Assembly (NCBI GenBank): GCA_965285935.1
Contig: OZ260662.1
Span: 82,150,001-82,214,000 of the forward strand
Length of the DNA: 64,000 nt
DNA from: Ophelia neglecta
Taxonomy: Eukaryota
Direction: 5' to 3'
Part shown: piece by piece, positions 1 through 64,000 of the stretch
Layout: each line of letters begins with the position of its first letter
Numbering within the stretch: position 1 is the stretch's first letter
The notes under the pieces: generated by a model
The model's input: the letters and a program-made list of their open reading frames with translations, nothing else
Database searches by the model: none
What the model was told of the DNA's origin: nothing
Translations under genes and position numbers: made by a program

Positions 1-157
1 ATGACGTCATTTGCACAACCATGATGGCCGAAATCTTGTCTCACACATCGACCCATCGCCATTTGCCCATACTGGGCTGACGTGATGAATACGACCTCGT
101 CTTCGGCACATTCAGGCCTGAAGGTCTCCGAGTTACAAAACTCTGTTTCTTCAAACA
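1..157 (-). CDS. Gene C, SUEL-type lectin exon (duplicated copy 2, truncated by window edge)
   Basis: Same acceptor and sequence as 1239-1395 except one substitution at position 22 (CTT Leu -> CAT His). Confidence 0.7.
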
Positions 158-1104
158 CTGGAAATAAATAAATGGTTAATTTTGCATATTAAGAAGCTTA
201 TTGTTGTTTTCGGCGTTAAATGGATTTAAATTAGAGAGAAAATTAAACCATCTTAGTGCAATTATGTCACATTGCCAGCCGTAATGAGCTAACAAGTATA
301 GCCCTATGTCAAAGATAGTATCCAAATTTAAAAAATGTGTAATAAACCATGAATACTTGTTCAAAGACTCAATGTGTCATGAAAGCCCCGCTTAGATTCT
401 ACACTATGCCGCCCTAGCATTTATTACGGATGTAAGAATGAATTAATAGTCTGAATGGTCAACCCTCTCCTAAACGTGTCCAGGCCAATATTTATCATAT
501 TGCCTTCCTTTTTTTCACTTTACACATTATGCTTGGTCCTTTTATTGTTCTTTATTATTACATTGCTTTAGGAAGTTAGAAGGGGGCTACCCACTTTATT
601 GAGTTATTCTGGCACATTCCATCGCAGTCATACCTTTAACTGTCATTATTCTCGACTGGTGGGGTAATTAGCAATAAGAATAACATTTTAATAGTATGGA
701 ATTCGGCTTTTTAATTTAGACAACTAAGGCATTATCTTGATAAATATCATGTCCAATATATGATTGCGCATTTTCTAACATGCACATTTGAAGTTCTTGA
801 TATAGGTTCCGAACCAATGACGAGTATTTTATTTACTGGAGAAATATGACATTCTCATTGTTTGCGCTTAGCTGATAAGTATGCTGTGGCTGAGATCGAA
901 ATACAAAGGGTTTTATCAATTATATCAATTATATCAGACAAACGTAATAAAACAAATATTGGCTTGCGTTCCAGAAGCAATATGGACTCGGTACATTGAA
1001 ATTTTTTATAAGTACTGTAACAATCGGCATAACTTTTTTTGTAGTTTTTGCTTTTTTTAACAACATATGCACTCACATATCTACAAATAATGTATACAGT
1101 ATAC

Positions 1105-1395
1105 CTTTTACACATTTGTAGGCGACCCTCAGGTAAGACCTACGGGGTTCAGGACACGGTCTAGCCCATGGAAACGTAGTTTCGTTGACGAATACTTCAC
1201 ACGTTTGACGTCCACCACATAGATTATCCATTTGCGGCATGACGTCATTTGCACAACCAAGATGGCCGAAATCTTGTCTCACACATCGACCCATCGCCAT
1301 TTGCCCATACTGGGCTGACGTGATGAATACGACCTCGTCTTCGGCACATTCAGGCCTGAAGGTCTCCGAGTTACAAAACTCTGTTTCTTCAAACA
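1105..1395 (-). CDS. Gene C, SUEL-type lectin exon (copy 1)
   Basis: ttccag acceptor and G|GTATAC donor; 291 nt, phase 1-1. 67/97 aa identical to the gene B lectin exon; 8 Cys. Confidence 0.9.
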
Positions 1396-2258
1396 CTGGA
1401 AATAAATAAATGGTTAATTTTGCATATTAAGAAGCTTATTGTTGTTTTCGGCGTTAAATGGATTTAAATTAGAGAGAAAATTAAACCATCTTAGTGCAAT
1501 TATGTCACATTGCCAGCCGTAATGAGCTAACAAGTATAGCCCTATGTCAAAGATAGTATCCAAATTTAAAAAATGTGTAATAAACCATGAATACTTGTTC
1601 AAAGACTCAATGTGTCATGAAAGCCCCGCTTAGATTCTACACTATGCCGCCCTAGCATTTATTACGGATGTAAGAATGAATTAATAGTCTGAATGGTCAA
1701 CCCTCTCCTAAACGTGTCCAGGCCAATATTTATCATATTGCCTTCCTTTTTTTCACTTTACACATTATGCTTGGTCCTTTTATTGTTCTTTATTATTACA
1801 TTGCTTTAGGAAGTTAGAAGGGGGCTACCCACTTTATTGAGTTATTCTGGCACATTCCATCGCAGTCATACCTTTAACTGTCATTATTCTCGACTGGTGG
1901 GGTAATTAGCAATAAGAATAACATTTTAATAGTATGGAATTCGGCTTTTTAATTTAGACAACTAAGGCATTATCTTGATAAATATCATGTCCAATATATG
2001 ATTGCGCATTTTCTAACATGCACATTTGAAGTTCTTGATATAGGTTCCGAACCAATGACGAGTATTTTATTTACTGGAGAAATATGACATTCTCATTGTT
2101 TGCGCTTAGCTGATAAGTATGCTGTGGCTGAGATCGAAATACAAAGGGTTTTATCAATTATATCAATTATATCAGACAAACGTAATAAAACAAATATTGG
2201 CTTGCGTTCCAGAAGCAATATGAGCCATATTGGCCTTAAGCATTTTTTTGGTGAGTGG

Positions 2259-2292
2259 GTGTGTGTGTGTGTGTGTGTGGGGGGGGGGGGGG
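2259..2292. repeat. (GT)10 followed by poly-G
   Basis: Direct reading; a similar (GT)n-polyG tract lies at 11151-11178. Confidence 0.9.
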
Positions 2293-2671
2293 TCCTAACG
2301 CCCTTAGAAAAATATCACTTGCTTCAGGCCAAATTAATAACTCCGAATTGCGCCATCAGCAAGCCAATAATTGTGCATTTACGAAACCATCTTACTGGTA
2401 AATTTCACCCAATAAAATAAGTCGCTTTTTCGATTGCCAAATTGTTCAAAATAAAACAAATTTTAGGTTTAAGGCATTATTGCCTTCTGTCTATGCACCG
2501 TATAGTATTCATAGAAATGAAGGGAACCAAAAGCCTCCGATGAAATTTTTGAGCAAGAGCCCTCGGGATTAGAGAAAATTCCGAGGTAAGTTCGCAAGTC
2601 AAATCTACCAGCTCCCGACATGGTGAGCTTGTCCAACTGGTCTGGCAATGTAAACGATACAAACGTCTTAC

Positions 2672-2774
2672 CTGAGGCCTCGCCGTCACAGTCTTGACTG
2701 AGGGTGGGAGCTATCAGTCCACAAAGACACAGCGTATGGATTGTCAGCAGAATTGTTACTGCTTTCCGTTCCAT
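2672..2774 (-). CDS. Gene C, exon 1 (signal peptide)
   Basis: MERKAVTILLTIHTLCLCGLIAPTLSQDCDGEAS with G|GTAAGA donor; 103 nt, phase 1. Confidence 0.85.
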
Positions 2775-2840
2775 TTTTAGTGTCTCTCCTTATATGTGAA
2801 TAATTTCTTTATAAACCTGATTTGAATACACCAACTCGAT

Positions 2841-2979
2841 GTAAGCAATCGTATATTATTGCCCTTACTACGAGAACAGCAGCCACGGACCCGAGACAGT
2901 TCACACGAATCGTTCCGGCCTCTTACATAAATGTTACCCTCTCCAACTTATTGGTGTGAAATTTATGCACAGTTGTTGA
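2841..2979 (-). promoter_or_regulatory. Upstream block of gene C homologous to 25138-25290
   Basis: Same ordered conserved words as the gene B upstream block. Confidence 0.55.
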
Positions 2980-3364
2980 GGTCTAATACGAGAATGATCA
3001 CTGGCAATTGCCGCCTTTTTGAGCCAAAATTGCCATTGATCGTCTGGACGGCCGGTAATAACATGTCTGCTGCCTAGCTTTGTAGCTATGTAATTTTGGA
3101 ATAATTTGCACTTTTTAGGTATTTAGGCCTACATAGATTTTGTTGATAAAAGTGTTGTCCCAAAAACCGAAACATTACTCATGTGTAATATATGATTCAA
3201 TTTGTGTCAAATATTAAAAATGTAATTGTGCGCCATTATTCCCGCATGTGCGGTTTTTTACTGTTACATATGGCAAGTAAACAAGTGGGCTGCTTTAAAT
3301 GGAACACGAAATGGCCCCAGGGTTTCATGTGTTTCAAAGCGATGTATTTCCGTACTAACGTTAG

Positions 3365-3590
3365 ATGTGATTGTTGAGCAGCGACCGCGATTGGTTGAAA
3401 GAAAAATCAATAAGACTACTGTTAATGCGTTGACCAGATGGCGCCTGAATCATCCAAGGGTGCTCTTCTCTATGGAGCCACATCCGGTCTTTTCTGTAAT
3501 ACGGCTAGACAAATGTCTCTCCACCCCGGTTACAAGCACGCGTCCTCTGTAGTCACAACGAGATTGAGGAATCATCACCGCAATGGTACA
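3365..3590 (-). pseudogene. Truncated, frameshifted CUB-like exon relic of a fourth paralog
   Basis: Aligns to the 5' half of 8920-9327 (IAVMIPQSRC...LSSRITEKTGCGS / HPWMIQAPSGQRINSSLIDFSFNQSRSLL). 5-bp insertion near 3463-3467; homology is lost after about 3365. Confidence 0.85.
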
Positions 3591-3739
3591 CTATATGTAT
3601 ACAACTGATGCAAGAACATGGAGGACCCGACTGAGTTTTTCATGTTTAAAGTTTTAAAATTGTATCAACCATTGTACACGATGCTTGGTGGGAGGTGGGG
3701 TTGGAGGTTTAAACAGAGCATTAGACCTATTAAACTTGT

Positions 3740-3790
3740 CCCTAACCCTTGCCCTAAACCCTGACATTGACCCTCAGCCCTAACCCCAGC
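3740..3790. repeat. Degenerate CCCTAA-like hexamer repeats
   Basis: ccctaacccttgccctaaaccctgacattgaccctcagccctaaccccag; probably internal to a dispersed repeat. Confidence 0.6.
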
Positions 3791-4447
3791 CTTGGTGGCG
3801 ATTTTTTGCTTCATGTCACTCAGAAATTCCCATGACCGTCGCGCCCGCATGGCTTCCACAGGTCCACGTATAATCAATAGCCCTTTTTATCGGGCTTAAT
3901 CAAGTCGCGATAAATATGTGGCACCTATGTGCTCGAGATTTTGTTTTATCGAAAACAGAAACATTGCATGTCGTCGACGTTATTTCCAACAACAGTTGCG
4001 AATATCGAGTCTGTCATGACCTAGATCCCGCCATGTCATAACCGGAAGTGCAGATGTCTCCCAGATCGAAGAAATCAGAAATAAACCCAGGGGGTAAGCT
4101 CCACATTGGGCGGAGAAAGTCTGAAAACCCGAACCATGTATGTAAATCCCGGCTATGGATTAAATCCAGTTATAAAAGGGTTTGCCGAAAAAGAACCCCA
4201 TGTAATCCTCATCTCCGGCTTTGAAATATCCATGTACACGTCAAAGCGGCATGCTCCCGTATGCCAATGGGGCCTCCCCATCTCGCGCGCGGAAATGAAT
4301 CTAGTCCCAAAACTACTGTAACCTGTGCTCTCACCTTCACGGGGAGAGTTTGGAGTTTGGGTACTACTTTATGGTATTCAGATAGAAAATGGCTGACAGT
4401 AGAAACTCGGAAGACTTAACAATTGTGGCATGTACAAGAATCTTCCA

Positions 4448-4448
<1 letters not shown>

Positions 4449-4482
<34 letters not shown>
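4449..4482. repeat. (TA)17 microsatellite
   Basis: Direct reading. Confidence 0.95.
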
Positions 4483-4486
<4 letters not shown>

Positions 4487-6829
4487 CCAGAATGAACATA
4501 TAAGAGGATAACAGGAGAAAATGAGACGAAAACAGTGACTTTCCAATGCTTAAATAGAACTAGGCCTACTGGTTTATTAGAGATCCAGTGCCAAGTAAAT
4601 TTGTATTTTGTGCCGTATGACGCGAGTCAAAATTCCATCAAAGTGGGTAGATTTTTTTTCAAAGATGATGGATAAAGTACGAGAACATACTGCCTGAAGT
4701 ATATGTTGTTAAATGAAAATAAATCATTCATGATTATTATTGGAACTGAAAACATCAGTTATTGCGATATTTAGACTATACCTAAAACGAAAAATATGAT
4801 TTGCAAAAGATATATTTTATACTCTGTACTAGGTTGTTGATAAGTCACGTTATGTACGGACTTATGTAAGATTGTAATCCGTTAGTCTGATTTTACGTCT
4901 TGGGTCCAATCTAACAGGTATCACATACAGGACTGGTCTGTATGCTCCCGAAATATATCTTCAACCCGAGACGAAATTCCGTGACGGCCAAGTAAATTAC
5001 AAATTTGGTATTATTAATTTCAGATATATTTGATTAACTATAGAATGGGGAGTGTTTTGAACGAAAGTTTGGACTATGTATGTCCATTATTAATCTAATT
5101 CCCAATAAAATTCATATTTCCCACTTGCTCTGAATTGATGTTTTGTCTTCAAATATCAAATTAAGAGTGTGAACTTTTCTGACCTTGCTTGTGACTTTTA
5201 TTTATTGTTGTAGTTTTACGATGAATTTTTTCAGTTTATTTCCTACTCGTGTACTTTCAGATAGCTGCATTTGAAAACTGTCAAATACAAGTTAACTTCG
5301 AATTGAATCGGTGCATTGTTTAATTCCTCAAGGTCCGCTCAAAGCCAGTGTATGAATACATTTATTTTAGCAAAGCACACATATATATACATGTATATAC
5401 AATGAAAAAGTAACGTTCGCGTTTTTTATGCAAAATAAGTAGGCTGACATCTTTCGACAGGATTAAGGAAATCTGTTGATTTCCTCCTATCTGGCAACTG
5501 CTAAAGTGTGGCAAAATAACATTACCATCAAAACCACAAGGTGTTAAGTAAATATTATAGCCTTCCATATACACAGAGTAGTAAAACATTTGCAAATTTA
5601 CAAGTTGACGTGATGTATATTTAAAATACTTTTAATGCTCCTGAGCCTTGCATGAATAACCAGCTATGGCACTTTTTTCCATACCAAATCACATCTATTC
5701 GGTAACTCCTTTGTCCAATACAAATGTTCAATGCGCAGGGTATCGGCAGGTAGCGTATCCTTTATAGCGATCCTCAAAATATGTTTTCTCTTGTAAGAAT
5801 AGGTTTGCATTGGAATCTTGTGCATGTAAAGCGATTTCTTAATGTTACATATATATTATATCCAGTTTTCGGACGTGGAGTCGCTGGATGATGGAATACA
5901 TTATTTTGACACATGTAAACTTGGGAACGGTATCTCAACTTGACCACAACGGTCTCTTTCGAGTTTAGTTACTTTCTCTGTATATTGAATTAGAAATAGA
6001 GCAAAGCACAGATTTTATACTTGTTAAACAATATAACAAGATATAATATGGCTAGCGAAAGCACAGACTTGTATTAATGAATAATTAAATTCATAGCGGG
6101 GTTAAATCTGGCGATGTTATTATGCTAAATACTGAGGCTCGCTATTAGGGTTAAGATATCTTCCGTTACCGTGCTCAGAGCTGCGAGAACGTTCTCAGTA
6201 CATATAAAATATAAAGTTCAGCTACCAAAAATATGTTTACATTTATTTTCTTTTGGAAATTTAAAGGAACACCATTAATAGTTATCCGTGCAAGGTATTC
6301 TGTTGATGGAATAAAATGTCCCACAGGCATAGGCCTACATGTGAAGTCAATCCAGTCTAAATCTTCATTTTTTCATAGATAAATTTATGATTTAGAAAAC
6401 AAAGATCTTTTTATCCCAACAAGTATCTTCAGTAAATAGGCCTATATGTGCCTATGCGTACAGCATACTGTAATAATCATGACTGTCTTGTCGAGTTAAA
6501 GTTGCCACAGTTACATAGTTGTCAGATATTGTGCTGTTACAATCGTGTTATTTATTGCATGCCTCAACGCGGGTTGGATATGCCTTTACACTTTTCTTTT
6601 ATTGTACTCCTGTCCAACAGTCTTCATTCGAACCCTCCAACACACTATAACGATGAACACAAAATCCCACGTCTCGACAATGCTGTATCTATGCGAATAG
6701 CGTCTGAGTCGATCGTTCAGTCGAACAGCGTTTGGTTCGTTTTAGTCGAACAGCGTTTAAGTCGTTTCATCCTGTTATACATAACTTTGCGGGGTACACC
6801 GCTTTGGTCCTAGTGCCCATGGCTGGACA

Positions 6830-7346
6830 TTAAACGGATAGATTTCCGTTATAAGAAGGTACCCTAGGTTTGCTAGTCACATTTGCAACCTGCCCACGAC
6901 TTGACGGGTCGTTTCTTTGGCCGGTTGCGCATGTGCAATAGTTGTCATGACTGCATGTGGATTGGTTAGATGTCTGTGAACGCACTGGCAGTACTTGGGG
7001 GTCAATGTCGAAATACTGAGGAGAGCCTTGATCGGCGAGATCTCGTCTTATAGTTTCCGGACTCTCGTAGATGTGTTCGGATGGTGTGTACATTCCCCGC
7101 CTATATGATGTAGTTATACTGGCGAATTCCTGTCCGTTCTCTATGGGGTTTTCTCTGTCATAAAGCGCGCCAGGACGAAGTAGCCTCATGCTAGCATACT
7201 CATTCTCTCGCATGCTGGCATTGGCGTCTGGGGGGTAGCCACCTGGTGGCAGAGTTTGAGATGTGTCGTATTTTTGATGGGGATAAGTCTCGGCATTCGA
7301 CGGTAGGTCTCCGTTAGCTGATTGTCTTTGTCCTCTTTTCATTCTC
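6830..7346 (-). CDS. Gene B, terminal exon, Tyr-rich cytoplasmic tail
   Basis: ctttcag acceptor in phase 2 gives TRMKRG and reads open to TAA. Motifs NEYASM, EHIYESP and PQYFDID; ends ...NLSV. Total spliced CDS is 1605 nt (534 aa + stop). Confidence 0.88.
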
Positions 7347-7667
7347 CTGAAAGAGTAAGTATGCCGTGTCTAAAAGTGCAGGTACAAAATCAACGGCTGT
7401 GCACGTATAAGGCGTTATTTATACAGAAAACACCACTTAGGGTGACCTGGGTCCCTAACACAAAGATAATAAGACACAAAACGAAGAACCTTTCAAGGGA
7501 CATTCCCTCAGTCAGAGGGCTTTGACAGAGGTTTTCTTATCCTCATCAATAAGTGAAGTTTGGAACAAGTCAATCTTAATATGTGAACGTTGAGGATAAT
7601 TTTCAACCAAGTAGTAGGCTAATGTGCAGCTTCGTTTAATTTGGTGATCGGGTTCATTGGTACTTAC

Positions 7668-7749
7668 GTCTTGATGCATACTACTCCAATCACAAGTATT
7701 AAACAACTCACAGTGACTGCTATGGCTATGATCAGCACTATCGATATAC
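7668..7749 (-). CDS. Gene B, transmembrane exon
   Basis: ttgcag acceptor and AC|GTAAGT donor; 82 nt, phase 1-2. GISIVLIIAIAVTVSCLILVIGVVCIK. Confidence 0.88.
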
Positions 7750-8118
7750 CTGCAAGGTCAACCGTTTGTTAGCTAAGGTTGTCATGATCGATAGTCAGTA
7801 AATACTACTTCAGTGTTATTAAATTATGAGACACGAACTCCGGTGGATTTCGTAGGGTAAATAGGGTTCATTTTTAACATTATCAAGGGGCTCAGATTAA
7901 AAACAAACGTATAAGGTGTCTATAGCATTAGGCTACCGATTTAGAATTGAATGCAGACAGGATAAACATTTTACAATCAACATATAAAACAATTACATAC
8001 TGATAGAAGGACGAAGTTTGTGAAAATTCCTTTTCGTTTGAAACGATATTAGTTTGTCCACACTAAAATGTGGTAAAAAGTTCTTTTGCTCTGTAGAGAG
8101 GGAGACACTTTTACTGAC

Positions 8119-8172
8119 CATAAGGTAGCGACTTGACGCTTTGAACCACGTTGGCAAGGAAGGCTGACTGAG
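8119..8172 (-). CDS. Gene B, stalk exon
   Basis: Long pyrimidine tract plus ttttag acceptor, G|GTCAGT donor; 54 nt. AQSAFLANVVQSVKSLPY(G). Confidence 0.75.
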
Positions 8173-8368
8173 CTAAAAGATCAGAGAAAAAAACAGAACC
8201 GAGTTATCAGTACCTATGTAAGTGTTATTTGTTACAGACAAAATTTTCATGTGTACATTTCCCATTTCCACTCTTTATTCTTATTGTAAAGTAGATTTTA
8301 TATTTGTGTTTATAATGTGTGCTTGTATAGGTAAACATGAATGCAGTCGACATTGTACAATCTACTAC

Positions 8369-8518
8369 CTGTCGAGCAGATTCCAGCGGTGCCAGCCCAC
8401 TTCTGACCGTGACAGGTTAGTTCCCAGCGCGACTCGTCCTCACAACCTAACAAGGCAGTCTTCCCATCCCTCTTCAACCAAGCCCCATCCGGTATCTCGG
8501 GATCAGGACAACCAATAA
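8369..8518 (-). CDS. Gene B, 4-Cys Sushi/CCP-like exon
   Basis: ttccag acceptor and G|GTAGTA donor; 150 nt. VIGCPDPEIPDGAWLKRDGKTALLGCEDESRWELTCHGQKWAGTAGICST, with CP.P..C..C..W..C as in CCP modules. Confidence 0.85.
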
Positions 8519-8919
8519 CTGGAAGTCAATGCAACATAGAATCGAACATAAATAATGATGCCTATATATTCGCTCTTGTTAAACTCAATACCAATTCTCG
8601 TAGTATACAGCGATGACCATGCTATATGAAGGCGTTGATTTTGCTATGACAAAGAAGAAAAGCAATACATACAATTATATATAGGGCCTATAGTATTGTA
8701 CATCGCTTCTTCATTGCATCACAATTGAAATGTTGCTCTTACATGGGTCCATTTTTGTCTCATATTTACAGGTATAACGTTAGGTATAAATTTTGCAAGC
8801 AGATTTATATAAATGGTTCTAAATCGCAGAACTCTAGCTTGGCAGGCCCATACCTAACAGTTAACTCAAACTCAAGCTGACGTTAGATAGATCAACATAG
8901 TATTCCAGTTATCCTATAC

Positions 8920-9327
8920 CTTTATAATGAAGAAGGAACTGTGGCTTTACTGGCGAAGCCGAGTTGGCCAAAACCCGTACCTCCACCACGTTTTTCGTAG
9001 ACACATAGACATTGACTTCTCGTCCTTGAGATCCGCATACCGTAGTACTGCGCATGGCGGAAGTCTCACGTATTGTAGCGTACACCTTACAGACACGGGG
9101 TATACTCTGGCCATCTAGCAGCGACTGAGAGTGGTTGAAGGAAAAATCCATCAGAGTAATGTTGACGTGCTGGCCAGAAGGCGCCTGAATTATCCAAGGG
9201 TGCTCTGTGGAGCCACATCCGGTGTTTTCTGTAATACGGCTAGACAGATATCCCTCCGCCTCGGTCAGTGGCACGCCCTCAGTGTACTGGCAACGTGATC
9301 GAGGAATCGTTACTGCAATCAACAATT
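8920..9327 (-). CDS. Gene B, CUB-like domain exon
   Basis: ctatag acceptor (an in-frame alternative AG would start the exon at 9312) and G|GTATAG donor; 408 nt, phase 1-1. EGYLSS..GCGS..PWIIQAPSGQHVNITLMDF..C.VYATI..VCG..STKNVVEV..FLLHYK. Confidence 0.88.
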
Positions 9328-9543
9328 CTATAGGGTTTAGTTCAAGTTATTTCATAAATGATATAATAATTATTACTAATTAGTTGGTGAGAGATGGGTT
9401 GGAGGTGAGGGTCGGTACCGAGAACTGTGCATAGGTACTGTAACAATTATGGGCCTCACATATGCTGTTGTGTTTTGTAGGTTTAACTTTTTTAAATAAA
9501 GGGACACTCATGCCAACAGATTAAATGTCAATGTATACCGTAC

Positions 9544-9834
9544 CTTTCAAACACTTGTAGGCTACTCTCAGGTGAGACTTGAGGTCTTTATGACACGGTC
9601 TGATCCCTGGAAACGTGGTGTCGCTGATCAATACCTCACATGTCTGACGTCCACCACACAGAGTATCCACATCCGGAATGACGTCATTTACACAACCGAG
9701 ATAGCCGAAGTTTTGGGCCACGCACCGACCGATTTCGAATCGCCCATACTGAGCTGACATGATGACTATAGCCTCGTCTTCGGCACATTCAGGCTTGAAG
9801 GTCTCTGAGTTACAAAACTCTGTCTCTTCAAACA
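9544..9834 (-). CDS. Gene B, SUEL-type lectin domain exon
   Basis: ttcacag acceptor and G|GTACGG donor; 291 nt, phase 1-1. VFEETEFCNSETFKPEC...AQYGR..GRC..GC..LCGGRQTC..RPC..SHLRVAYKCLK (8 Cys). Confidence 0.92.
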
Positions 9835-11780
9835 CTGTGAAAAAAAGTAAATGCTTATTTTATCTTTTATTGTTTAGCTTATATAATGTCGTGTTTATCG
9901 TTCAGCAGCTAAAACTTGAGAGAGAAAGCAGCAATTGTGTTTCATTGAAAGCCATAATGAGCTAGCAGGTTTGCCAAAGATAGGAGCGAAATTGAATTTT
10001 ATAATATAAGTATATAAAGAAAGATGAATATTTTGCGAAGAGGCACTGTGACATAAAAGACCCGGTTATATTCTATACTATACAGGACTAGCTTATATTA
10101 AGAATATCGCCCTCCTGCTAGCTTTTACCGTCCGTATTAAAGGCGATAGCGGAAAGCAAGAGAGATCGGTTACATTATAGCTGAGACAGGCGAGAGTCAT
10201 CTTTGGTTATGGAAGCCATATAGGTTCCAGAATGATAAATCATCATCAGCTGGGTTATCAGTACAGATGATGTCTTTGAATGTCGCTGCCATTTATTCAT
10301 TTTGCCCCACAAACTCGACATGATTCGGTATGCTGTTTCGACTTAGCATCATCATGCTAGCTTTATCGTGCTAGACAATTGTTGAGGACAAATAGGCCAA
10401 CACGCATTTTAACAATCAATACACCAACTAAAATTGAGGGATATGGCTGTTGTGTTTTGGTGCGCTTAGAATCCCGTGTCTTTTACAATAATCAATAATG
10501 GTTTGTTGGCAGACGACATCCCGCCATTGTTGCCGTCTGTGGTCCCTCTTCCGGGATACGCGGGTGACTCGATTGGGATGGTTCCCCGTCTCGGGTGACA
10601 GCGGGTATTAATTAACGGGTGACACTGATCAATCAGGGTGACATTTGATAGTCTAATACTCTGAAAGGGCTCCTCACCGAGCGGCAGTGTCGGCCTGTGA
10701 ATAGCGATTACAGAAAGGCTTTCGATCGGGTCATTTGTTCGGTTCACAGCCACTAATGGTTCGTTTCAAACATTATAGTCCCTCAAACATTTTGAGTTTT
10801 GTCAGGCGTTGGCTCTATTCATAGCCTTTAATCGAGTCCAATAATTTGTCGTGTCTTGATTATCTATGAGTGAGTGAAAAATATCGAGGTTTCTCTATCA
10901 TATGGGCAATACCCTCACTGCGGTTATAACGCTAGGATGGACACGCATGCGGAGTAGCGGATAGGCTACAATGCCAGAAACACTGGGAAAAAGTTTTTTT
11001 TGCCAAGTCGATCACCGCGCGCGGATTCAGAAAAGGGAGGTAAAACGGCAATAGGAATGACGGAGATATAATTAATGCATCGGAACGGACAGGGTATTGG
11101 CCTGTACCGCGAAAATGGGTTTAAACTTTTGAATATATCTCTTCGAACAAGTGTGTGTGTGTGTGGGGGGGGGGGGGGAGTTAGGAGTCGATGCCAAAGG
11201 GTTGGTAACGAGATAATATGATTTTAAAGGGATTTCACAGCGGTATAAATCAAATTTATAGTCATAAGCATTATGCTATTAAACATCATTAAAAAGGAAT
11301 ATATGAGACTTAAAATGTTAAGATGGCGGGTCACCTTGTTCCTTTTTTAGCTACAAGCAATTATACCAGCTTCTAATCTTTTGTTGAACAGCATTTTGTT
11401 TTGCAGGTAAGTTCATGAGTCAAAGTGTTGATAACACTTCCGTTTCTGCCTAGTGGGTTGGAAACAAATCTAATGACATAATGTTGCCCCAATTATCTAC
11501 TTCGTGAATGGCTGAGCCCTCGATGACGCTTGCAGTACATATACTGTGTACAGTGACGCGCTGCAATCACTGATGAGCGCGGTTCTCAATACTGGCGTTT
11601 TCTTGTTATTTATTTTACCATTATTGGCAACATCGATTATAATAATATTCCAAAATGTGCTACTTCTGACGATATTAGTTGACAGGGTAACTTTACTAAC
11701 TTTGAACTAATGATATTTGTAGATGGGATACAAATGCTATTGGATTAACATAGAAGCGTGCACTCTACAAAAGATAAAAG

Positions 11781-11925
11781 TACGCTGGACCTCTTCCACG
11801 CGTGCACGGTTCACGAGAATAGCATGCTCTAACACTCTCTAATAAATATACGATGGACCTCTTTCACACGTTCACGGTACACGAGAATAACATGCTCTAA
11901 CACTCTCTAATGTTAGTACGCTGGG
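11781..11925. repeat. 68-bp tandem duplication (2 copies + partial)
   Basis: TACG.TGGACCTCTT.CAC.CGT.CACGGT.CACGAGAATA.CATGCTCTAACACTCTCTAAT repeated at offset 68. Confidence 0.85.
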
Positions 11926-14900
11926 CGTGAGCACGGCTGGTTCCCGTGACTGTGTTAGTGATTTCAAAAATCAATATTGAAATTACACTCAATTATTTTT
12001 TCATTATATAAACTTTATTTCAGTTTGAATAAATGTTGTATTTTGTTAGTTTATTTTGAGCATGTTCTCCGATGCCTGTAAAATCATGACTGTATGAAGT
12101 AGCCAGAGTTGGCTCTGATGTAACGACTGAGTCAATGACAGGGGGGGGGGGGGGGGGGGAGCACCAGGCTCATTCGGCCTGGTCGTCGTAAATCCCGAGG
12201 GCCCGGATATAAAGATTATCCACGTGATCTATGTACGCTGGTACCCCGGTGATCAGAGCGTGGTTGGCAAGGTTTATGACCCCATACCAGCCCTATAGAT
12301 CGCAACCAGCCCTTTAATCATGACTAAGCCCTTCAACATACAGGGAACCAGTGTATACTGCTCGGCATCCTGGTGTAAATGAAGAAATAAAGTTGCAACA
12401 CGTTCCCGTGAACAAACGTTAGCTATACATATACATATATATACATTCTATAGTCACATATTCTTCACAAGTGTAAATCATACCATTTCTGCGATGGCGA
12501 CTTGCGAAACCGCATTTTCTCTAATAGTTATTATTGTTTTCATTCAAGTCAATTCGACAAAAACACTGTGGTCAAAATACACAGTTGTATACTATTTATA
12601 AATAATGTCTAAGAAACGGCCATTACAGAACATATTTCCATAATTTTTAGAATGTGTTTAAAGATATATAGGTCATTCAAGTCCAGTTAAAGACAGCATC
12701 AGTTATCTTGTGATCTCACTCCTCGGAATCAACAAGACACCTGTCGACGCCTTTCCGATATAAATCATCCCGTGGAAACAATTTACGATACATAGCTGAC
12801 CATAATTTATTCGAAATATCGCACTACTGTCAGTAGATCATGGTATCAGCTGGAACAAAAGACGACTCCTGGAGCAGCCTTTGGAAAACTGCCAGTGGCA
12901 AATTGTCCAACAAAAGAACAACTTGGGTAGTTTACTTAACCGATCTAAAAGGAGGAGGAAAGCAATAGAACAATGAATGTCTCGCCGAGAGAATAAAACT
13001 TGATTTGACGGTAGACCACATGTGTGCGGTGTGGGTTTAGGCGGTTGAATGGCTAGTGGAGTTCACCCCGGGACTACTTCACACCTGGGTGCAGCTTGTT
13101 CCGCGGTCCCCATTCGCATCTTGGTATCCGATAATCAAAACCATTGGGAATCGGTGTAAGGCCCTTGATTAGATATCATGTTCGGTATTAATTGTTCCAG
13201 TCCTGCATAACGACGTCATACAGGGATTGTAGCGTCTTGAAGCTAGAGATTGCCAAACGCTCGTCCCCCGGGGCATTCTTTGGAATGATGCGGGGCATGC
13301 TGGGGGATTTCTCTAGGGACTGCAGCGTCCCTCGCGGAAGGCTCCCACAGTAGCGTTCCGAGGCAGATAACCATAGGTTGTCTCCCGGGAGAAAACTAAA
13401 CCCTCGGGAAAAAAGTGTGCCTCCGCATAAGCTGATTCGATTATGTTAAATTAATTGAAGATAATGACTTGTCGAGGGAAAGGCTGATATATTCTGATGG
13501 GCGAACTTTTTTGTCGGGTTTTAACATGAAATCATGAGGGATCCCGTCTGACAGCAAATCACACAAAGCGTAAAGTAGGCAGAAAACATCATGTTGTCAA
13601 CGGGTTGTCATTGCAGCCGATTTCATTAATTTCGGAGTTGATTAGCTAGGATTTTCCTGTATTTGTTTTAAAGTGGGAAATCAAATACCCAGGCATCACA
13701 CTAAATTAATGTGTACCGGTAGTGGCAATTAAAAAGCAGCAACTTACTGCGAAGAACACGACTGGGATTTGGTGCGTGACTGACGTGTCTTTATTGGTAG
13801 ATTTAGACCGCTTGTCGGCAGATTGCACAATCGGTAATGGGAGAATTTATCATGCCGACAAAAGCAGAGTTGATAAGGTACACTCGTAGTCACACAAAAT
13901 AAATCTATCTGCGAGTAATGGTCATCAGTGATGACGAGCTAGCACTGCGGACGGCTGTCACGCCAAACCAATGTGGCATTACCGACAGGCAGCCCCAGTA
14001 AACGCCTCCTTCAATTCATTTCAGACGCCAGAAATGACCATCAGAAAGCATGCGAAACATGCTGCTGGGGTGAAATCCATTTGAAGAGCATTCACGACTA
14101 AGCACCATGGCGAGTGTTTTTGGCAGGCAGCCACTAGAGTCTAGTGTTGAGAACGAGATTGCATGATCCAAATTGTTCTTCATACGCCTAAATCCCAGAA
14201 ATCGCGATGTGTGTGGCGACATTAGAGTGTGAATTGCTCCTAGCTACAGCATTTGCTAAACACCCACCATCTATTTTGACAAATAATCGTCCACCAATAA
14301 ATAGGAATTGTCTAAAAGTGGTTTGTTCAGGCCATGCCGTCCGACAAAGACAACACATAGATAACATGTAATGAATTGAATCGTATTTCAATTCAGAGCG
14401 CCCTTTTGGGGAACAGGGGTCTTTGTTTCATGTGGACAAAACCATTTTTGGCCGTTGAGTCATTTGGCAGTCTCAGCACACTAAGCTGCTAAGTGGTAAT
14501 GGAATGGCATGCCCGATTGCTTGCCCATAGACGCCTAGTCATTGAAAAGTGAAATCCTTCCCACCCTCCGCACGAAATGGCCATCTGTGAACAGCCTCAT
14601 TTGCGAAGACACAACATTTTGGCAGTGATTGGGGCATTAAGACCTGACGTGGAAGGAATTTTAATCGTCTGGTTGTCTTTGAAGACGATGGACGAGCATT
14701 TCGCATGAGATACTGCCTCATGAAGCCGGGAGATGTGGCGTGATTGGGAATAATTAAACAGTTATGGTCTCTTTTTACTAGTAATTGGCGCTTTTCACTT
14801 GACATATCAAATAGACTGTTTCTGTAATAAGATTAATCAATTATTGAATGATCCCCGGATCGACGCTCATAACATACATATTGTGCTTTGAAATCAAGGA

Positions 14901-15091
14901 GAACGCCACCTAGGGGCTAAAAGCTTGTACTTAGATCGAGTCAGGCAAAGGGTCCTCTTTTATATCCATAATTGTGTCCACATGGCTTGTCCATGGTTCA
15001 CTCTTTTAACATTATGATAAAGCTATGATGTTTTATTATTGATTTATTTTTGTTATGAAAATAATTACAGTGATCCTTGTGGGCCAACGTG

Positions 15092-15402
15092 CCCGTCTGG
15101 ATGGGGTGGAGGGTGGGGGGTCACTTCGTATGTCAACCTACGAGTGTCCAGCTATAGGGAAGAAGCACCATATGTGTTCTCTTATGGCAGTCGTGAAAAT
15201 GAATTGTTTTCAGAGACCTTTCCTACCAAGTTTGTCAGATTTCCCTTACCAAGGGTACTTTTTTCAGATTTCCCTAACCAATGGTATGTTTTTGCCGTAA
15301 CCAAATGTATATGGTTTCGGAACCTCCAGCTACACACTTGTATGCAAAATCTTTTGAAGAGGCTTCTCCCCCGCCCCACCCCCATCCCCACCCCCACCCG
15401 GG
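15092..15402. mobile_element. MITE with G-rich/C-rich termini and 9-bp TSD (Mutator-like)
   Basis: GCCAACGTG duplicated at 15083-15091 and 15403-15411 (11 bp if extended). Element starts CCCG..GGGGTGGAGGGTGGGGG and ends CCCCACCCCCACCCGGG. Confidence 0.75.
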
Positions 15403-18400
15403 GCCAACGTGACAGGACCGACATCACAATGTGCTAGCATCAGAAATGTAAAACGCTTTATAGCAAAGTATAGGCCTATATGTATAAACATAAGAAAACA
15501 GTCATCAGACATAGACCTATTTGTTGCGTGTCTGACTTGTACACAAGGCCATTCGGGTCGCACTCCATGAAGTTTGTCGGGGCAACCGCGTTGCCATCTG
15601 TCGTGCGATCTTATCTACGCTGTTAGTAGTAGGGCTTTTGTATATGACATCAACTATTTACTGCATAATTTTACAATCAACCAGGTTACTCAATCGAGAC
15701 AAAGTCAATCTTCGCTTCTACGATAATTATTATATGTAACTTTTGATTTCAAAGAACACGGGATATGCATTGAAATCGCTCCATTATGGCTCAGACTTGA
15801 GAAGTATTTATTTTTAAAATGGCACCATTACCTGCATGGCAATTGACAAATTAACTTTTATCTATGACCGTTAATGCCGTAAGGCAACCTTCATGCTCGA
15901 CAAGTTTCATTGTAGCCAGCTGCTTGCATTTCTATATACGATTACTAGGTTTATCATTTCATTTTAATATATGTAAGCACGGTACTTTCCTTGAGGAGGA
16001 ATGAAAGTTTATTAATATTATTATCGGCAAATGAAAGCAAGTCCTCCAAGACGTATATATGCGTCCGAAGGCAAGCTTAATGAAATTTCACTTCATTCCT
16101 AACCATTTTAAAAACGTAACTAACGTTTTTATAGTACATATTAAACCCAAGCAAGGCCTTCAAGCATGACAAAACACATTAACTTCAGATCTAGTATACG
16201 TACTTGGCATATTAACCTTGTGCACTGACCTCATGAGCCAGGGGTCAAACTTGTTATCGGCCATCTTGGTGATCATCTCGTGGATTAGTCTCATGGGGTG
16301 ATAAGCACATATGCTCAATATTATGGCTTGTTGTGTTTCTGTTAAATGAGCAAACTTGAAACAATTTTCCATATACCGGTATCCTGCTGACACTGACTGA
16401 AGAAAACTGTGGATTGCCAGTGTAAACTGTTGATCAAGTCAACAGTCAAGATTATACAGCTAATGTAAACATTTTATATCAGGTGTAATGACAACTTTTA
16501 CTATCAGCACTTTAAGCTACACAGAGCAAGATTGCAATATTATTTGTTAAAACATACTCTGCATGAAACAAGCACCGTAGAACTGTTGGTAAACACTTAA
16601 ATGTAAAAAATACTTATGTACAATTATCACAGCTTATCAACGGGGGGGGGGGGGGGGGGGTCATTATTGCCAAGTACAATAGTGGTCGTAAATTGGACCA
16701 TGCAATGGCCAATGCTATAGTCTAGATCCCTTGATATATTGCGTGACTGAGTGAAAGTCGGATTTTGCCGCCGGCTGATCATAAGAACGGCGTGTTTGAG
16801 TGCCAGGTGCTAGGTTTTATAAGGTAATGGCAGCCTCTGATAAGGCAGTAATCAAGTGACAGCTCGCTAATTAAGTATTTCCCGCCCGCTTATTGACAGT
16901 AATGAACTGCTAAATAACCCATGCTTACTAAAACCGTGCTGGCCATGCTAATATATCCATTTGTAAAAGCCACTTCAGGGCGTCTCCTTGCACTTTTCCC
17001 TCCTCCGACGCTTAAGAGGTTCGATGGGAATTTGGTGGGATTAGGCCGCGCGACTGATGCTGACAAAGAGGATACGTCTAACATCTTAATTGAGCACCAG
17101 TCGTGGAGCAGGGAGATACACTATCATAGGAGCACAGACTTTCCGCTCTATAATGGGGGAATCAGTGGCCTGAGACAAACCGGGGACTCGGAAGGGTTAC
17201 TGTGCCATCTAAATTGAAAGAGGCCCCAAAGCTGTACTACAGAATCCAGCAAAATTACACGACATATTCTTGTAATCCTTAGGTCGATCTTCGGGGAAAT
17301 GTCGGTTTAGAGTTTCTCTGAAATGACCAACATAACACAGTAAGACGGGATAAACCCTTTTCATATTATCTCGCTTGAATACATGCCTCAATTTCCTCCA
17401 TGTGACATGCACGACTCTACTTTTCTCATCGCATTTAGGGGGTTATACAAACTCAGTACGTGTACACATTTCACACACAGTGAATCATTATCAAGCTTCA
17501 TTATATTGAATATATTCAGATTGTACTTAAAACACAAAAAATAATAACTCTCAGCTGAAGACAGCTGCCTCAGCAGTCACTGTGTGTCTCATTGCTCGAT
17601 CAAACCTAGTTCTACAATATCAGAAATATCTGTAATGGCGTGTTATTATATTTCGTAAAAAGAACGGACGGGCTGCCTCGAGGCAATAATATTCATAGAC
17701 ATTAATCTTGAAGGTTATGACATCCGACTGTTTAGAAGTCAGTCAAGACAACGGAATACCCCATCCATCTCCGTCCCCCGGGCCTCTTCATCACAATCAA
17801 AGAGACCTACACAAAGTCCCGCCCAGGGCCTTCGTGTCTACAAAGCTTACGACGAACGCTACCGACCAATACCGAACGACCTTTACAGAAGAAGAAATCA
17901 CTGAAGGCGCTACGCTACCGTATCCGTTCCCCTGGTGAAGCCAAAGATTTGCTTTAATCTTGCTTTTCCCGCAAAGTAAGAGGCGGCTTGGGGCAGAATA
18001 GGTTCGGAATCAAGCTTTGGAGAATTGGCTTTATGACAAAAGAGAACTCATACTATTGCCCCTTCGGTGAGGCTTAGCAATCATTTTGCGGCGAAACTTC
18101 AAACCTTTGGACAAGAAAAAACAATCTAGTCTGTGAAGGGAACGGCGAGCTATAGACGACACGACACTGTACGGTTATTACCATCATGTAGTGGGAAATC
18201 GCCAGTAGGATGTCACTCTTTGGGTCCATATAAAACCATAACATTCATGTTTGTAACACGGGTGTTAATTGTTGTTAACAGCCCGGTTGCTGGGCTGTTT
18301 AAAGCTGCTGATGAACACTACTACCTGCTGGCTATTTGTCCCCGTACGATTGAGTAATTGTATTATGTGAGAGGGGGTATGATGTGTTGGGATACGCAGG

Positions 18401-21400
18401 GGAGGGAACACACAGAGAGGGTAAATGGTTATTGTAATTACATGATTCTTTTTCGGGTGACTAAGCTTTAATAGTGTATCTCCATCATCGGTTAGCAGCC
18501 CTTCATAATTAATATAAGCAACATTGGCTGTGCCTCGAGCTCAAATGAGTAGTGTCGCGGCCTGCTAATCGTTGATATCGGGCCGCTAATAAAGAACAGT
18601 GCCCTCAAAAATCATGTTATTGTTATATTAAAGACGATAATTCATATACTTTAGACAAGGATGTTATAGGCCTATATGCCATATAGAGACTACGTCTGAA
18701 CAAGGAGGCTAATATTTTAAAGTTTAGAGGTCAGATTCTGAACAAATCGCCCCGGAAAATAGGCCTTCAAAACGCTCGGATATGATCGTCAAACGGAGCA
18801 AGCCAGACAACTGAAATATGGCAAATTGACATTTGACAACGATGTTTTCAGGACCACGCGCACTCAGTTCTTATACGCCAGCACTTGCGCCATGAACTGC
18901 TCTACTAATTTTATTAAACACCAATTGAAGAGCAAATTGTAGGCTATATCGATAAGCTGGTTTTACCTGCGACACCAGTTACAGTATTATATGAAATCCA
19001 AAATAGTTTTTAGACGACGCATTTAATCTATCGGACTCATTTTGGAGATATTATTGTAGGTCACCCTAGTAATAGTACCCAGTCCTTTGTTTGGCTTGAT
19101 GATCCTGTAACCTCTTAACAATAGCAATAGTCACGCCCCTGACATTAAGGCGTCGGCTGGCTTGACTGACAAATCACAACACCACAACAAGAACAATGGG
19201 CCGCAAACTTGGCATTTTTACGCTGCCAGTGGTCATGATGTAATCAAGCGGAAGTGGGATTGTGTGCTGGGCTATATGACTTCCGGCAGCCCAGCCACCC
19301 ATGAAATGGGTGTAATAATAGTTAAGCTGCCGGAATGATAGCACTGCACTCAATTAGAAAAATACAAGCTTCGAATGCAAGGTAAGGCATCGGATACAGG
19401 TGTTGAAAACTTTGCAAGCATTTGGAGTAGAATTCATTTTTAATGCAGCCTCGATCTCCATTTACACGACGAAAGTACCTTGCATACAGCGGTATACATA
19501 CAACTGAATACAAAAGGCCACATGTTTTTTTGAATAACCTACAGCTTGGCAGAATTATAGAAATCTCATAGCTTGTTGATATCGCTTAGTTATGTTCACA
19601 ACTAAAACAAGGAACTTTTTATGGCTGCTTGAGGAGACTTCTAGAGAATTGATGTGAGTTGCCACTCCCACCGGTCCCTTAGCTGACTTGCTCAGTGGTG
19701 CGTACACTCAGGGCGGGGCCGTCAGCTGTTATGGCGACATAATGCTCCTAGAGATTCACTCACATCAATAGGGTCCTCTTCTAGCAAATCTATTAATGGG
19801 TATCATAATGGCTGTTAGAATTTCTGTATCCAAATATTGACTGCTAGTTAAATGGCGCATCAACAAACCTAGCGGTATGGCCCTCATAAAATATGGGTTC
19901 CCTTTGATAATACCAACCTGTGTAATTAAAACGTAAATACTTTTTTGGTTATTTGATACATGTTTGTTTTATATGCAGCAAAGGAGAAAATTAAATGGTT
20001 CTGATGATCTTTATCCAATTAGACCTCCTGGAATGTTTTATTAGTAAACATAAATATCTTTATTGAGGAAGACAGATCAAAGGATTGAATGCTACGTTAA
20101 GTCTCGGTGCATTCTCACGAGAAGCTAACTAACATGACAAATTAATGTAAGACTCGTGCTTCACTGATCCTGTGTCATTCCTACTACATGTCCTCGCCCA
20201 CCGGGGCGTCGGCGGCAGTGCCGACGTGCCCGTGGACCGTGGTGACGTCTCCAAAGGTGATATCCAAACTGCGCGAAATACGTTAAAGGTTAACAGATGC
20301 GTAGCCATTTGTGTGTGCTATTGATAATGGTATTGTCAGAGTGAGACGGCTTGTCATTAGAGCATGAGAGCTCAGCTTCAGACAAATCAGATATACGCGT
20401 CGGGTCACGTCTGGCTCACAACAAGGTATCACATTCTCTGCTATTATGTCAATGTCTTTATTTATAGTTCATAAAGACTGTGTAATAAATTATTCATTTT
20501 GAATAGCGCCTGTATATAAAAATTCTTGAACAGTTTTCACACTTTGACCTTATGAGAAACCAGAAGTGGAAGATATACTTTTCCATATGGTTTCTTTATG
20601 AAGAAACAGAAGATAAATACTCGTATATGCAGCATTCTGTCGTTTTTTCATCGGTGATTAACTTTTTTTGCATTAAAAGGCAGGCAATTTTCATATTCCC
20701 TTCATAATAGGTCGAATTTGGGGATAAACTCTGAAGTTAGATAGGCCTATAGGCCATACATGCCTATATGTGTCTATATTCAGAGTATTCTTCTTGAAAG
20801 AATATGTGTGTATTGGGTCGATTTATCTTATCCGTGACTTCTTTCAAACCATGTGTTCAAAGCAAATTCTAAGGAGTGATGCACTTTGATTATATCAGGC
20901 CAGGGTGGCCCATAAACACATATCATATTTCAAATAAATGCTTCATAGAGCCATGCCAGAGGATCAGAATGACAGTGTTTGGTGTAAAATAACAACAAGG
21001 AATATAGGCCTATAGGACTATTGATATGGGAACGTTTGCATGTAGTTTGATATCAACCTATATGGAGTTACCCAACTCCTGAAATGTGACCAATACCTAT
21101 AAAGCCAATTGTATTCGTATGGTTATTCCAAATTGGAGAGACACGGTCCGAGTGTCAAATCACCTAGTAACTCGGTCTGCTTGCTGCAGTATTAAGCTCA
21201 AAAAAGTGGAGCCACAGCTAGACATTGGAGATTAATGAAAATTAAACCAAGTACTGTATACAGCAAATGGGAAATCATTTGTGGGGCCATGTAAGATTGT
21301 AAATGATCATCTGACCACCCTGTACCACATCGTAACACATCACTTAATAGTGATTATAGTAAGATAATGCAATAATCACAAACAGAAGGATATTTTGTTG

Positions 21401-24400
21401 TTTTTGCCGGGACTACAGGTAGTGTTAATTCTGTGCTCCTAAGTGCTGCAATACACTGAATAACCCGCATATATATTTTTGGACCCAAGGTGCTGTTGTT
21501 ATTGTTGGAAAAATGGAACGAATCCCAATTTTGTGATGGAGATACATGAATTCTAATGGAAGTAATCCATCAATATGACAGTGAACAACAATCAAGATGA
21601 GACTATAATTGCACTGCGTCATATAATTCTTTTGTTTTACTTGCAGAGATATGAAAAGCCACAATAACAAATTATTTATTATCTATACGTATTTTTTAAG
21701 CAGGAGGAAAATCATGTCAAGAAATAACCATACGTGTATGGACCATCAATTTTACTAACACAAACAGCACCAGCCAGTCGATGTTTCATTTTAGCTCATT
21801 TTCCCTAAACAGGTTTGATTCTAACTTATGGTTAGATATAAGCATGAAGGGATGGCTTCATCAATATGAATATATATGAGTATTTGATGATTAGGAGTAT
21901 GGGCCTCTCAAGTCTAAGGAACTTATCTCAAATATGATAAACTGCTGATAAGCAAATAAAACTCTGTCAATAAAAAATATTATACCAAAAACAAGACCGG
22001 GCCAACTAGTATAGATATGTGCAAACGACCAGATGTAAATCAATTGTATGATCTATACATTTTGCAGTTAGTCCGTGATTCCAGCAGGAAGTCAGACGTG
22101 GCATCATGTCACGTCTCTCTACTCTCAGTGAGATCTCGCTGTCGCGGAGCTGGAGAGCCTCGTTACGGTGATATTGAGTGATGGTCCGTCGTCGAGATGA
22201 CGACTCACAGGGGAGTCATCGCTGTCTCGTCTGCTCCGTGTACACGTATAAACAAATTATCTCTTCTCCTCCAAACGACGCTTGCATGTTGAAGTAGACT
22301 GAGCCGCCAAATTTACAGCCGTGGTTTTGTAAATTTGTCTTAGTGTTGTGCTAACAAAATTCAAATGAACACTGGGCAAACTAAATGCTTGAGTAAGGAC
22401 TGTGCGGGCTACAAGTCGATGGTCTGGGTTTGCAATTAACGCACAGATGAAACGCATACTACGTAAAGACAGTGTAATTATGGCATTTGCTAACATTTAG
22501 AAACATTGTTATTGTATTGTTCAATAATAAAGTTACCAACTGAATAACTGTGTTTAAACTTGACAATAAAGTCACCTGTTCAATGAAAATGAGTAAGCCT
22601 ACAGCAATTCGCACATCGGCTCCCTCGGAGCATATTTTACTGTTGAAGCCAACTAAAAGTAGCTTTACTTAAACCCGACACAGCTGTGAAAATATGTATC
22701 CTTGTGACATAATTAAATAATATAGTATATTTCAATATTATGTTTAGTTTTGAAATCACAATAGTCTCATAATTCACCCTGATACAAGTCCCATCCATGC
22801 ACACTGAATGACACACGGTGGCGCCTCCATTGTATTGGGTTGAGGTAAGAAATCATGTTTTACACATATCAGTCGCTTTTTATACATCTAGCCATATATC
22901 CTACTGTTTATGCAGGTTATTCCAATTAAATTGAGCTTAGTAAGAAAATAATCTATTAAATTGTCATAGCTTAATATAGATCATATTAGTTTTGTATGTG
23001 ATGGCTTCTGAGAATCTTACATAAAAGGCACAGTAAAATTGCTATTTTTTATGATTATTACTGCTCATCTTTAAAACAAACAGTCTCTTATAGTTTGCTT
23101 TCCCTCATGAATAACAGAGAGGTATTTACAGACATTTTTTGTAGATTTTGGGTTAAGTACGTACTCTACTATGGCAACGACTAATTCCAATATGTTGTGA
23201 AAATGAGATTAAAAAAGTCGTTAATTGGCTAATTTTGTGTATTTTTGTCTAAGCCTTGTATTGTTGACTATTCTAAGTCAGTAGGCTATTTAGAAAAAAA
23301 GGAACGCGTCCCAATCTTTTTCTTAAACTTATTGAATTGTGGCCTATTCTAATTACCTTGCACCAATTATCAACATTGGTAAATACTGTTTTTATTTTTA
23401 TTCAACAAAATGATTTGAACGCACAATTTGGGGTTATAACCCCTCAGAAACAGCCTATAGGCCTACAGTTAAGGAATCATTTCACGGCATCAATTTCAAT
23501 AAGGGTCTTCATGTAATATTGTATTCTGTCCTACTTATGGAAGACAAATTATTATAATCTGTGCTAATTGTTTGCCTTTATATTTTGAAAAGTACTTCCT
23601 TAATACGGATTTAGCATATTTGCAAATATAGACCTATATGGCATTATCATCACCGTTAATTTTAGCTCTATTCATTTTATTTAGAATTAGTGTCAATTAT
23701 GTTACATTGCCAATGACACTATGCAGACCATTTACCATAATAAATACTTGTTATTTGGTATACAAATTCCTCAAGATATATGATTACTTTAGTCACTTTT
23801 ATATAATTATTCAAAACAATTGTGTTAGATTTCATTTAACGTCAATTTTTTCCTATCCTCACAAAAACGTTCCTGTGCTTATACAAACAAGGACAATAGC
23901 AACTGTCTAGCTTTTGTTCATCGCTGGAATCAGGTAAATCAAACAGAATCATCTGGGACTCATTAATTTTCCCAATTGCCTATATGGATCATGACTGTTC
24001 TTATACTCGCTCAAGTAAAACAGATGTTATCTGTTTAATCAATGTCATATGAATAATGTATCACAAGCTGTAAAGACTTTTGTGCAAGCCGTCGTTGTTC
24101 AACCTGAAATTCATTGGGAAGCCTTGAGCTGACAGAAAATGACTGGTTTGAAATATGGATTACATATCTGTAATGGCATAATAGCCCTCACTGTTCATCT
24201 ATTTACAAATTAATGACTTTCTGCAATAAACGACCCAACTGTTGACAATGCGACAGTAGAATTTGATATCAGCAGACTGCAGGGGAGTTGGTTTTGTTCC
24301 CACTACGGTCGACGGGTGGAGAAACGCATAATATTGGCAAAATAAACAGTCAGAATTGATTTTAGGTTTTAATTGGGGGATATAGCGAAGCGGGATACTA

Positions 24401-24744
24401 GTCTCAAAGCAATTTAAAACAACAGGCAATTTTCTTCCGGAGAACACTAAGTATAATGGGAGTGACAATCGTAAATATCAGACAATCTACGGCGGTACAG
24501 GTCTCCGGCGAGACGGCTGAACACTATTGTCACAAAGAGCCTCTAAGGGAATAGTTGTCAGCAAGATTAAGCGCAGACACAAAAGAAAACAAATAGCCTC
24601 AGATGCAATCTCTGGGTGAAAGCCCTCGGGATTAGAGAGAATTCCGAGGCAAGGCCGTAAGAGGGACTCAAATCTACTATCTCCCGGCACGCTGAGTCTG
24701 CACAACTGATATGGCAATGTATTCACTTAATACGAACGACCTAC

Positions 24745-24847
24745 CTGAGGACTCCCCCTGCCTGTCTTCACTGTGGGAGGGAGCTATCAGTCCACAAAGA
24801 CACAACGTCTGGATTGTCATAAGAATAGTAACTGCTTTCCTATCCAT
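24745..24847 (-). CDS. Gene B, exon 1 (signal peptide)
   Basis: AAAATGG start, MDRKAVTILMTIQTLCLCGLIAPSHSEDRQGESS, G|GTAGGT donor. 103 nt, phase 1, clearly paralogous to 2672-2774. Splices in frame to 9834 across a 14.9-kb intron whose two ends are homologous to the ends of gene C intron 1. Confidence 0.8.
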
Positions 24848-25137
24848 TTTTAATGGCTCTCCTTATAGCTGAGTGCTTTTCTTTCCAATAACAGTGATCT
24901 AAGTATATTGAGATTGGTATCATCGACCAATAGTACACAAACGTACACCCGTATCACCAACAGACTCCAACTCTAAGTCACGGTTACACAGGCAATCCAC
25001 ACTGAATCGAAGTATTTGTGTGAAGTTGGCCTACAAAGATGCTATGGCCAGCAGGCACACTTACTATAAGGAGCAATAATCAGGTGTCTGGTAAAAAACC
25101 GATAAAGTGCAAATACAATGGTTGTCAGTCAGTCGTT

Positions 25138-25290
25138 GTAAGCTATCAAGTCTTATTGCCCTTACTGAGAGCACTGCAAGCACGGACCTGAGGCAATTCC
25201 CCTCGAACTCTGCGGCCTTGCTACGGCAGTTAGCTTTAATATAAATGCGACCCTCTCCAACTTGGTGCCAAAGTTATGCACAGTTGTTGA
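25138..25290 (-). promoter_or_regulatory. Upstream block of gene B conserved with gene C (putative proximal promoter/5'UTR)
   Basis: Shares ATTGCCCTTACT, CACGGACC, ACCCTCTCCAACTT and TTATGCACAGTTGTTGA in the same order with 2841-2979. TATATTAA on the minus strand near 25236-25243. Confidence 0.55.
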
Positions 25291-28038
25291 CGACTTTTCG
25301 CCTCCCGCGGGTGCCTCGCATTCAGATCACATAGCAATGTGTTAACTAGCTGGTCTCTCGCAGTCACAAATCGAAGTGGCCTGGCAATGAGCCCGATAGG
25401 ACATACTCGCTGTCTGACTGGGGCGAGCGCTTGTCAATTCCCCTCATTTCCGTCTTTGATTAAGATTGCGCCTCGAACGCTCGGCAGACGAGACCGTGAA
25501 ACGTGCCTAGCGTCTCTCAGCAAGGGCGGAATCGACTACCCATCTATTCAAAACCCTCCACACATAGAGTTAAAGGTCGGAGCTCCAAGAGTAGTAGACA
25601 AATGCCCAATTTCCGGTGCCGGAAGAGGAGGCAACGTGGTGCCGTTTCGCGGACATAACAAACACTTTTTTCTTTAATTATCGTCCAAAGCTTTTATCAA
25701 TAGAGGACTTACTTCCTGTGGAAATCGCTCAGATTCCAAGTAACAGTAGAGCGTAATAGGTATAAAACTTTGCTCGTCCATCGAGTGAAGTCAAAAGAGT
25801 GTCTACTTGGTATGACTAATATTGATATGGAATGAAGAAACTCCAGAATTATTAGAAACTAAATATGGACAATGACGCAAACAACATTTTTTAATGGCCG
25901 AAAGGACATATATGTGACAACAATGGCTACCTAAGTGATCGTGCAGCCCTTTATCTCCGATGAATGACAAGCCGCCAAGAATCGCCTTGGCTTTTTATGA
26001 TAGCTGTTCTGTTTAACTACAGCAAATTAAAAATATATTTGGTCCCCTACCGACTTTGACTTTACTTATAACATAAATAGATTTAACCTGTCCTATTTGG
26101 GGGATGGGGTGCGGGTGGGGGTTGCAAGGTTAGACCTGAAGATATGCCCGTACGCCAGACATTTATCATTTTTGCTTGAAAGTGACCGCATACATTATAT
26201 GCATGGTGCTGACTGGATATGATCAGTATAAGACATACCAGACAATAGTTTCTCTTGTAACGGTTATCTGTGCCTTCTGGTTCCGATCTTGTTTGTTAGC
26301 TTACCGAAGCCTCAGACATATGTTTCACATTTAATCTGACAGTCATGGGAAACAAATACGACGCACACAGCGATCTTCGACTTCGAAGCTCTCCAGTATC
26401 TGCCTAACACGTCTCGGAGACCGAACTCGCGAGCCCCCGTCCCGCTGAGAAGGCGCGGAAAGCGAGAAATAAGAGAACAGTGGTCGTGCCGCAGGTCAAA
26501 ATCAACATGGCGTCGGTCACGTGCTTGGTAGACGCCCCTCTAAACTAAATATCTGACAGGCGGCAAGGAGAGAGGTGACGACCCCAAGTATTATTACAGT
26601 CTGTTAGAATATATGTGGCTGAAATCTGACTAAACAATGCAATCATACGGGAAATGGGCGATAATTTAAAGTGACTAAAGAGCTTGCAGCAGACACATTT
26701 AAGCCCAAGAAAACCTTATCGCAGTTGAACACTTTTAAGTGTCCTGAATGTCCAGAAAGAAATCAATGAGCCTAGGATGAATTTCAATTGTTTTTGTTTT
26801 TCGATCTTTTTGCTTTCGCGGACAAATTCGGCCTATGATAAATGCAAAGTTTGAAGGAGTGATCAGCAAGGTGTAATAATTTATTGAAATGATAAGGAGC
26901 CAACATATGATACACATGGGGCTAAATGACAAATTTACGAGCTCCTGTAACTGTATAGGCTTGGGCCTATAGACTTTTTTCTTCGGAAATTGTTAGCACA
27001 AGATTTGTTAGCTAGGCCTAGTATATTTACTTTATCATGTGCCCGTTAAAGCTTGTAAATTATCTTTTAAAGTATAAAGTCCTTTATAATAACGCGGGTA
27101 ATTACAAAATAATAGTCTGTTACGCACATTTACATGTCAATGAGCCATTATATTTTACTAAATGTGAAGTAAAAATTCAGACTTCAAACTGTTCTTTATA
27201 ACACATCCCTTGCATGATATAAAACATCACAACGGTCGGCCTCGGTTTATTTGTTTGTCGTTTGACTTGACGCACAGATAACATCTGGCAGACCAGACAA
27301 CATTGGATTTGGCTAAATTGTTGCGATAAGCAGACGACTATTGGCAGCGCGAGTCGTAGGAGGTGACAATGATGATTGAGCCACTAAAACTGAACAGCCT
27401 GCCTTTAATGAAATATTCATCTGCGAGTGGTCGATGATAGAGGTGCCGCGTGCGAGTGATGGGTGGATAAAAAACGAGGCTAAGCGAGGCGGGAAGATGT
27501 AGCGGGCGATGATAGGGATAGACATCACACGGCCAGACCTCAAAGTCCATGATGAACTAATTGTACACCGATTTGTGGCGGTAGCGAAGGCAATGTCACA
27601 CTTCAGGAAATAATCTAATAGGCCTTATTTGTAAATTAACTTTAATAATGTCAATATTGGGTGTGACATGACAAAATTCTTCTAAATGCATTCCAAAACA
27701 TGGTTCCAACGTTGAGGTAAAGTTGCAATATACCATAGGAAACTTGTCAGTCGCACTGGAATTTGCTTGTAAAAGCCTACCAAACCGGGCCCCCGTATAT
27801 TCGAGGATTTTTAAAATATACTGACATATATACCGGGATAAACGCGGGCGAGTTGGTATCCAGGGCCGTAACGGACCAAATTACACCCCGTTTATTTGCC
27901 ATGTAGAACAGTGGATCGGTCTGTGCTGTAACGTTAGATCTATATTATATTCAAAGAGTTAATACTCTAAATAAAATATAAGATAAACATACACAAAACG
28001 TGTAGCTTACTTGCCATATAAACCTAACATTAACTGAT

Positions 28039-28130
28039 TCCATCCAACTAGGATCTGTCCAACTTGGATCCACCTAACTTGGTGCCACCTTGGACACTTA
28101 ATTCCAACTAAGATTCGTCCCACTTGGACC
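28039..28130. repeat. Degenerate ~15-bp repeats (CCAACTTGGAT-like)
   Basis: About 6 ACT(T/A)GG-centred units in 90 bp. Confidence 0.55.
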
Positions 28131-30059
28131 ACGACCCTTCTCTTAATCTCAGTATTTGCAGGTCAAAAGTTAAATTAGACCCTCTTTTTGAAGCTAGGTC
28201 CGCTCTTTTAGACATTTTTTTGCAGAAAACCGCCGCTCTTTTTGACCCTTGTTTTACGATACAGCTCATTTTTACCTGTATTTTCAGCTCCATGTGAGTC
28301 GGTTTTCGGCGGACTTAGAATACGATTGACTTAGAAAAATAGTGGTTTAAGTGACATTTTCATTATATTAAACTGCTGAGGGGGATAGTTGTGGGTTTAT
28401 TAGAATTCAGCATGAATACATGGCACCAAAACATTTATCTATTTGCTCATATTATATTAATATTATATAAATGGATTTCTGAACATAAATATGTTTTATG
28501 GTGTCTGGTTGCTATGACAACAACTGTGTCATGCACTTAGACCATTGTAGAATTGGAAATGTCACTTATACCATTATTACAAATAAGACAATGTATTACT
28601 CTAGCCAATAAAAAAAAGAGAAAAATCTACCTGGGCTTGACACGTGCTACATAAAATCGGAAAATGACGATCTGAATATAAAAATGGACCTTTTCGTGTA
28701 AAGTGAATGTCAAATTAGGATCAAGGATGAGAAAAATCTGCTGAAAGTCAATGTCAAAAATAGGTTCAAAGGCTATGTCGGTGCATATTTTCTGCATTGT
28801 GAAATTTATAGTAGGAGTATTTCACTTATAACATTATGAATCATAATAAAATATAGTCGAAATAACTGATCAATTTCAATAATAATATGTATAATTAATT
28901 CATATTTCAATTTTGCATAACGACCAATTAGATACCATAAATAACATAATACGGGTATATTGAATCATAAACATATATACTCAACCTAAAGCATGTGAAT
29001 GAATTCATTTAATATGAAACAAATGTATAGATAAAGTGATAATCGGGCTAAATATATTAATCGGCTTCAAAAAGGAACTTAATATAGCATTATAAGCAAT
29101 ATTATTCGTTATATATTATGCAGCTAAGATATCTGCCTACTGTTAATGTAACTATGCTTTGGAATTGTCCACTTACCCATCTTGGCACTCAACTCACTTA
29201 GTCCATTATTGCACTAAAGCCATCTCCATATCTTGAGCATTCTATAGCTTAACTTCCATGCTGCATCTATTGAATGATTTTTCTTGATATTAGGAGATAA
29301 AATATTTCTCTGGAATACTAGTTGTCTTAAGAAATTGCTTTGTTTCGTAATGATCATTTGGCATCTACTCACATTATAGTATAATGCACTTAGGCCACTT
29401 TTGCACTAGGCGTTTCAATAATTTCTTAAGTCGCCAGGTGGAGCCTTTCTTGTTGATATATGTAACACTACTACTAGTACCTCCATTAAGCAATGGCTAA
29501 CTCAATTTTGGTTTGCATGTCACTTAGACCAGTATATTACTAAACCACTCATATTATAATTAGTATTACAAGACCTGGGGACTCCCGGGAATGCATTAGT
29601 TATGGGTCAAGTGGTTATGTCGCAAATCATAACTTTTCCGGGTAGAACCCGTTTAAAACAATCCGTGTCAACACTGAGTTATAAGAAATTCCGACTTTGA
29701 TACAGTGTCAACAACTAAACGCATGGACTCTACTACAGCACGGGCTGACAGCTGTAAAGGACAACTGCAATTTTCCATTTTAAAATGGTCGGCAATGTAT
29801 TTGCGGTAAGTCTCCGTGTCCAAATAAGGGCTTACTTCCATTTTACACATGCACTGAGAATTTTAATGTCACCAGTTGGATAGGGGGGAATATCGCAACC
29901 GCTACTCGTGTATTTAAATAAAGATTGGTCCTGAGTGGAAGACATGTAGATATTATGTCCAGCCCGTGCCTGTGAAATCACACCTTGACATGGTCATCTC
30001 CATGTCCCAGTATTAATACTTTTTAGGAGTCACAGTGTTGCTTCCTGCAATAGACTCAA

Positions 30060-32330
30060 TTGTAAACTACTTAAAATCTAATAGTCTTCCTGTGGGATAT
30101 TTAAGGTATAAAACTCAGTAGGTCACAGCTATACAGCTATGTCAGGTGACAGGGCTTACCTTGTAAAAAACTCAAGTCGGAGGCATTGGAAAAATAATTA
30201 TGCCTTAAAAAAGAAAGTTCTTCCGTCGCTGGTAAAAATGAATCACAAAAAGGTCCCCATAATAAGATGGAGCGCACAGACGAAAGGAGAAAGGTTAAGC
30301 TATCAGTTAGATAGCAAGGCGCAATTCCATTTATTCATTTAAAAAGCAAAAGAATTGCAAAAAAATTCAGAAATAGACCAAAAATGCTTGTGATTCAATC
30401 AATAATTCCAGTAATACATATTGCTTTTCTGTTTTGATAAGCTGTGCTTTATGCAAACTCCTTTTGACGACAGTAGTGTTACCCCAAACTGTTATACTTG
30501 GCCGAAATGCGGCTGCACAATTGTATTATTAATATTCATATGATTTCACGACTTACTTTGCCTCTTAATCTATACGCCAAATTCCAATTTTGGCCGATAT
30601 TTTGTTACATGAATTACTTGCATGAATACCCAATTTTGTTTCTCGTCAAATGCAATCCAAGGTATTTCATATTTTCAACATATTTATTAGGATTTTCATA
30701 TCATCAATTGATTAATATTTTCATGAATGAACCATAAGGGATGAACCTATTTTCACAATACAGTTAACCACCTGGGAGGAACCTATTTTCACAATACAGT
30801 GAACCATATGGGGGGAACCTATTTTCACAAAACAGTGAACTATATGGGTGAAACCTATTTTCACAATACAGTGAACCATCTGGGAGGAACCTATTTTGAC
30901 AATACAGTGAACCATGTTGGAGAAACCTATTTTCACAATACAGTGAGCCATCTGGGAGGAACCTATTTTCACAATACAGTGAACCATCTGGGAGGAACCA
31001 ATTTTCACAATACAGTGAACCATCAGGGAGGAACCTATTTTCACAATACAATGAACCATGTGAGAGGAACCTATTTTCACAATACAGTGAACCTTCTGGG
31101 AGGAACCTATTTTCACAATACAGTGAACCATCTGGGAGGAACCAATTTTCACAATACAGTGAACCATCAGGGAGGAACCTATTTTCACAATACAATGAAC
31201 CATGTGAGAGGAACCTATTTTTACAATACAGTGAACCTTCTGGGAGGAACCTATTTTCACAATACAGTGAACCATCTGGGAGGAACCTATTTTCACAATA
31301 CAGTGAACCATCTGGTAGGAACCCATTTTCACCATACAGTGAACCACATGGAAGGAACCTATTTTCACAATACAGTGAACCATCTGGGAGGAACCTTTTT
31401 TCACAATGCAATGAACCATCTGGGAGGAACCTACTTTCGCAGTACAGTGAACCATCTGGGAGGAACCCATTTTCACAATACAGTGAACCATATGAAAGGA
31501 ACCTATTTTCACAATACAGTGAACCATGTGGGAGGAACCTATTTTCACAATACAGTGAACCATATGGGAGGAACCTATTTTCACAATACAGTGAACCATC
31601 TGGGAGGAACCTATTTTCGCAATACAGCGAACCATCTTGGAGGAACCTTTTTTCACAATATAGTGAACCATATGGGAAGAACCTATTTTCACAATACAAC
31701 AATTAGTTAATTTAATTGTGAGACGGTTGGTTTTCAAACCATTTTAGCGAATTGCCAGAGTTCATTTGGAGAGATTTCTCAACTTCTTCTTAATATGTGA
31801 AACACACTGTTTGAAGAGCGGTGTCATCCGCTTGGACAGCTTGCATACGTAAATTCAGTTCACTGTCTGGTAAACCAATCATTGACATAAGCCATAATGC
31901 CCAAATTTTCGGAGAAAAAATTGGTAAACTTTAGTATCAAAGCGTTTTTGAAAAATCCCCCAACCAGGCCATCATTCACACCATCCAATCAAGTAATTCT
32001 ATAATCACTCTCCAAAGAAATATCTGCTGAATTTTGTTCTCTGTATCCTGCCTGATCAGAACAAATAAAATCTTGTTTCGTAAGTTATTCCTTGAGTTGT
32101 CGTTGGGCGAGTTTTCAATCAGTTTGGCAATCTGGAATATGTCTCAAATTGGTCTGTAATAATCAAGTGACTCTTGTGGCCCCTTTGTGTTTGTATACTG
32201 GAGTTATCTTAGCAGATTTCCAATCTTCTGGTAAATGACCAGTTTGAAGAGAGAGATTGAATAATCTAGTCCAGCACAAGTTTTCTCCACAAAGCCTATC
32301 AATTTTTGTATGTTGATCCGAGGTGGGACA
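30060..32330 (-). mobile_element. Degenerate CR1/L2-type non-LTR retrotransposon (RT region), interrupted by a minisatellite
   Basis: Broken-frame translations RLFNLSLQTGHLPEDWKSAKITPVYK (32178-32270), YRPI, AFDT (~31940), ADDTAL (31814-31831), NRLTI, VENMKYLGLHL (30647-30679) and INGIAPCYL (~30300) occur in canonical order. Many stops and frameshifts; ends approximate. Confidence 0.85.
30729..31697. repeat. 36-bp minisatellite, about 27 copies (GAACCATCTGGGAGGAACCTATTTTCACAATACAGT)
   Basis: Direct reading; 12-aa periodicity in three ORF frames; 144-bp (4-unit) higher-order duplication. Confidence 0.97.
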
Positions 32331-32439
32331 TTTGCTCTAAGACGGCTCATGTCCAATACATTATTATTCGTCCCAAGAATGTGTGTCCCTAGACGATTTC
32401 ATATTTTCATCAATTCATTCTGTACAGTTTAAGGATATA

Positions 32440-32616
32440 CAGTGGTCCCTGCGATGAAGGGACCCTCAGATGAAGGGACTCCCTCCGGCCACAGGACATT
32501 TATCAATTCCCATGTCCTATCTTTCGTATGTTAATATCCCTCTGAACAAGGGACACCTGCTATGTAGGGACACTTTGCTTGGATTCAGAGGTGTCCCTAC
32601 ATCGCAGGGACCACTG
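32440..32616. mobile_element. Tc1/mariner(pogo)-type MITE, 177 bp
   Basis: 24-bp TIR CAGTGGTCCCTGCGATG(A/T)AGGGAC with 1 mismatch, flanked by TA on both sides. Confidence 0.88.
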
Positions 32617-35600
32617 TACATGTATCAGTATACATATCAGAGCTCCCATAGACCGGCATTGATTTATACAATTTAAGCTTGAGGGAATTACCGGTGCCAT
32701 GCAAAGACATAGCATCCTGGGGTGTTCTTCCATTGAATGTGTCTATTATAAGAAGTTACTGTTGCCATGGCTGGTTCATGGCTTTGAAATAACCAAATGA
32801 AATTCAGTTATCTCCCAAAATACACATCGGGCAAGACATTTACCTTAGATCGGTTCTTAATGAATTAATCTAAGGGTAAAAGTATATTTTGATAGATACA
32901 GACCATTTCTTATTACTTTATTAGATTTTTTAATAAAGAGCTCGTAAGCTGCATGCAACTGACATGTCTTTAAGCAGTAATTTTTTCTTTCTTTTCTTTT
33001 TACTGCAACTTAGTCGGACTATTAATGCTTGTAACGTTGTTCATTGCACTCGGTTATGGTAGGGTTCTATGGTCATGTGACTGGACCGAAGGCGGGAGAT
33101 TCACTGACGCTGTCAGCGGATGAGCGGTGGGTCACCTGGGTTAGACAGATACTACCTATAACTGTCGCTGATGGATCGCACTTCCGACGACAATGACGGA
33201 TCATTAATAACCGCCGTGATATACGAGGGGCGCCTCTCCGATAACGACCGGCCTTGCTCATCGGACTCGGAGGCGGGCAGCTCGTGCGTTCGTCAGTGTG
33301 TGCACCGGGCTTTAAAAAGAAGTAAAGGGTACATTGAGTTGTCTCATGAACAAAACTGTTAACGCCGGAAAAAACGAAAAATTCCAAACGTGTTTGTTCA
33401 ATATAAGGAAACACATTCTTACTGTATATCATTTTCCATGCTTTTTCATGTTCCCATTTAATCAATTGTTATTATTTAGTGTTAATCCCTTTCATTCATA
33501 CCACATTAGCCTATATACACTGCACATTCATTATATGCTAAGACGAACACTAAGCTACTTTCTAACGGTATTTATGGTCTAATCACATTTAGAATATTGC
33601 ATAAGACATGTGATAAACTAAACTAAGATGGTTCATGGCACGCAGAGAACATACCATCAAGGATAAACTGTTCCAGTAGAAATGGGTGGGGTGCAAGTAG
33701 AGGGAACTCTACCTGCATTATATAGCATGGTTTAATCATTATGGTCCTTGGCACGCGGTTCTTACAAGTATTTTTGATAGTGGTAAAAATAAAAGGTTGT
33801 TGGTGATCCGGCAGCTATTAGCCACCTTTAGCTTTTATAGCTATCACTAATAGCCCTAATCTGTCTAAAAGACATTGAATGTCATGGCAACTATAGGCTA
33901 TAGTCTCCTTTGATAAATCTTTATGTTTTATTAGTAGCCATCAGTATTAGCAAGCAATTAATCCATTGCTTTTTCTGTATCATACTACATGTACATCTAC
34001 TCGCCTCGTGTCTTCACTGTGGGTCATACCATCATTGGCAGATGGTACGTAACAGATGGCAGAGACAGGTCTCTATAGCCATCGAACCGTTCGCTTCGTG
34101 CTATGTGCATTGGCAAAATATGAGGGAGATAACCATATTGCCCAAATTGGACAACGGGCGTAATTAACCCTGAATTATTTATAAGCAATGATCAGCTGGT
34201 GTGGTAATAACTATTTATCGCATACATTATTGAGCGGTTGCGGATTCATTTAGTTTAATTAGCCTATAATGCGTGATTGACCCCGAGAAGCCACGTTCTC
34301 TAATCGCCCGCCACGATATCAATAGGTGTGGATGACAAACTAATCTCGGCCAAATGAACAGCATCCAGCAGACGACCTTCAGCAAATGAAAATAAATGAA
34401 TTTGGCAGGGATACAAGACCGAGATTAAATTGCCAGTTAATGGGTGGAGTTACTCATAATGTGAGAGAAAAATGAAAACCCATCATGTTTAAAGGTATAT
34501 CTTTGATTAGTCATGCACGCACTCTCGTTGCTGCCATAATTAATATGACTAACTTTGATCTACTGTGCCGTGCAGTCGACTTGCATTGGCGTAAAGTCCT
34601 ATCTGAAAAACTATAAAAAGGCTGTTATAAATGCCCATACGCATTGATCAGAGCTCCCGTCATATAGCTTCTAGGTTTCTATAAGGAGTGAAGGTTGGTA
34701 TAAACACTGGAATCTCTCCTTATATCAATTAGTGCATGACAAATGTTTTAGCCATGAGTCTCGCCATTTCCTCTACTCGAAACAAAAATAAGTATGATTT
34801 GTGCCCCAATGAGCCAAATGGGTCGTTGCTGGCAAATTTTTTTCTTCACATTTTGGCCATGCTTGGTACTCTTTTGACAAACTTTGTTTGGCTTGTGTGG
34901 TTGATACAGTCGTGAGTAAGTACATATAGCGTATACTAAGTCGGTGGCCGTCTGGTTGAACATCACACTGAAAATAATCACATTAGATTGTTTCAGTTTT
35001 ACTAACAAATCTGTCCCGTTTATTGCGTTGAGTAAACGCGTGTTGAGCGTTCTTAATATTTTTTGTGTTGACAAATGTTACTTCCGGTATTTAGTATCTG
35101 AGACTTACCATCAGTTTAGTAAATGGAATTATAATTTTATGTCAACAGACGCATATTCTTCTTTATACTCATACTTAGTAGGTTACTAAAATTAACATAT
35201 TGTTATTTATAGTGTTTGTAGTTGGGATATATTGTTCCGAAATCTACGGTACTCATCGCGCTTAAATTGGAAGGGTAAAGCTCCTTCGATTAAGCTCGCC
35301 TCAACAATGTAGGGTATGGAGCCCTATAGCAAACATGCGCACGCATTCGTTTTCTGTACTCTTAACAGAAGATACTTCGAATCGCTATATTGATTAAAGC
35401 TATAGTTTCATATTCGTTGGGGTTCAGGCTAGAACAATACAACAAATCAACAGATACAAGAGATAAAGTTTTGTGCTATTTTTCAGGATGCAACAAAATG
35501 CAATCTGGAAAAATCGAGGCAGTAGGCTTATATAGGCCTATAGGTTAGATGAGGGACAAACTTACACGTCCGATGTATTAATGTATGGATGGTCATGTTG

Positions 35601-37320
35601 TATAATCTTACTAGTAAAAGCAGTTTTTTCTTATATTGCGGTGTAAAAACGTGGGCGGGCGAGGAGGCGCGCGTAATTGCTTGAGTTTACACTCAACTTC
35701 AATTACCGCTTGATGGGATAGGTATAAGGTAAATTCTTAGCTTTCCAAACATCATGGTGGAAAAAGAATATATTTACATCAACAATGAAAATGATGCTTA
35801 AGATAATCAGGTACTGATGAGACTATTAACCTAAAATACATTCAGTGCATATTTGCAGATGTGCCAATTGCAAATACTAAAATTACTGCACTTAAAAATA
35901 TCAGACTGTGAATCAATTAGGATGATTTATCAATATTGCGACGGCAGCTTTAATTATGATACCTGTCTGTCTCTGCATGTCGTCGGTAAATAGGAACGTT
36001 TTTTAATCATAGTCTTTATATTTATTCAAAACACATTATGATTGGGAAAATACTTCTAAAAGACTGATATTACTATATTTTTTTGACCTGAGTCTCATCA
36101 CGCTAGCTTGTTTATCAGAAATCGCAAGTTTACCCGAAAGCAGCACCGATTTGGCTGAAAAGAGCACAGATTTAGCCAAAAATCGCCTCCTTATTGAAGT
36201 TGGATATTATACCGTGTATCCGGAAAATGGCATTTAAATCTAGACACCATGGTCATTCATATCTTTATATATCATTGGGGGAATGATAAACAATTAATTA
36301 ACCCCCAAGCTCAGTACTTTTTTGTCATTAACCTTAATACCTAGACATACCGCAGTTGCCCCTTATCCTGCCTACTTTTTGTGTAGGAATTGCCAGTCAA
36401 TGATGCTTATTTCAGACGTCCGAGGCAATTCTTTGGCGCATGATCATTCCTCGATATTCATGGCAGTCGTTTGATGCAAATTAGACCATAGTAGGCCTAA
36501 GAGAAAATAGTGCCTTCTACGAAGAGCATGTACATTACTGTTTAATGCAAAGGCTTAATGGATATACCATATAGAATGTGGGACGTGATCATGGGCATGA
36601 TATAAAACTGATTTAGAATATGTTGTTCTTGTTAACAAGTTGGGAATTTGAAGAATTTACCATCATTATTACAGTTTGCTGTCAGAATTGTGATGAAGTG
36701 GTGTATAGTCATCCCAGGCACGTGTGTTGAATTTGGCTGTATGGAAGGAGAGGTCATATATTTACCATTTTGGGCAGCATCTTGTCATCCAAACCACAAG
36801 GAACCGTCCTGACCGACGCGCAAACCACATGCATAGTTTTACTGTCAATGCCTAGTCCCCCCGCCGCAGGAGGCAAAAATAAAACCGTGGACTGCCTAAG
36901 AGCACAGTGTTGCAGGCTAGAGCAGCTGTCGTCGATGTCAAATGAACGCCGTCATGGGAGAATCGGATTCCACAAGTCACCAATACACAATGTTAAACGT
37001 TATTTGTGTGATCTTTGAAGCCAATAAACTTCAGACACACGCTGAAACTGTCCAGATATGCCTACGCCAGTGGGTTATATTAAGTTTTGTTTTTTTTATG
37101 TGTGCATTTTTATCATTATACATGTTATCAATCACATATTTCAATGTATCTATCATATATTTCAATGTTGTGTTTATAGTGTGCGCGCAGTTGCTCATTG
37201 TATATATCCATTGCATTCTATTCATGTAAAGAGCTTGTGATTGGTTTGTCCAGAATGTGTGCAATATAAATTGTATATAAGATAATAATAATTTGAATAA
37301 GAATTTCAGTGAAGTTTGTA

Positions 37321-37498
37321 CAGTGATACCTGTGAATAAAGACCACGCAAGCGACTAGAAAAGAATGGTCTGATTATGGAGGTGGTCTGTTTAAACAGGT
37401 AATTTTACATTAAAAGTGTACCATATGGCCGTAATATTAGTGGTCTGGATTCACACGTGGTCTGAATATAGAGGTGGCCTTTAAGGCAGGTTTCACTG
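37321..37498. mobile_element. Tc1/mariner(pogo)-type MITE, 178 bp
   Basis: TA|CAGTGATACCTG ... CAGGTTTCACTG|TA, with internal GTGGTC repeats. Confidence 0.8.
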
Positions 37499-40400
37499 TA
37501 CTTTCGCTGCCGCGATCGGGGTGATAAACTTTTTGTATGTATCTACGGGCCGAAGAAAGTCGATCAAGGAGCAGACGTTTTTCTGAGAAAGCTGAGTGTC
37601 ATACCTTATGACTTAATTATGCCTAGACCGGGCCCTTAATTGGACCCTTGGGTATCAGAATTAGGAGCGCGGCACCTCTCCCCTAATATTAAATGAATGT
37701 GATTTATTTCGAGTTTTCATCCTAAACGCTGATTAATTTTAAAAATATTTCTTCCTTGGTCATGTACAACTTAAATGTCTGTGCTCAACACCCGAGGCTC
37801 AGCAGTGCATCGCTGCCATCGAAAAAAAACAAGCGAAGCATGTCTCGGGTCCAACAAGTTATGTCTCATAGTTTTCACCTTTGGTTAGGATCCATGTGAA
37901 TTGTGCACAGGCAAAAACTAGTCTAGGTTTCATATGAGCCTATTAAAGACTAAATCGCATCGTCACCTGTCCCGAAACTCCCCACCCTTACCTCTGCATT
38001 GAGTTTTTCAGGAGATGTTGCTGTCCATGGAGAGTGATGCTCTGCTGACAGATAGTGAGTTAATCGAAGCATATACAGGTGGACATGACGAGTGTATCAT
38101 TCAACAAATATCCAGATCTCGTCGAAGTTGAAATCTATACTATAGAGTTATTGCATCATACATGTTTTCTTCTTTTTATCATTATTCATCTATATATGCC
38201 ATTCTATATTCCTTGTATCATGCCCAAGTGGATGTGACGCATTCTTTAACTAGAACTCAACTCTTGGGTGTGCAATTTAAATAACTTTTTCTAAGCAGCA
38301 TATTTTCAGCTGTGAGTTGTAACTAATTTCAGCAAGCAGGGCATTTATCTCAATAGTTTCCAATCTTGCATTTTAAGTATTAATTATATATAAATAAATA
38401 TATAGTCCAAGTAAAAGAAAAAACTCAACAAAACGTACTAAATCCAAAAAGACCTATATTTCAAAGGGCATGCCGTACTTCATCAGGGCTACAAAATATG
38501 CATTTTATCTTCTATATAGGCCTATATCGGACCAGTTAGCATATCCCGTCTAGCATATTGTAATCAGCTACATGATTGTACTTTAATTATTGTTGATGGT
38601 ACAAAAAGTGAATATGTTGATTGCAATATTTTCGCCTCTAATTCCTATATGCCTTTTTTGGTATTGTAGTTTAACACAGTCGCAGACTATATTATCTAGT
38701 CCATTCCTTCCAAGATGTGCCGATAGGCCATAGGTCATAATCCGGCACAGTTTATTTTCCTTGTTCAATAATCTGTTGATGGCTCCTACTTTCATAAATC
38801 AGCTAAATATACATTACTATAACCCTCATTGTGATGAACTCTCTGCCACCTTTATGTGGTTTATTGACCAGTATGTGGCCCTGCAAATCTCCGTTGTCAT
38901 GCACTTGCCTCGCATACAGCTGCTTCTATTGCAAGCTCTATGTGCATCGTTCCGGTGTTGCCCACTCGAACCCTTTCGAAGTAGCTCGTTTTACTAGTCT
39001 TATAAAGTTAGCCATGGAATTATCTTATTCATGAAAGCAGGCGTCTCATTGTCATTTTCTCTTTTGTAGCTTTTCGTGTAAAACGTTTCTTTTTGTCTGC
39101 TTCCTTCAGAATAATTTTCCTTACAAGTGCTTTTTCATTTTTAACAGGCCTACTTTTAAATTAGTACAAATTGCTAAAAAGATATTATGGTCTGTTCTAG
39201 AGCCCGAATGAAAGAAATTAACTTCTTGTCAAGTAAAAGGCCTTCTATAACTTATCAAAACACTCAAATCGTGAATACAATTAAAACTTAGCAAATTAAA
39301 AGCTTCAGCTGTCCTATAGTCGGAAATGGAAATAAGGGTAACAGTCATGAATGGTTTGATATAAAAATCTTAGAATACCGTATTAATGTGTTTGTGCTAG
39401 CCGGGGAAAACTGATGATGGGCTTAGTTGTTTATCTCGCCCACTGCCAACTGTTCAAAGACCATAAACCTCTTGTACCATCTTTATACTGTGATAGCAAC
39501 ATAGATCTGAAGGTCACGATAGCCAAATTTATCTTCTTTTGAGTCTGTGTATTTAGGTGATTTAAAATCAACTCATCTGAAGGTGCAGGCTAATATAAAG
39601 TGAGGTGAAAGCTTGGGGACATGTGGATTTTATCGAAATGAATTAATAGGCTTAATGACAATAAAGCTAGATTACTGAATCATAGCTCTCCTTATTTTGT
39701 CCTTATGAGGTTTTTACGCATATTCGTGGCTTTGGTAGAATATCTGTGATACCTGCGACCAACATTAAAACCAACATCCCATTTTCGTCTTAGGTGATAC
39801 GGCCAATTATTGAGCCTACTCACAGACGCCAACAAGGTTACCTGGCTCGCTCAGATCACTCCCCATGTCGGTCGTGCTGAAAGAGATGGTTTTGTACTCC
39901 CATAGTTTTCCTGTACGCGCTTTCAGCACGACCCTACCGTTTTTCATATTGACCTTAGCTAAACACCACAGTTTCTCCCAAGACCTCTGAGGCATGCATG
40001 TTTGACAGTGATCAAGGACTCCGGAGATATATCCCCAGAGCTCTGTCAAGAGTCAAGACACAGAATGCATCATACTTTTTATACTTCCTGATTGGACAAT
40101 TCCTTTCAATTCAGGTGACTTGTTTTCAGGAGCCCTACAGATCCGGCCATGACCTGTCGTCCAAGAGTTCAGGCTAAAAACTCCGCGTGTTTTCCATCAG
40201 AACATTATTTAGTCTTATCCATGAGGAAGGAACATTCTTTTCTGGACCTACATAGAGTGTACCATGATTATAGGCATTGTGGAGCAAACTGAAAACGCCC
40301 TATTTTCGAACGCCATTTGATCTGTGTTAATAAAACCTGATCATGCCATTACTGCCTGCCAAATGCACTACTGTCCTTTGTGATAAAGATTAAACATGGG

Positions 40401-43198
40401 GCTCATTTCCAGTCTAAAAACATAGAATTGGAAATGGCATCTTTTTATATACAATGTCTACCTTGCATATGGGTATTGTAGTAAATAGTTTAATGTATTG
40501 CTATCTATAATTGTTCCTATGTAGGCCGTTAACGAGCTGCATTGGATCAATAAGCCGTATAACAGTCACTGTATTGAATTTAAAAAACTCGATTAAAGTC
40601 GACGCCAACCGTCGTGGATGGAGATGCCTCCGCAAAGAGCTGCGCGTGGCGCAATATATATACATGTAGGTCAAGGTATGTAGACGTTAAAGGGAAGCGC
40701 CCGTCACAAGTTGTTCAAAAAACACCAAGAAATAGGTCAAGGTCGAGTGTGTAGCAATTCAAAGTTTCCCTATATATAATTTCCGGTTTAGGGTCAATTC
40801 ATTGGCACCCCTGTCTTCTACCATTAAGCCTTAAACTTAAGCTTCAATTTATTTTGAATTATCAATTTAATAAGTTGCCCTTGTCAGCCATCTTGTTTTT
40901 CCCATCTGACCTTAAATCTAATCAGCTCATCACAAGTGTCCATCGACTACTCCCATAAATTTATAAAAATGCTTCTACTATAGGCCTATACGGTTCAAGA
41001 ATTATCGCGGCCACTAGCAATCTTCTCGCACGAAGATTGTCCACACACGGCGGCGGCCACCTTCTTTCTCTAATCTAAGCCTTGGCAAACAACACTCTTA
41101 TGAAATTATAAAGAAATTTGTCGAACCGCTCTTGACTTATTGGGGTACAAACATTAGCAACGGACAGCGAACACCTAATGGTCGGACGGACGGAAAACCC
41201 GTCTACATAAAAACGTTTGTTAACATATATGGTCCCTTCATGACAAACTATGTTATTTATTTATAAGGGTGCGTGGGCAAGATAATAAGCATACGTGTAG
41301 CGAGTTACTTTTGTGTTATAACCGTGATTCGAGGAATAATAGGCACATGTACTCTCACTTATCAAGGTGCTAAATTTTGTATTATCTGTCCAAAAACGGC
41401 AAATCTTCTCACAGCGTTGACCTTTCTTTTTTAACGCACTTAGTTATAGCAAAACGGATTTTTTTGAGAGCAATGTGGCTTGAAATATATTTATAACTCC
41501 CATGTTATAGTTGTTTTGATATTGGGATGTTTGCTCACTTTATTTTCTTCTGTCATAAATTGTACAGTTATGACCTTTGTGACATTCATGGTCGTGCAGT
41601 TACCCATAATGACCGTCAAGGAAATGAGAGTACCCGTTAAGGCGGTCTGGTGCCACCCCCTTCACTCCAGCGGTATCTCATTGAGCCCACACAGTCACAT
41701 GTACACATATATGAGGCATGGCGTTCACCCCACCTTTGGAATGTTTGCCTTTAAGTTATTGAAATTATCTTTACTAGTAGTAAATTGTTATGTAATTAAT
41801 TGTTGGCTGGCTCCTTGGGATTAATGTTTAATAGAATAAGCTTTACTGATCTTTATATATGTTATGGTGTCAGATAGGAGCCAGCTCTGATATTTATGTT
41901 ATGTATAATAATTGTCATTGCAAATAATAAAATGTTAATGACCTTTTTTCAATTCTAATCCCTTGGTTTGTCAAATCATTGCAAACAAGCTTCTACCTTA
42001 GCGCAGTGAGTCAGGCGCAGCTATAAATATATATATCATACAAATCAGCTTGCCACAATAAATTCTTATTTGTTAAGAACTAAAATGCGTCAAACTGTAA
42101 TTCTCCACTTTCAGTAATCCTAAAATAATAAAGAGTTAGAATTACACACAAATCGGTGTGTATAACAAAGCAGATACCATTCCACCATATCTAAATAGCC
42201 TACCCGCAACTTTATCTGTTACGGCACAACTAGGCCTATCATATGTCTAGGCGTAGTATACATGGTTATGGAAAAATACAAGGTTGTGTATATGGAACAG
42301 AAACAGACGGCGGACAAGCAGCCCATGATTTATTAACAGCAACATGGTTGGTGTTAAATACCATTAATGTGGGAGCGACTCATCTTAGATTGGAAAGTGG
42401 CACAGATGCATTAAATATCATTAAAGTGGGATGTTGTCTTCTTTTGAAGTGTTTCTATGTGTTTACAACAAAAAAGTGCCAAAAGCAACAAATCGTTTTT
42501 CAGAAGATCAAAACGTGTATTGTAATTGCAGGAATTTCGGAAATGTTCTTTACTTACAATGAACTAAAACATTATACTTAGGGCGGTAATAACCATCCTT
42601 AACCCTGCCTATTCTGCACGCAGTTAAATTCCGAAAGCACAACACAGTGTAACAAATACGTTTTCCGTTCGTAGCCGCAAGTAGGCTAGGTAGTCCAAGC
42701 TTTACCCGGCGGGCTCGGCAGGTCTGGATCCCAGCTAATCAGACCTGACTACCTCTCTGACACAACTGTGCCGCCAGTCACGGCCAGACAACTCTGTATA
42801 TCCTCTATCTCTCTCTCCCTCTTAGCCCTGAGGGCACAACATGGCGTACATGGGGTAGGAAGGGAATTGGTAAAATATATAAGCCCCAACTGACACCAGC
42901 GAAAGTTTAATCAGCAGTCACCGTTATCTGCTTCCTGACAGTACACGCGTTCATTTGTATGTCTGATCATGTGATGTAGGTGTACCCTTTCAATCATGAA
43001 ACGCCACTTCAGGGTTGATATAATGCATGATAAATCAAAGGGGAATCGAACGGCAAGGCCTTCCCAGGCTCCTACGTCAAGGTACCTGAAAAAATAAAAT
43101 AAAAACATTTTATTGCATTAATTTTATACTAGCATATCTTCGGGTTTTTTGACAGATCCTGCTTTTACAATCATGTCTGGTGATTTAAAAAAGCGACG

Positions 43199-43393
43199 TG
43201 TTCGTAAACAGGAAAACGCGGGAATGTTTAACAGATAAGCGCGTGAATTTAGGTTTACATGTAGGTGTGGGAGTGTACATGTAGGCGCGGCAATATTGGT
43301 TAAGAGGTAGGCCCGAGAGTGTTTGTTTACAGGTAGGCCCTGGAGAGTCGTTTCTTAGGTAGGCTTGGGAGTGATTGTTTACAGGAAGGTGCA
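43199..43393. repeat. Degenerate ~24-bp tandem repeat, about 8 copies
   Basis: Recurrent TGTTTACAGGTAGGC.CGGGAG-like units. Confidence 0.7.
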
Positions 43394-46300
43394 CATTTAT
43401 TAAACATTTATTTAGCGTTCTGTACCCTGTATCCTACATGTTTTAGATTCTAGACATTGGCAGTTCAATGTCACGCAGGCCTTCCTTATACACACACATA
43501 TATGTAAAAATACATATACATCACTTATACACAATTATATAAGGTATGTTCCGGTTAATCTATAGAAACCTTTTATATCAGGAAATGAAAACACCTGTTT
43601 GTCCGGTGTATCAGACTTTAACGGAAGCCCTGAGTAGGTGTTTGGTGGGTGTTTTATTAGTCTAATCAGACAGGGAAGCTCCAATAAACAGGGAAGCCTA
43701 TTTAAATTGTATGCTCTTTATTTACTGAAAAAAAAAACGCCGCGTCGCAGTAAGCACCAGGGCATTGATCAGAGGATTCTTGAGAATCCGCCGAGACATC
43801 AAACTGAAGAAGTGGCGGGAAAATGGTTCATGGAATCGAAAAAAACCATTTGAAAAAAGTCGAAAAAAACTGCAACCACAGCTTATAACAAGGGTGTATA
43901 CTACACGGACATTAATGGCAAGATTACACTACTTATTACTTTGGACATGGCCGTGGTTTTCTTGAAAGTCGGATAATACGGTCCCCATGGTGTTCCCGGT
44001 CATGACCTGGGTCACGGTCACATCATGGGAGAGTGCTTTCACGGCCACTCACTCGGCCATCGTACGAATAGTTTGCCTCTGACCTCATCACAGATGTCAA
44101 GGCCCGAGGGCAGAATCACGTCTGTCAGCCCCGTTTGTACGGTGAGCCCTGAAGACCGGAGAAAAACCAGTGTGTGAAACGGAAACGTAATGTTAGCGAA
44201 GAACAAATGGATGTCAGCTGTCTATACATATGACACTCTTGAAAGTTAATTACCATGACTCATAATCTTTAAAATACATTGACTATTAGCCTATAGATCT
44301 GTTTGGTCACTCTAGTCGGTGTAGAGAACTTCACTTTTCAAAAATAAGTATCAGAAATTACATGCTGGGTCTAGTTTATCAATTTTATTCGTTATGTTCC
44401 ATGAGACAAGCATATATACATGTATACAGACATTCGCGATACATATCTTGCCTTACTGGGAATATTGTTTAAGCTAATCGATACTCAATGGATGATCTTA
44501 TTCCCTCTGTACGAGCACTACTTTTTTAACCCAAGACGCTGGATGGTTGAACTGATTCGTATCAGGAAAGGAATAGAAACGACGACTAAAAGTTACAGTA
44601 AAGGCCTATTATGCTGTTTGCATTGCCACAATCTGAGCAGCCTTCAATAGTGCGTAAACGTATACGCTATACACACCTAGTCATTTTCCATTGGTTGCCC
44701 TTATGACATTCCTATCAATTCCGTACTTTTCTTACGATTCAGGACATTGGCTGGTTATCTCTTAAAAATGTTTCGTCCAATGTTTAAATTATATGAAAAA
44801 TTCAGGGTAGGTTATTTACCATTTTGCTCCAGCACACCTAGCTTCTCTAAATAACTCACTAGAGGTACTACTCTAAGAACAGCAACTGTTTCTGAATACT
44901 GCCAAAATATGCATAAATGCGGCATTTTGTCATACCCAAGAAGACAGGCATATTACCCAATATAATCTACCATCAACGCATCGGCCAAAGGGCGACAATC
45001 TCGAGCTTCCCGACGTACTATAATATACAAGGGACTAGCTTCATCTACACATATTGTATCACTGTGCCATAATAATTGTTGTGTTAATATTTTGCACAAG
45101 TACCGCAGATGCTTTTCCTGTTATGTATACTCGTGCTTCTTGGAAGGAGAACTACTTAGAAGCAGAACTACTACCGTTTTTTCCCTCAAAAAATGATCTG
45201 TCGGCCTGTACTGCATTTTGTTTTTAAAAGCAACAGAAGCTTTGTTATTGCGGACATAGTAATGATAGTAATGCTTCCGCCTGCGCGAAATTAAAAAAAT
45301 ATTCATTGGGAATTAAGAGTAAGATGACATTTTTAAATTAAGGCAGTTATTTCATGACCAGTAGAAAAAAGTGTCCTCTTTAACTACTTTTCCTGCCATA
45401 TGTCCCAATGGCTATATAGCAGCTGTGAAGATGTCTTTAAGACAGCTGGATATAGCAGCATGGTAGCATTACCCAGTAGTATGGAATTCTGTTTCGTTTT
45501 ATTTAATCCATCCAAATTTGAAATGAATGAATTTCACAATTAAAATAGGATTTTCCTGTAAGTGTCCCAGCGTTCTTGTACGCGCAATAACCACTTTCTT
45601 ACACTATGGTACCCCGGCCTGTTTACATTATTTCAGAAGATTCGTGTGGGAACAAGTCACAGCCTTCTCAAGTACTCAACATAACTTTTCTGATGTCTGA
45701 GAAAATTGTAGCTGGTGTAATATCTTAGAATCATTTCCTGATATGGGCTTAAACTGAAGCTGTTTATTTGTGACCCGTCTCCCTGGTAGATATACTTCGT
45801 TGTATTTCTTTCTTTTGTGCCATTTTATACTTCTATACCAGATTTAGGCTGAAGTCCCATATAAAAATACTTTTGATACCGGATACGGCCTATATATGAT
45901 ATGAATGGGGTTTGACAGTTTAAGGTGTCGGTACAAGGTGCTAAGAATGACTGTAGGCTTATAGGCCGACTTTATTGGAAAATATAGATGCATTAGAAAA
46001 TATTAAGAAGCCTCCTCTTTCCTCATGAATTTTCGTTGTCGCGCTCATCTTCTGTCTGTGACCAGATCCTTTTCTCCTTCCACCTGCCTCTCGTCTCCCT
46101 CCTTTTCATCCTTCCTGTGTGTCAAGTGTCAATGGGTTACAACGCACGTCCCAGCTTTCACCCGCGCACGCTGGTACATGACAACCTGTATTTTGTAGAA
46201 ATACATTTTCCGTTGCATGCCGTTGCATGATTTTGGTTAGAGTAGGCCTAAATCAGTTTTTATTTATAAACCATATTCAGAACATTTCTAGATGGAATCT

Positions 46301-46484
46301 TTCGGGTATGAAATATGTATCTGAACACAAGAATAAATTTTATACGTTCATCTTTGGTGATTTATGTCAATTTTACCCACAAATACAGGGGTGGATGGTT
46401 TAGGGTATCATGCAAGGTGACCATATTGGATTTAAGATGTCCCAAAGGCTGATAGAGGTCTGACTGCATGTTTGGTCATTTCCT

Positions 46485-47125
46485 TCAGGTCTAAATATAG
46501 GCCTGGACATCAAAATGAAGTGTTTAAGAGATTTATTAAGAAAGATATTCCCGATTTAGTGATTTAATCTAAGCATTATGCCAAATAACGGTAGGTAAAT
46601 TATGCCAAATGATAAATATACTTTGGTATGCAAATAAGTATCTTACAGGTATTTTGCTAAGGACCTAAACCATAGATCTAGACACCAAAGGAAGCCTCTT
46701 TATCGCTTACCAATTAAAGCAAATATTCTTGCTTTAGTGATGTAAGCTAACTAATAGGCTAATTAGGTGAATTATGCTCAATTTATGCAAATTATCATTC
46801 ATTTAACTTAAGGACATTAACCTTAGGTCTAGTCACCAAAAAGAAGTTCTCATATGGCTTACTAACGTTGATAGTCGTTATTTAGTGGTTTTGGCTAATT
46901 AATATGCTTATTAGGTGACTTATGCCAAATGCTAAATATATGCAAATTAGCTTCGGACTATTTTTACGTTTCCTCGGGACCTAAACTTTGTGTTAAGACA
47001 ACAAAAGGACATCTCCATAGGGCTAAATAAGAAAGATTTAACCTTGATTGATGACTTTAGCTCATAAATATGCTAATTAGGTCGATTATGCATAATGCTC
47101 AACCTATGTAAATTAGCATTCGGCA
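46485..47125. repeat. Four diverged ~150-170-bp tandem units, probably the core array of a non-autonomous element
   Basis: Each unit has GGACCTAAAC..TAGACACCAAA, GCTAATTAGGTGA.TTATGC and TATGCAAAT(T/A)-like words. Confidence 0.7.
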
Positions 47126-48351
47126 GTCCTCATGACCTATATATACAATGACCAACATAAAATCTTACTCGACTCAACGTTTCCGGATTGACCAGTTTGG
47201 CTAGTAGACTATATGTCAAAATGAGCGTATCAATACATTGATGTAGATTATTTATGGCAGTATGTGTGTTTTCTTGGGTGTACAAATTGTACATTTTCTT
47301 GATGCAATCGGCTACAAGACAAATATTCGGTTTTAACGATCTATGGATATTTCGAAAGTCGTCAGCCGTTTACGCTTTGTGCAATTTTATAAGGACCTAA
47401 CCTTATTAGGCTAGGTCTGCTGAAGATAATTATTATAAACCTACCCTGAATAAAATATATTACGTTGTTTGGGAAGAATTAATGTTTACAGCTCAGCGGC
47501 GAATGACCTTAATCGTAAGAAGAAATGAACAGGGATCATACGAATGTCATAATGGTCACCAATGAGAACTATTAATGTTCAATGTTTTATAGGTGATTGA
47601 CCCTTTTATACTGCTGAGATCCATGCTAAACAAAACATCATATGATAAACAGTATTGGTTTAGACTAAAAGTAAAGGGGAAAGGGCAATAGACACACATG
47701 TTAAAATAGCTCGCTCAATTACAAATTTGCACTTTTCAAACACGATATTCATATAAGCATCCAATCCAGTCGCATACCATTACTCAGAAAAGTCAATGTG
47801 ACCAATATTTATAATTCGGCTCTGCAAATACTATAGTAGTCTAACGCTAAGCTTACTACTAGTGAAATGCTCTATAATGCTCTATTTATTATGTAAGAAC
47901 AAGCATAGCCTTATCATGGCTGTCCGATTTTTTTATTACACAATACATTGTCAACAAAAGCCTGCTCAATGTAAAAATAAATCTACGGTGTTAACATTCA
48001 ATCCCGTCTGTTCTGGATGTAATCTTCTCCGACATTTTGTTTGAATGGAGTCCAATTACAAGGATGAGACAATTTCGCTTTAAAAGGGCGTAACAGCATA
48101 GTTTTCCAAAAGTCATTCGTTGACATTACGATGGACGTAGTGTTTCGGCTTGACATATTGATTGTGAAGCTGTATTTACTTTGTTTTTGTTACCTTTTGT
48201 CTTCCGTTTAAGTAAAACATTTGCGTCGTCAGATGTTCCTCCCGTGCATTCATTCCATATGTTCTAAAAGTTCACACACACTAAGAATTCCACTCTATAA
48301 ACTGGCACTCACTGACTTGAACTCGTCAGCAGCTAAGTGCCCCCTTAACAT

Positions 48352-48832
48352 TCATACAAGCTGAAGGGCATTGTCTTTGGACCTGTCACCTTCGTCTTTC
48401 GAATCAAGTTGCATATTCAGCGCACTCGAGGCTGATAAGTCTGCTGGATTTCGATATTGCTCCAGCTCAAAATACATTAATGCATCCTGGTTGAAAGACT
48501 TGCGCGTGACATCCGGTGCTGCGCACGCATGTTTTTTGCAATGGCAACTATGGGTCCCAAGCGTATGTTGCCAATTGCTTTTACAAGTATGTGGAGAATG
48601 TACGGAGTATTGCACAGTTGTTTCGCTATCCGCCGACAGAGGCGCTGGTTGAGGAGAATATATGTAATCGTCATAGTCTCCTTCCGCTTTATTGAGCTTG
48701 CGCGCATCACGATGAACGTATGTTTGGTAATGAGGATGGACCGTGCCTCCGGTAGGTTCTTTGTACATGCTGGCTGTCACCTCCCCATACACTGCACACG
48801 AGTGACCTTGACTCGCAGGTCTTCGGCGTCTC
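48352..48832 (-). CDS. Gene A, terminal exon, Tyr-rich cytoplasmic tail
   Basis: ttttag acceptor in phase 2 gives the KRRRRP stop-transfer cluster and reads open to TGA. Contains DYIYSP and MYFELE motifs and ends ...ALQLV. Confidence 0.8.
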
Positions 48833-49102
48833 CTAAAATGGTACAAAACTACTTTAAATTTGCTCGGTGACAGATTAACGCATTTCACTTTTAAAATGGA
48901 ACGACAGAAATGGAAGAAACATAAGCTATGATATTTACGTACCGGCTTAGTCTCAATCTAGTGCATGCATTTAAGAATTACAATATATATGGCCCCTGCT
49001 CCCACAATAATCACAATCAGCATTTTAACATGTGATAAAGCATACCATGATGCAGGTGCATTGGGTTTGGCCTGTTTGCAATCGAGTAAATGTAATACTT
49101 AC

Positions 49103-49184
49103 TTCCTGAATAATATCAAGCCGGTGATGACCACACAGAGACCGACTATCACGGCAATGCTCACCACCACCACTATTATAAACC
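49103..49184 (-). CDS. Gene A, transmembrane exon
   Basis: ctatag acceptor and AA|GTAAGT donor; 82 nt, phase 1-2, the same length as the gene B TM exon. GFIIVVVVSIAVIVGLCVVITGLILFRK. Confidence 0.85.
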
Positions 49185-49588
49185 CTATAGGATCAAAGAC
49201 ATAAACGGCTTCAAGGCCAGCACATGTGATAGTGGTATGAGAGAAATGACAAATTTTGAAAGAAGATGGTGCAGAACGCTAATTAAGCAGAGTTACTGTA
49301 GCAGATTTTTTAACTTTGTAATGAGTAAATATTCCATTTCATTTTTCATTGATATAATCTTTAAATGTGATAAAACACTATATATATTAATAGCTGTGGG
49401 GTGGAGTTCTCGAAGTATGGAGACTTAAGTTTGTGAATGAACCAAATAATAAAAAACAATGGGTCTTAAATATGAGTGTGAGACAAGAATGTGTGCATAA
49501 TCCATTGTTAATTACGGGCTTAAGTCAAAATCTCAAGTCTCCAACCTTGCAGAACTTCACCATGGTCTTACCAGGTATTATTACCTAC

Positions 49589-49651
49589 CATTTGGTAGTG
49601 AGCTAATATAATGGAGAAACTCACTTCCTGTCATTTCTTCTTGCTGTGTGC
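49589..49651 (-). CDS. Gene A, juxtamembrane stalk exon
   Basis: ttttcag acceptor and G|GTAGGT donor; 63 nt. STQQEEMTGSEFLHYISSLPN(G) ends like the gene B stalk KSLPY(G). Confidence 0.7.
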
Positions 49652-50203
49652 CTGAAAATGGGATCGAGTTTTATTTATCGACACGCGCCCATTGTCCAAC
49701 TTTTTACCAGAAATAATTTAACACGTTGGGAGTACGTGCTGATTCATGGTATCAGAACCAGCATGTGCTAAATGTCTTTTTGATAGAAAAAGATGGGGTG
49801 AAAAATGTCAGAGGCTTGCATTTACCTCTTTATAAAAAAATATCTAGGGATTTCATGTTACATTAAACTTTGATTTTACTTAGTAACTTTATGTTGGATA
49901 TTTTTTGCAATTTTATTATGAATGATTCTCTAATGAAGGAAGATGAGCCGAAGAGATAAAAATACAATTTTATTTATCGACACATTCCTTAAAAACTCAA
50001 TAAAGCCTCGAGTCGGTTGCACCCAATGAATGAATTGCTACGCTTAGTACCAAATGGAACCGGGTGCCTTGCGGCTTACGGCTTTTCTGTGTTCATGAGA
50101 AATATATTTCGCACATCTTTTATGAGTAATGGCATCATTTGTAGCAATATTTACAGTTTAAATTTAATTAACATTACGACATTCAGTTTGAATGCGCACT
50201 TAC

Positions 50204-50368
50204 TAGGTGTAGTAAGGGAGCAGTTCGTGAGGGGGCGACTCCATGCACTTTCTTTGCATTCCAGCCTCGTTATCATCCCGGTAGAGATACAACGCACGAC
50301 GACCTCAGTGGCTGACTTCTGAACGATCTCCTGATTGTCATACAACACAGGGAGCACGCAACCAAATG
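50204..50368 (-). CDS. Gene A, 4-Cys Sushi/CCP-like exon
   Basis: tttacag acceptor and A|GTAAGT donor; 165 nt, phase 1-1. AFGCVLP...VVVRC...RLECKESAWSRPLTNC has the same C..C..C..W..C spacing as gene B exon 8369-8518. Confidence 0.8.
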
Positions 50369-53300
50369 CTGTAAAATTTGAAATTACACTTGAAATGTGA
50401 GTTAGAAGTTGTACAATCACATGTCTTACCATTAAGTATGGAGTTCACAAGACGCTAGGCAATATCCTTCAAGAAAGAAAATTAGGTAAAATAATCCCCA
50501 TATCTATGGCATTTCTGTGTACATGGACTTCCGATTATCTGGACTACATGTATATATGAGGACGATGAGGGTTATAGTAGGATCTGAGCCACCAGTATAC
50601 AGTATTGACATCTACACTTGGTTTGTTTGTTCCAAATCTATATAAGGAGTAAATTCACCACTTATAATATTTAATGGTTCTAACATCAACAACGTTATTT
50701 TGTATATTTCACCAACAAGGCTTATAACCTAATAAGCAAATTAATACAATTAAAAATGGTGATACCTATTATATATAATCATTCCTTTTTTGTACATCCT
50801 TGTATATCTTCATGTACATCAGCTTTCCTCTTTTGATTTGGCCTTGCAACTTAGTGAAATTATAGGTCAAATATGTATTAATAACAACAGCATATCATCT
50901 ATGTTCTTTTCATTATAAATGACAATAGCATATAATCTATGTTCTTTTTATTACGTGCCGGTTTTTCCTATATGTATGCCTAATATGGCTTACGTTACTC
51001 AAAATAACACGTCACTGCTGATGTTTCATATGAATTTATATCATTGTTCAATATGATGGACAGATCATATTGAAGCCCCTGATGTAAAGGGCTGGAATCC
51101 AGATAAATAGATAAAATTAATGTGATGAATTCGGACCAAAAGACATGGGCTGAGCAGCAGAAGCCATTATTTGATCTGTTCAGCGGTCATCATGATTTGC
51201 AATCATTTGTTCCGCTCCAACACAGCTCACTTTAATCAATCCACATAAGGTGTGTGGATTCAACAAGAAAAAAGTCATACATATCTGTCGACTTGAGCCA
51301 AACTGTAAAATTTATAGCGGATTGGAAGGTGATATGCCTAACTGTTTATGTAGAAGACTTAGTTGTCGTTAATCTGCATTAGACGTATTTTAACGTGTAC
51401 GTTGAAATATATCTATCCAATTTAATGATTAACCTTTTTTTGAGACACCAGTCACGCTAAAGTTTATTCTATTTAACATTCTTTATTTCTTTCACTTCAC
51501 ATTGAAAAAAAATATAGATTTTATGTGGGCTGATTCTCATCACCATGTCTCAGTCTGCACCTTGATAATATTTTTAAAATTCTGTATTCAAAGTGATGAT
51601 GGAGCAGACACAACATGTGTTGTTGAGCTCCGTTTGCAACTGCTTATTGTAATTTTGTACTTTATGAGTTTTGCATCGATATACATATTTAGCCAAGTAG
51701 TGGCAATAAAGACCCTTTTGAATTGAAAAATAATCGATGAGGCCAACTAAAGAAATAAAAAAGCTTATTTAAGTTATGTCTGTCTTTTTTTTTCATAGAA
51801 ATTTCCTATCTATAAATAAATGCAGTGAAATTACTATTTGTCTTTGTATTAACGTTCTTTCGAAGAAACTAAAAAGGTAGGCAATTATTTCAGTTATCTT
51901 AACTTTGAGTGTATGTCTAATAATAAGTTATAGACTTCTAGAAAACTAATGCAATACTTATGTAATATGGCATCAAGAAAGTTTTTGAAACAAAATAAGA
52001 TGTTTAGCAATCTTAAGCCCGTTAATCCCAAGTCGAAAAAAACTAATGGAATTTCACAATGAAACATTGTTTTATTTCTGGCTTTATCCTGGAGATTTAC
52101 TGACATTATCTTTGTACAAAGGGGAGACCTTGTGCTTATAGACCAACACGAAGGTAAACTCTGGTAGAAGTAATTGAAAAAGTGGTGAACATTAGTTTCC
52201 TACGTCGCACATTTCATGTTTAGAGTGTTTACAAGTACTTAAATCACCTATAAATGGACCCTAGTTGCGTATAATATATTGCTGCTGAAGGTTAAAAGAT
52301 GCGACCCCATTTTGTTCAGTTTGGATGACGCAAAATTGACTAGGGCTTTTTCCATAAGACGAAGGCACTTTTTTATTCCCATTTTGCTTACTTGGCGGAG
52401 AGCCTATTTGTTGTTTATGGGCCACTGAGGTGTCCTATGCTATGAACAACCAACACAACGAGTCAAATTTTACGATAATCAGTGACATGCTTTGAGATAG
52501 CCGTGAAACCGGCAAAGAAATGCCCTTCTGGGGAAAATACAGAACTTTGTATACTCGAAGGTTTCCTTTTCGTATATACTATAGGTCAGGGCGGGGGTCA
52601 AAGTCACTTTATGCATGGGTGCAATTACTCAATGATTCACCCGCGATAATCTAGTAATCACGGCTATGTTCTTAAAGAATGAGCATTGACCTCCAAAGGC
52701 GAGACGGGAGTGGCGTGTGCTTAGCTCCAGGACAAACGCTGGTGACAGTGTTTGTGGATGATCAACACATTCATGGCAGTTAACATTATCAAAGTGTCTC
52801 ATATCTTTGAACAGGGAAAAATGCATTAATAGGGATTATTACCAATAATATGTTTAGGAATGCATTTTTTAATATTTGGACAAATAACTCGCGCCCTGGA
52901 AATTCCCCGGGCTGCATGTGTTCTATGGATTCATTATGTCGCCTTTAGGTGACACGAGTCATCTCATCCGGATTGTCAACACGAGTTGGGGTAGATTGCA
53001 TGTTCAGGAAACGGTTATTGGCTGTAGGGAACGAATGTAACCGTAGATGTTGTCAAAACTAACACAAGTTTTATGATTATAAATAATTATTTTACTTGCC
53101 TCCTCGTGTGGCTTTTATCAGGAAACAAATGCAGTCAGTTTTCAGGGCAGATGTGAAAACAGTACGATAGTCAGACACAGAATTCGACGTATTTGTCTCT
53201 GTCACATGAATACCACGACTTGGATGGGCGAATGAGAGGAGAATCGATCAGGAAAATTGCCGCCTAATGCATTGTGTGAGAACCAAAGTCGGAGCGAGGT

Positions 53301-54207
53301 GATTGATTATCAAAACAAATACAAAGGAAAAAGAGGGGCTGGAGATAGCGACAAGCAGCTGAGGCCTTTGAAGTGAGTTGCTAATTGATTCACAAGCCAG
53401 TTTTTATGTTTGGCTCTGACTGCTGGCGATTTGGATGCATGCTTCACTGGCAGGAATGCGCTGGTGAAGCCCAGGATTTCGCGCCAATGCATTCGACTCT
53501 AAAATGGATTTCCAACATTCAACACTCCATCCTAAAGGTTTTGCGAGAATCCATGCTAGAAAAAACATCTATTTCAGATGGTTCTATGAGAATTGCGTTG
53601 CCAGCATGTACTGAAGAGAAGTGCATCGGGAGAGACATTTTATAACCTCAATAAGTATAGATCTCAATCCATCTCAACTAACTCAAAAATCTTCTCGATT
53701 GTGTTTTCCACCTACTTGAGTCGATCTTACACCACCTCGACTAATGGCTTTTGTCATGACGAGTAATGATAACTGTACAGCCAATCATGCGTGAAGAAGG
53801 CACCTCATCACTCTACTTAAAAAAGCTATATTGACGTGGATTCCCATGTGCCCATAAAATGTTTGAAAAGCCGTGTTTGAAGAACAGAAAGTCAGAGTTA
53901 AGTAAGACCTAGAAGGCCTCCCGATTGGATTGGCAATAATTGCGTTCTTATTTTTTTATTCCGCATCAATACACACGATAAGGCTGTAAGGACTATACGC
54001 TTTCTCTACATTCTCACACGTACCTGGAGCACCATCTCTATTTATGATTCGAGCAAAAAGATAATGATATATCATGTTTATGTTATACAACTGTATATAT
54101 AATTTTCATGAATACTGTAAAATCCTGTAAGTGTACATAAAGGGCTGAGAAGATACACGCGGTAATTATTTTGTATTCCTACTCCTCAGGCCAGTCTGCG
54201 ATCATCT

Positions 54208-54445
54208 GGGCCCGGTTTCTGGAAGCGGTGTTAAGTTTTGGATTAAATTAGCCTATTACCGATTAGCTTAGACTGCTTTAATCGGTGTTTCCATTGACCG
54301 GGATTAAGTTTAAGACCAAAATGGCTAGCTTTAAGACCAAATCAAGCTTCCAGTAACCCTGATAAGCAAATAAAGACCAATTAAGCACTTAAGTCCTGAT
54401 TTAAATCCGAGTTAAGAGTTACGACCGTTTCTAGAAACACGGCCC
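54208..54445. mobile_element. PIF/Harbinger-like MITE, ~238 bp
   Basis: Imperfect TIRs GGGCCCGGTTTCTGGAAGCGG / CCGTTTCTAGAAACACGGCCC; internal TTAAGACCAAA repeats; TSD not clean. Confidence 0.6.
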
Positions 54446-57400
54446 TAATGTCCGGAGTGGTTATAAGGGGGGGGGGGCAGTGAAAATATTTCATTTACTC
54501 TAAAGACTGGAAGAGGGAATGTTACTCTGAAGCCCGAGATGGGGGGGGGGGGGTGATCTGAATTTGAAACATTATCTGACTCGGGCTACATATTTATTTT
54601 ACACCGAGATTGTCAAATTACCGCCGCGAAAATTCTTAAAATTTAAGTTATTGGTTTTGTGAAGTGAAAACGACCGACTGACCTTGTTAACATAATTTAT
54701 ACCCAACTCCACTGAAAATCGTTCACCAATTATGTTAATGAAATATAATGAGAAGGAATGGTTTTGAAGAAAACGAATTAGGTTCCCTGTACATCTTTTC
54801 CGCAAATCCAATTTATCTGAGCAGATAACTCGTGACTCTATACAAAATTTGATTTTAGCAAAATTATCAACTCCTACTGAATAGTAAATGTGACAAAAAG
54901 TGTACATATAGGGTGCGCAAGGCCAGATGCTGGTAGACAACAGATGGGACACAATTTAGATTTATTACAGCGAACCTATTGGGGGATTGAGCTCATTTGG
55001 TACATCATATATATGTTTTTATTCAACAAAATATTTCGAATTGGGAAATGAAATGCCACGAACCGAATTAACGGAGACATAAGTAATGCATTAAATATGT
55101 TTTTAATTGGAAAGGCAAGCATGGATTCTTGGCTTGACTGATCTGCTGGCCGAGTCTCAATTTAGGACAACATGTTGTGGGTGATAACTGTCCGTTCGAT
55201 TAAGTTCGATACACTTTGAAATAATTGTTTAAACGAAGAATCTTAATAAAATCTGTACTTTAAGGTAAATAAATCTTTGTCCACGTTTAGTTATAATCCT
55301 CCCCCTCCCCCCCCCCCCCCCCCCTTATATATGCGACCTGCCACTCCGCTTATGAAAATAAGCCAATTTCGTGCTGTAGAGGGAGATAGGACAGAAAAAT
55401 CAAGCAAGGGCTCATTACACCCACAGAATACACATTAAATACTCCGATAGATTTGTGCCAGAGGCTATCTGTTGCATGAACGAGGTAAAAAGAGATCGAA
55501 AGTTCTATCAATTTGTGTACTGTTAGCATTACCCCGTGCTCGTGCTTTATGGTCGTCAGTCCATTGAGAGATAAATGTCAAATCATTTAAGGCTAAATCT
55601 ACTATGTCGACAAAAAGGAGCAGGTGGGAAAACCGTTGAGAATGTCTACCCCGTCTCGGATATATAGTGCCACGTTCTCATGTCTGATCTTTTGCCAAAG
55701 CCTCCGCATTTAGCGAACAAAATTAACCGTTGGGAGTTGGCAGTCCCTGAACTTTTAAACTAACGACACTGAGGCGCCGCGCCTATTAATGGTAAAATAT
55801 GAGGAGGTCCGGATTATATAAAGGAGAGATATATTACAAGAACGATGAAAAACACAACAGTTTTTTTAAGAGACATCTCACATTCTTACAAGTAGCTATT
55901 GTAATTTATAGGAAACTGGTATACTCTGACAGCGTAGTTATTTTTAACAATAATGTTCAAACATTGCGCACGCGCAGGTAACAATGACATATTGTCTAAC
56001 AGCAAAGGACGAAGTCATGTTGTGTACTATGTTTTAGGTGCCTGAAGACACGGCAGCGCTCCCTGGAATTGATGTGCTGGCCGTAGAAAACTACAGAGAT
56101 ATGGTTAACGACAACAGATCCTGGTCCCATGTGGCACGTGGTTGTCAGTGAAAAATGCAAAATACAATCTCTACTGAATACAGGAACAAGCTAACAAACT
56201 GCTTTAAAGCTCAGTTGACAATGATGATAAGTACCTGGGCTCAAATAAAAATAGCAGCAGCTCTTATATCACTGGCCCTTTAACTCTTGCCAATTTGATT
56301 CCGACAATCTGCCATATACACCCGTTGTCAAAAGTAGTGACTACGAAATGGTAGCTTAGGCCTTCTGAAGATGCAAGTAAAAATATCTATGTACGGAAAA
56401 ACAGGGTATCGTGATGAAGCATTTCTTCGATTGTAATCATAGCCGAGTTCATGTTAGATTGTGAGTTACAGAAAGATGAAAGACCATTTCAATACAAACC
56501 CGGAGTCGTCAACATAATGAGTGGGCAACCAAGTCGAAGGGAATTCGGAAAGGATACATGGAATATTTACATGCTCAGATGTTCTGTGTAGTTTCCCTGG
56601 CCTCGGGTTGATGCGGAAATTGAAGCTTTAACCCTAGTTTACGCACCATTTTACCTCGGTAAATGTCTCCATGGGACAACGGACATGCTATTCATACACT
56701 GTGTTACGAAGCGGATGTCAATAAAACGGCTCTACGATGTTGAGCAAATATTGGATTGTTCCTATCAGAACGCGATTTAACCTTGAAAAGATGATTAATG
56801 AAATTTGAATAAGTGTACAGAACCTTCAGATTGTTGATTTTTACCGACTGTAGGTGTTTTCTATATCAAAACGGCTGTCGTTACTTCCATTGTTGGTTGT
56901 TCCAAATTAAGCAGAACCTTTGCTAATTGGTAGAATCATTGATTAGTATTTAGTACTTGTACTGGCTATAGGCCTTTAATGGAGGACCTACTTAAATAAG
57001 AGACGTCTCGATATCATGTTCAGATAACGTCCTTTGTGTTTCTTGTCAAATATCGGTTGCAGAGAAGCAGAAATCAATTCATAACCTAGAGACTGGGTGA
57101 TAATAAGCAAAATTCATCCCAAACAAAAATTGTTGAATTGACCTACACTTTGGCATTTGTTTATTCTGTGAAGAAGAAAGCCGACCCGGATCGCATGTCT
57201 GCTAAGACGCTATGGGATGAAAAACCTCGCTACCTTTATCTTAAGAATGGCATGCAGTTGATGAACTACTGAATCAGATAGGACGGAGACACTGTCAGTC
57301 AGAGAAGCTTTGTTTGCTTGCCATCGAGTTGTCATTGTTATGAGGCCAGCAGCACAAAGGCCAGGAAAGACGTGGAGGTAATTACATGACTCGACGCGGA

Positions 57401-57647
57401 AAACGAGAGTCACGCACGTCAATGTACGTTCTCAAATGTACCACTCACATTTTATTAATTACTATGCCGGAAATTCGAAACAAATGAACCCTTTCAATGA
57501 AAGATCACGTTTAAAGGAGAGGTTAGAGTGGAAGATGAAAAGAAGGTGATTGCTTGGAGATTAAAGCTTCTCAAATCAGCAGGTCAAAGCAGGCCCACCA
57601 AGGAACTGAGTGTGTCCTGGGGTACGCTTATCTTTAGGAACACTCAC

Positions 57648-58028
57648 CCTCGTATCCGAGTAGAAAGAAACCCTCCGAGCTAGGTAGATTTTCAAGTACT
57701 CGGATCTCCACACTGTTTCCCACAGAGGTATACGCGTGACTAACCCTCTGCGCGGAGGAACAAATGTCGATATCCGTACGTCCATGGAAGTCCCGGATGA
57801 CCGCATATCGTTGGCAGACGGCCCCCGCCTCAGGTCCCGCAACCGAGGCCACGCTGAAGTCGTAGAGCGTCAGATTAATACGGCGGCCTTCAGGCACGGT
57901 GATACTGTATGGGCAACCGGATGTCCCGCCATGATCACGTGACGTCACACTTCGCGCAATGTATCCTGAGTCCGATGGCAAGATGGCCTCTCCTTCTGTG
58001 TGGCAGGAGTGAGGAGGGTAGGTGGCCA
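57648..58028 (-). CDS. Gene A, CUB-like domain exon
   Basis: ttccag acceptor and G|GTGAGT donor; 381 nt, phase 1-1. SGYIA..CPYSITVPEGRRINLTLYDF..C..YAVI..IC..YTSVGNSVEI..FFLLGYE matches the CUB strand pattern. Paralogous to 8920-9327. Confidence 0.85.
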
Positions 58029-59005
58029 CTGGAACAAAAACCGCGGGAAATAAATTGGCATGGCTACGAATACCAGAAATAATTATGCAGTACGTATATT
58101 ATGTCAAGATCACCATTTTCAGTATCTTCGCTACGATTCTTTATACAGACTCTTAAACTTGAGATACCATGGTGAACTGTTATTGCCGGCAGAGAACGCG
58201 CATAACATTCGACATTCTCCGCGAAAAAAACAAAACCCGGGATTTTCGATATTTTCCGGCACTGGTTCTGCTAGGAAAATCCAAGCGCTGCAAATATACA
58301 TTCAGAAACTTAAAAAATTCATTCCTGCAGACGTCATTTTGTATAATATATTCATAACCAACCATTGTATGAGGTACTACGATTTTGTGTAGTCTACATC
58401 CTTTACCCTGCGAGCTGATTTACCAATACAATATGGTCTGAGTTATGAATTTAAATTGGGCTGATAGCCTTCAGATCAAGGCCCCCACGAATAACTTGAT
58501 TATCGCTAATTTTCGATCTATTGCCATTTTCTGAATTTACTTGTTGTCATGTTAATGTACAAAAACATGATCTTGTGAAATGTGACACGACATTCTGTTG
58601 GATGGGTATATGCATTGACATAGAGAAGGCTATGATCAGACTCGGCATTAAGTGGAAAGCTAAACCTGTTAAGTAACCACGAAGCACTGTACATGGCAGG
58701 TATTTCCGTGTCGAGATTTGTCGCCGAACAGCCGATGAAACAGGTGTTCTGATTGAGACCCACGTTTTCTAGACGTGAAGTACGTCAGGACATGTAGTCA
58801 GATAAGACCTAGCCCATGATCGTTAATAATTTTCCCCATGGCTAGACACTCGAATGAGACACATATATATTGTAAGCCATAAATAGAATTTAAGCAGTAG
58901 AGGATGAGTGTACTTTGCATTGGCATCGTGTGTACATATGGATTATATTTTTCTTTATAAATGGACGTTTCTTGCAAATGAACTTATTTAGTACAAAAAA
59001 CTTAC

Positions 59006-59290
59006 AAGGTACACATTTATAGCTGGCTTCCAAATATCTCGTCAGATCTCCTATGCAGGGTTGAGCGGCATCCATTTCTGGGTCCGGTATTCGTATTTTG
59101 CACCCTCTTCTGCCAGAGCACTTCCGGTCCAGTATAGCGAGCATATTGGCCGAGCATCCGATGAAGCCAAAGTCCACTTTCACGCAGCGCCCAAGTCTCA
59201 TACGACCATATTGCGCATAATTCATAACAAGGACTTCGTTTTCACCACACTTGGCTTCAAATTCCTCTGTTGAACAATATTCCTTTATTT
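59006..59290 (-). CDS. Gene A, SUEL-type (galactose/rhamnose-binding lectin-like) domain exon
   Basis: ttcacag acceptor and T|GTAAGT donor; 285 nt, phase 1-1. Reads (E)IKEYCSTEEFEAKCGENEVLVMNYAQYGRMRLGRC...QPCIGDLTRYLEASYKCVP, with 8 Cys and the YGR and PC..YL motifs of SUEL domains. Paralogous to exons at 9544-9834 and 1105-1395. Confidence 0.9.
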
Positions 59291-61618
59291 CTGTGAAGAA
59301 AACAAAACAAGGTATAAGTTAATGCGAGCGTTTCGATTCGTTTCGTGCGCTGCGTATTTGAACGCGCGCGCTAAGGCACGCGTCATTACTTCGGATTTCG
59401 CGCGTTTTCTGTCACGACGTCATGATGAGGGGGGGGGGGGGACTAAAATAGCCGCTTACCGCGTGATCGGCCGCGATTTGCCCCCCCCCCCCCCCAGTTT
59501 CCCCTATTTCCTCCAGCCGCCCCCGCCGATGCTATATAAAGAACATTGCCCAATGGAAACTGGTGAGAAAGTAAAACTCATCTGCGCATGATAAAATGGT
59601 CCGTTTTGCGTTAATACTCGATGGCACATGTCAATTTGACACCGTTATATCTAGAACCAGATGTCCGTGATGTCTACATGATACCCTTAATACCCACAGT
59701 GGCGTACTAATTTTCTGATCTCCTTAACCACACTCGTCCATTAGCTACTCAAGAATACCCGAAACAGGGAAAAGTTCATTGGCAGAACACTGGATTGGCT
59801 GCTGGGCAATTGCAAATCCCGACGAAGGAATCGCTCACTGAATATGCACTTGTTTCCGCCGTCAAAGCTGGGCCATTTATTTAATTCAAACTGTGTATTA
59901 CGTGAAAATAATAAGCTATACATATTACATAAGCCTATAAACAATATGCGACATTGGTCTTTTAGAACTAAACTAAGGAAATGATCAATGTAATTTAATT
60001 ACATGGTGTAATTAATTAAGACGTCGGCCTACGCTAGCAAGCTATGAAAGAATTGTCATACAGATCACTTGAATCCTGATTATAAACAGAAACGGCATGA
60101 AGCTAGCGGAGCAATTCGGTCATGTGTAAAGATTAAGTTCTATGCCAAGTGAATCCATTGCAGCTCATTAAAGAATAAATCACACGTGTCCATTATTGGG
60201 GCGCGACAAGCTGCTCTGTCCTGAGGAAGAGTTACTAAACTATGCTGCCGGAAATAATTTCGACCGGTCGTAATCAGTTGCAAAAATCACTGAAAAACCT
60301 GGTAACCTTATGAATGAAAAAGTTCCCTTGATTACTGAGAACTATTGTCACACCTATTCGTCTTCCTTTAAGCGTATCACAGTGTACAGCATCTGTATAG
60401 CATATTATTCCTCAAAAATAGATTTAACTACTACTTAAAAGAAAACCAGAAAGCCTTGCAACACTTTGTTTTTGGACAAGTGGAAACCAGTGACACTCAT
60501 CTTGTAGTGATAGGTTATTCAAAGAGAATTACTGATTTCTACTGAAACTTTGAAAATCACAACATTTGAGGAGCGCAGTTATGTCAATGTAATTAAATCG
60601 GCTTATCTGACAAAGAGGAACTGAAACTGCTAACTATAACAATTGGAGGTGTAAAATAAGTTCATCAATATAAGCATTGAAAATATAAGCGCCAAATGGA
60701 TAAAATAATTATTGCAGAGTTAAATACGCCATATAGACGTTACCAGTATGGTTAGCACTTTCAATGTCTAGCCAAGGTAGTTAAATTAAATAGAAATTAT
60801 GATAGTTTTATTTTAGCATGCTCTTATTGATAAATAAACTATCAGAGTAAAGGAGTATAGGTCTATATCAGTTTCAAAACAACTGCATGCAAGATTTCGT
60901 ACAATCCAAATAAGGTTTTCCTTACAGTCGTGTTTGTTTAATTTTTATTCTCCAGATATATTATTTTGAATACTAAAATCATAGAGCGCACTTATCAAAA
61001 GTTGGCACAAGGCAAAATTTAACGTATTGGTGCAACTTTCGCGATTTTCTAAAATACAAAACGGCATTCAGTTTTGATAGTGCACTTTTACCGGCTCAAA
61101 CTTAGAAAATGTGATATTATACACAGTGGTTGGAAATCAAACAAGGAAAAAGTTAAAGACACTTATTATTCCAGCGAAAGTATGGAACAATTATATAAGC
61201 CTGCGGATTGGTGAACCAGGATTGAGGTGTAGTTAATACGACTGTTGGTGTCGGCTGTTTAAAGACGGTTGTTGTGATATATGCTGAAGCACAAATGATT
61301 GCAAGATTTAAAAAAAGAAGCACTACATGCCCAGAAGTCACATACATATAGTAATACATAGTAATAACTCTGTCGTCGTTATGACAATTTAGGCCTATTC
61401 CCAATACCCTGCTCACAGACAGCAACAAAACTCTCTAAGATCACTCGCTATATCAATCATATAAGGCCCATGCGTATGTAGTTCATTCAAAATATAATAA
61501 AGGATTACCATTATAGTTTACTTTTTTGTTTACCCTCATTACCCTAGCTTGTCTTTTTTTTGTTGCTTTCAAATTTCAAATTTGTCTGTCGAGAAATAAT
61601 GAGTTTGTATATCGTAAA

Positions 61619-61855
61619 TATTCCGGAAGCACCCAAGTGTCTAGACCTAATCCCTAGGAGACGCATTCCGCAATGACCCGACTGTCTAGACCTAATCCCT
61701 GGGCGATGCATTTCGGAATGACCCGACTGCCTAGACCTAATTCCCAGGCGATGCATTCCGTAGTGACCCGACTGTCTAGACCTCATCCACAGGCGATGCA
61801 TACTAGAATTACCCCACTGTCTATAGGCCTAATCCCAAGGCGACACATTCCGGCG
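61619..61855. repeat. 45-bp minisatellite, about 5 copies
   Basis: CTAGACCTAATCCC.GGCGATGCATTCCG.A.TGACCCGACTGT at 61641, 61686, 61731, 61776 and 61821. Confidence 0.9.
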
Positions 61856-62816
61856 TATATAGAATATAATTATTAATCTACCATGCACAATTTCGAATCA
61901 GCGCAAAAAGCTTTTCTTCTTATGCCTAATTAAGCATATTGGCTATTTTTGATAGAGTTAATTCGGTCAAATCTGCTTATGATAAAGTTCAAAGGCTTAA
62001 AAGATGCTCGGCCATCCACTACTACTACGACTGGAAAGTACAAAAAAATCAATCAATTAATTGCCAATCGATTGGGGATGTGTGTGACTGGACTAATTTG
62101 AAGAAGAAAAAAAAATGTCAGGAACAGTTTTTTTTCAAATACCACGTAAATGAGAACTCATGTGCAGAACACATCTCACATCTTTTCAATATCGGGGCTG
62201 AGCAGCAGCTGTATTTAAGCTCGGTAATGGTGTTTTCTTGGCTGGAGTTTAATACGGAAAGTACATGAAATGTTGCGTGTCAGAAGTGACAATGTAATCA
62301 ATTTATTTTGTATTCTTTTTCGGTAGTATTTTACATTGAAATGATGTTTAAAGAGGACGTCCGTTAGACCTGTCCACAAATGAAAATAAAATTTAGTTGC
62401 AATAGTGTGTAATATCGCCCAAGCATTCGCATGATGAATAATGTGTAGTCGAATCACTAGGTACAAGATGATGCCCGAGGCTTGCTGGAATATGGTCATG
62501 TTAACATATTCGGAATTAAACCTCCAGGAAACCAACCATGAATCAAGTTAGCTTGTTTTGTTTTGTTTTTTTGTTTGTAAAGATAAAAGACCTATAAATA
62601 CACCGCTGGCATTCTGAATCTCTCGAACGAGCAACTACGTAAGACCTGGTGACTGTTTAGTCCATTGTGGCCTATTTATAGTCCCCGACAATTTGTCCGT
62701 TGTCATATACCTGACCCTGAGCTGTAAAAATAATTGCCTGATTATTCAGTTGCTGAAAAAATGTTAGGCGTGTATTCCACCTGTCCATACCCTCTTTATA
62801 TATTCTATTTGCTATA

Positions 62817-62995
62817 CAGTGAAACCTGTGTTTGTGGTCACCTGTGTAATACGGCCACCTGCCCAATAAGGTCACCAAATAACAGCCCAATCCACATCTA
62901 TACCTGTGATAACTGACCTACCTATTAAGGCCACCTGCATAATATGGTCAGTTTTTTCCAGTCACGTGACTGACCTGATTAGACAGGTTTCCCTG
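62817..62995. mobile_element. Tc1/mariner(pogo)-type MITE, 179 bp, related to 37321-37498 in opposite orientation
   Basis: TA|CAGTGAAACCTGT ... ACAGGTTTCCCTG, with internal GG(C/T)CACCTG repeats. Confidence 0.75.
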
Positions 62996-64000
62996 TCTAT
63001 ATATATTGAAGTTCTATGACCGGTGCCATTAGGTTGATAACAAGGTACTGCGCCAAGTCTCATTTATAAAAGGAGTCCCGTGTTCGTCACTAAGCTAGAT
63101 GGTCTTAGGGTTTAAGTATATAGCCTTTAAAAATTAAAATTGATTTTACAAGAAAGCCGTCTAATGCAACAGAAAACTTATAGGACTTCGCACTACCCAG
63201 TGGGTAGAATAAAAAAAGTTTAAACAGCAAGCCATACAATAGTCTAATATTAATATAAAACAGAGTAGCTGATTTAAACATATGATAATCTGTACTAAAT
63301 GTTGAAAAGACAAGAATTTTCCCTAACGTGAGTATGATCTTGGGTTTTGCCTCTCAATTTCTTGCTGAAACTGTAATCAATGCGTTTTTTCCCATTCTCT
63401 TCAATCACATTTTGTGTCCCCCTCTCACCTGTGGTTTTCAGGCATAGACCGATGACGACAGCAGCTCGCCCTGACGGAAATGAAACGTCGACAAGAGGGC
63501 TCTATAGGAAGCAACATTGTGTTTTGGAGACATTATCAGGCAACACTCACATGAAACTGGCGTAGCCTTATTTAACTGTCACCACCATTTCCTATTTCGT
63601 GGCCTATACTCCGTAACCATCAAGCATTTATTTTGGTAAATAGCGAGAAAGGGGTGTATTTTTTTTCTTTTTGTTACCTGGTTTGAAACTAACACACTTG
63701 CCATGTTATTCTCTAGAGATACTGCCTTAGTAATTTCCACAAACTAAGCCAATTTACCCCGACCCTATTACAGTTATGAAGCCAATTGACATATTAGACA
63801 AGAGGAGCAAAGTTGAGTTCAAGAACAGTGGCCTGAGGACAGAAGCATCGACACCACTGCTGAGGAGCCTTTGAACCCAGGTTTCGTTCTTTTATTTAGG
63901 AACAAGCGCGGTCAACCATTGGCAACCAAGCTTTAATGACAACGCCCAAAGGTAAATGCTTATAGATTTTTGAACCAAAATCTATACAAGGATTACAATG

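What the first reader, a model, noticed from the sequence alone, without database searches (positions are those of the whole stretch)
1..59290. Tandem array of an orphan lectin-CUB-Sushi-TM receptor family with a Tyr-signalling tail
Seen: three same-strand paralogs plus a relic, built from one exon per domain (signal, SUEL, CUB-like, 4-Cys CCP-like, stalk, 82-nt TM, tail). Intron phases are 1-1-1-1-1-2 in B and identical over the shared exons of A. Established: SUEL domains occur in rhamnose-binding lectins, latrophilins and EVA-1/EVA1C, but those have tandem SUELs, olfactomedin/GAIN/7TM, or no CUB; CUB+CCP pairs occur in complement and neural proteins (C1r/s, CSMD, SEZ6, LEV-9/10). I do not recognise a named protein with SUEL-CUB-CCP-TM in one chain. 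Inference: a lineage-expanded, birth-and-death receptor family for cell recognition (immune, allorecognition or neural wiring). This is the best candidate for an undescribed system here.
Basis: partly seen in the sequence, partly recalled or inferred. Interest (0 to 1): 0.8.

Follow-up and report, generated by a model that had tools for sequence, protein, structure and literature searches.

The report
Annelid SUEL-CUB-sushi membrane receptor genes
The window holds two intact genes, one truncated young copy and one fragment of a very large, worm-specific family of single-pass cell-surface receptors (lectin-fold head, CUB, short sushi module, membrane helix, tyrosine-motif tail) that databases list only as hypothetical proteins and whose ligand and role are unknown.

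Summary
On the minus strand there are two complete genes (A, 59290-48352; B, exon 1 at 24847, then 9834-6830). There is also a young duplicate C (2774 to beyond the window start) and a frameshifted CUB fragment (3590-3364). Each domain has its own exon, with intron phases 1-1-1-1-1-2 and an 82-nt membrane exon. A Capitella teleta relative has the same exon plan.

- **Domains.** SUEL passes Pfam's threshold. CUB is supported by profile and by fold. The 4-Cys module has a sushi fold but no sequence match.
- **Selection.** B has an ortholog in another species, with synonymous sites saturated, 66% protein identity, an identical membrane helix and conserved tail blocks (NEYASM, EHIYESP, YFDxDP).
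- **Gene C.** It lacks the sushi, membrane and tail exons. It has lost its CUB splice donor, carries a 1239-bp duplication of the lectin exon, and took about four times more amino-acid changes than B.
- **Lectin function.** All three SUEL domains lack the two residues needed for rhamnose/galactose binding, so "lectin" is doubtful.
- **Family.** At least 130 CUB exons in this genome. Named relatives are annelid hypothetical proteins only, and no paper describes them.
- **Gaps.** No RNA data exist for this species, and function is untested.

This scan has already found the same family in at least eight other windows of this genome.

The parts
59006..59290 (-). Gene A, SUEL-fold exon (285 nt, phase 1-1)
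   Evidence: Pfam SUEL_Lectin 35.9 bits, above the 31.4 cutoff. Splice sites. Family HMM E 9e-40.
57648..58028 (-). Gene A, CUB exon (381 nt, phase 1-1)
   Evidence: Family HMM E 3e-29. Pfam CUB is weak, 14.6 bits. A relative with 60% aa identity lies in a marine metagenome scaffold, pS 0.71 and pN 0.26.
50204..50368 (-). Gene A, short 4-Cys CCP/sushi-like exon (165 nt, phase 1-1)
   Evidence: Family HMM E 8e-5. Aligns with the invariant C..C..C..W..C pattern of alignment A3. Splice sites.
49589..49651 (-). Gene A, stalk exon (63 nt, phase 1-1), ends SSLPN|G
   Evidence: This is the only open phase-1/1 AG..GT candidate that ends in the family's SLPxG motif. The assignment is inferred; there is no RNA.
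49103..49184 (-). Gene A, transmembrane exon (82 nt, phase 1-2)
   Evidence: Hydrophobic helix followed by a basic stop-transfer stretch. Family HMM E 5e-4.
48352..48832 (-). Gene A, cytoplasmic tail exon and stop codon
   Evidence: Phase-2 acceptor. Holds 10 Tyr, including YKEP and YFEL. The family HMM match is weak, E 0.27.
24745..24847 (-). Candidate exon 1 (signal peptide) of gene B, 15 kb upstream of its SUEL exon
   Evidence: 78% nt identity over 280 nt to C's exon 1 region, with a CAG|GTAGGT donor in phase 1. No better candidate lies between 9.8 and 24.7 kb. The ortholog contig also shows no exon 1 within 9.4 kb upstream. The assignment to B is inferred.
9544..9834 (-). Gene B, SUEL-fold exon (291 nt, phase 1-1), 8 Cys
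   Evidence: Pfam SUEL_Lectin 40.1 bits, above the 31.4 cutoff. Nearest solved chains are an L-rhamnose-binding lectin (5h4s) and latrophilin RBL domains. The Glu after Cys1 and the loop-2 Lys are both absent.
8920..9312 (-). Gene B, CUB exon (393 nt, phase 1-1), 4 Cys
   Evidence: The profile of 101 homologs hits only CUB proteins among PDB sequences, with cubilin at 4.4e-7. The AF2 model has pLDDT 90.8, and all top Foldseek hits are CUB domains, TSG-6 at 1.2e-4. Pfam CUB scores 18.7 bits, below the 21.4 cutoff.
8369..8518 (-). Gene B, short CCP/sushi-like exon (150 nt, phase 1-1), 4 Cys and an invariant Trp
   Evidence: No Pfam hit and no PDB-sequence hit. The AF2 model has pLDDT 84. VIA-align gives Z 5.0-5.2 and rmsd 2.1-2.3 A with all 49 residues aligned, and every listed hit is a CCP module.
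8119..8172 (-). Gene B, stalk exon (54 nt, phase 1-1), ends SLPY|G
   Evidence: Best open phase-1/1 candidate, with a pyrimidine tract of 0.89. It has the same 54-nt size and the same SLPxG end as the Capitella exon.
7668..7749 (-). Gene B, transmembrane exon (82 nt, phase 1-2)
   Evidence: Splice sites. The Capitella relative has the same 82-nt exon. All 26 residues are identical in the ortholog of another species, although pS is 0.72.
6830..7346 (-). Gene B, cytoplasmic tail exon and stop; 11 Tyr; motifs NEYASM, EHIYESP and YFDIDP
   Evidence: Family HMM E 9e-9. 59% identical to the ortholog, with perfectly conserved motif blocks. EHIYESP is retained next to at least 8 paralogs in the genome.
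3364..3590 (-). Relic: N-terminal half of a CUB exon, split over two frames
   Evidence: tblastn and HMM hits fall in two frames. 82% nt identity to C's CUB exon.
2672..2774 (-). Gene C, exon 1 (signal peptide)
   Evidence: An ORF with an N-terminal hydrophobic core and a CAG|GTAAGA donor.
1105..1395 (-). Gene C, SUEL exon, upstream copy
   Evidence: Pfam SUEL_Lectin 42.6 bits. 69% aa identity to B.
1..157 (-). Gene C, SUEL exon, downstream copy. It runs on to 134 nt before the window start. C's CUB exon lies 390-781 nt before the window start.
   Evidence: One amino-acid difference (Leu/His) from the upstream copy.
984..2222 (.). Second unit of a 1239-bp tandem duplication (the first unit runs from 253 nt before the window to 984) that doubles C's SUEL exon
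   Evidence: 99.84% identity, 1 mismatch and 1 gap. A junction-specific unitig at 955-1013 appears in all three DNA runs at roughly a third to a half of flank depth.

Best explanation
**What A and B are.** Both are intact genes for type I single-pass membrane receptors. The domain order is signal peptide, one SUEL (rhamnose-binding-lectin fold) domain, one divergent CUB domain, one shortened CCP/sushi module, a short stalk, a membrane helix, and a 160-170-residue disordered tail. They belong to a very large family that, as far as named sequences show, is confined to annelids.

**Most likely mechanism (inferred).** The SUEL-CUB head binds a protein ligand or a non-canonical glycan. It does not use the canonical rhamnose/galactose site, which is missing. 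The conserved membrane helix takes part in receptor assembly. Conserved tail tyrosines are phosphorylated by cytoplasmic Src/Abl-type kinases and dock SH2 adaptors:
- NEYASM, a YxxM type
- EHIYESP, an IYxxP type
- YFxxDP

**Gene C.** It is a young duplicate of B that has lost its 3' half. It is either decaying or now encodes a secreted SUEL-SUEL-CUB protein.
For: **Shown**
- Exon models with canonical sites and phases 1-1-1-1-1-2.
- The same exon plan in a Capitella teleta relative: CUB 390, CCP 156, stalk 54, TM 82 nt.
- The same domain order in uninterrupted 500-580-aa ORFs on about 2-kb transcript-like contigs of other species.
- SUEL passes Pfam's cutoff in A, B and C.
- CUB is supported by profile (cubilin 4.4e-7) and by fold.
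- The CCP module is supported by fold.
- B has an ortholog with saturated synonymous sites (pS 0.77) and pN 0.215. Its TM is 26/26 identical and its tail motif blocks are conserved.
- A's CUB has a 60% relative with pS 0.71 and pN 0.26.
- EHIYESP is kept next to at least 8 paralogs, although the tails are otherwise unalignable.
- The sugar-site residues are absent (alignment, read against PMC2430599).
- Gene C: no 3' exons within 30 kb, donor GT>CT, 35 versus 8 polarised amino-acid changes, and omega B-C 0.46.

**Inferred from established knowledge**
- pYxxM binds p85-type SH2 domains.
- pYxxP binds Crk/Nck/Abl-type SH2 domains.
- I-Y-x-x-P is a preferred Abl substrate.
Against: - No RNA run exists for this organism. 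Splicing of these particular genes, B's distant exon 1 and A's missing exon 1 therefore remain unproven.
- No kinase, adaptor or ligand is known.
- The tyrosine motifs could instead be sorting signals (YxxPhi).
- The CCP assignment rests on a 49-residue model, with Foldseek E about 0.5 and Z about 5.
- CUB in A and B is below Pfam's cutoff.
- Loss of the canonical sugar site does not exclude another glycan-binding mode.
Confidence: 0.6

Rival explanations
1. Auxiliary or co-receptor subunit. The protein does not signal by itself. It assembles through its membrane helix and CUB domain with a channel or another receptor, as the CUB-TM proteins NETO1/2, SOL-1 and LEV-10 do with ionotropic receptors, or as neuropilin does with plexin.
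For: B's membrane helix is 26/26 identical to the ortholog while synonymous sites are saturated. The feature search puts NETO2 and CUB/Sushi clusters among the nearest named look-alikes, at 0.80-0.85, which is lead level only. NETO2 and neuropilin CUBs are among the fold hits.
Against: A family of more than 130 genes is unusual for auxiliary subunits. The tail carries conserved Tyr motifs, not only the helix. No LDLa or other NETO-type module is present.
Confidence: 0.17
2. Glycan-recognising pattern-recognition or endocytic receptor. The SUEL head binds microbial or self glycans, and the YxxPhi motifs drive uptake. The family expanded as an innate-immune repertoire.
For: The SUEL fold passes Pfam's cutoff. 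Some family members from other species keep Glu after Cys1 (P0028, P0088, P0150). The family is very large and clustered. YASM and YFDI fit the YxxPhi pattern.
Against: A, B and C lack both the Glu after the first Cys and the loop-2 Lys. Even conservative changes at those positions abolish rhamnose/galactose binding in latrophilin RBL (PMC2430599; alignment). B is a conserved one-to-one gene, not a fast-evolving one.
Confidence: 0.15
3. The exons are dead remains of a decayed array, or chance ORFs, and not working genes.
For: Gene C is truncated with a lost donor, a CUB relic is frameshifted, and no RNA evidence exists for this species.
Against: All exons of A and B are open with canonical sites in the right phases. 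B and A have cross-species relatives with pN far below saturated pS. The exon plan is shared with Capitella.
Confidence: 0.03

Closest known systems
Unnamed annelid 'SUEL-type lectin domain-containing proteins' (Capitella teleta ELT96203.1, ELU09978.1, ELU05650.1; Paralvinella palmiformis KAK2147095.1)
   Same: Same domain order, the same one-exon-per-domain plan and intron phases, and the same tail motifs. These are true family members.
   Different: They are only 35-45% identical to A and B. None has a name, an expression record or a function, and no paper in the searchable library cites them.
EVA-1 / EVA1C (Slit-Robo co-receptor)
   Same: A single-pass membrane protein with SUEL/RBL domains that lack the sugar-binding residues. 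PANTHER's 'PROTEIN EVA-1 (Gal_Lectin)' label was applied to an over-represented gene group in Alvinella (PMC12403961).
   Different: EVA-1 has two tandem SUEL domains, no CUB or CCP, and a FAM176-type membrane/cytoplasmic region. Here there is one SUEL, then CUB and CCP, and no FAM176 match.
DCBLD1/DCBLD2 (ESDN) and CDCP1
   Same: Works-like comparison: a type I receptor with a CUB domain beside another binding module, a single helix, and a tail whose YxxP-type tyrosines are kinase substrates and adaptor docks. Both appear among the nearest named look-alike clusters, at 0.80-0.81, lead level only.
   Different: There is no LCCL, discoidin or CDCP1-type CUB here. No sequence homology was shown outside the CUB fold. 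The function of the tail motifs here is untested.
CUB-CCP proteins (C1r/C1s/MASP, CSMD, SEZ6)
   Same: CUB followed directly by CCP. C1s CUB2-CCP1 and MASP CCP modules are among the fold hits.
   Different: There is no EGF or protease domain and no repeated CUB-CCP units. The CCP is shortened (about 45 residues from the first to the last Cys) and undetectable by sequence. A SUEL head is present.
Latrophilins (ADGRL) and soluble rhamnose-binding lectins
   Same: These are the nearest solved SUEL domains (5h4s, 8suf, 6ske, 2jx9), with the 8-Cys pattern and the YGR motif.
   Different: There is no olfactomedin, GAIN or 7TM domain. The protein is not soluble and has no tandem repeats. The sugar-binding Glu and Lys are absent.

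Membership tests
SUEL/RBL lectin domain (Pfam PF02140) | Match to the domain model above the curated cutoff; 8 conserved Cys | tested here: met
   B 40.1, A 35.9 and C 42.6 bits, against a cutoff of 31.4. Eight Cys are present in each.
Functional rhamnose/galactose-binding lectins | Glu at +1 after the first Cys, and the loop-2 Lys of the KYL motif (both required; PMC2430599) | tested here: not met
   B and C have Cys-Asn, with Ser at the Lys position. A has Cys-Ser, with Arg at the Lys position (alignments; criteria read).
CUB domain | Sequence-profile match to CUB | tested here: met
   The family profile A2 hits only CUB proteins among PDB sequences, cubilin at 4.4e-7. Family member P0146 passes Pfam's cutoff with 25.7 bits. 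A and B alone are below the cutoff, at 14.6 and 18.7 bits.
CUB domain | CUB beta-sandwich fold with two disulfides | tested here: met
   The AF2 model of B's exon has pLDDT 90.8. The top Foldseek hits are almost all CUB domains, with probability 1.00 and TM 0.5-0.57. Four Cys are present. The model carries extra short helices, so this is a divergent CUB.
CCP/Sushi domain | Sequence match to the Sushi model | tested here: not met
   There is no Pfam hit even at E 10. The profile of 23 exons finds no CCP among PDB sequences.
CCP/Sushi domain | Four-Cys, one-Trp pattern and the CCP fold | tested here: met
   The pattern C..C..C..W..C is invariant in 23 sequences. The AF2 model has pLDDT 84. VIA-align gives Z 5.0-5.2 and rmsd 2.1-2.3 A over all 49 residues, with CCP modules only among the hits. 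The scores are modest because the domain is small. Disulfide pairing was not checked.
EVA-1/EVA1C | Two tandem SUEL domains plus a FAM176-type TM/cytoplasmic region, and no CUB | tested here: not met
   A and B have one SUEL followed by CUB and CCP. There is no FAM176 match in the tails or in ten full-length relatives.
Latrophilin/ADGRL | Olfactomedin, HormR, GAIN and a 7TM region after the SUEL domain | tested here: not met
   There is a single hydrophobic helix, and none of these domains appears in Pfam scans.
Phosphotyrosine-signalling receptor (functional class) | Tail tyrosines are phosphorylated and recruit SH2/PTB proteins | not testable with these tools
   Only motif conservation is shown.

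The most novel reading that the evidence does not exclude
The family, with more than 130 genes in this genome and known only from annelids, may be a diversified recognition system. It could serve innate immunity, self/non-self discrimination or cell identity. Variable SUEL-CUB heads would read ligands, and a conserved helix plus SH2-docking tyrosine motifs would transmit the signal. Conserved one-to-one members such as B would be core receptors. Young truncated copies such as C would be soluble decoys or raw material for new members.
Probability: 0.2. Interest if true: 0.75.

Novelty: new variant of a known kind. Interest (0 to 1): 0.55.

Why it matters
Large lineage-specific receptor families often underlie immunity, allorecognition, gamete or larval recognition, or neuronal wiring. 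Annelids have no well-described family of this sort.

This report gives three things that make direct experiments possible:
- exact exon models for two intact members;
- a conserved ortholog pair that pinpoints the constrained parts, namely the membrane helix and three tyrosine motifs;
- the finding that the "lectin" head has lost the canonical sugar site.

The experiments that follow are binding partners of the phospho-tail, ligand search with the ectodomain, and knock-out in a tractable annelid.

The truncated copy C, carrying a probably heterozygous duplication of the lectin exon, gives a snapshot of how such families gain and lose members.

Tried and rejected
- **RNA evidence.** The run search found only three DNA contig sets from one sample, so junctions could not be tested. 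I used the single read-laying run on the exon duplication instead.
- **Word-based protein search.** With the eight-sequence alignment, and with P0146 residues 27-300, it returned only the queries themselves. The alignment's low-complexity tails swamped the word index.
- **B's tail against its own genome.** No match but itself at E 0.01.
- **C's missing exons.** I searched 30 kb downstream with tblastn at E 5 and with the family HMM and found nothing.
- **CCP by sequence.** Neither Pfam at E 10 nor the PDB-sequence profile gave a hit.
- **A first guess for B's stalk exon (7896-7839).** Rejected because no open phase-1/1 combination exists there.
- **A's exon 1.** Not resolved. Candidates lie beyond the window end, at about 331-415 nt and about 2.4 kb past it.
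- **Weak similarity of A's tail to the SUEL exon.** At 24% identity and E 0.007 I judged it chance.
- **Other ORFs.** The ten longest other ORFs in the window have no Pfam match.
- **Literature.** Searches for the architecture, for the Capitella accessions and for SUEL-type lectins in annelids found no description.
- **Joined spliced models.** They were not sent to any search or fold tool. All searches were run exon by exon by reference. The joined B and A models were checked only for frame and stops in a local script.
Full report
**What is in the window**

The window is G000:C2:82150001-82214000 of a 762-Mb, 223-contig genome. All features of the finding lie on the minus strand. ORF listing, tblastn with the exon peptides and a family HMM locate the following:
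- Gene B: 9834 to 6830, plus a signal-peptide exon at 24847.
- Gene C: 2774 to beyond the window start.
- A CUB fragment split over two frames at 3590-3364.

**Exon models**

Every exon has a canonical AG acceptor and GT donor in the expected frame.

| Exon | Gene B | Gene A |
|---|---|---|
| SUEL | 9834-9544 (291 nt) | 59290-59006 |
| CUB | 9312-8920 (393 nt) | 58028-57648 |
| CCP-like | 8518-8369 (150 nt) | 50368-50204 |
| stalk | 8172-8119 (54 nt) | 49651-49589 |
| TM | 7749-7668 (82 nt) | 49184-49103 (82 nt) |
| tail | 7346-6833, stop 6832-6830 | 48832-48355 |

With the exon at 24847-24745 the B model is 1587 nt, or 529 codons without a stop. A gives 485 codons without its first exon. That frame check was done in a local script only.

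**Independent support for the models**

No RNA run exists for this organism, so the support is comparative.
- The Capitella teleta relative ELT96203.1 (P0050) has the same plan on its genomic locus. Its CUB exon is 390 nt, CCP 156, stalk 54 and TM 82, with phases 1-1-1-1-2 and a stalk exon ending in the same SLPxG motif.
- Uninterrupted ORFs of 500-583 aa with the same domain order lie on contigs of about 2 kb from sequencing-run assemblies of other species. P0023 occurs in two runs; the others are P0028/P0151, P0049 and P0146. This size and continuity fit spliced mRNA.
- B has a clear ortholog on a 51-kb contig of another species (L040), with SUEL, CUB, CCP, TM and tail in the same order.

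**Domains**

- **SUEL.** It passes Pfam's curated cutoff in all three genes: B 40.1, A 35.9 and C 42.6 bits, against 31.4.
- **CUB.** The exons of A and B are below Pfam's cutoff (14.6 and 18.7 bits against 21.4). A profile of 101 homologous exons hits only CUB proteins among PDB sequences: cubilin at 4.4e-7, then PCPE-1, enteropeptidase, TSG-6, GPR126 and NETO2. The AlphaFold2 model of B's exon has pLDDT 90.8. Its top Foldseek hits are almost all CUB domains, with probability 1.00 and TM 0.5-0.57. This is a divergent but real CUB.
- **CCP-like.** The 4-Cys exon has no sequence match to Sushi, either in Pfam at E 10 or with a profile against PDB sequences. An alignment of 23 such exons shows four invariant Cys and an invariant Trp. 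The model has pLDDT 84 and aligns over all 49 residues to CCP modules only (SPICE, MASP-2, CD55, factor H, IL-15R alpha, C1s) at rmsd 2.1-2.3 A and Z 5.0-5.2. Foldseek E-values are not significant, as expected for so small a domain. I read it as a shortened sushi module, supported by fold and Cys/Trp pattern only.

**Is the head a lectin?**

The latrophilin RBL study (PMC2430599) shows which residues bind rhamnose/galactose:
- the Glu directly after the first Cys;
- the Tyr of YGR;
- a loop-2 Gly;
- the loop-2 Lys.

It also shows that E-to-D/Q or K-to-R changes abolish binding. In the HMMER alignments to 5h4s and 8suf and in my alignment, the window's domains lack both key residues:

| Gene | After first Cys | At the Lys position | Other |
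|---|---|---|---|
| B | Asn | Ser | |
| C | Asn | Ser | YGQ instead of YGR |
| A | Ser | Arg | |

By that criterion none of the three has the canonical sugar site. In this they resemble EVA-1 and PKD1L2, whose RBL domains are thought to bind proteins. Some relatives in other species do keep the Glu.

**Selection**

- **B against its ortholog.** Over 468 codons there is 66% amino-acid identity, pS 0.77 (saturated) and pN 0.215. The TM exon is 26/26 identical although its pS is 0.72.
- **B's tail.** It is 59% identical to the ortholog, with perfectly conserved blocks: RENEYASMRLLRPG, LYDREN, SYRRGMYxPSEHIYESPETIRRD, SPQYFDxDPQ, TCSHxxYCTCATGQ, and a GNLS(V/L) C-terminus.
- **A's CUB exon.** It has a 60%-identical relative on a marine metagenome scaffold. 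That copy begins at an acceptor in the same place, with pS 0.71 and pN 0.26.
- **Conclusion.** A and B are constrained genes. B in particular is a conserved one-to-one gene, not a fast-turnover copy.

**The tail**

B's tail matches nothing else in its own genome by HMMER at E 0.01. Yet the back-translated EHIYESP pattern occurs 13 times against 1 for the reversed control. At least 8 of those sites lie on the right strand 1-2 kb downstream of family CUB exons. The same three motifs recur in relatives from other species.

From established SH2 specificities:
- YxxM fits p85-type SH2 domains.
- I-Y-x-x-P fits Abl substrates and Crk/Nck/Abl SH2 domains.
- The acidic-flanked YFxLDP resembles half-ITAM-like YxxL sites.

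This is inference. Sorting signals (YxxPhi) are an alternative reading.

**Gene C and turnover**

- **Relation to B.** C is 72% identical to B over signal, SUEL and CUB, with dS 0.36, dN 0.17 and omega 0.46. The intron distance is 0.24. It is therefore far younger than the species split seen with L040.
- **Missing 3' half.** Neither tblastn nor the family HMM finds a CCP, TM or tail exon within 30 kb downstream. Exons of an unrelated plus-strand gene begin there.
- **Lost donor.** At the position of B's CUB donor (AAAG|gtatag) C reads AAAG|ctataa. The frame then runs four codons to TAA.
- **Faster change.** Polarised with the ortholog, 35 amino-acid changes fall on C's branch and 8 on B's. All four C exons are still open.
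- **Reading.** C is either a recently disabled copy or a secreted SUEL-SUEL-CUB form.
- **Exon duplication.** Its SUEL exon is doubled by a 1239-bp tandem duplication at 99.84% identity.
  - In contigs of three DNA runs of one sample, the unit start at 984 is preceded either by the unique left flank or by the unit end.
  - The junction-specific unitig (955-1013) has about a third to a half of the flank depth, and the unit about 1.2-1.45 times the flank depth.
  - This fits a real, probably heterozygous duplication.
  - Caveats: the sample may be the one that was assembled, and the unitig has 29-30 letters per side, just under the tool's 31-letter bridging rule.
- **Relic.** The fragment at 3590-3364 is the first half of a C-like CUB exon, 82% identical in nucleotides.

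**Family size and range**

- B's CUB exon has 138 matches in its own genome at E 0.01. About 58 are near full length, on C1, C2 and C5.
- There is also a dense weaker block at C5:92.5-93.6 Mb. Only 150 of 213 candidates were scored.
- The SUEL exon of P0023 had 470 first-look candidates.
- More than 40 copies elsewhere are closer to B than A is, so A and B are old paralogs that happen to be neighbours.
- Against 1.84 billion representative proteins the CUB exon has 1544 hits at E 1e-3 and 455 at 1e-10. Most are single-exon ORFs from assemblies.
- Every named hit I looked up is an annelid hypothetical protein from Capitella teleta or Paralvinella palmiformis.
- The feature search places P0146 in a cluster of 106 members, all Annelida.
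- I could not run a taxon-labelled search of other phyla, so "annelid-restricted" means "no named relative elsewhere".
- On this evidence the genome is probably an annelid. The species was not identified.

**Literature**

- No paper in the searchable library describes the architecture or cites the Capitella entries.
- A rotifer lectin survey states that the role of SUEL lectins in lophotrochozoans remains elusive (PMC8878817).
[quoted passage not shown] This is plausibly the same family, but I did not test that.

**Earlier notes of this scan**

At least eight other windows of this genome were reported with the same family, including a block of about 1 Mb. Two notes cover C's exon duplication and the B/C lectin divergence. 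I treated these as leads. My own results agree on the architecture, the family size, the database status and the duplication.

**Verdict**

This is a real, large, uncharacterised receptor family with a new combination of known modules. The lectin activity is doubtful, the family is already recorded though unnamed, and its biological role is untested.
- Novelty: a new variant of a known kind (CUB-containing single-pass receptors).
- Interest is moderate.

Noticed in passing
window 14497-14681: A 185-nt block inside B's putative first intron is 72% identical to a block at the matching position of the ortholog contig, 3.6 kb upstream of the SUEL exon (L040:5723-5905). It is single-copy in this genome and not open in the other species. 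It is probably a conserved non-coding element or an untranslated exon.
   Followed up: partly
window 984-2222 and from 253 nt before the window to 984: A 1239-bp tandem duplication at 99.84% identity doubles gene C's SUEL exon in frame, with one Leu/His difference between the copies. DNA contigs suggest it is real and heterozygous.
   Followed up: yes
L013 (G000:C2:82149220-82149230), just before the window start: C's CUB exon has CT where B and the family have the GT donor. The frame ends four codons later (…HYKAIR-stop).
   Followed up: yes
window 30728-31698: A 36-bp tandem repeat, 27 copies at 89% match, lies between genes A and B. It creates long artificial ORFs on both strands.
   Followed up: no
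window 61620-61853 and 11774-11911: Two short tandem repeats: a 45-bp unit in 5.2 copies and a 68-bp unit in 2 copies.
   Followed up: no
window 6833-6850 (end of B's tail): B and its ortholog end in GNLSV / GNLSL, and relative P0085 ends in GNYSL. This hydrophobic-x-hydrophobic C-terminus could be a class II PDZ ligand. It is not present in A.
   Followed up: no
L017/L018, 13-16 kb before the window start, plus strand: Open frames of an unrelated plus-strand gene begin downstream of C (for example 123 and 130 aa pieces). They mark the edge of this small receptor cluster.
   Followed up: no
L014, 331-415 nt beyond the window end, minus strand: A candidate signal-peptide exon for gene A: Met, a hydrophobic core, and a CAG|GTTAGA donor in phase 1. 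A second candidate beginning MDRE lies about 2.4 kb beyond the end.
   Followed up: partly
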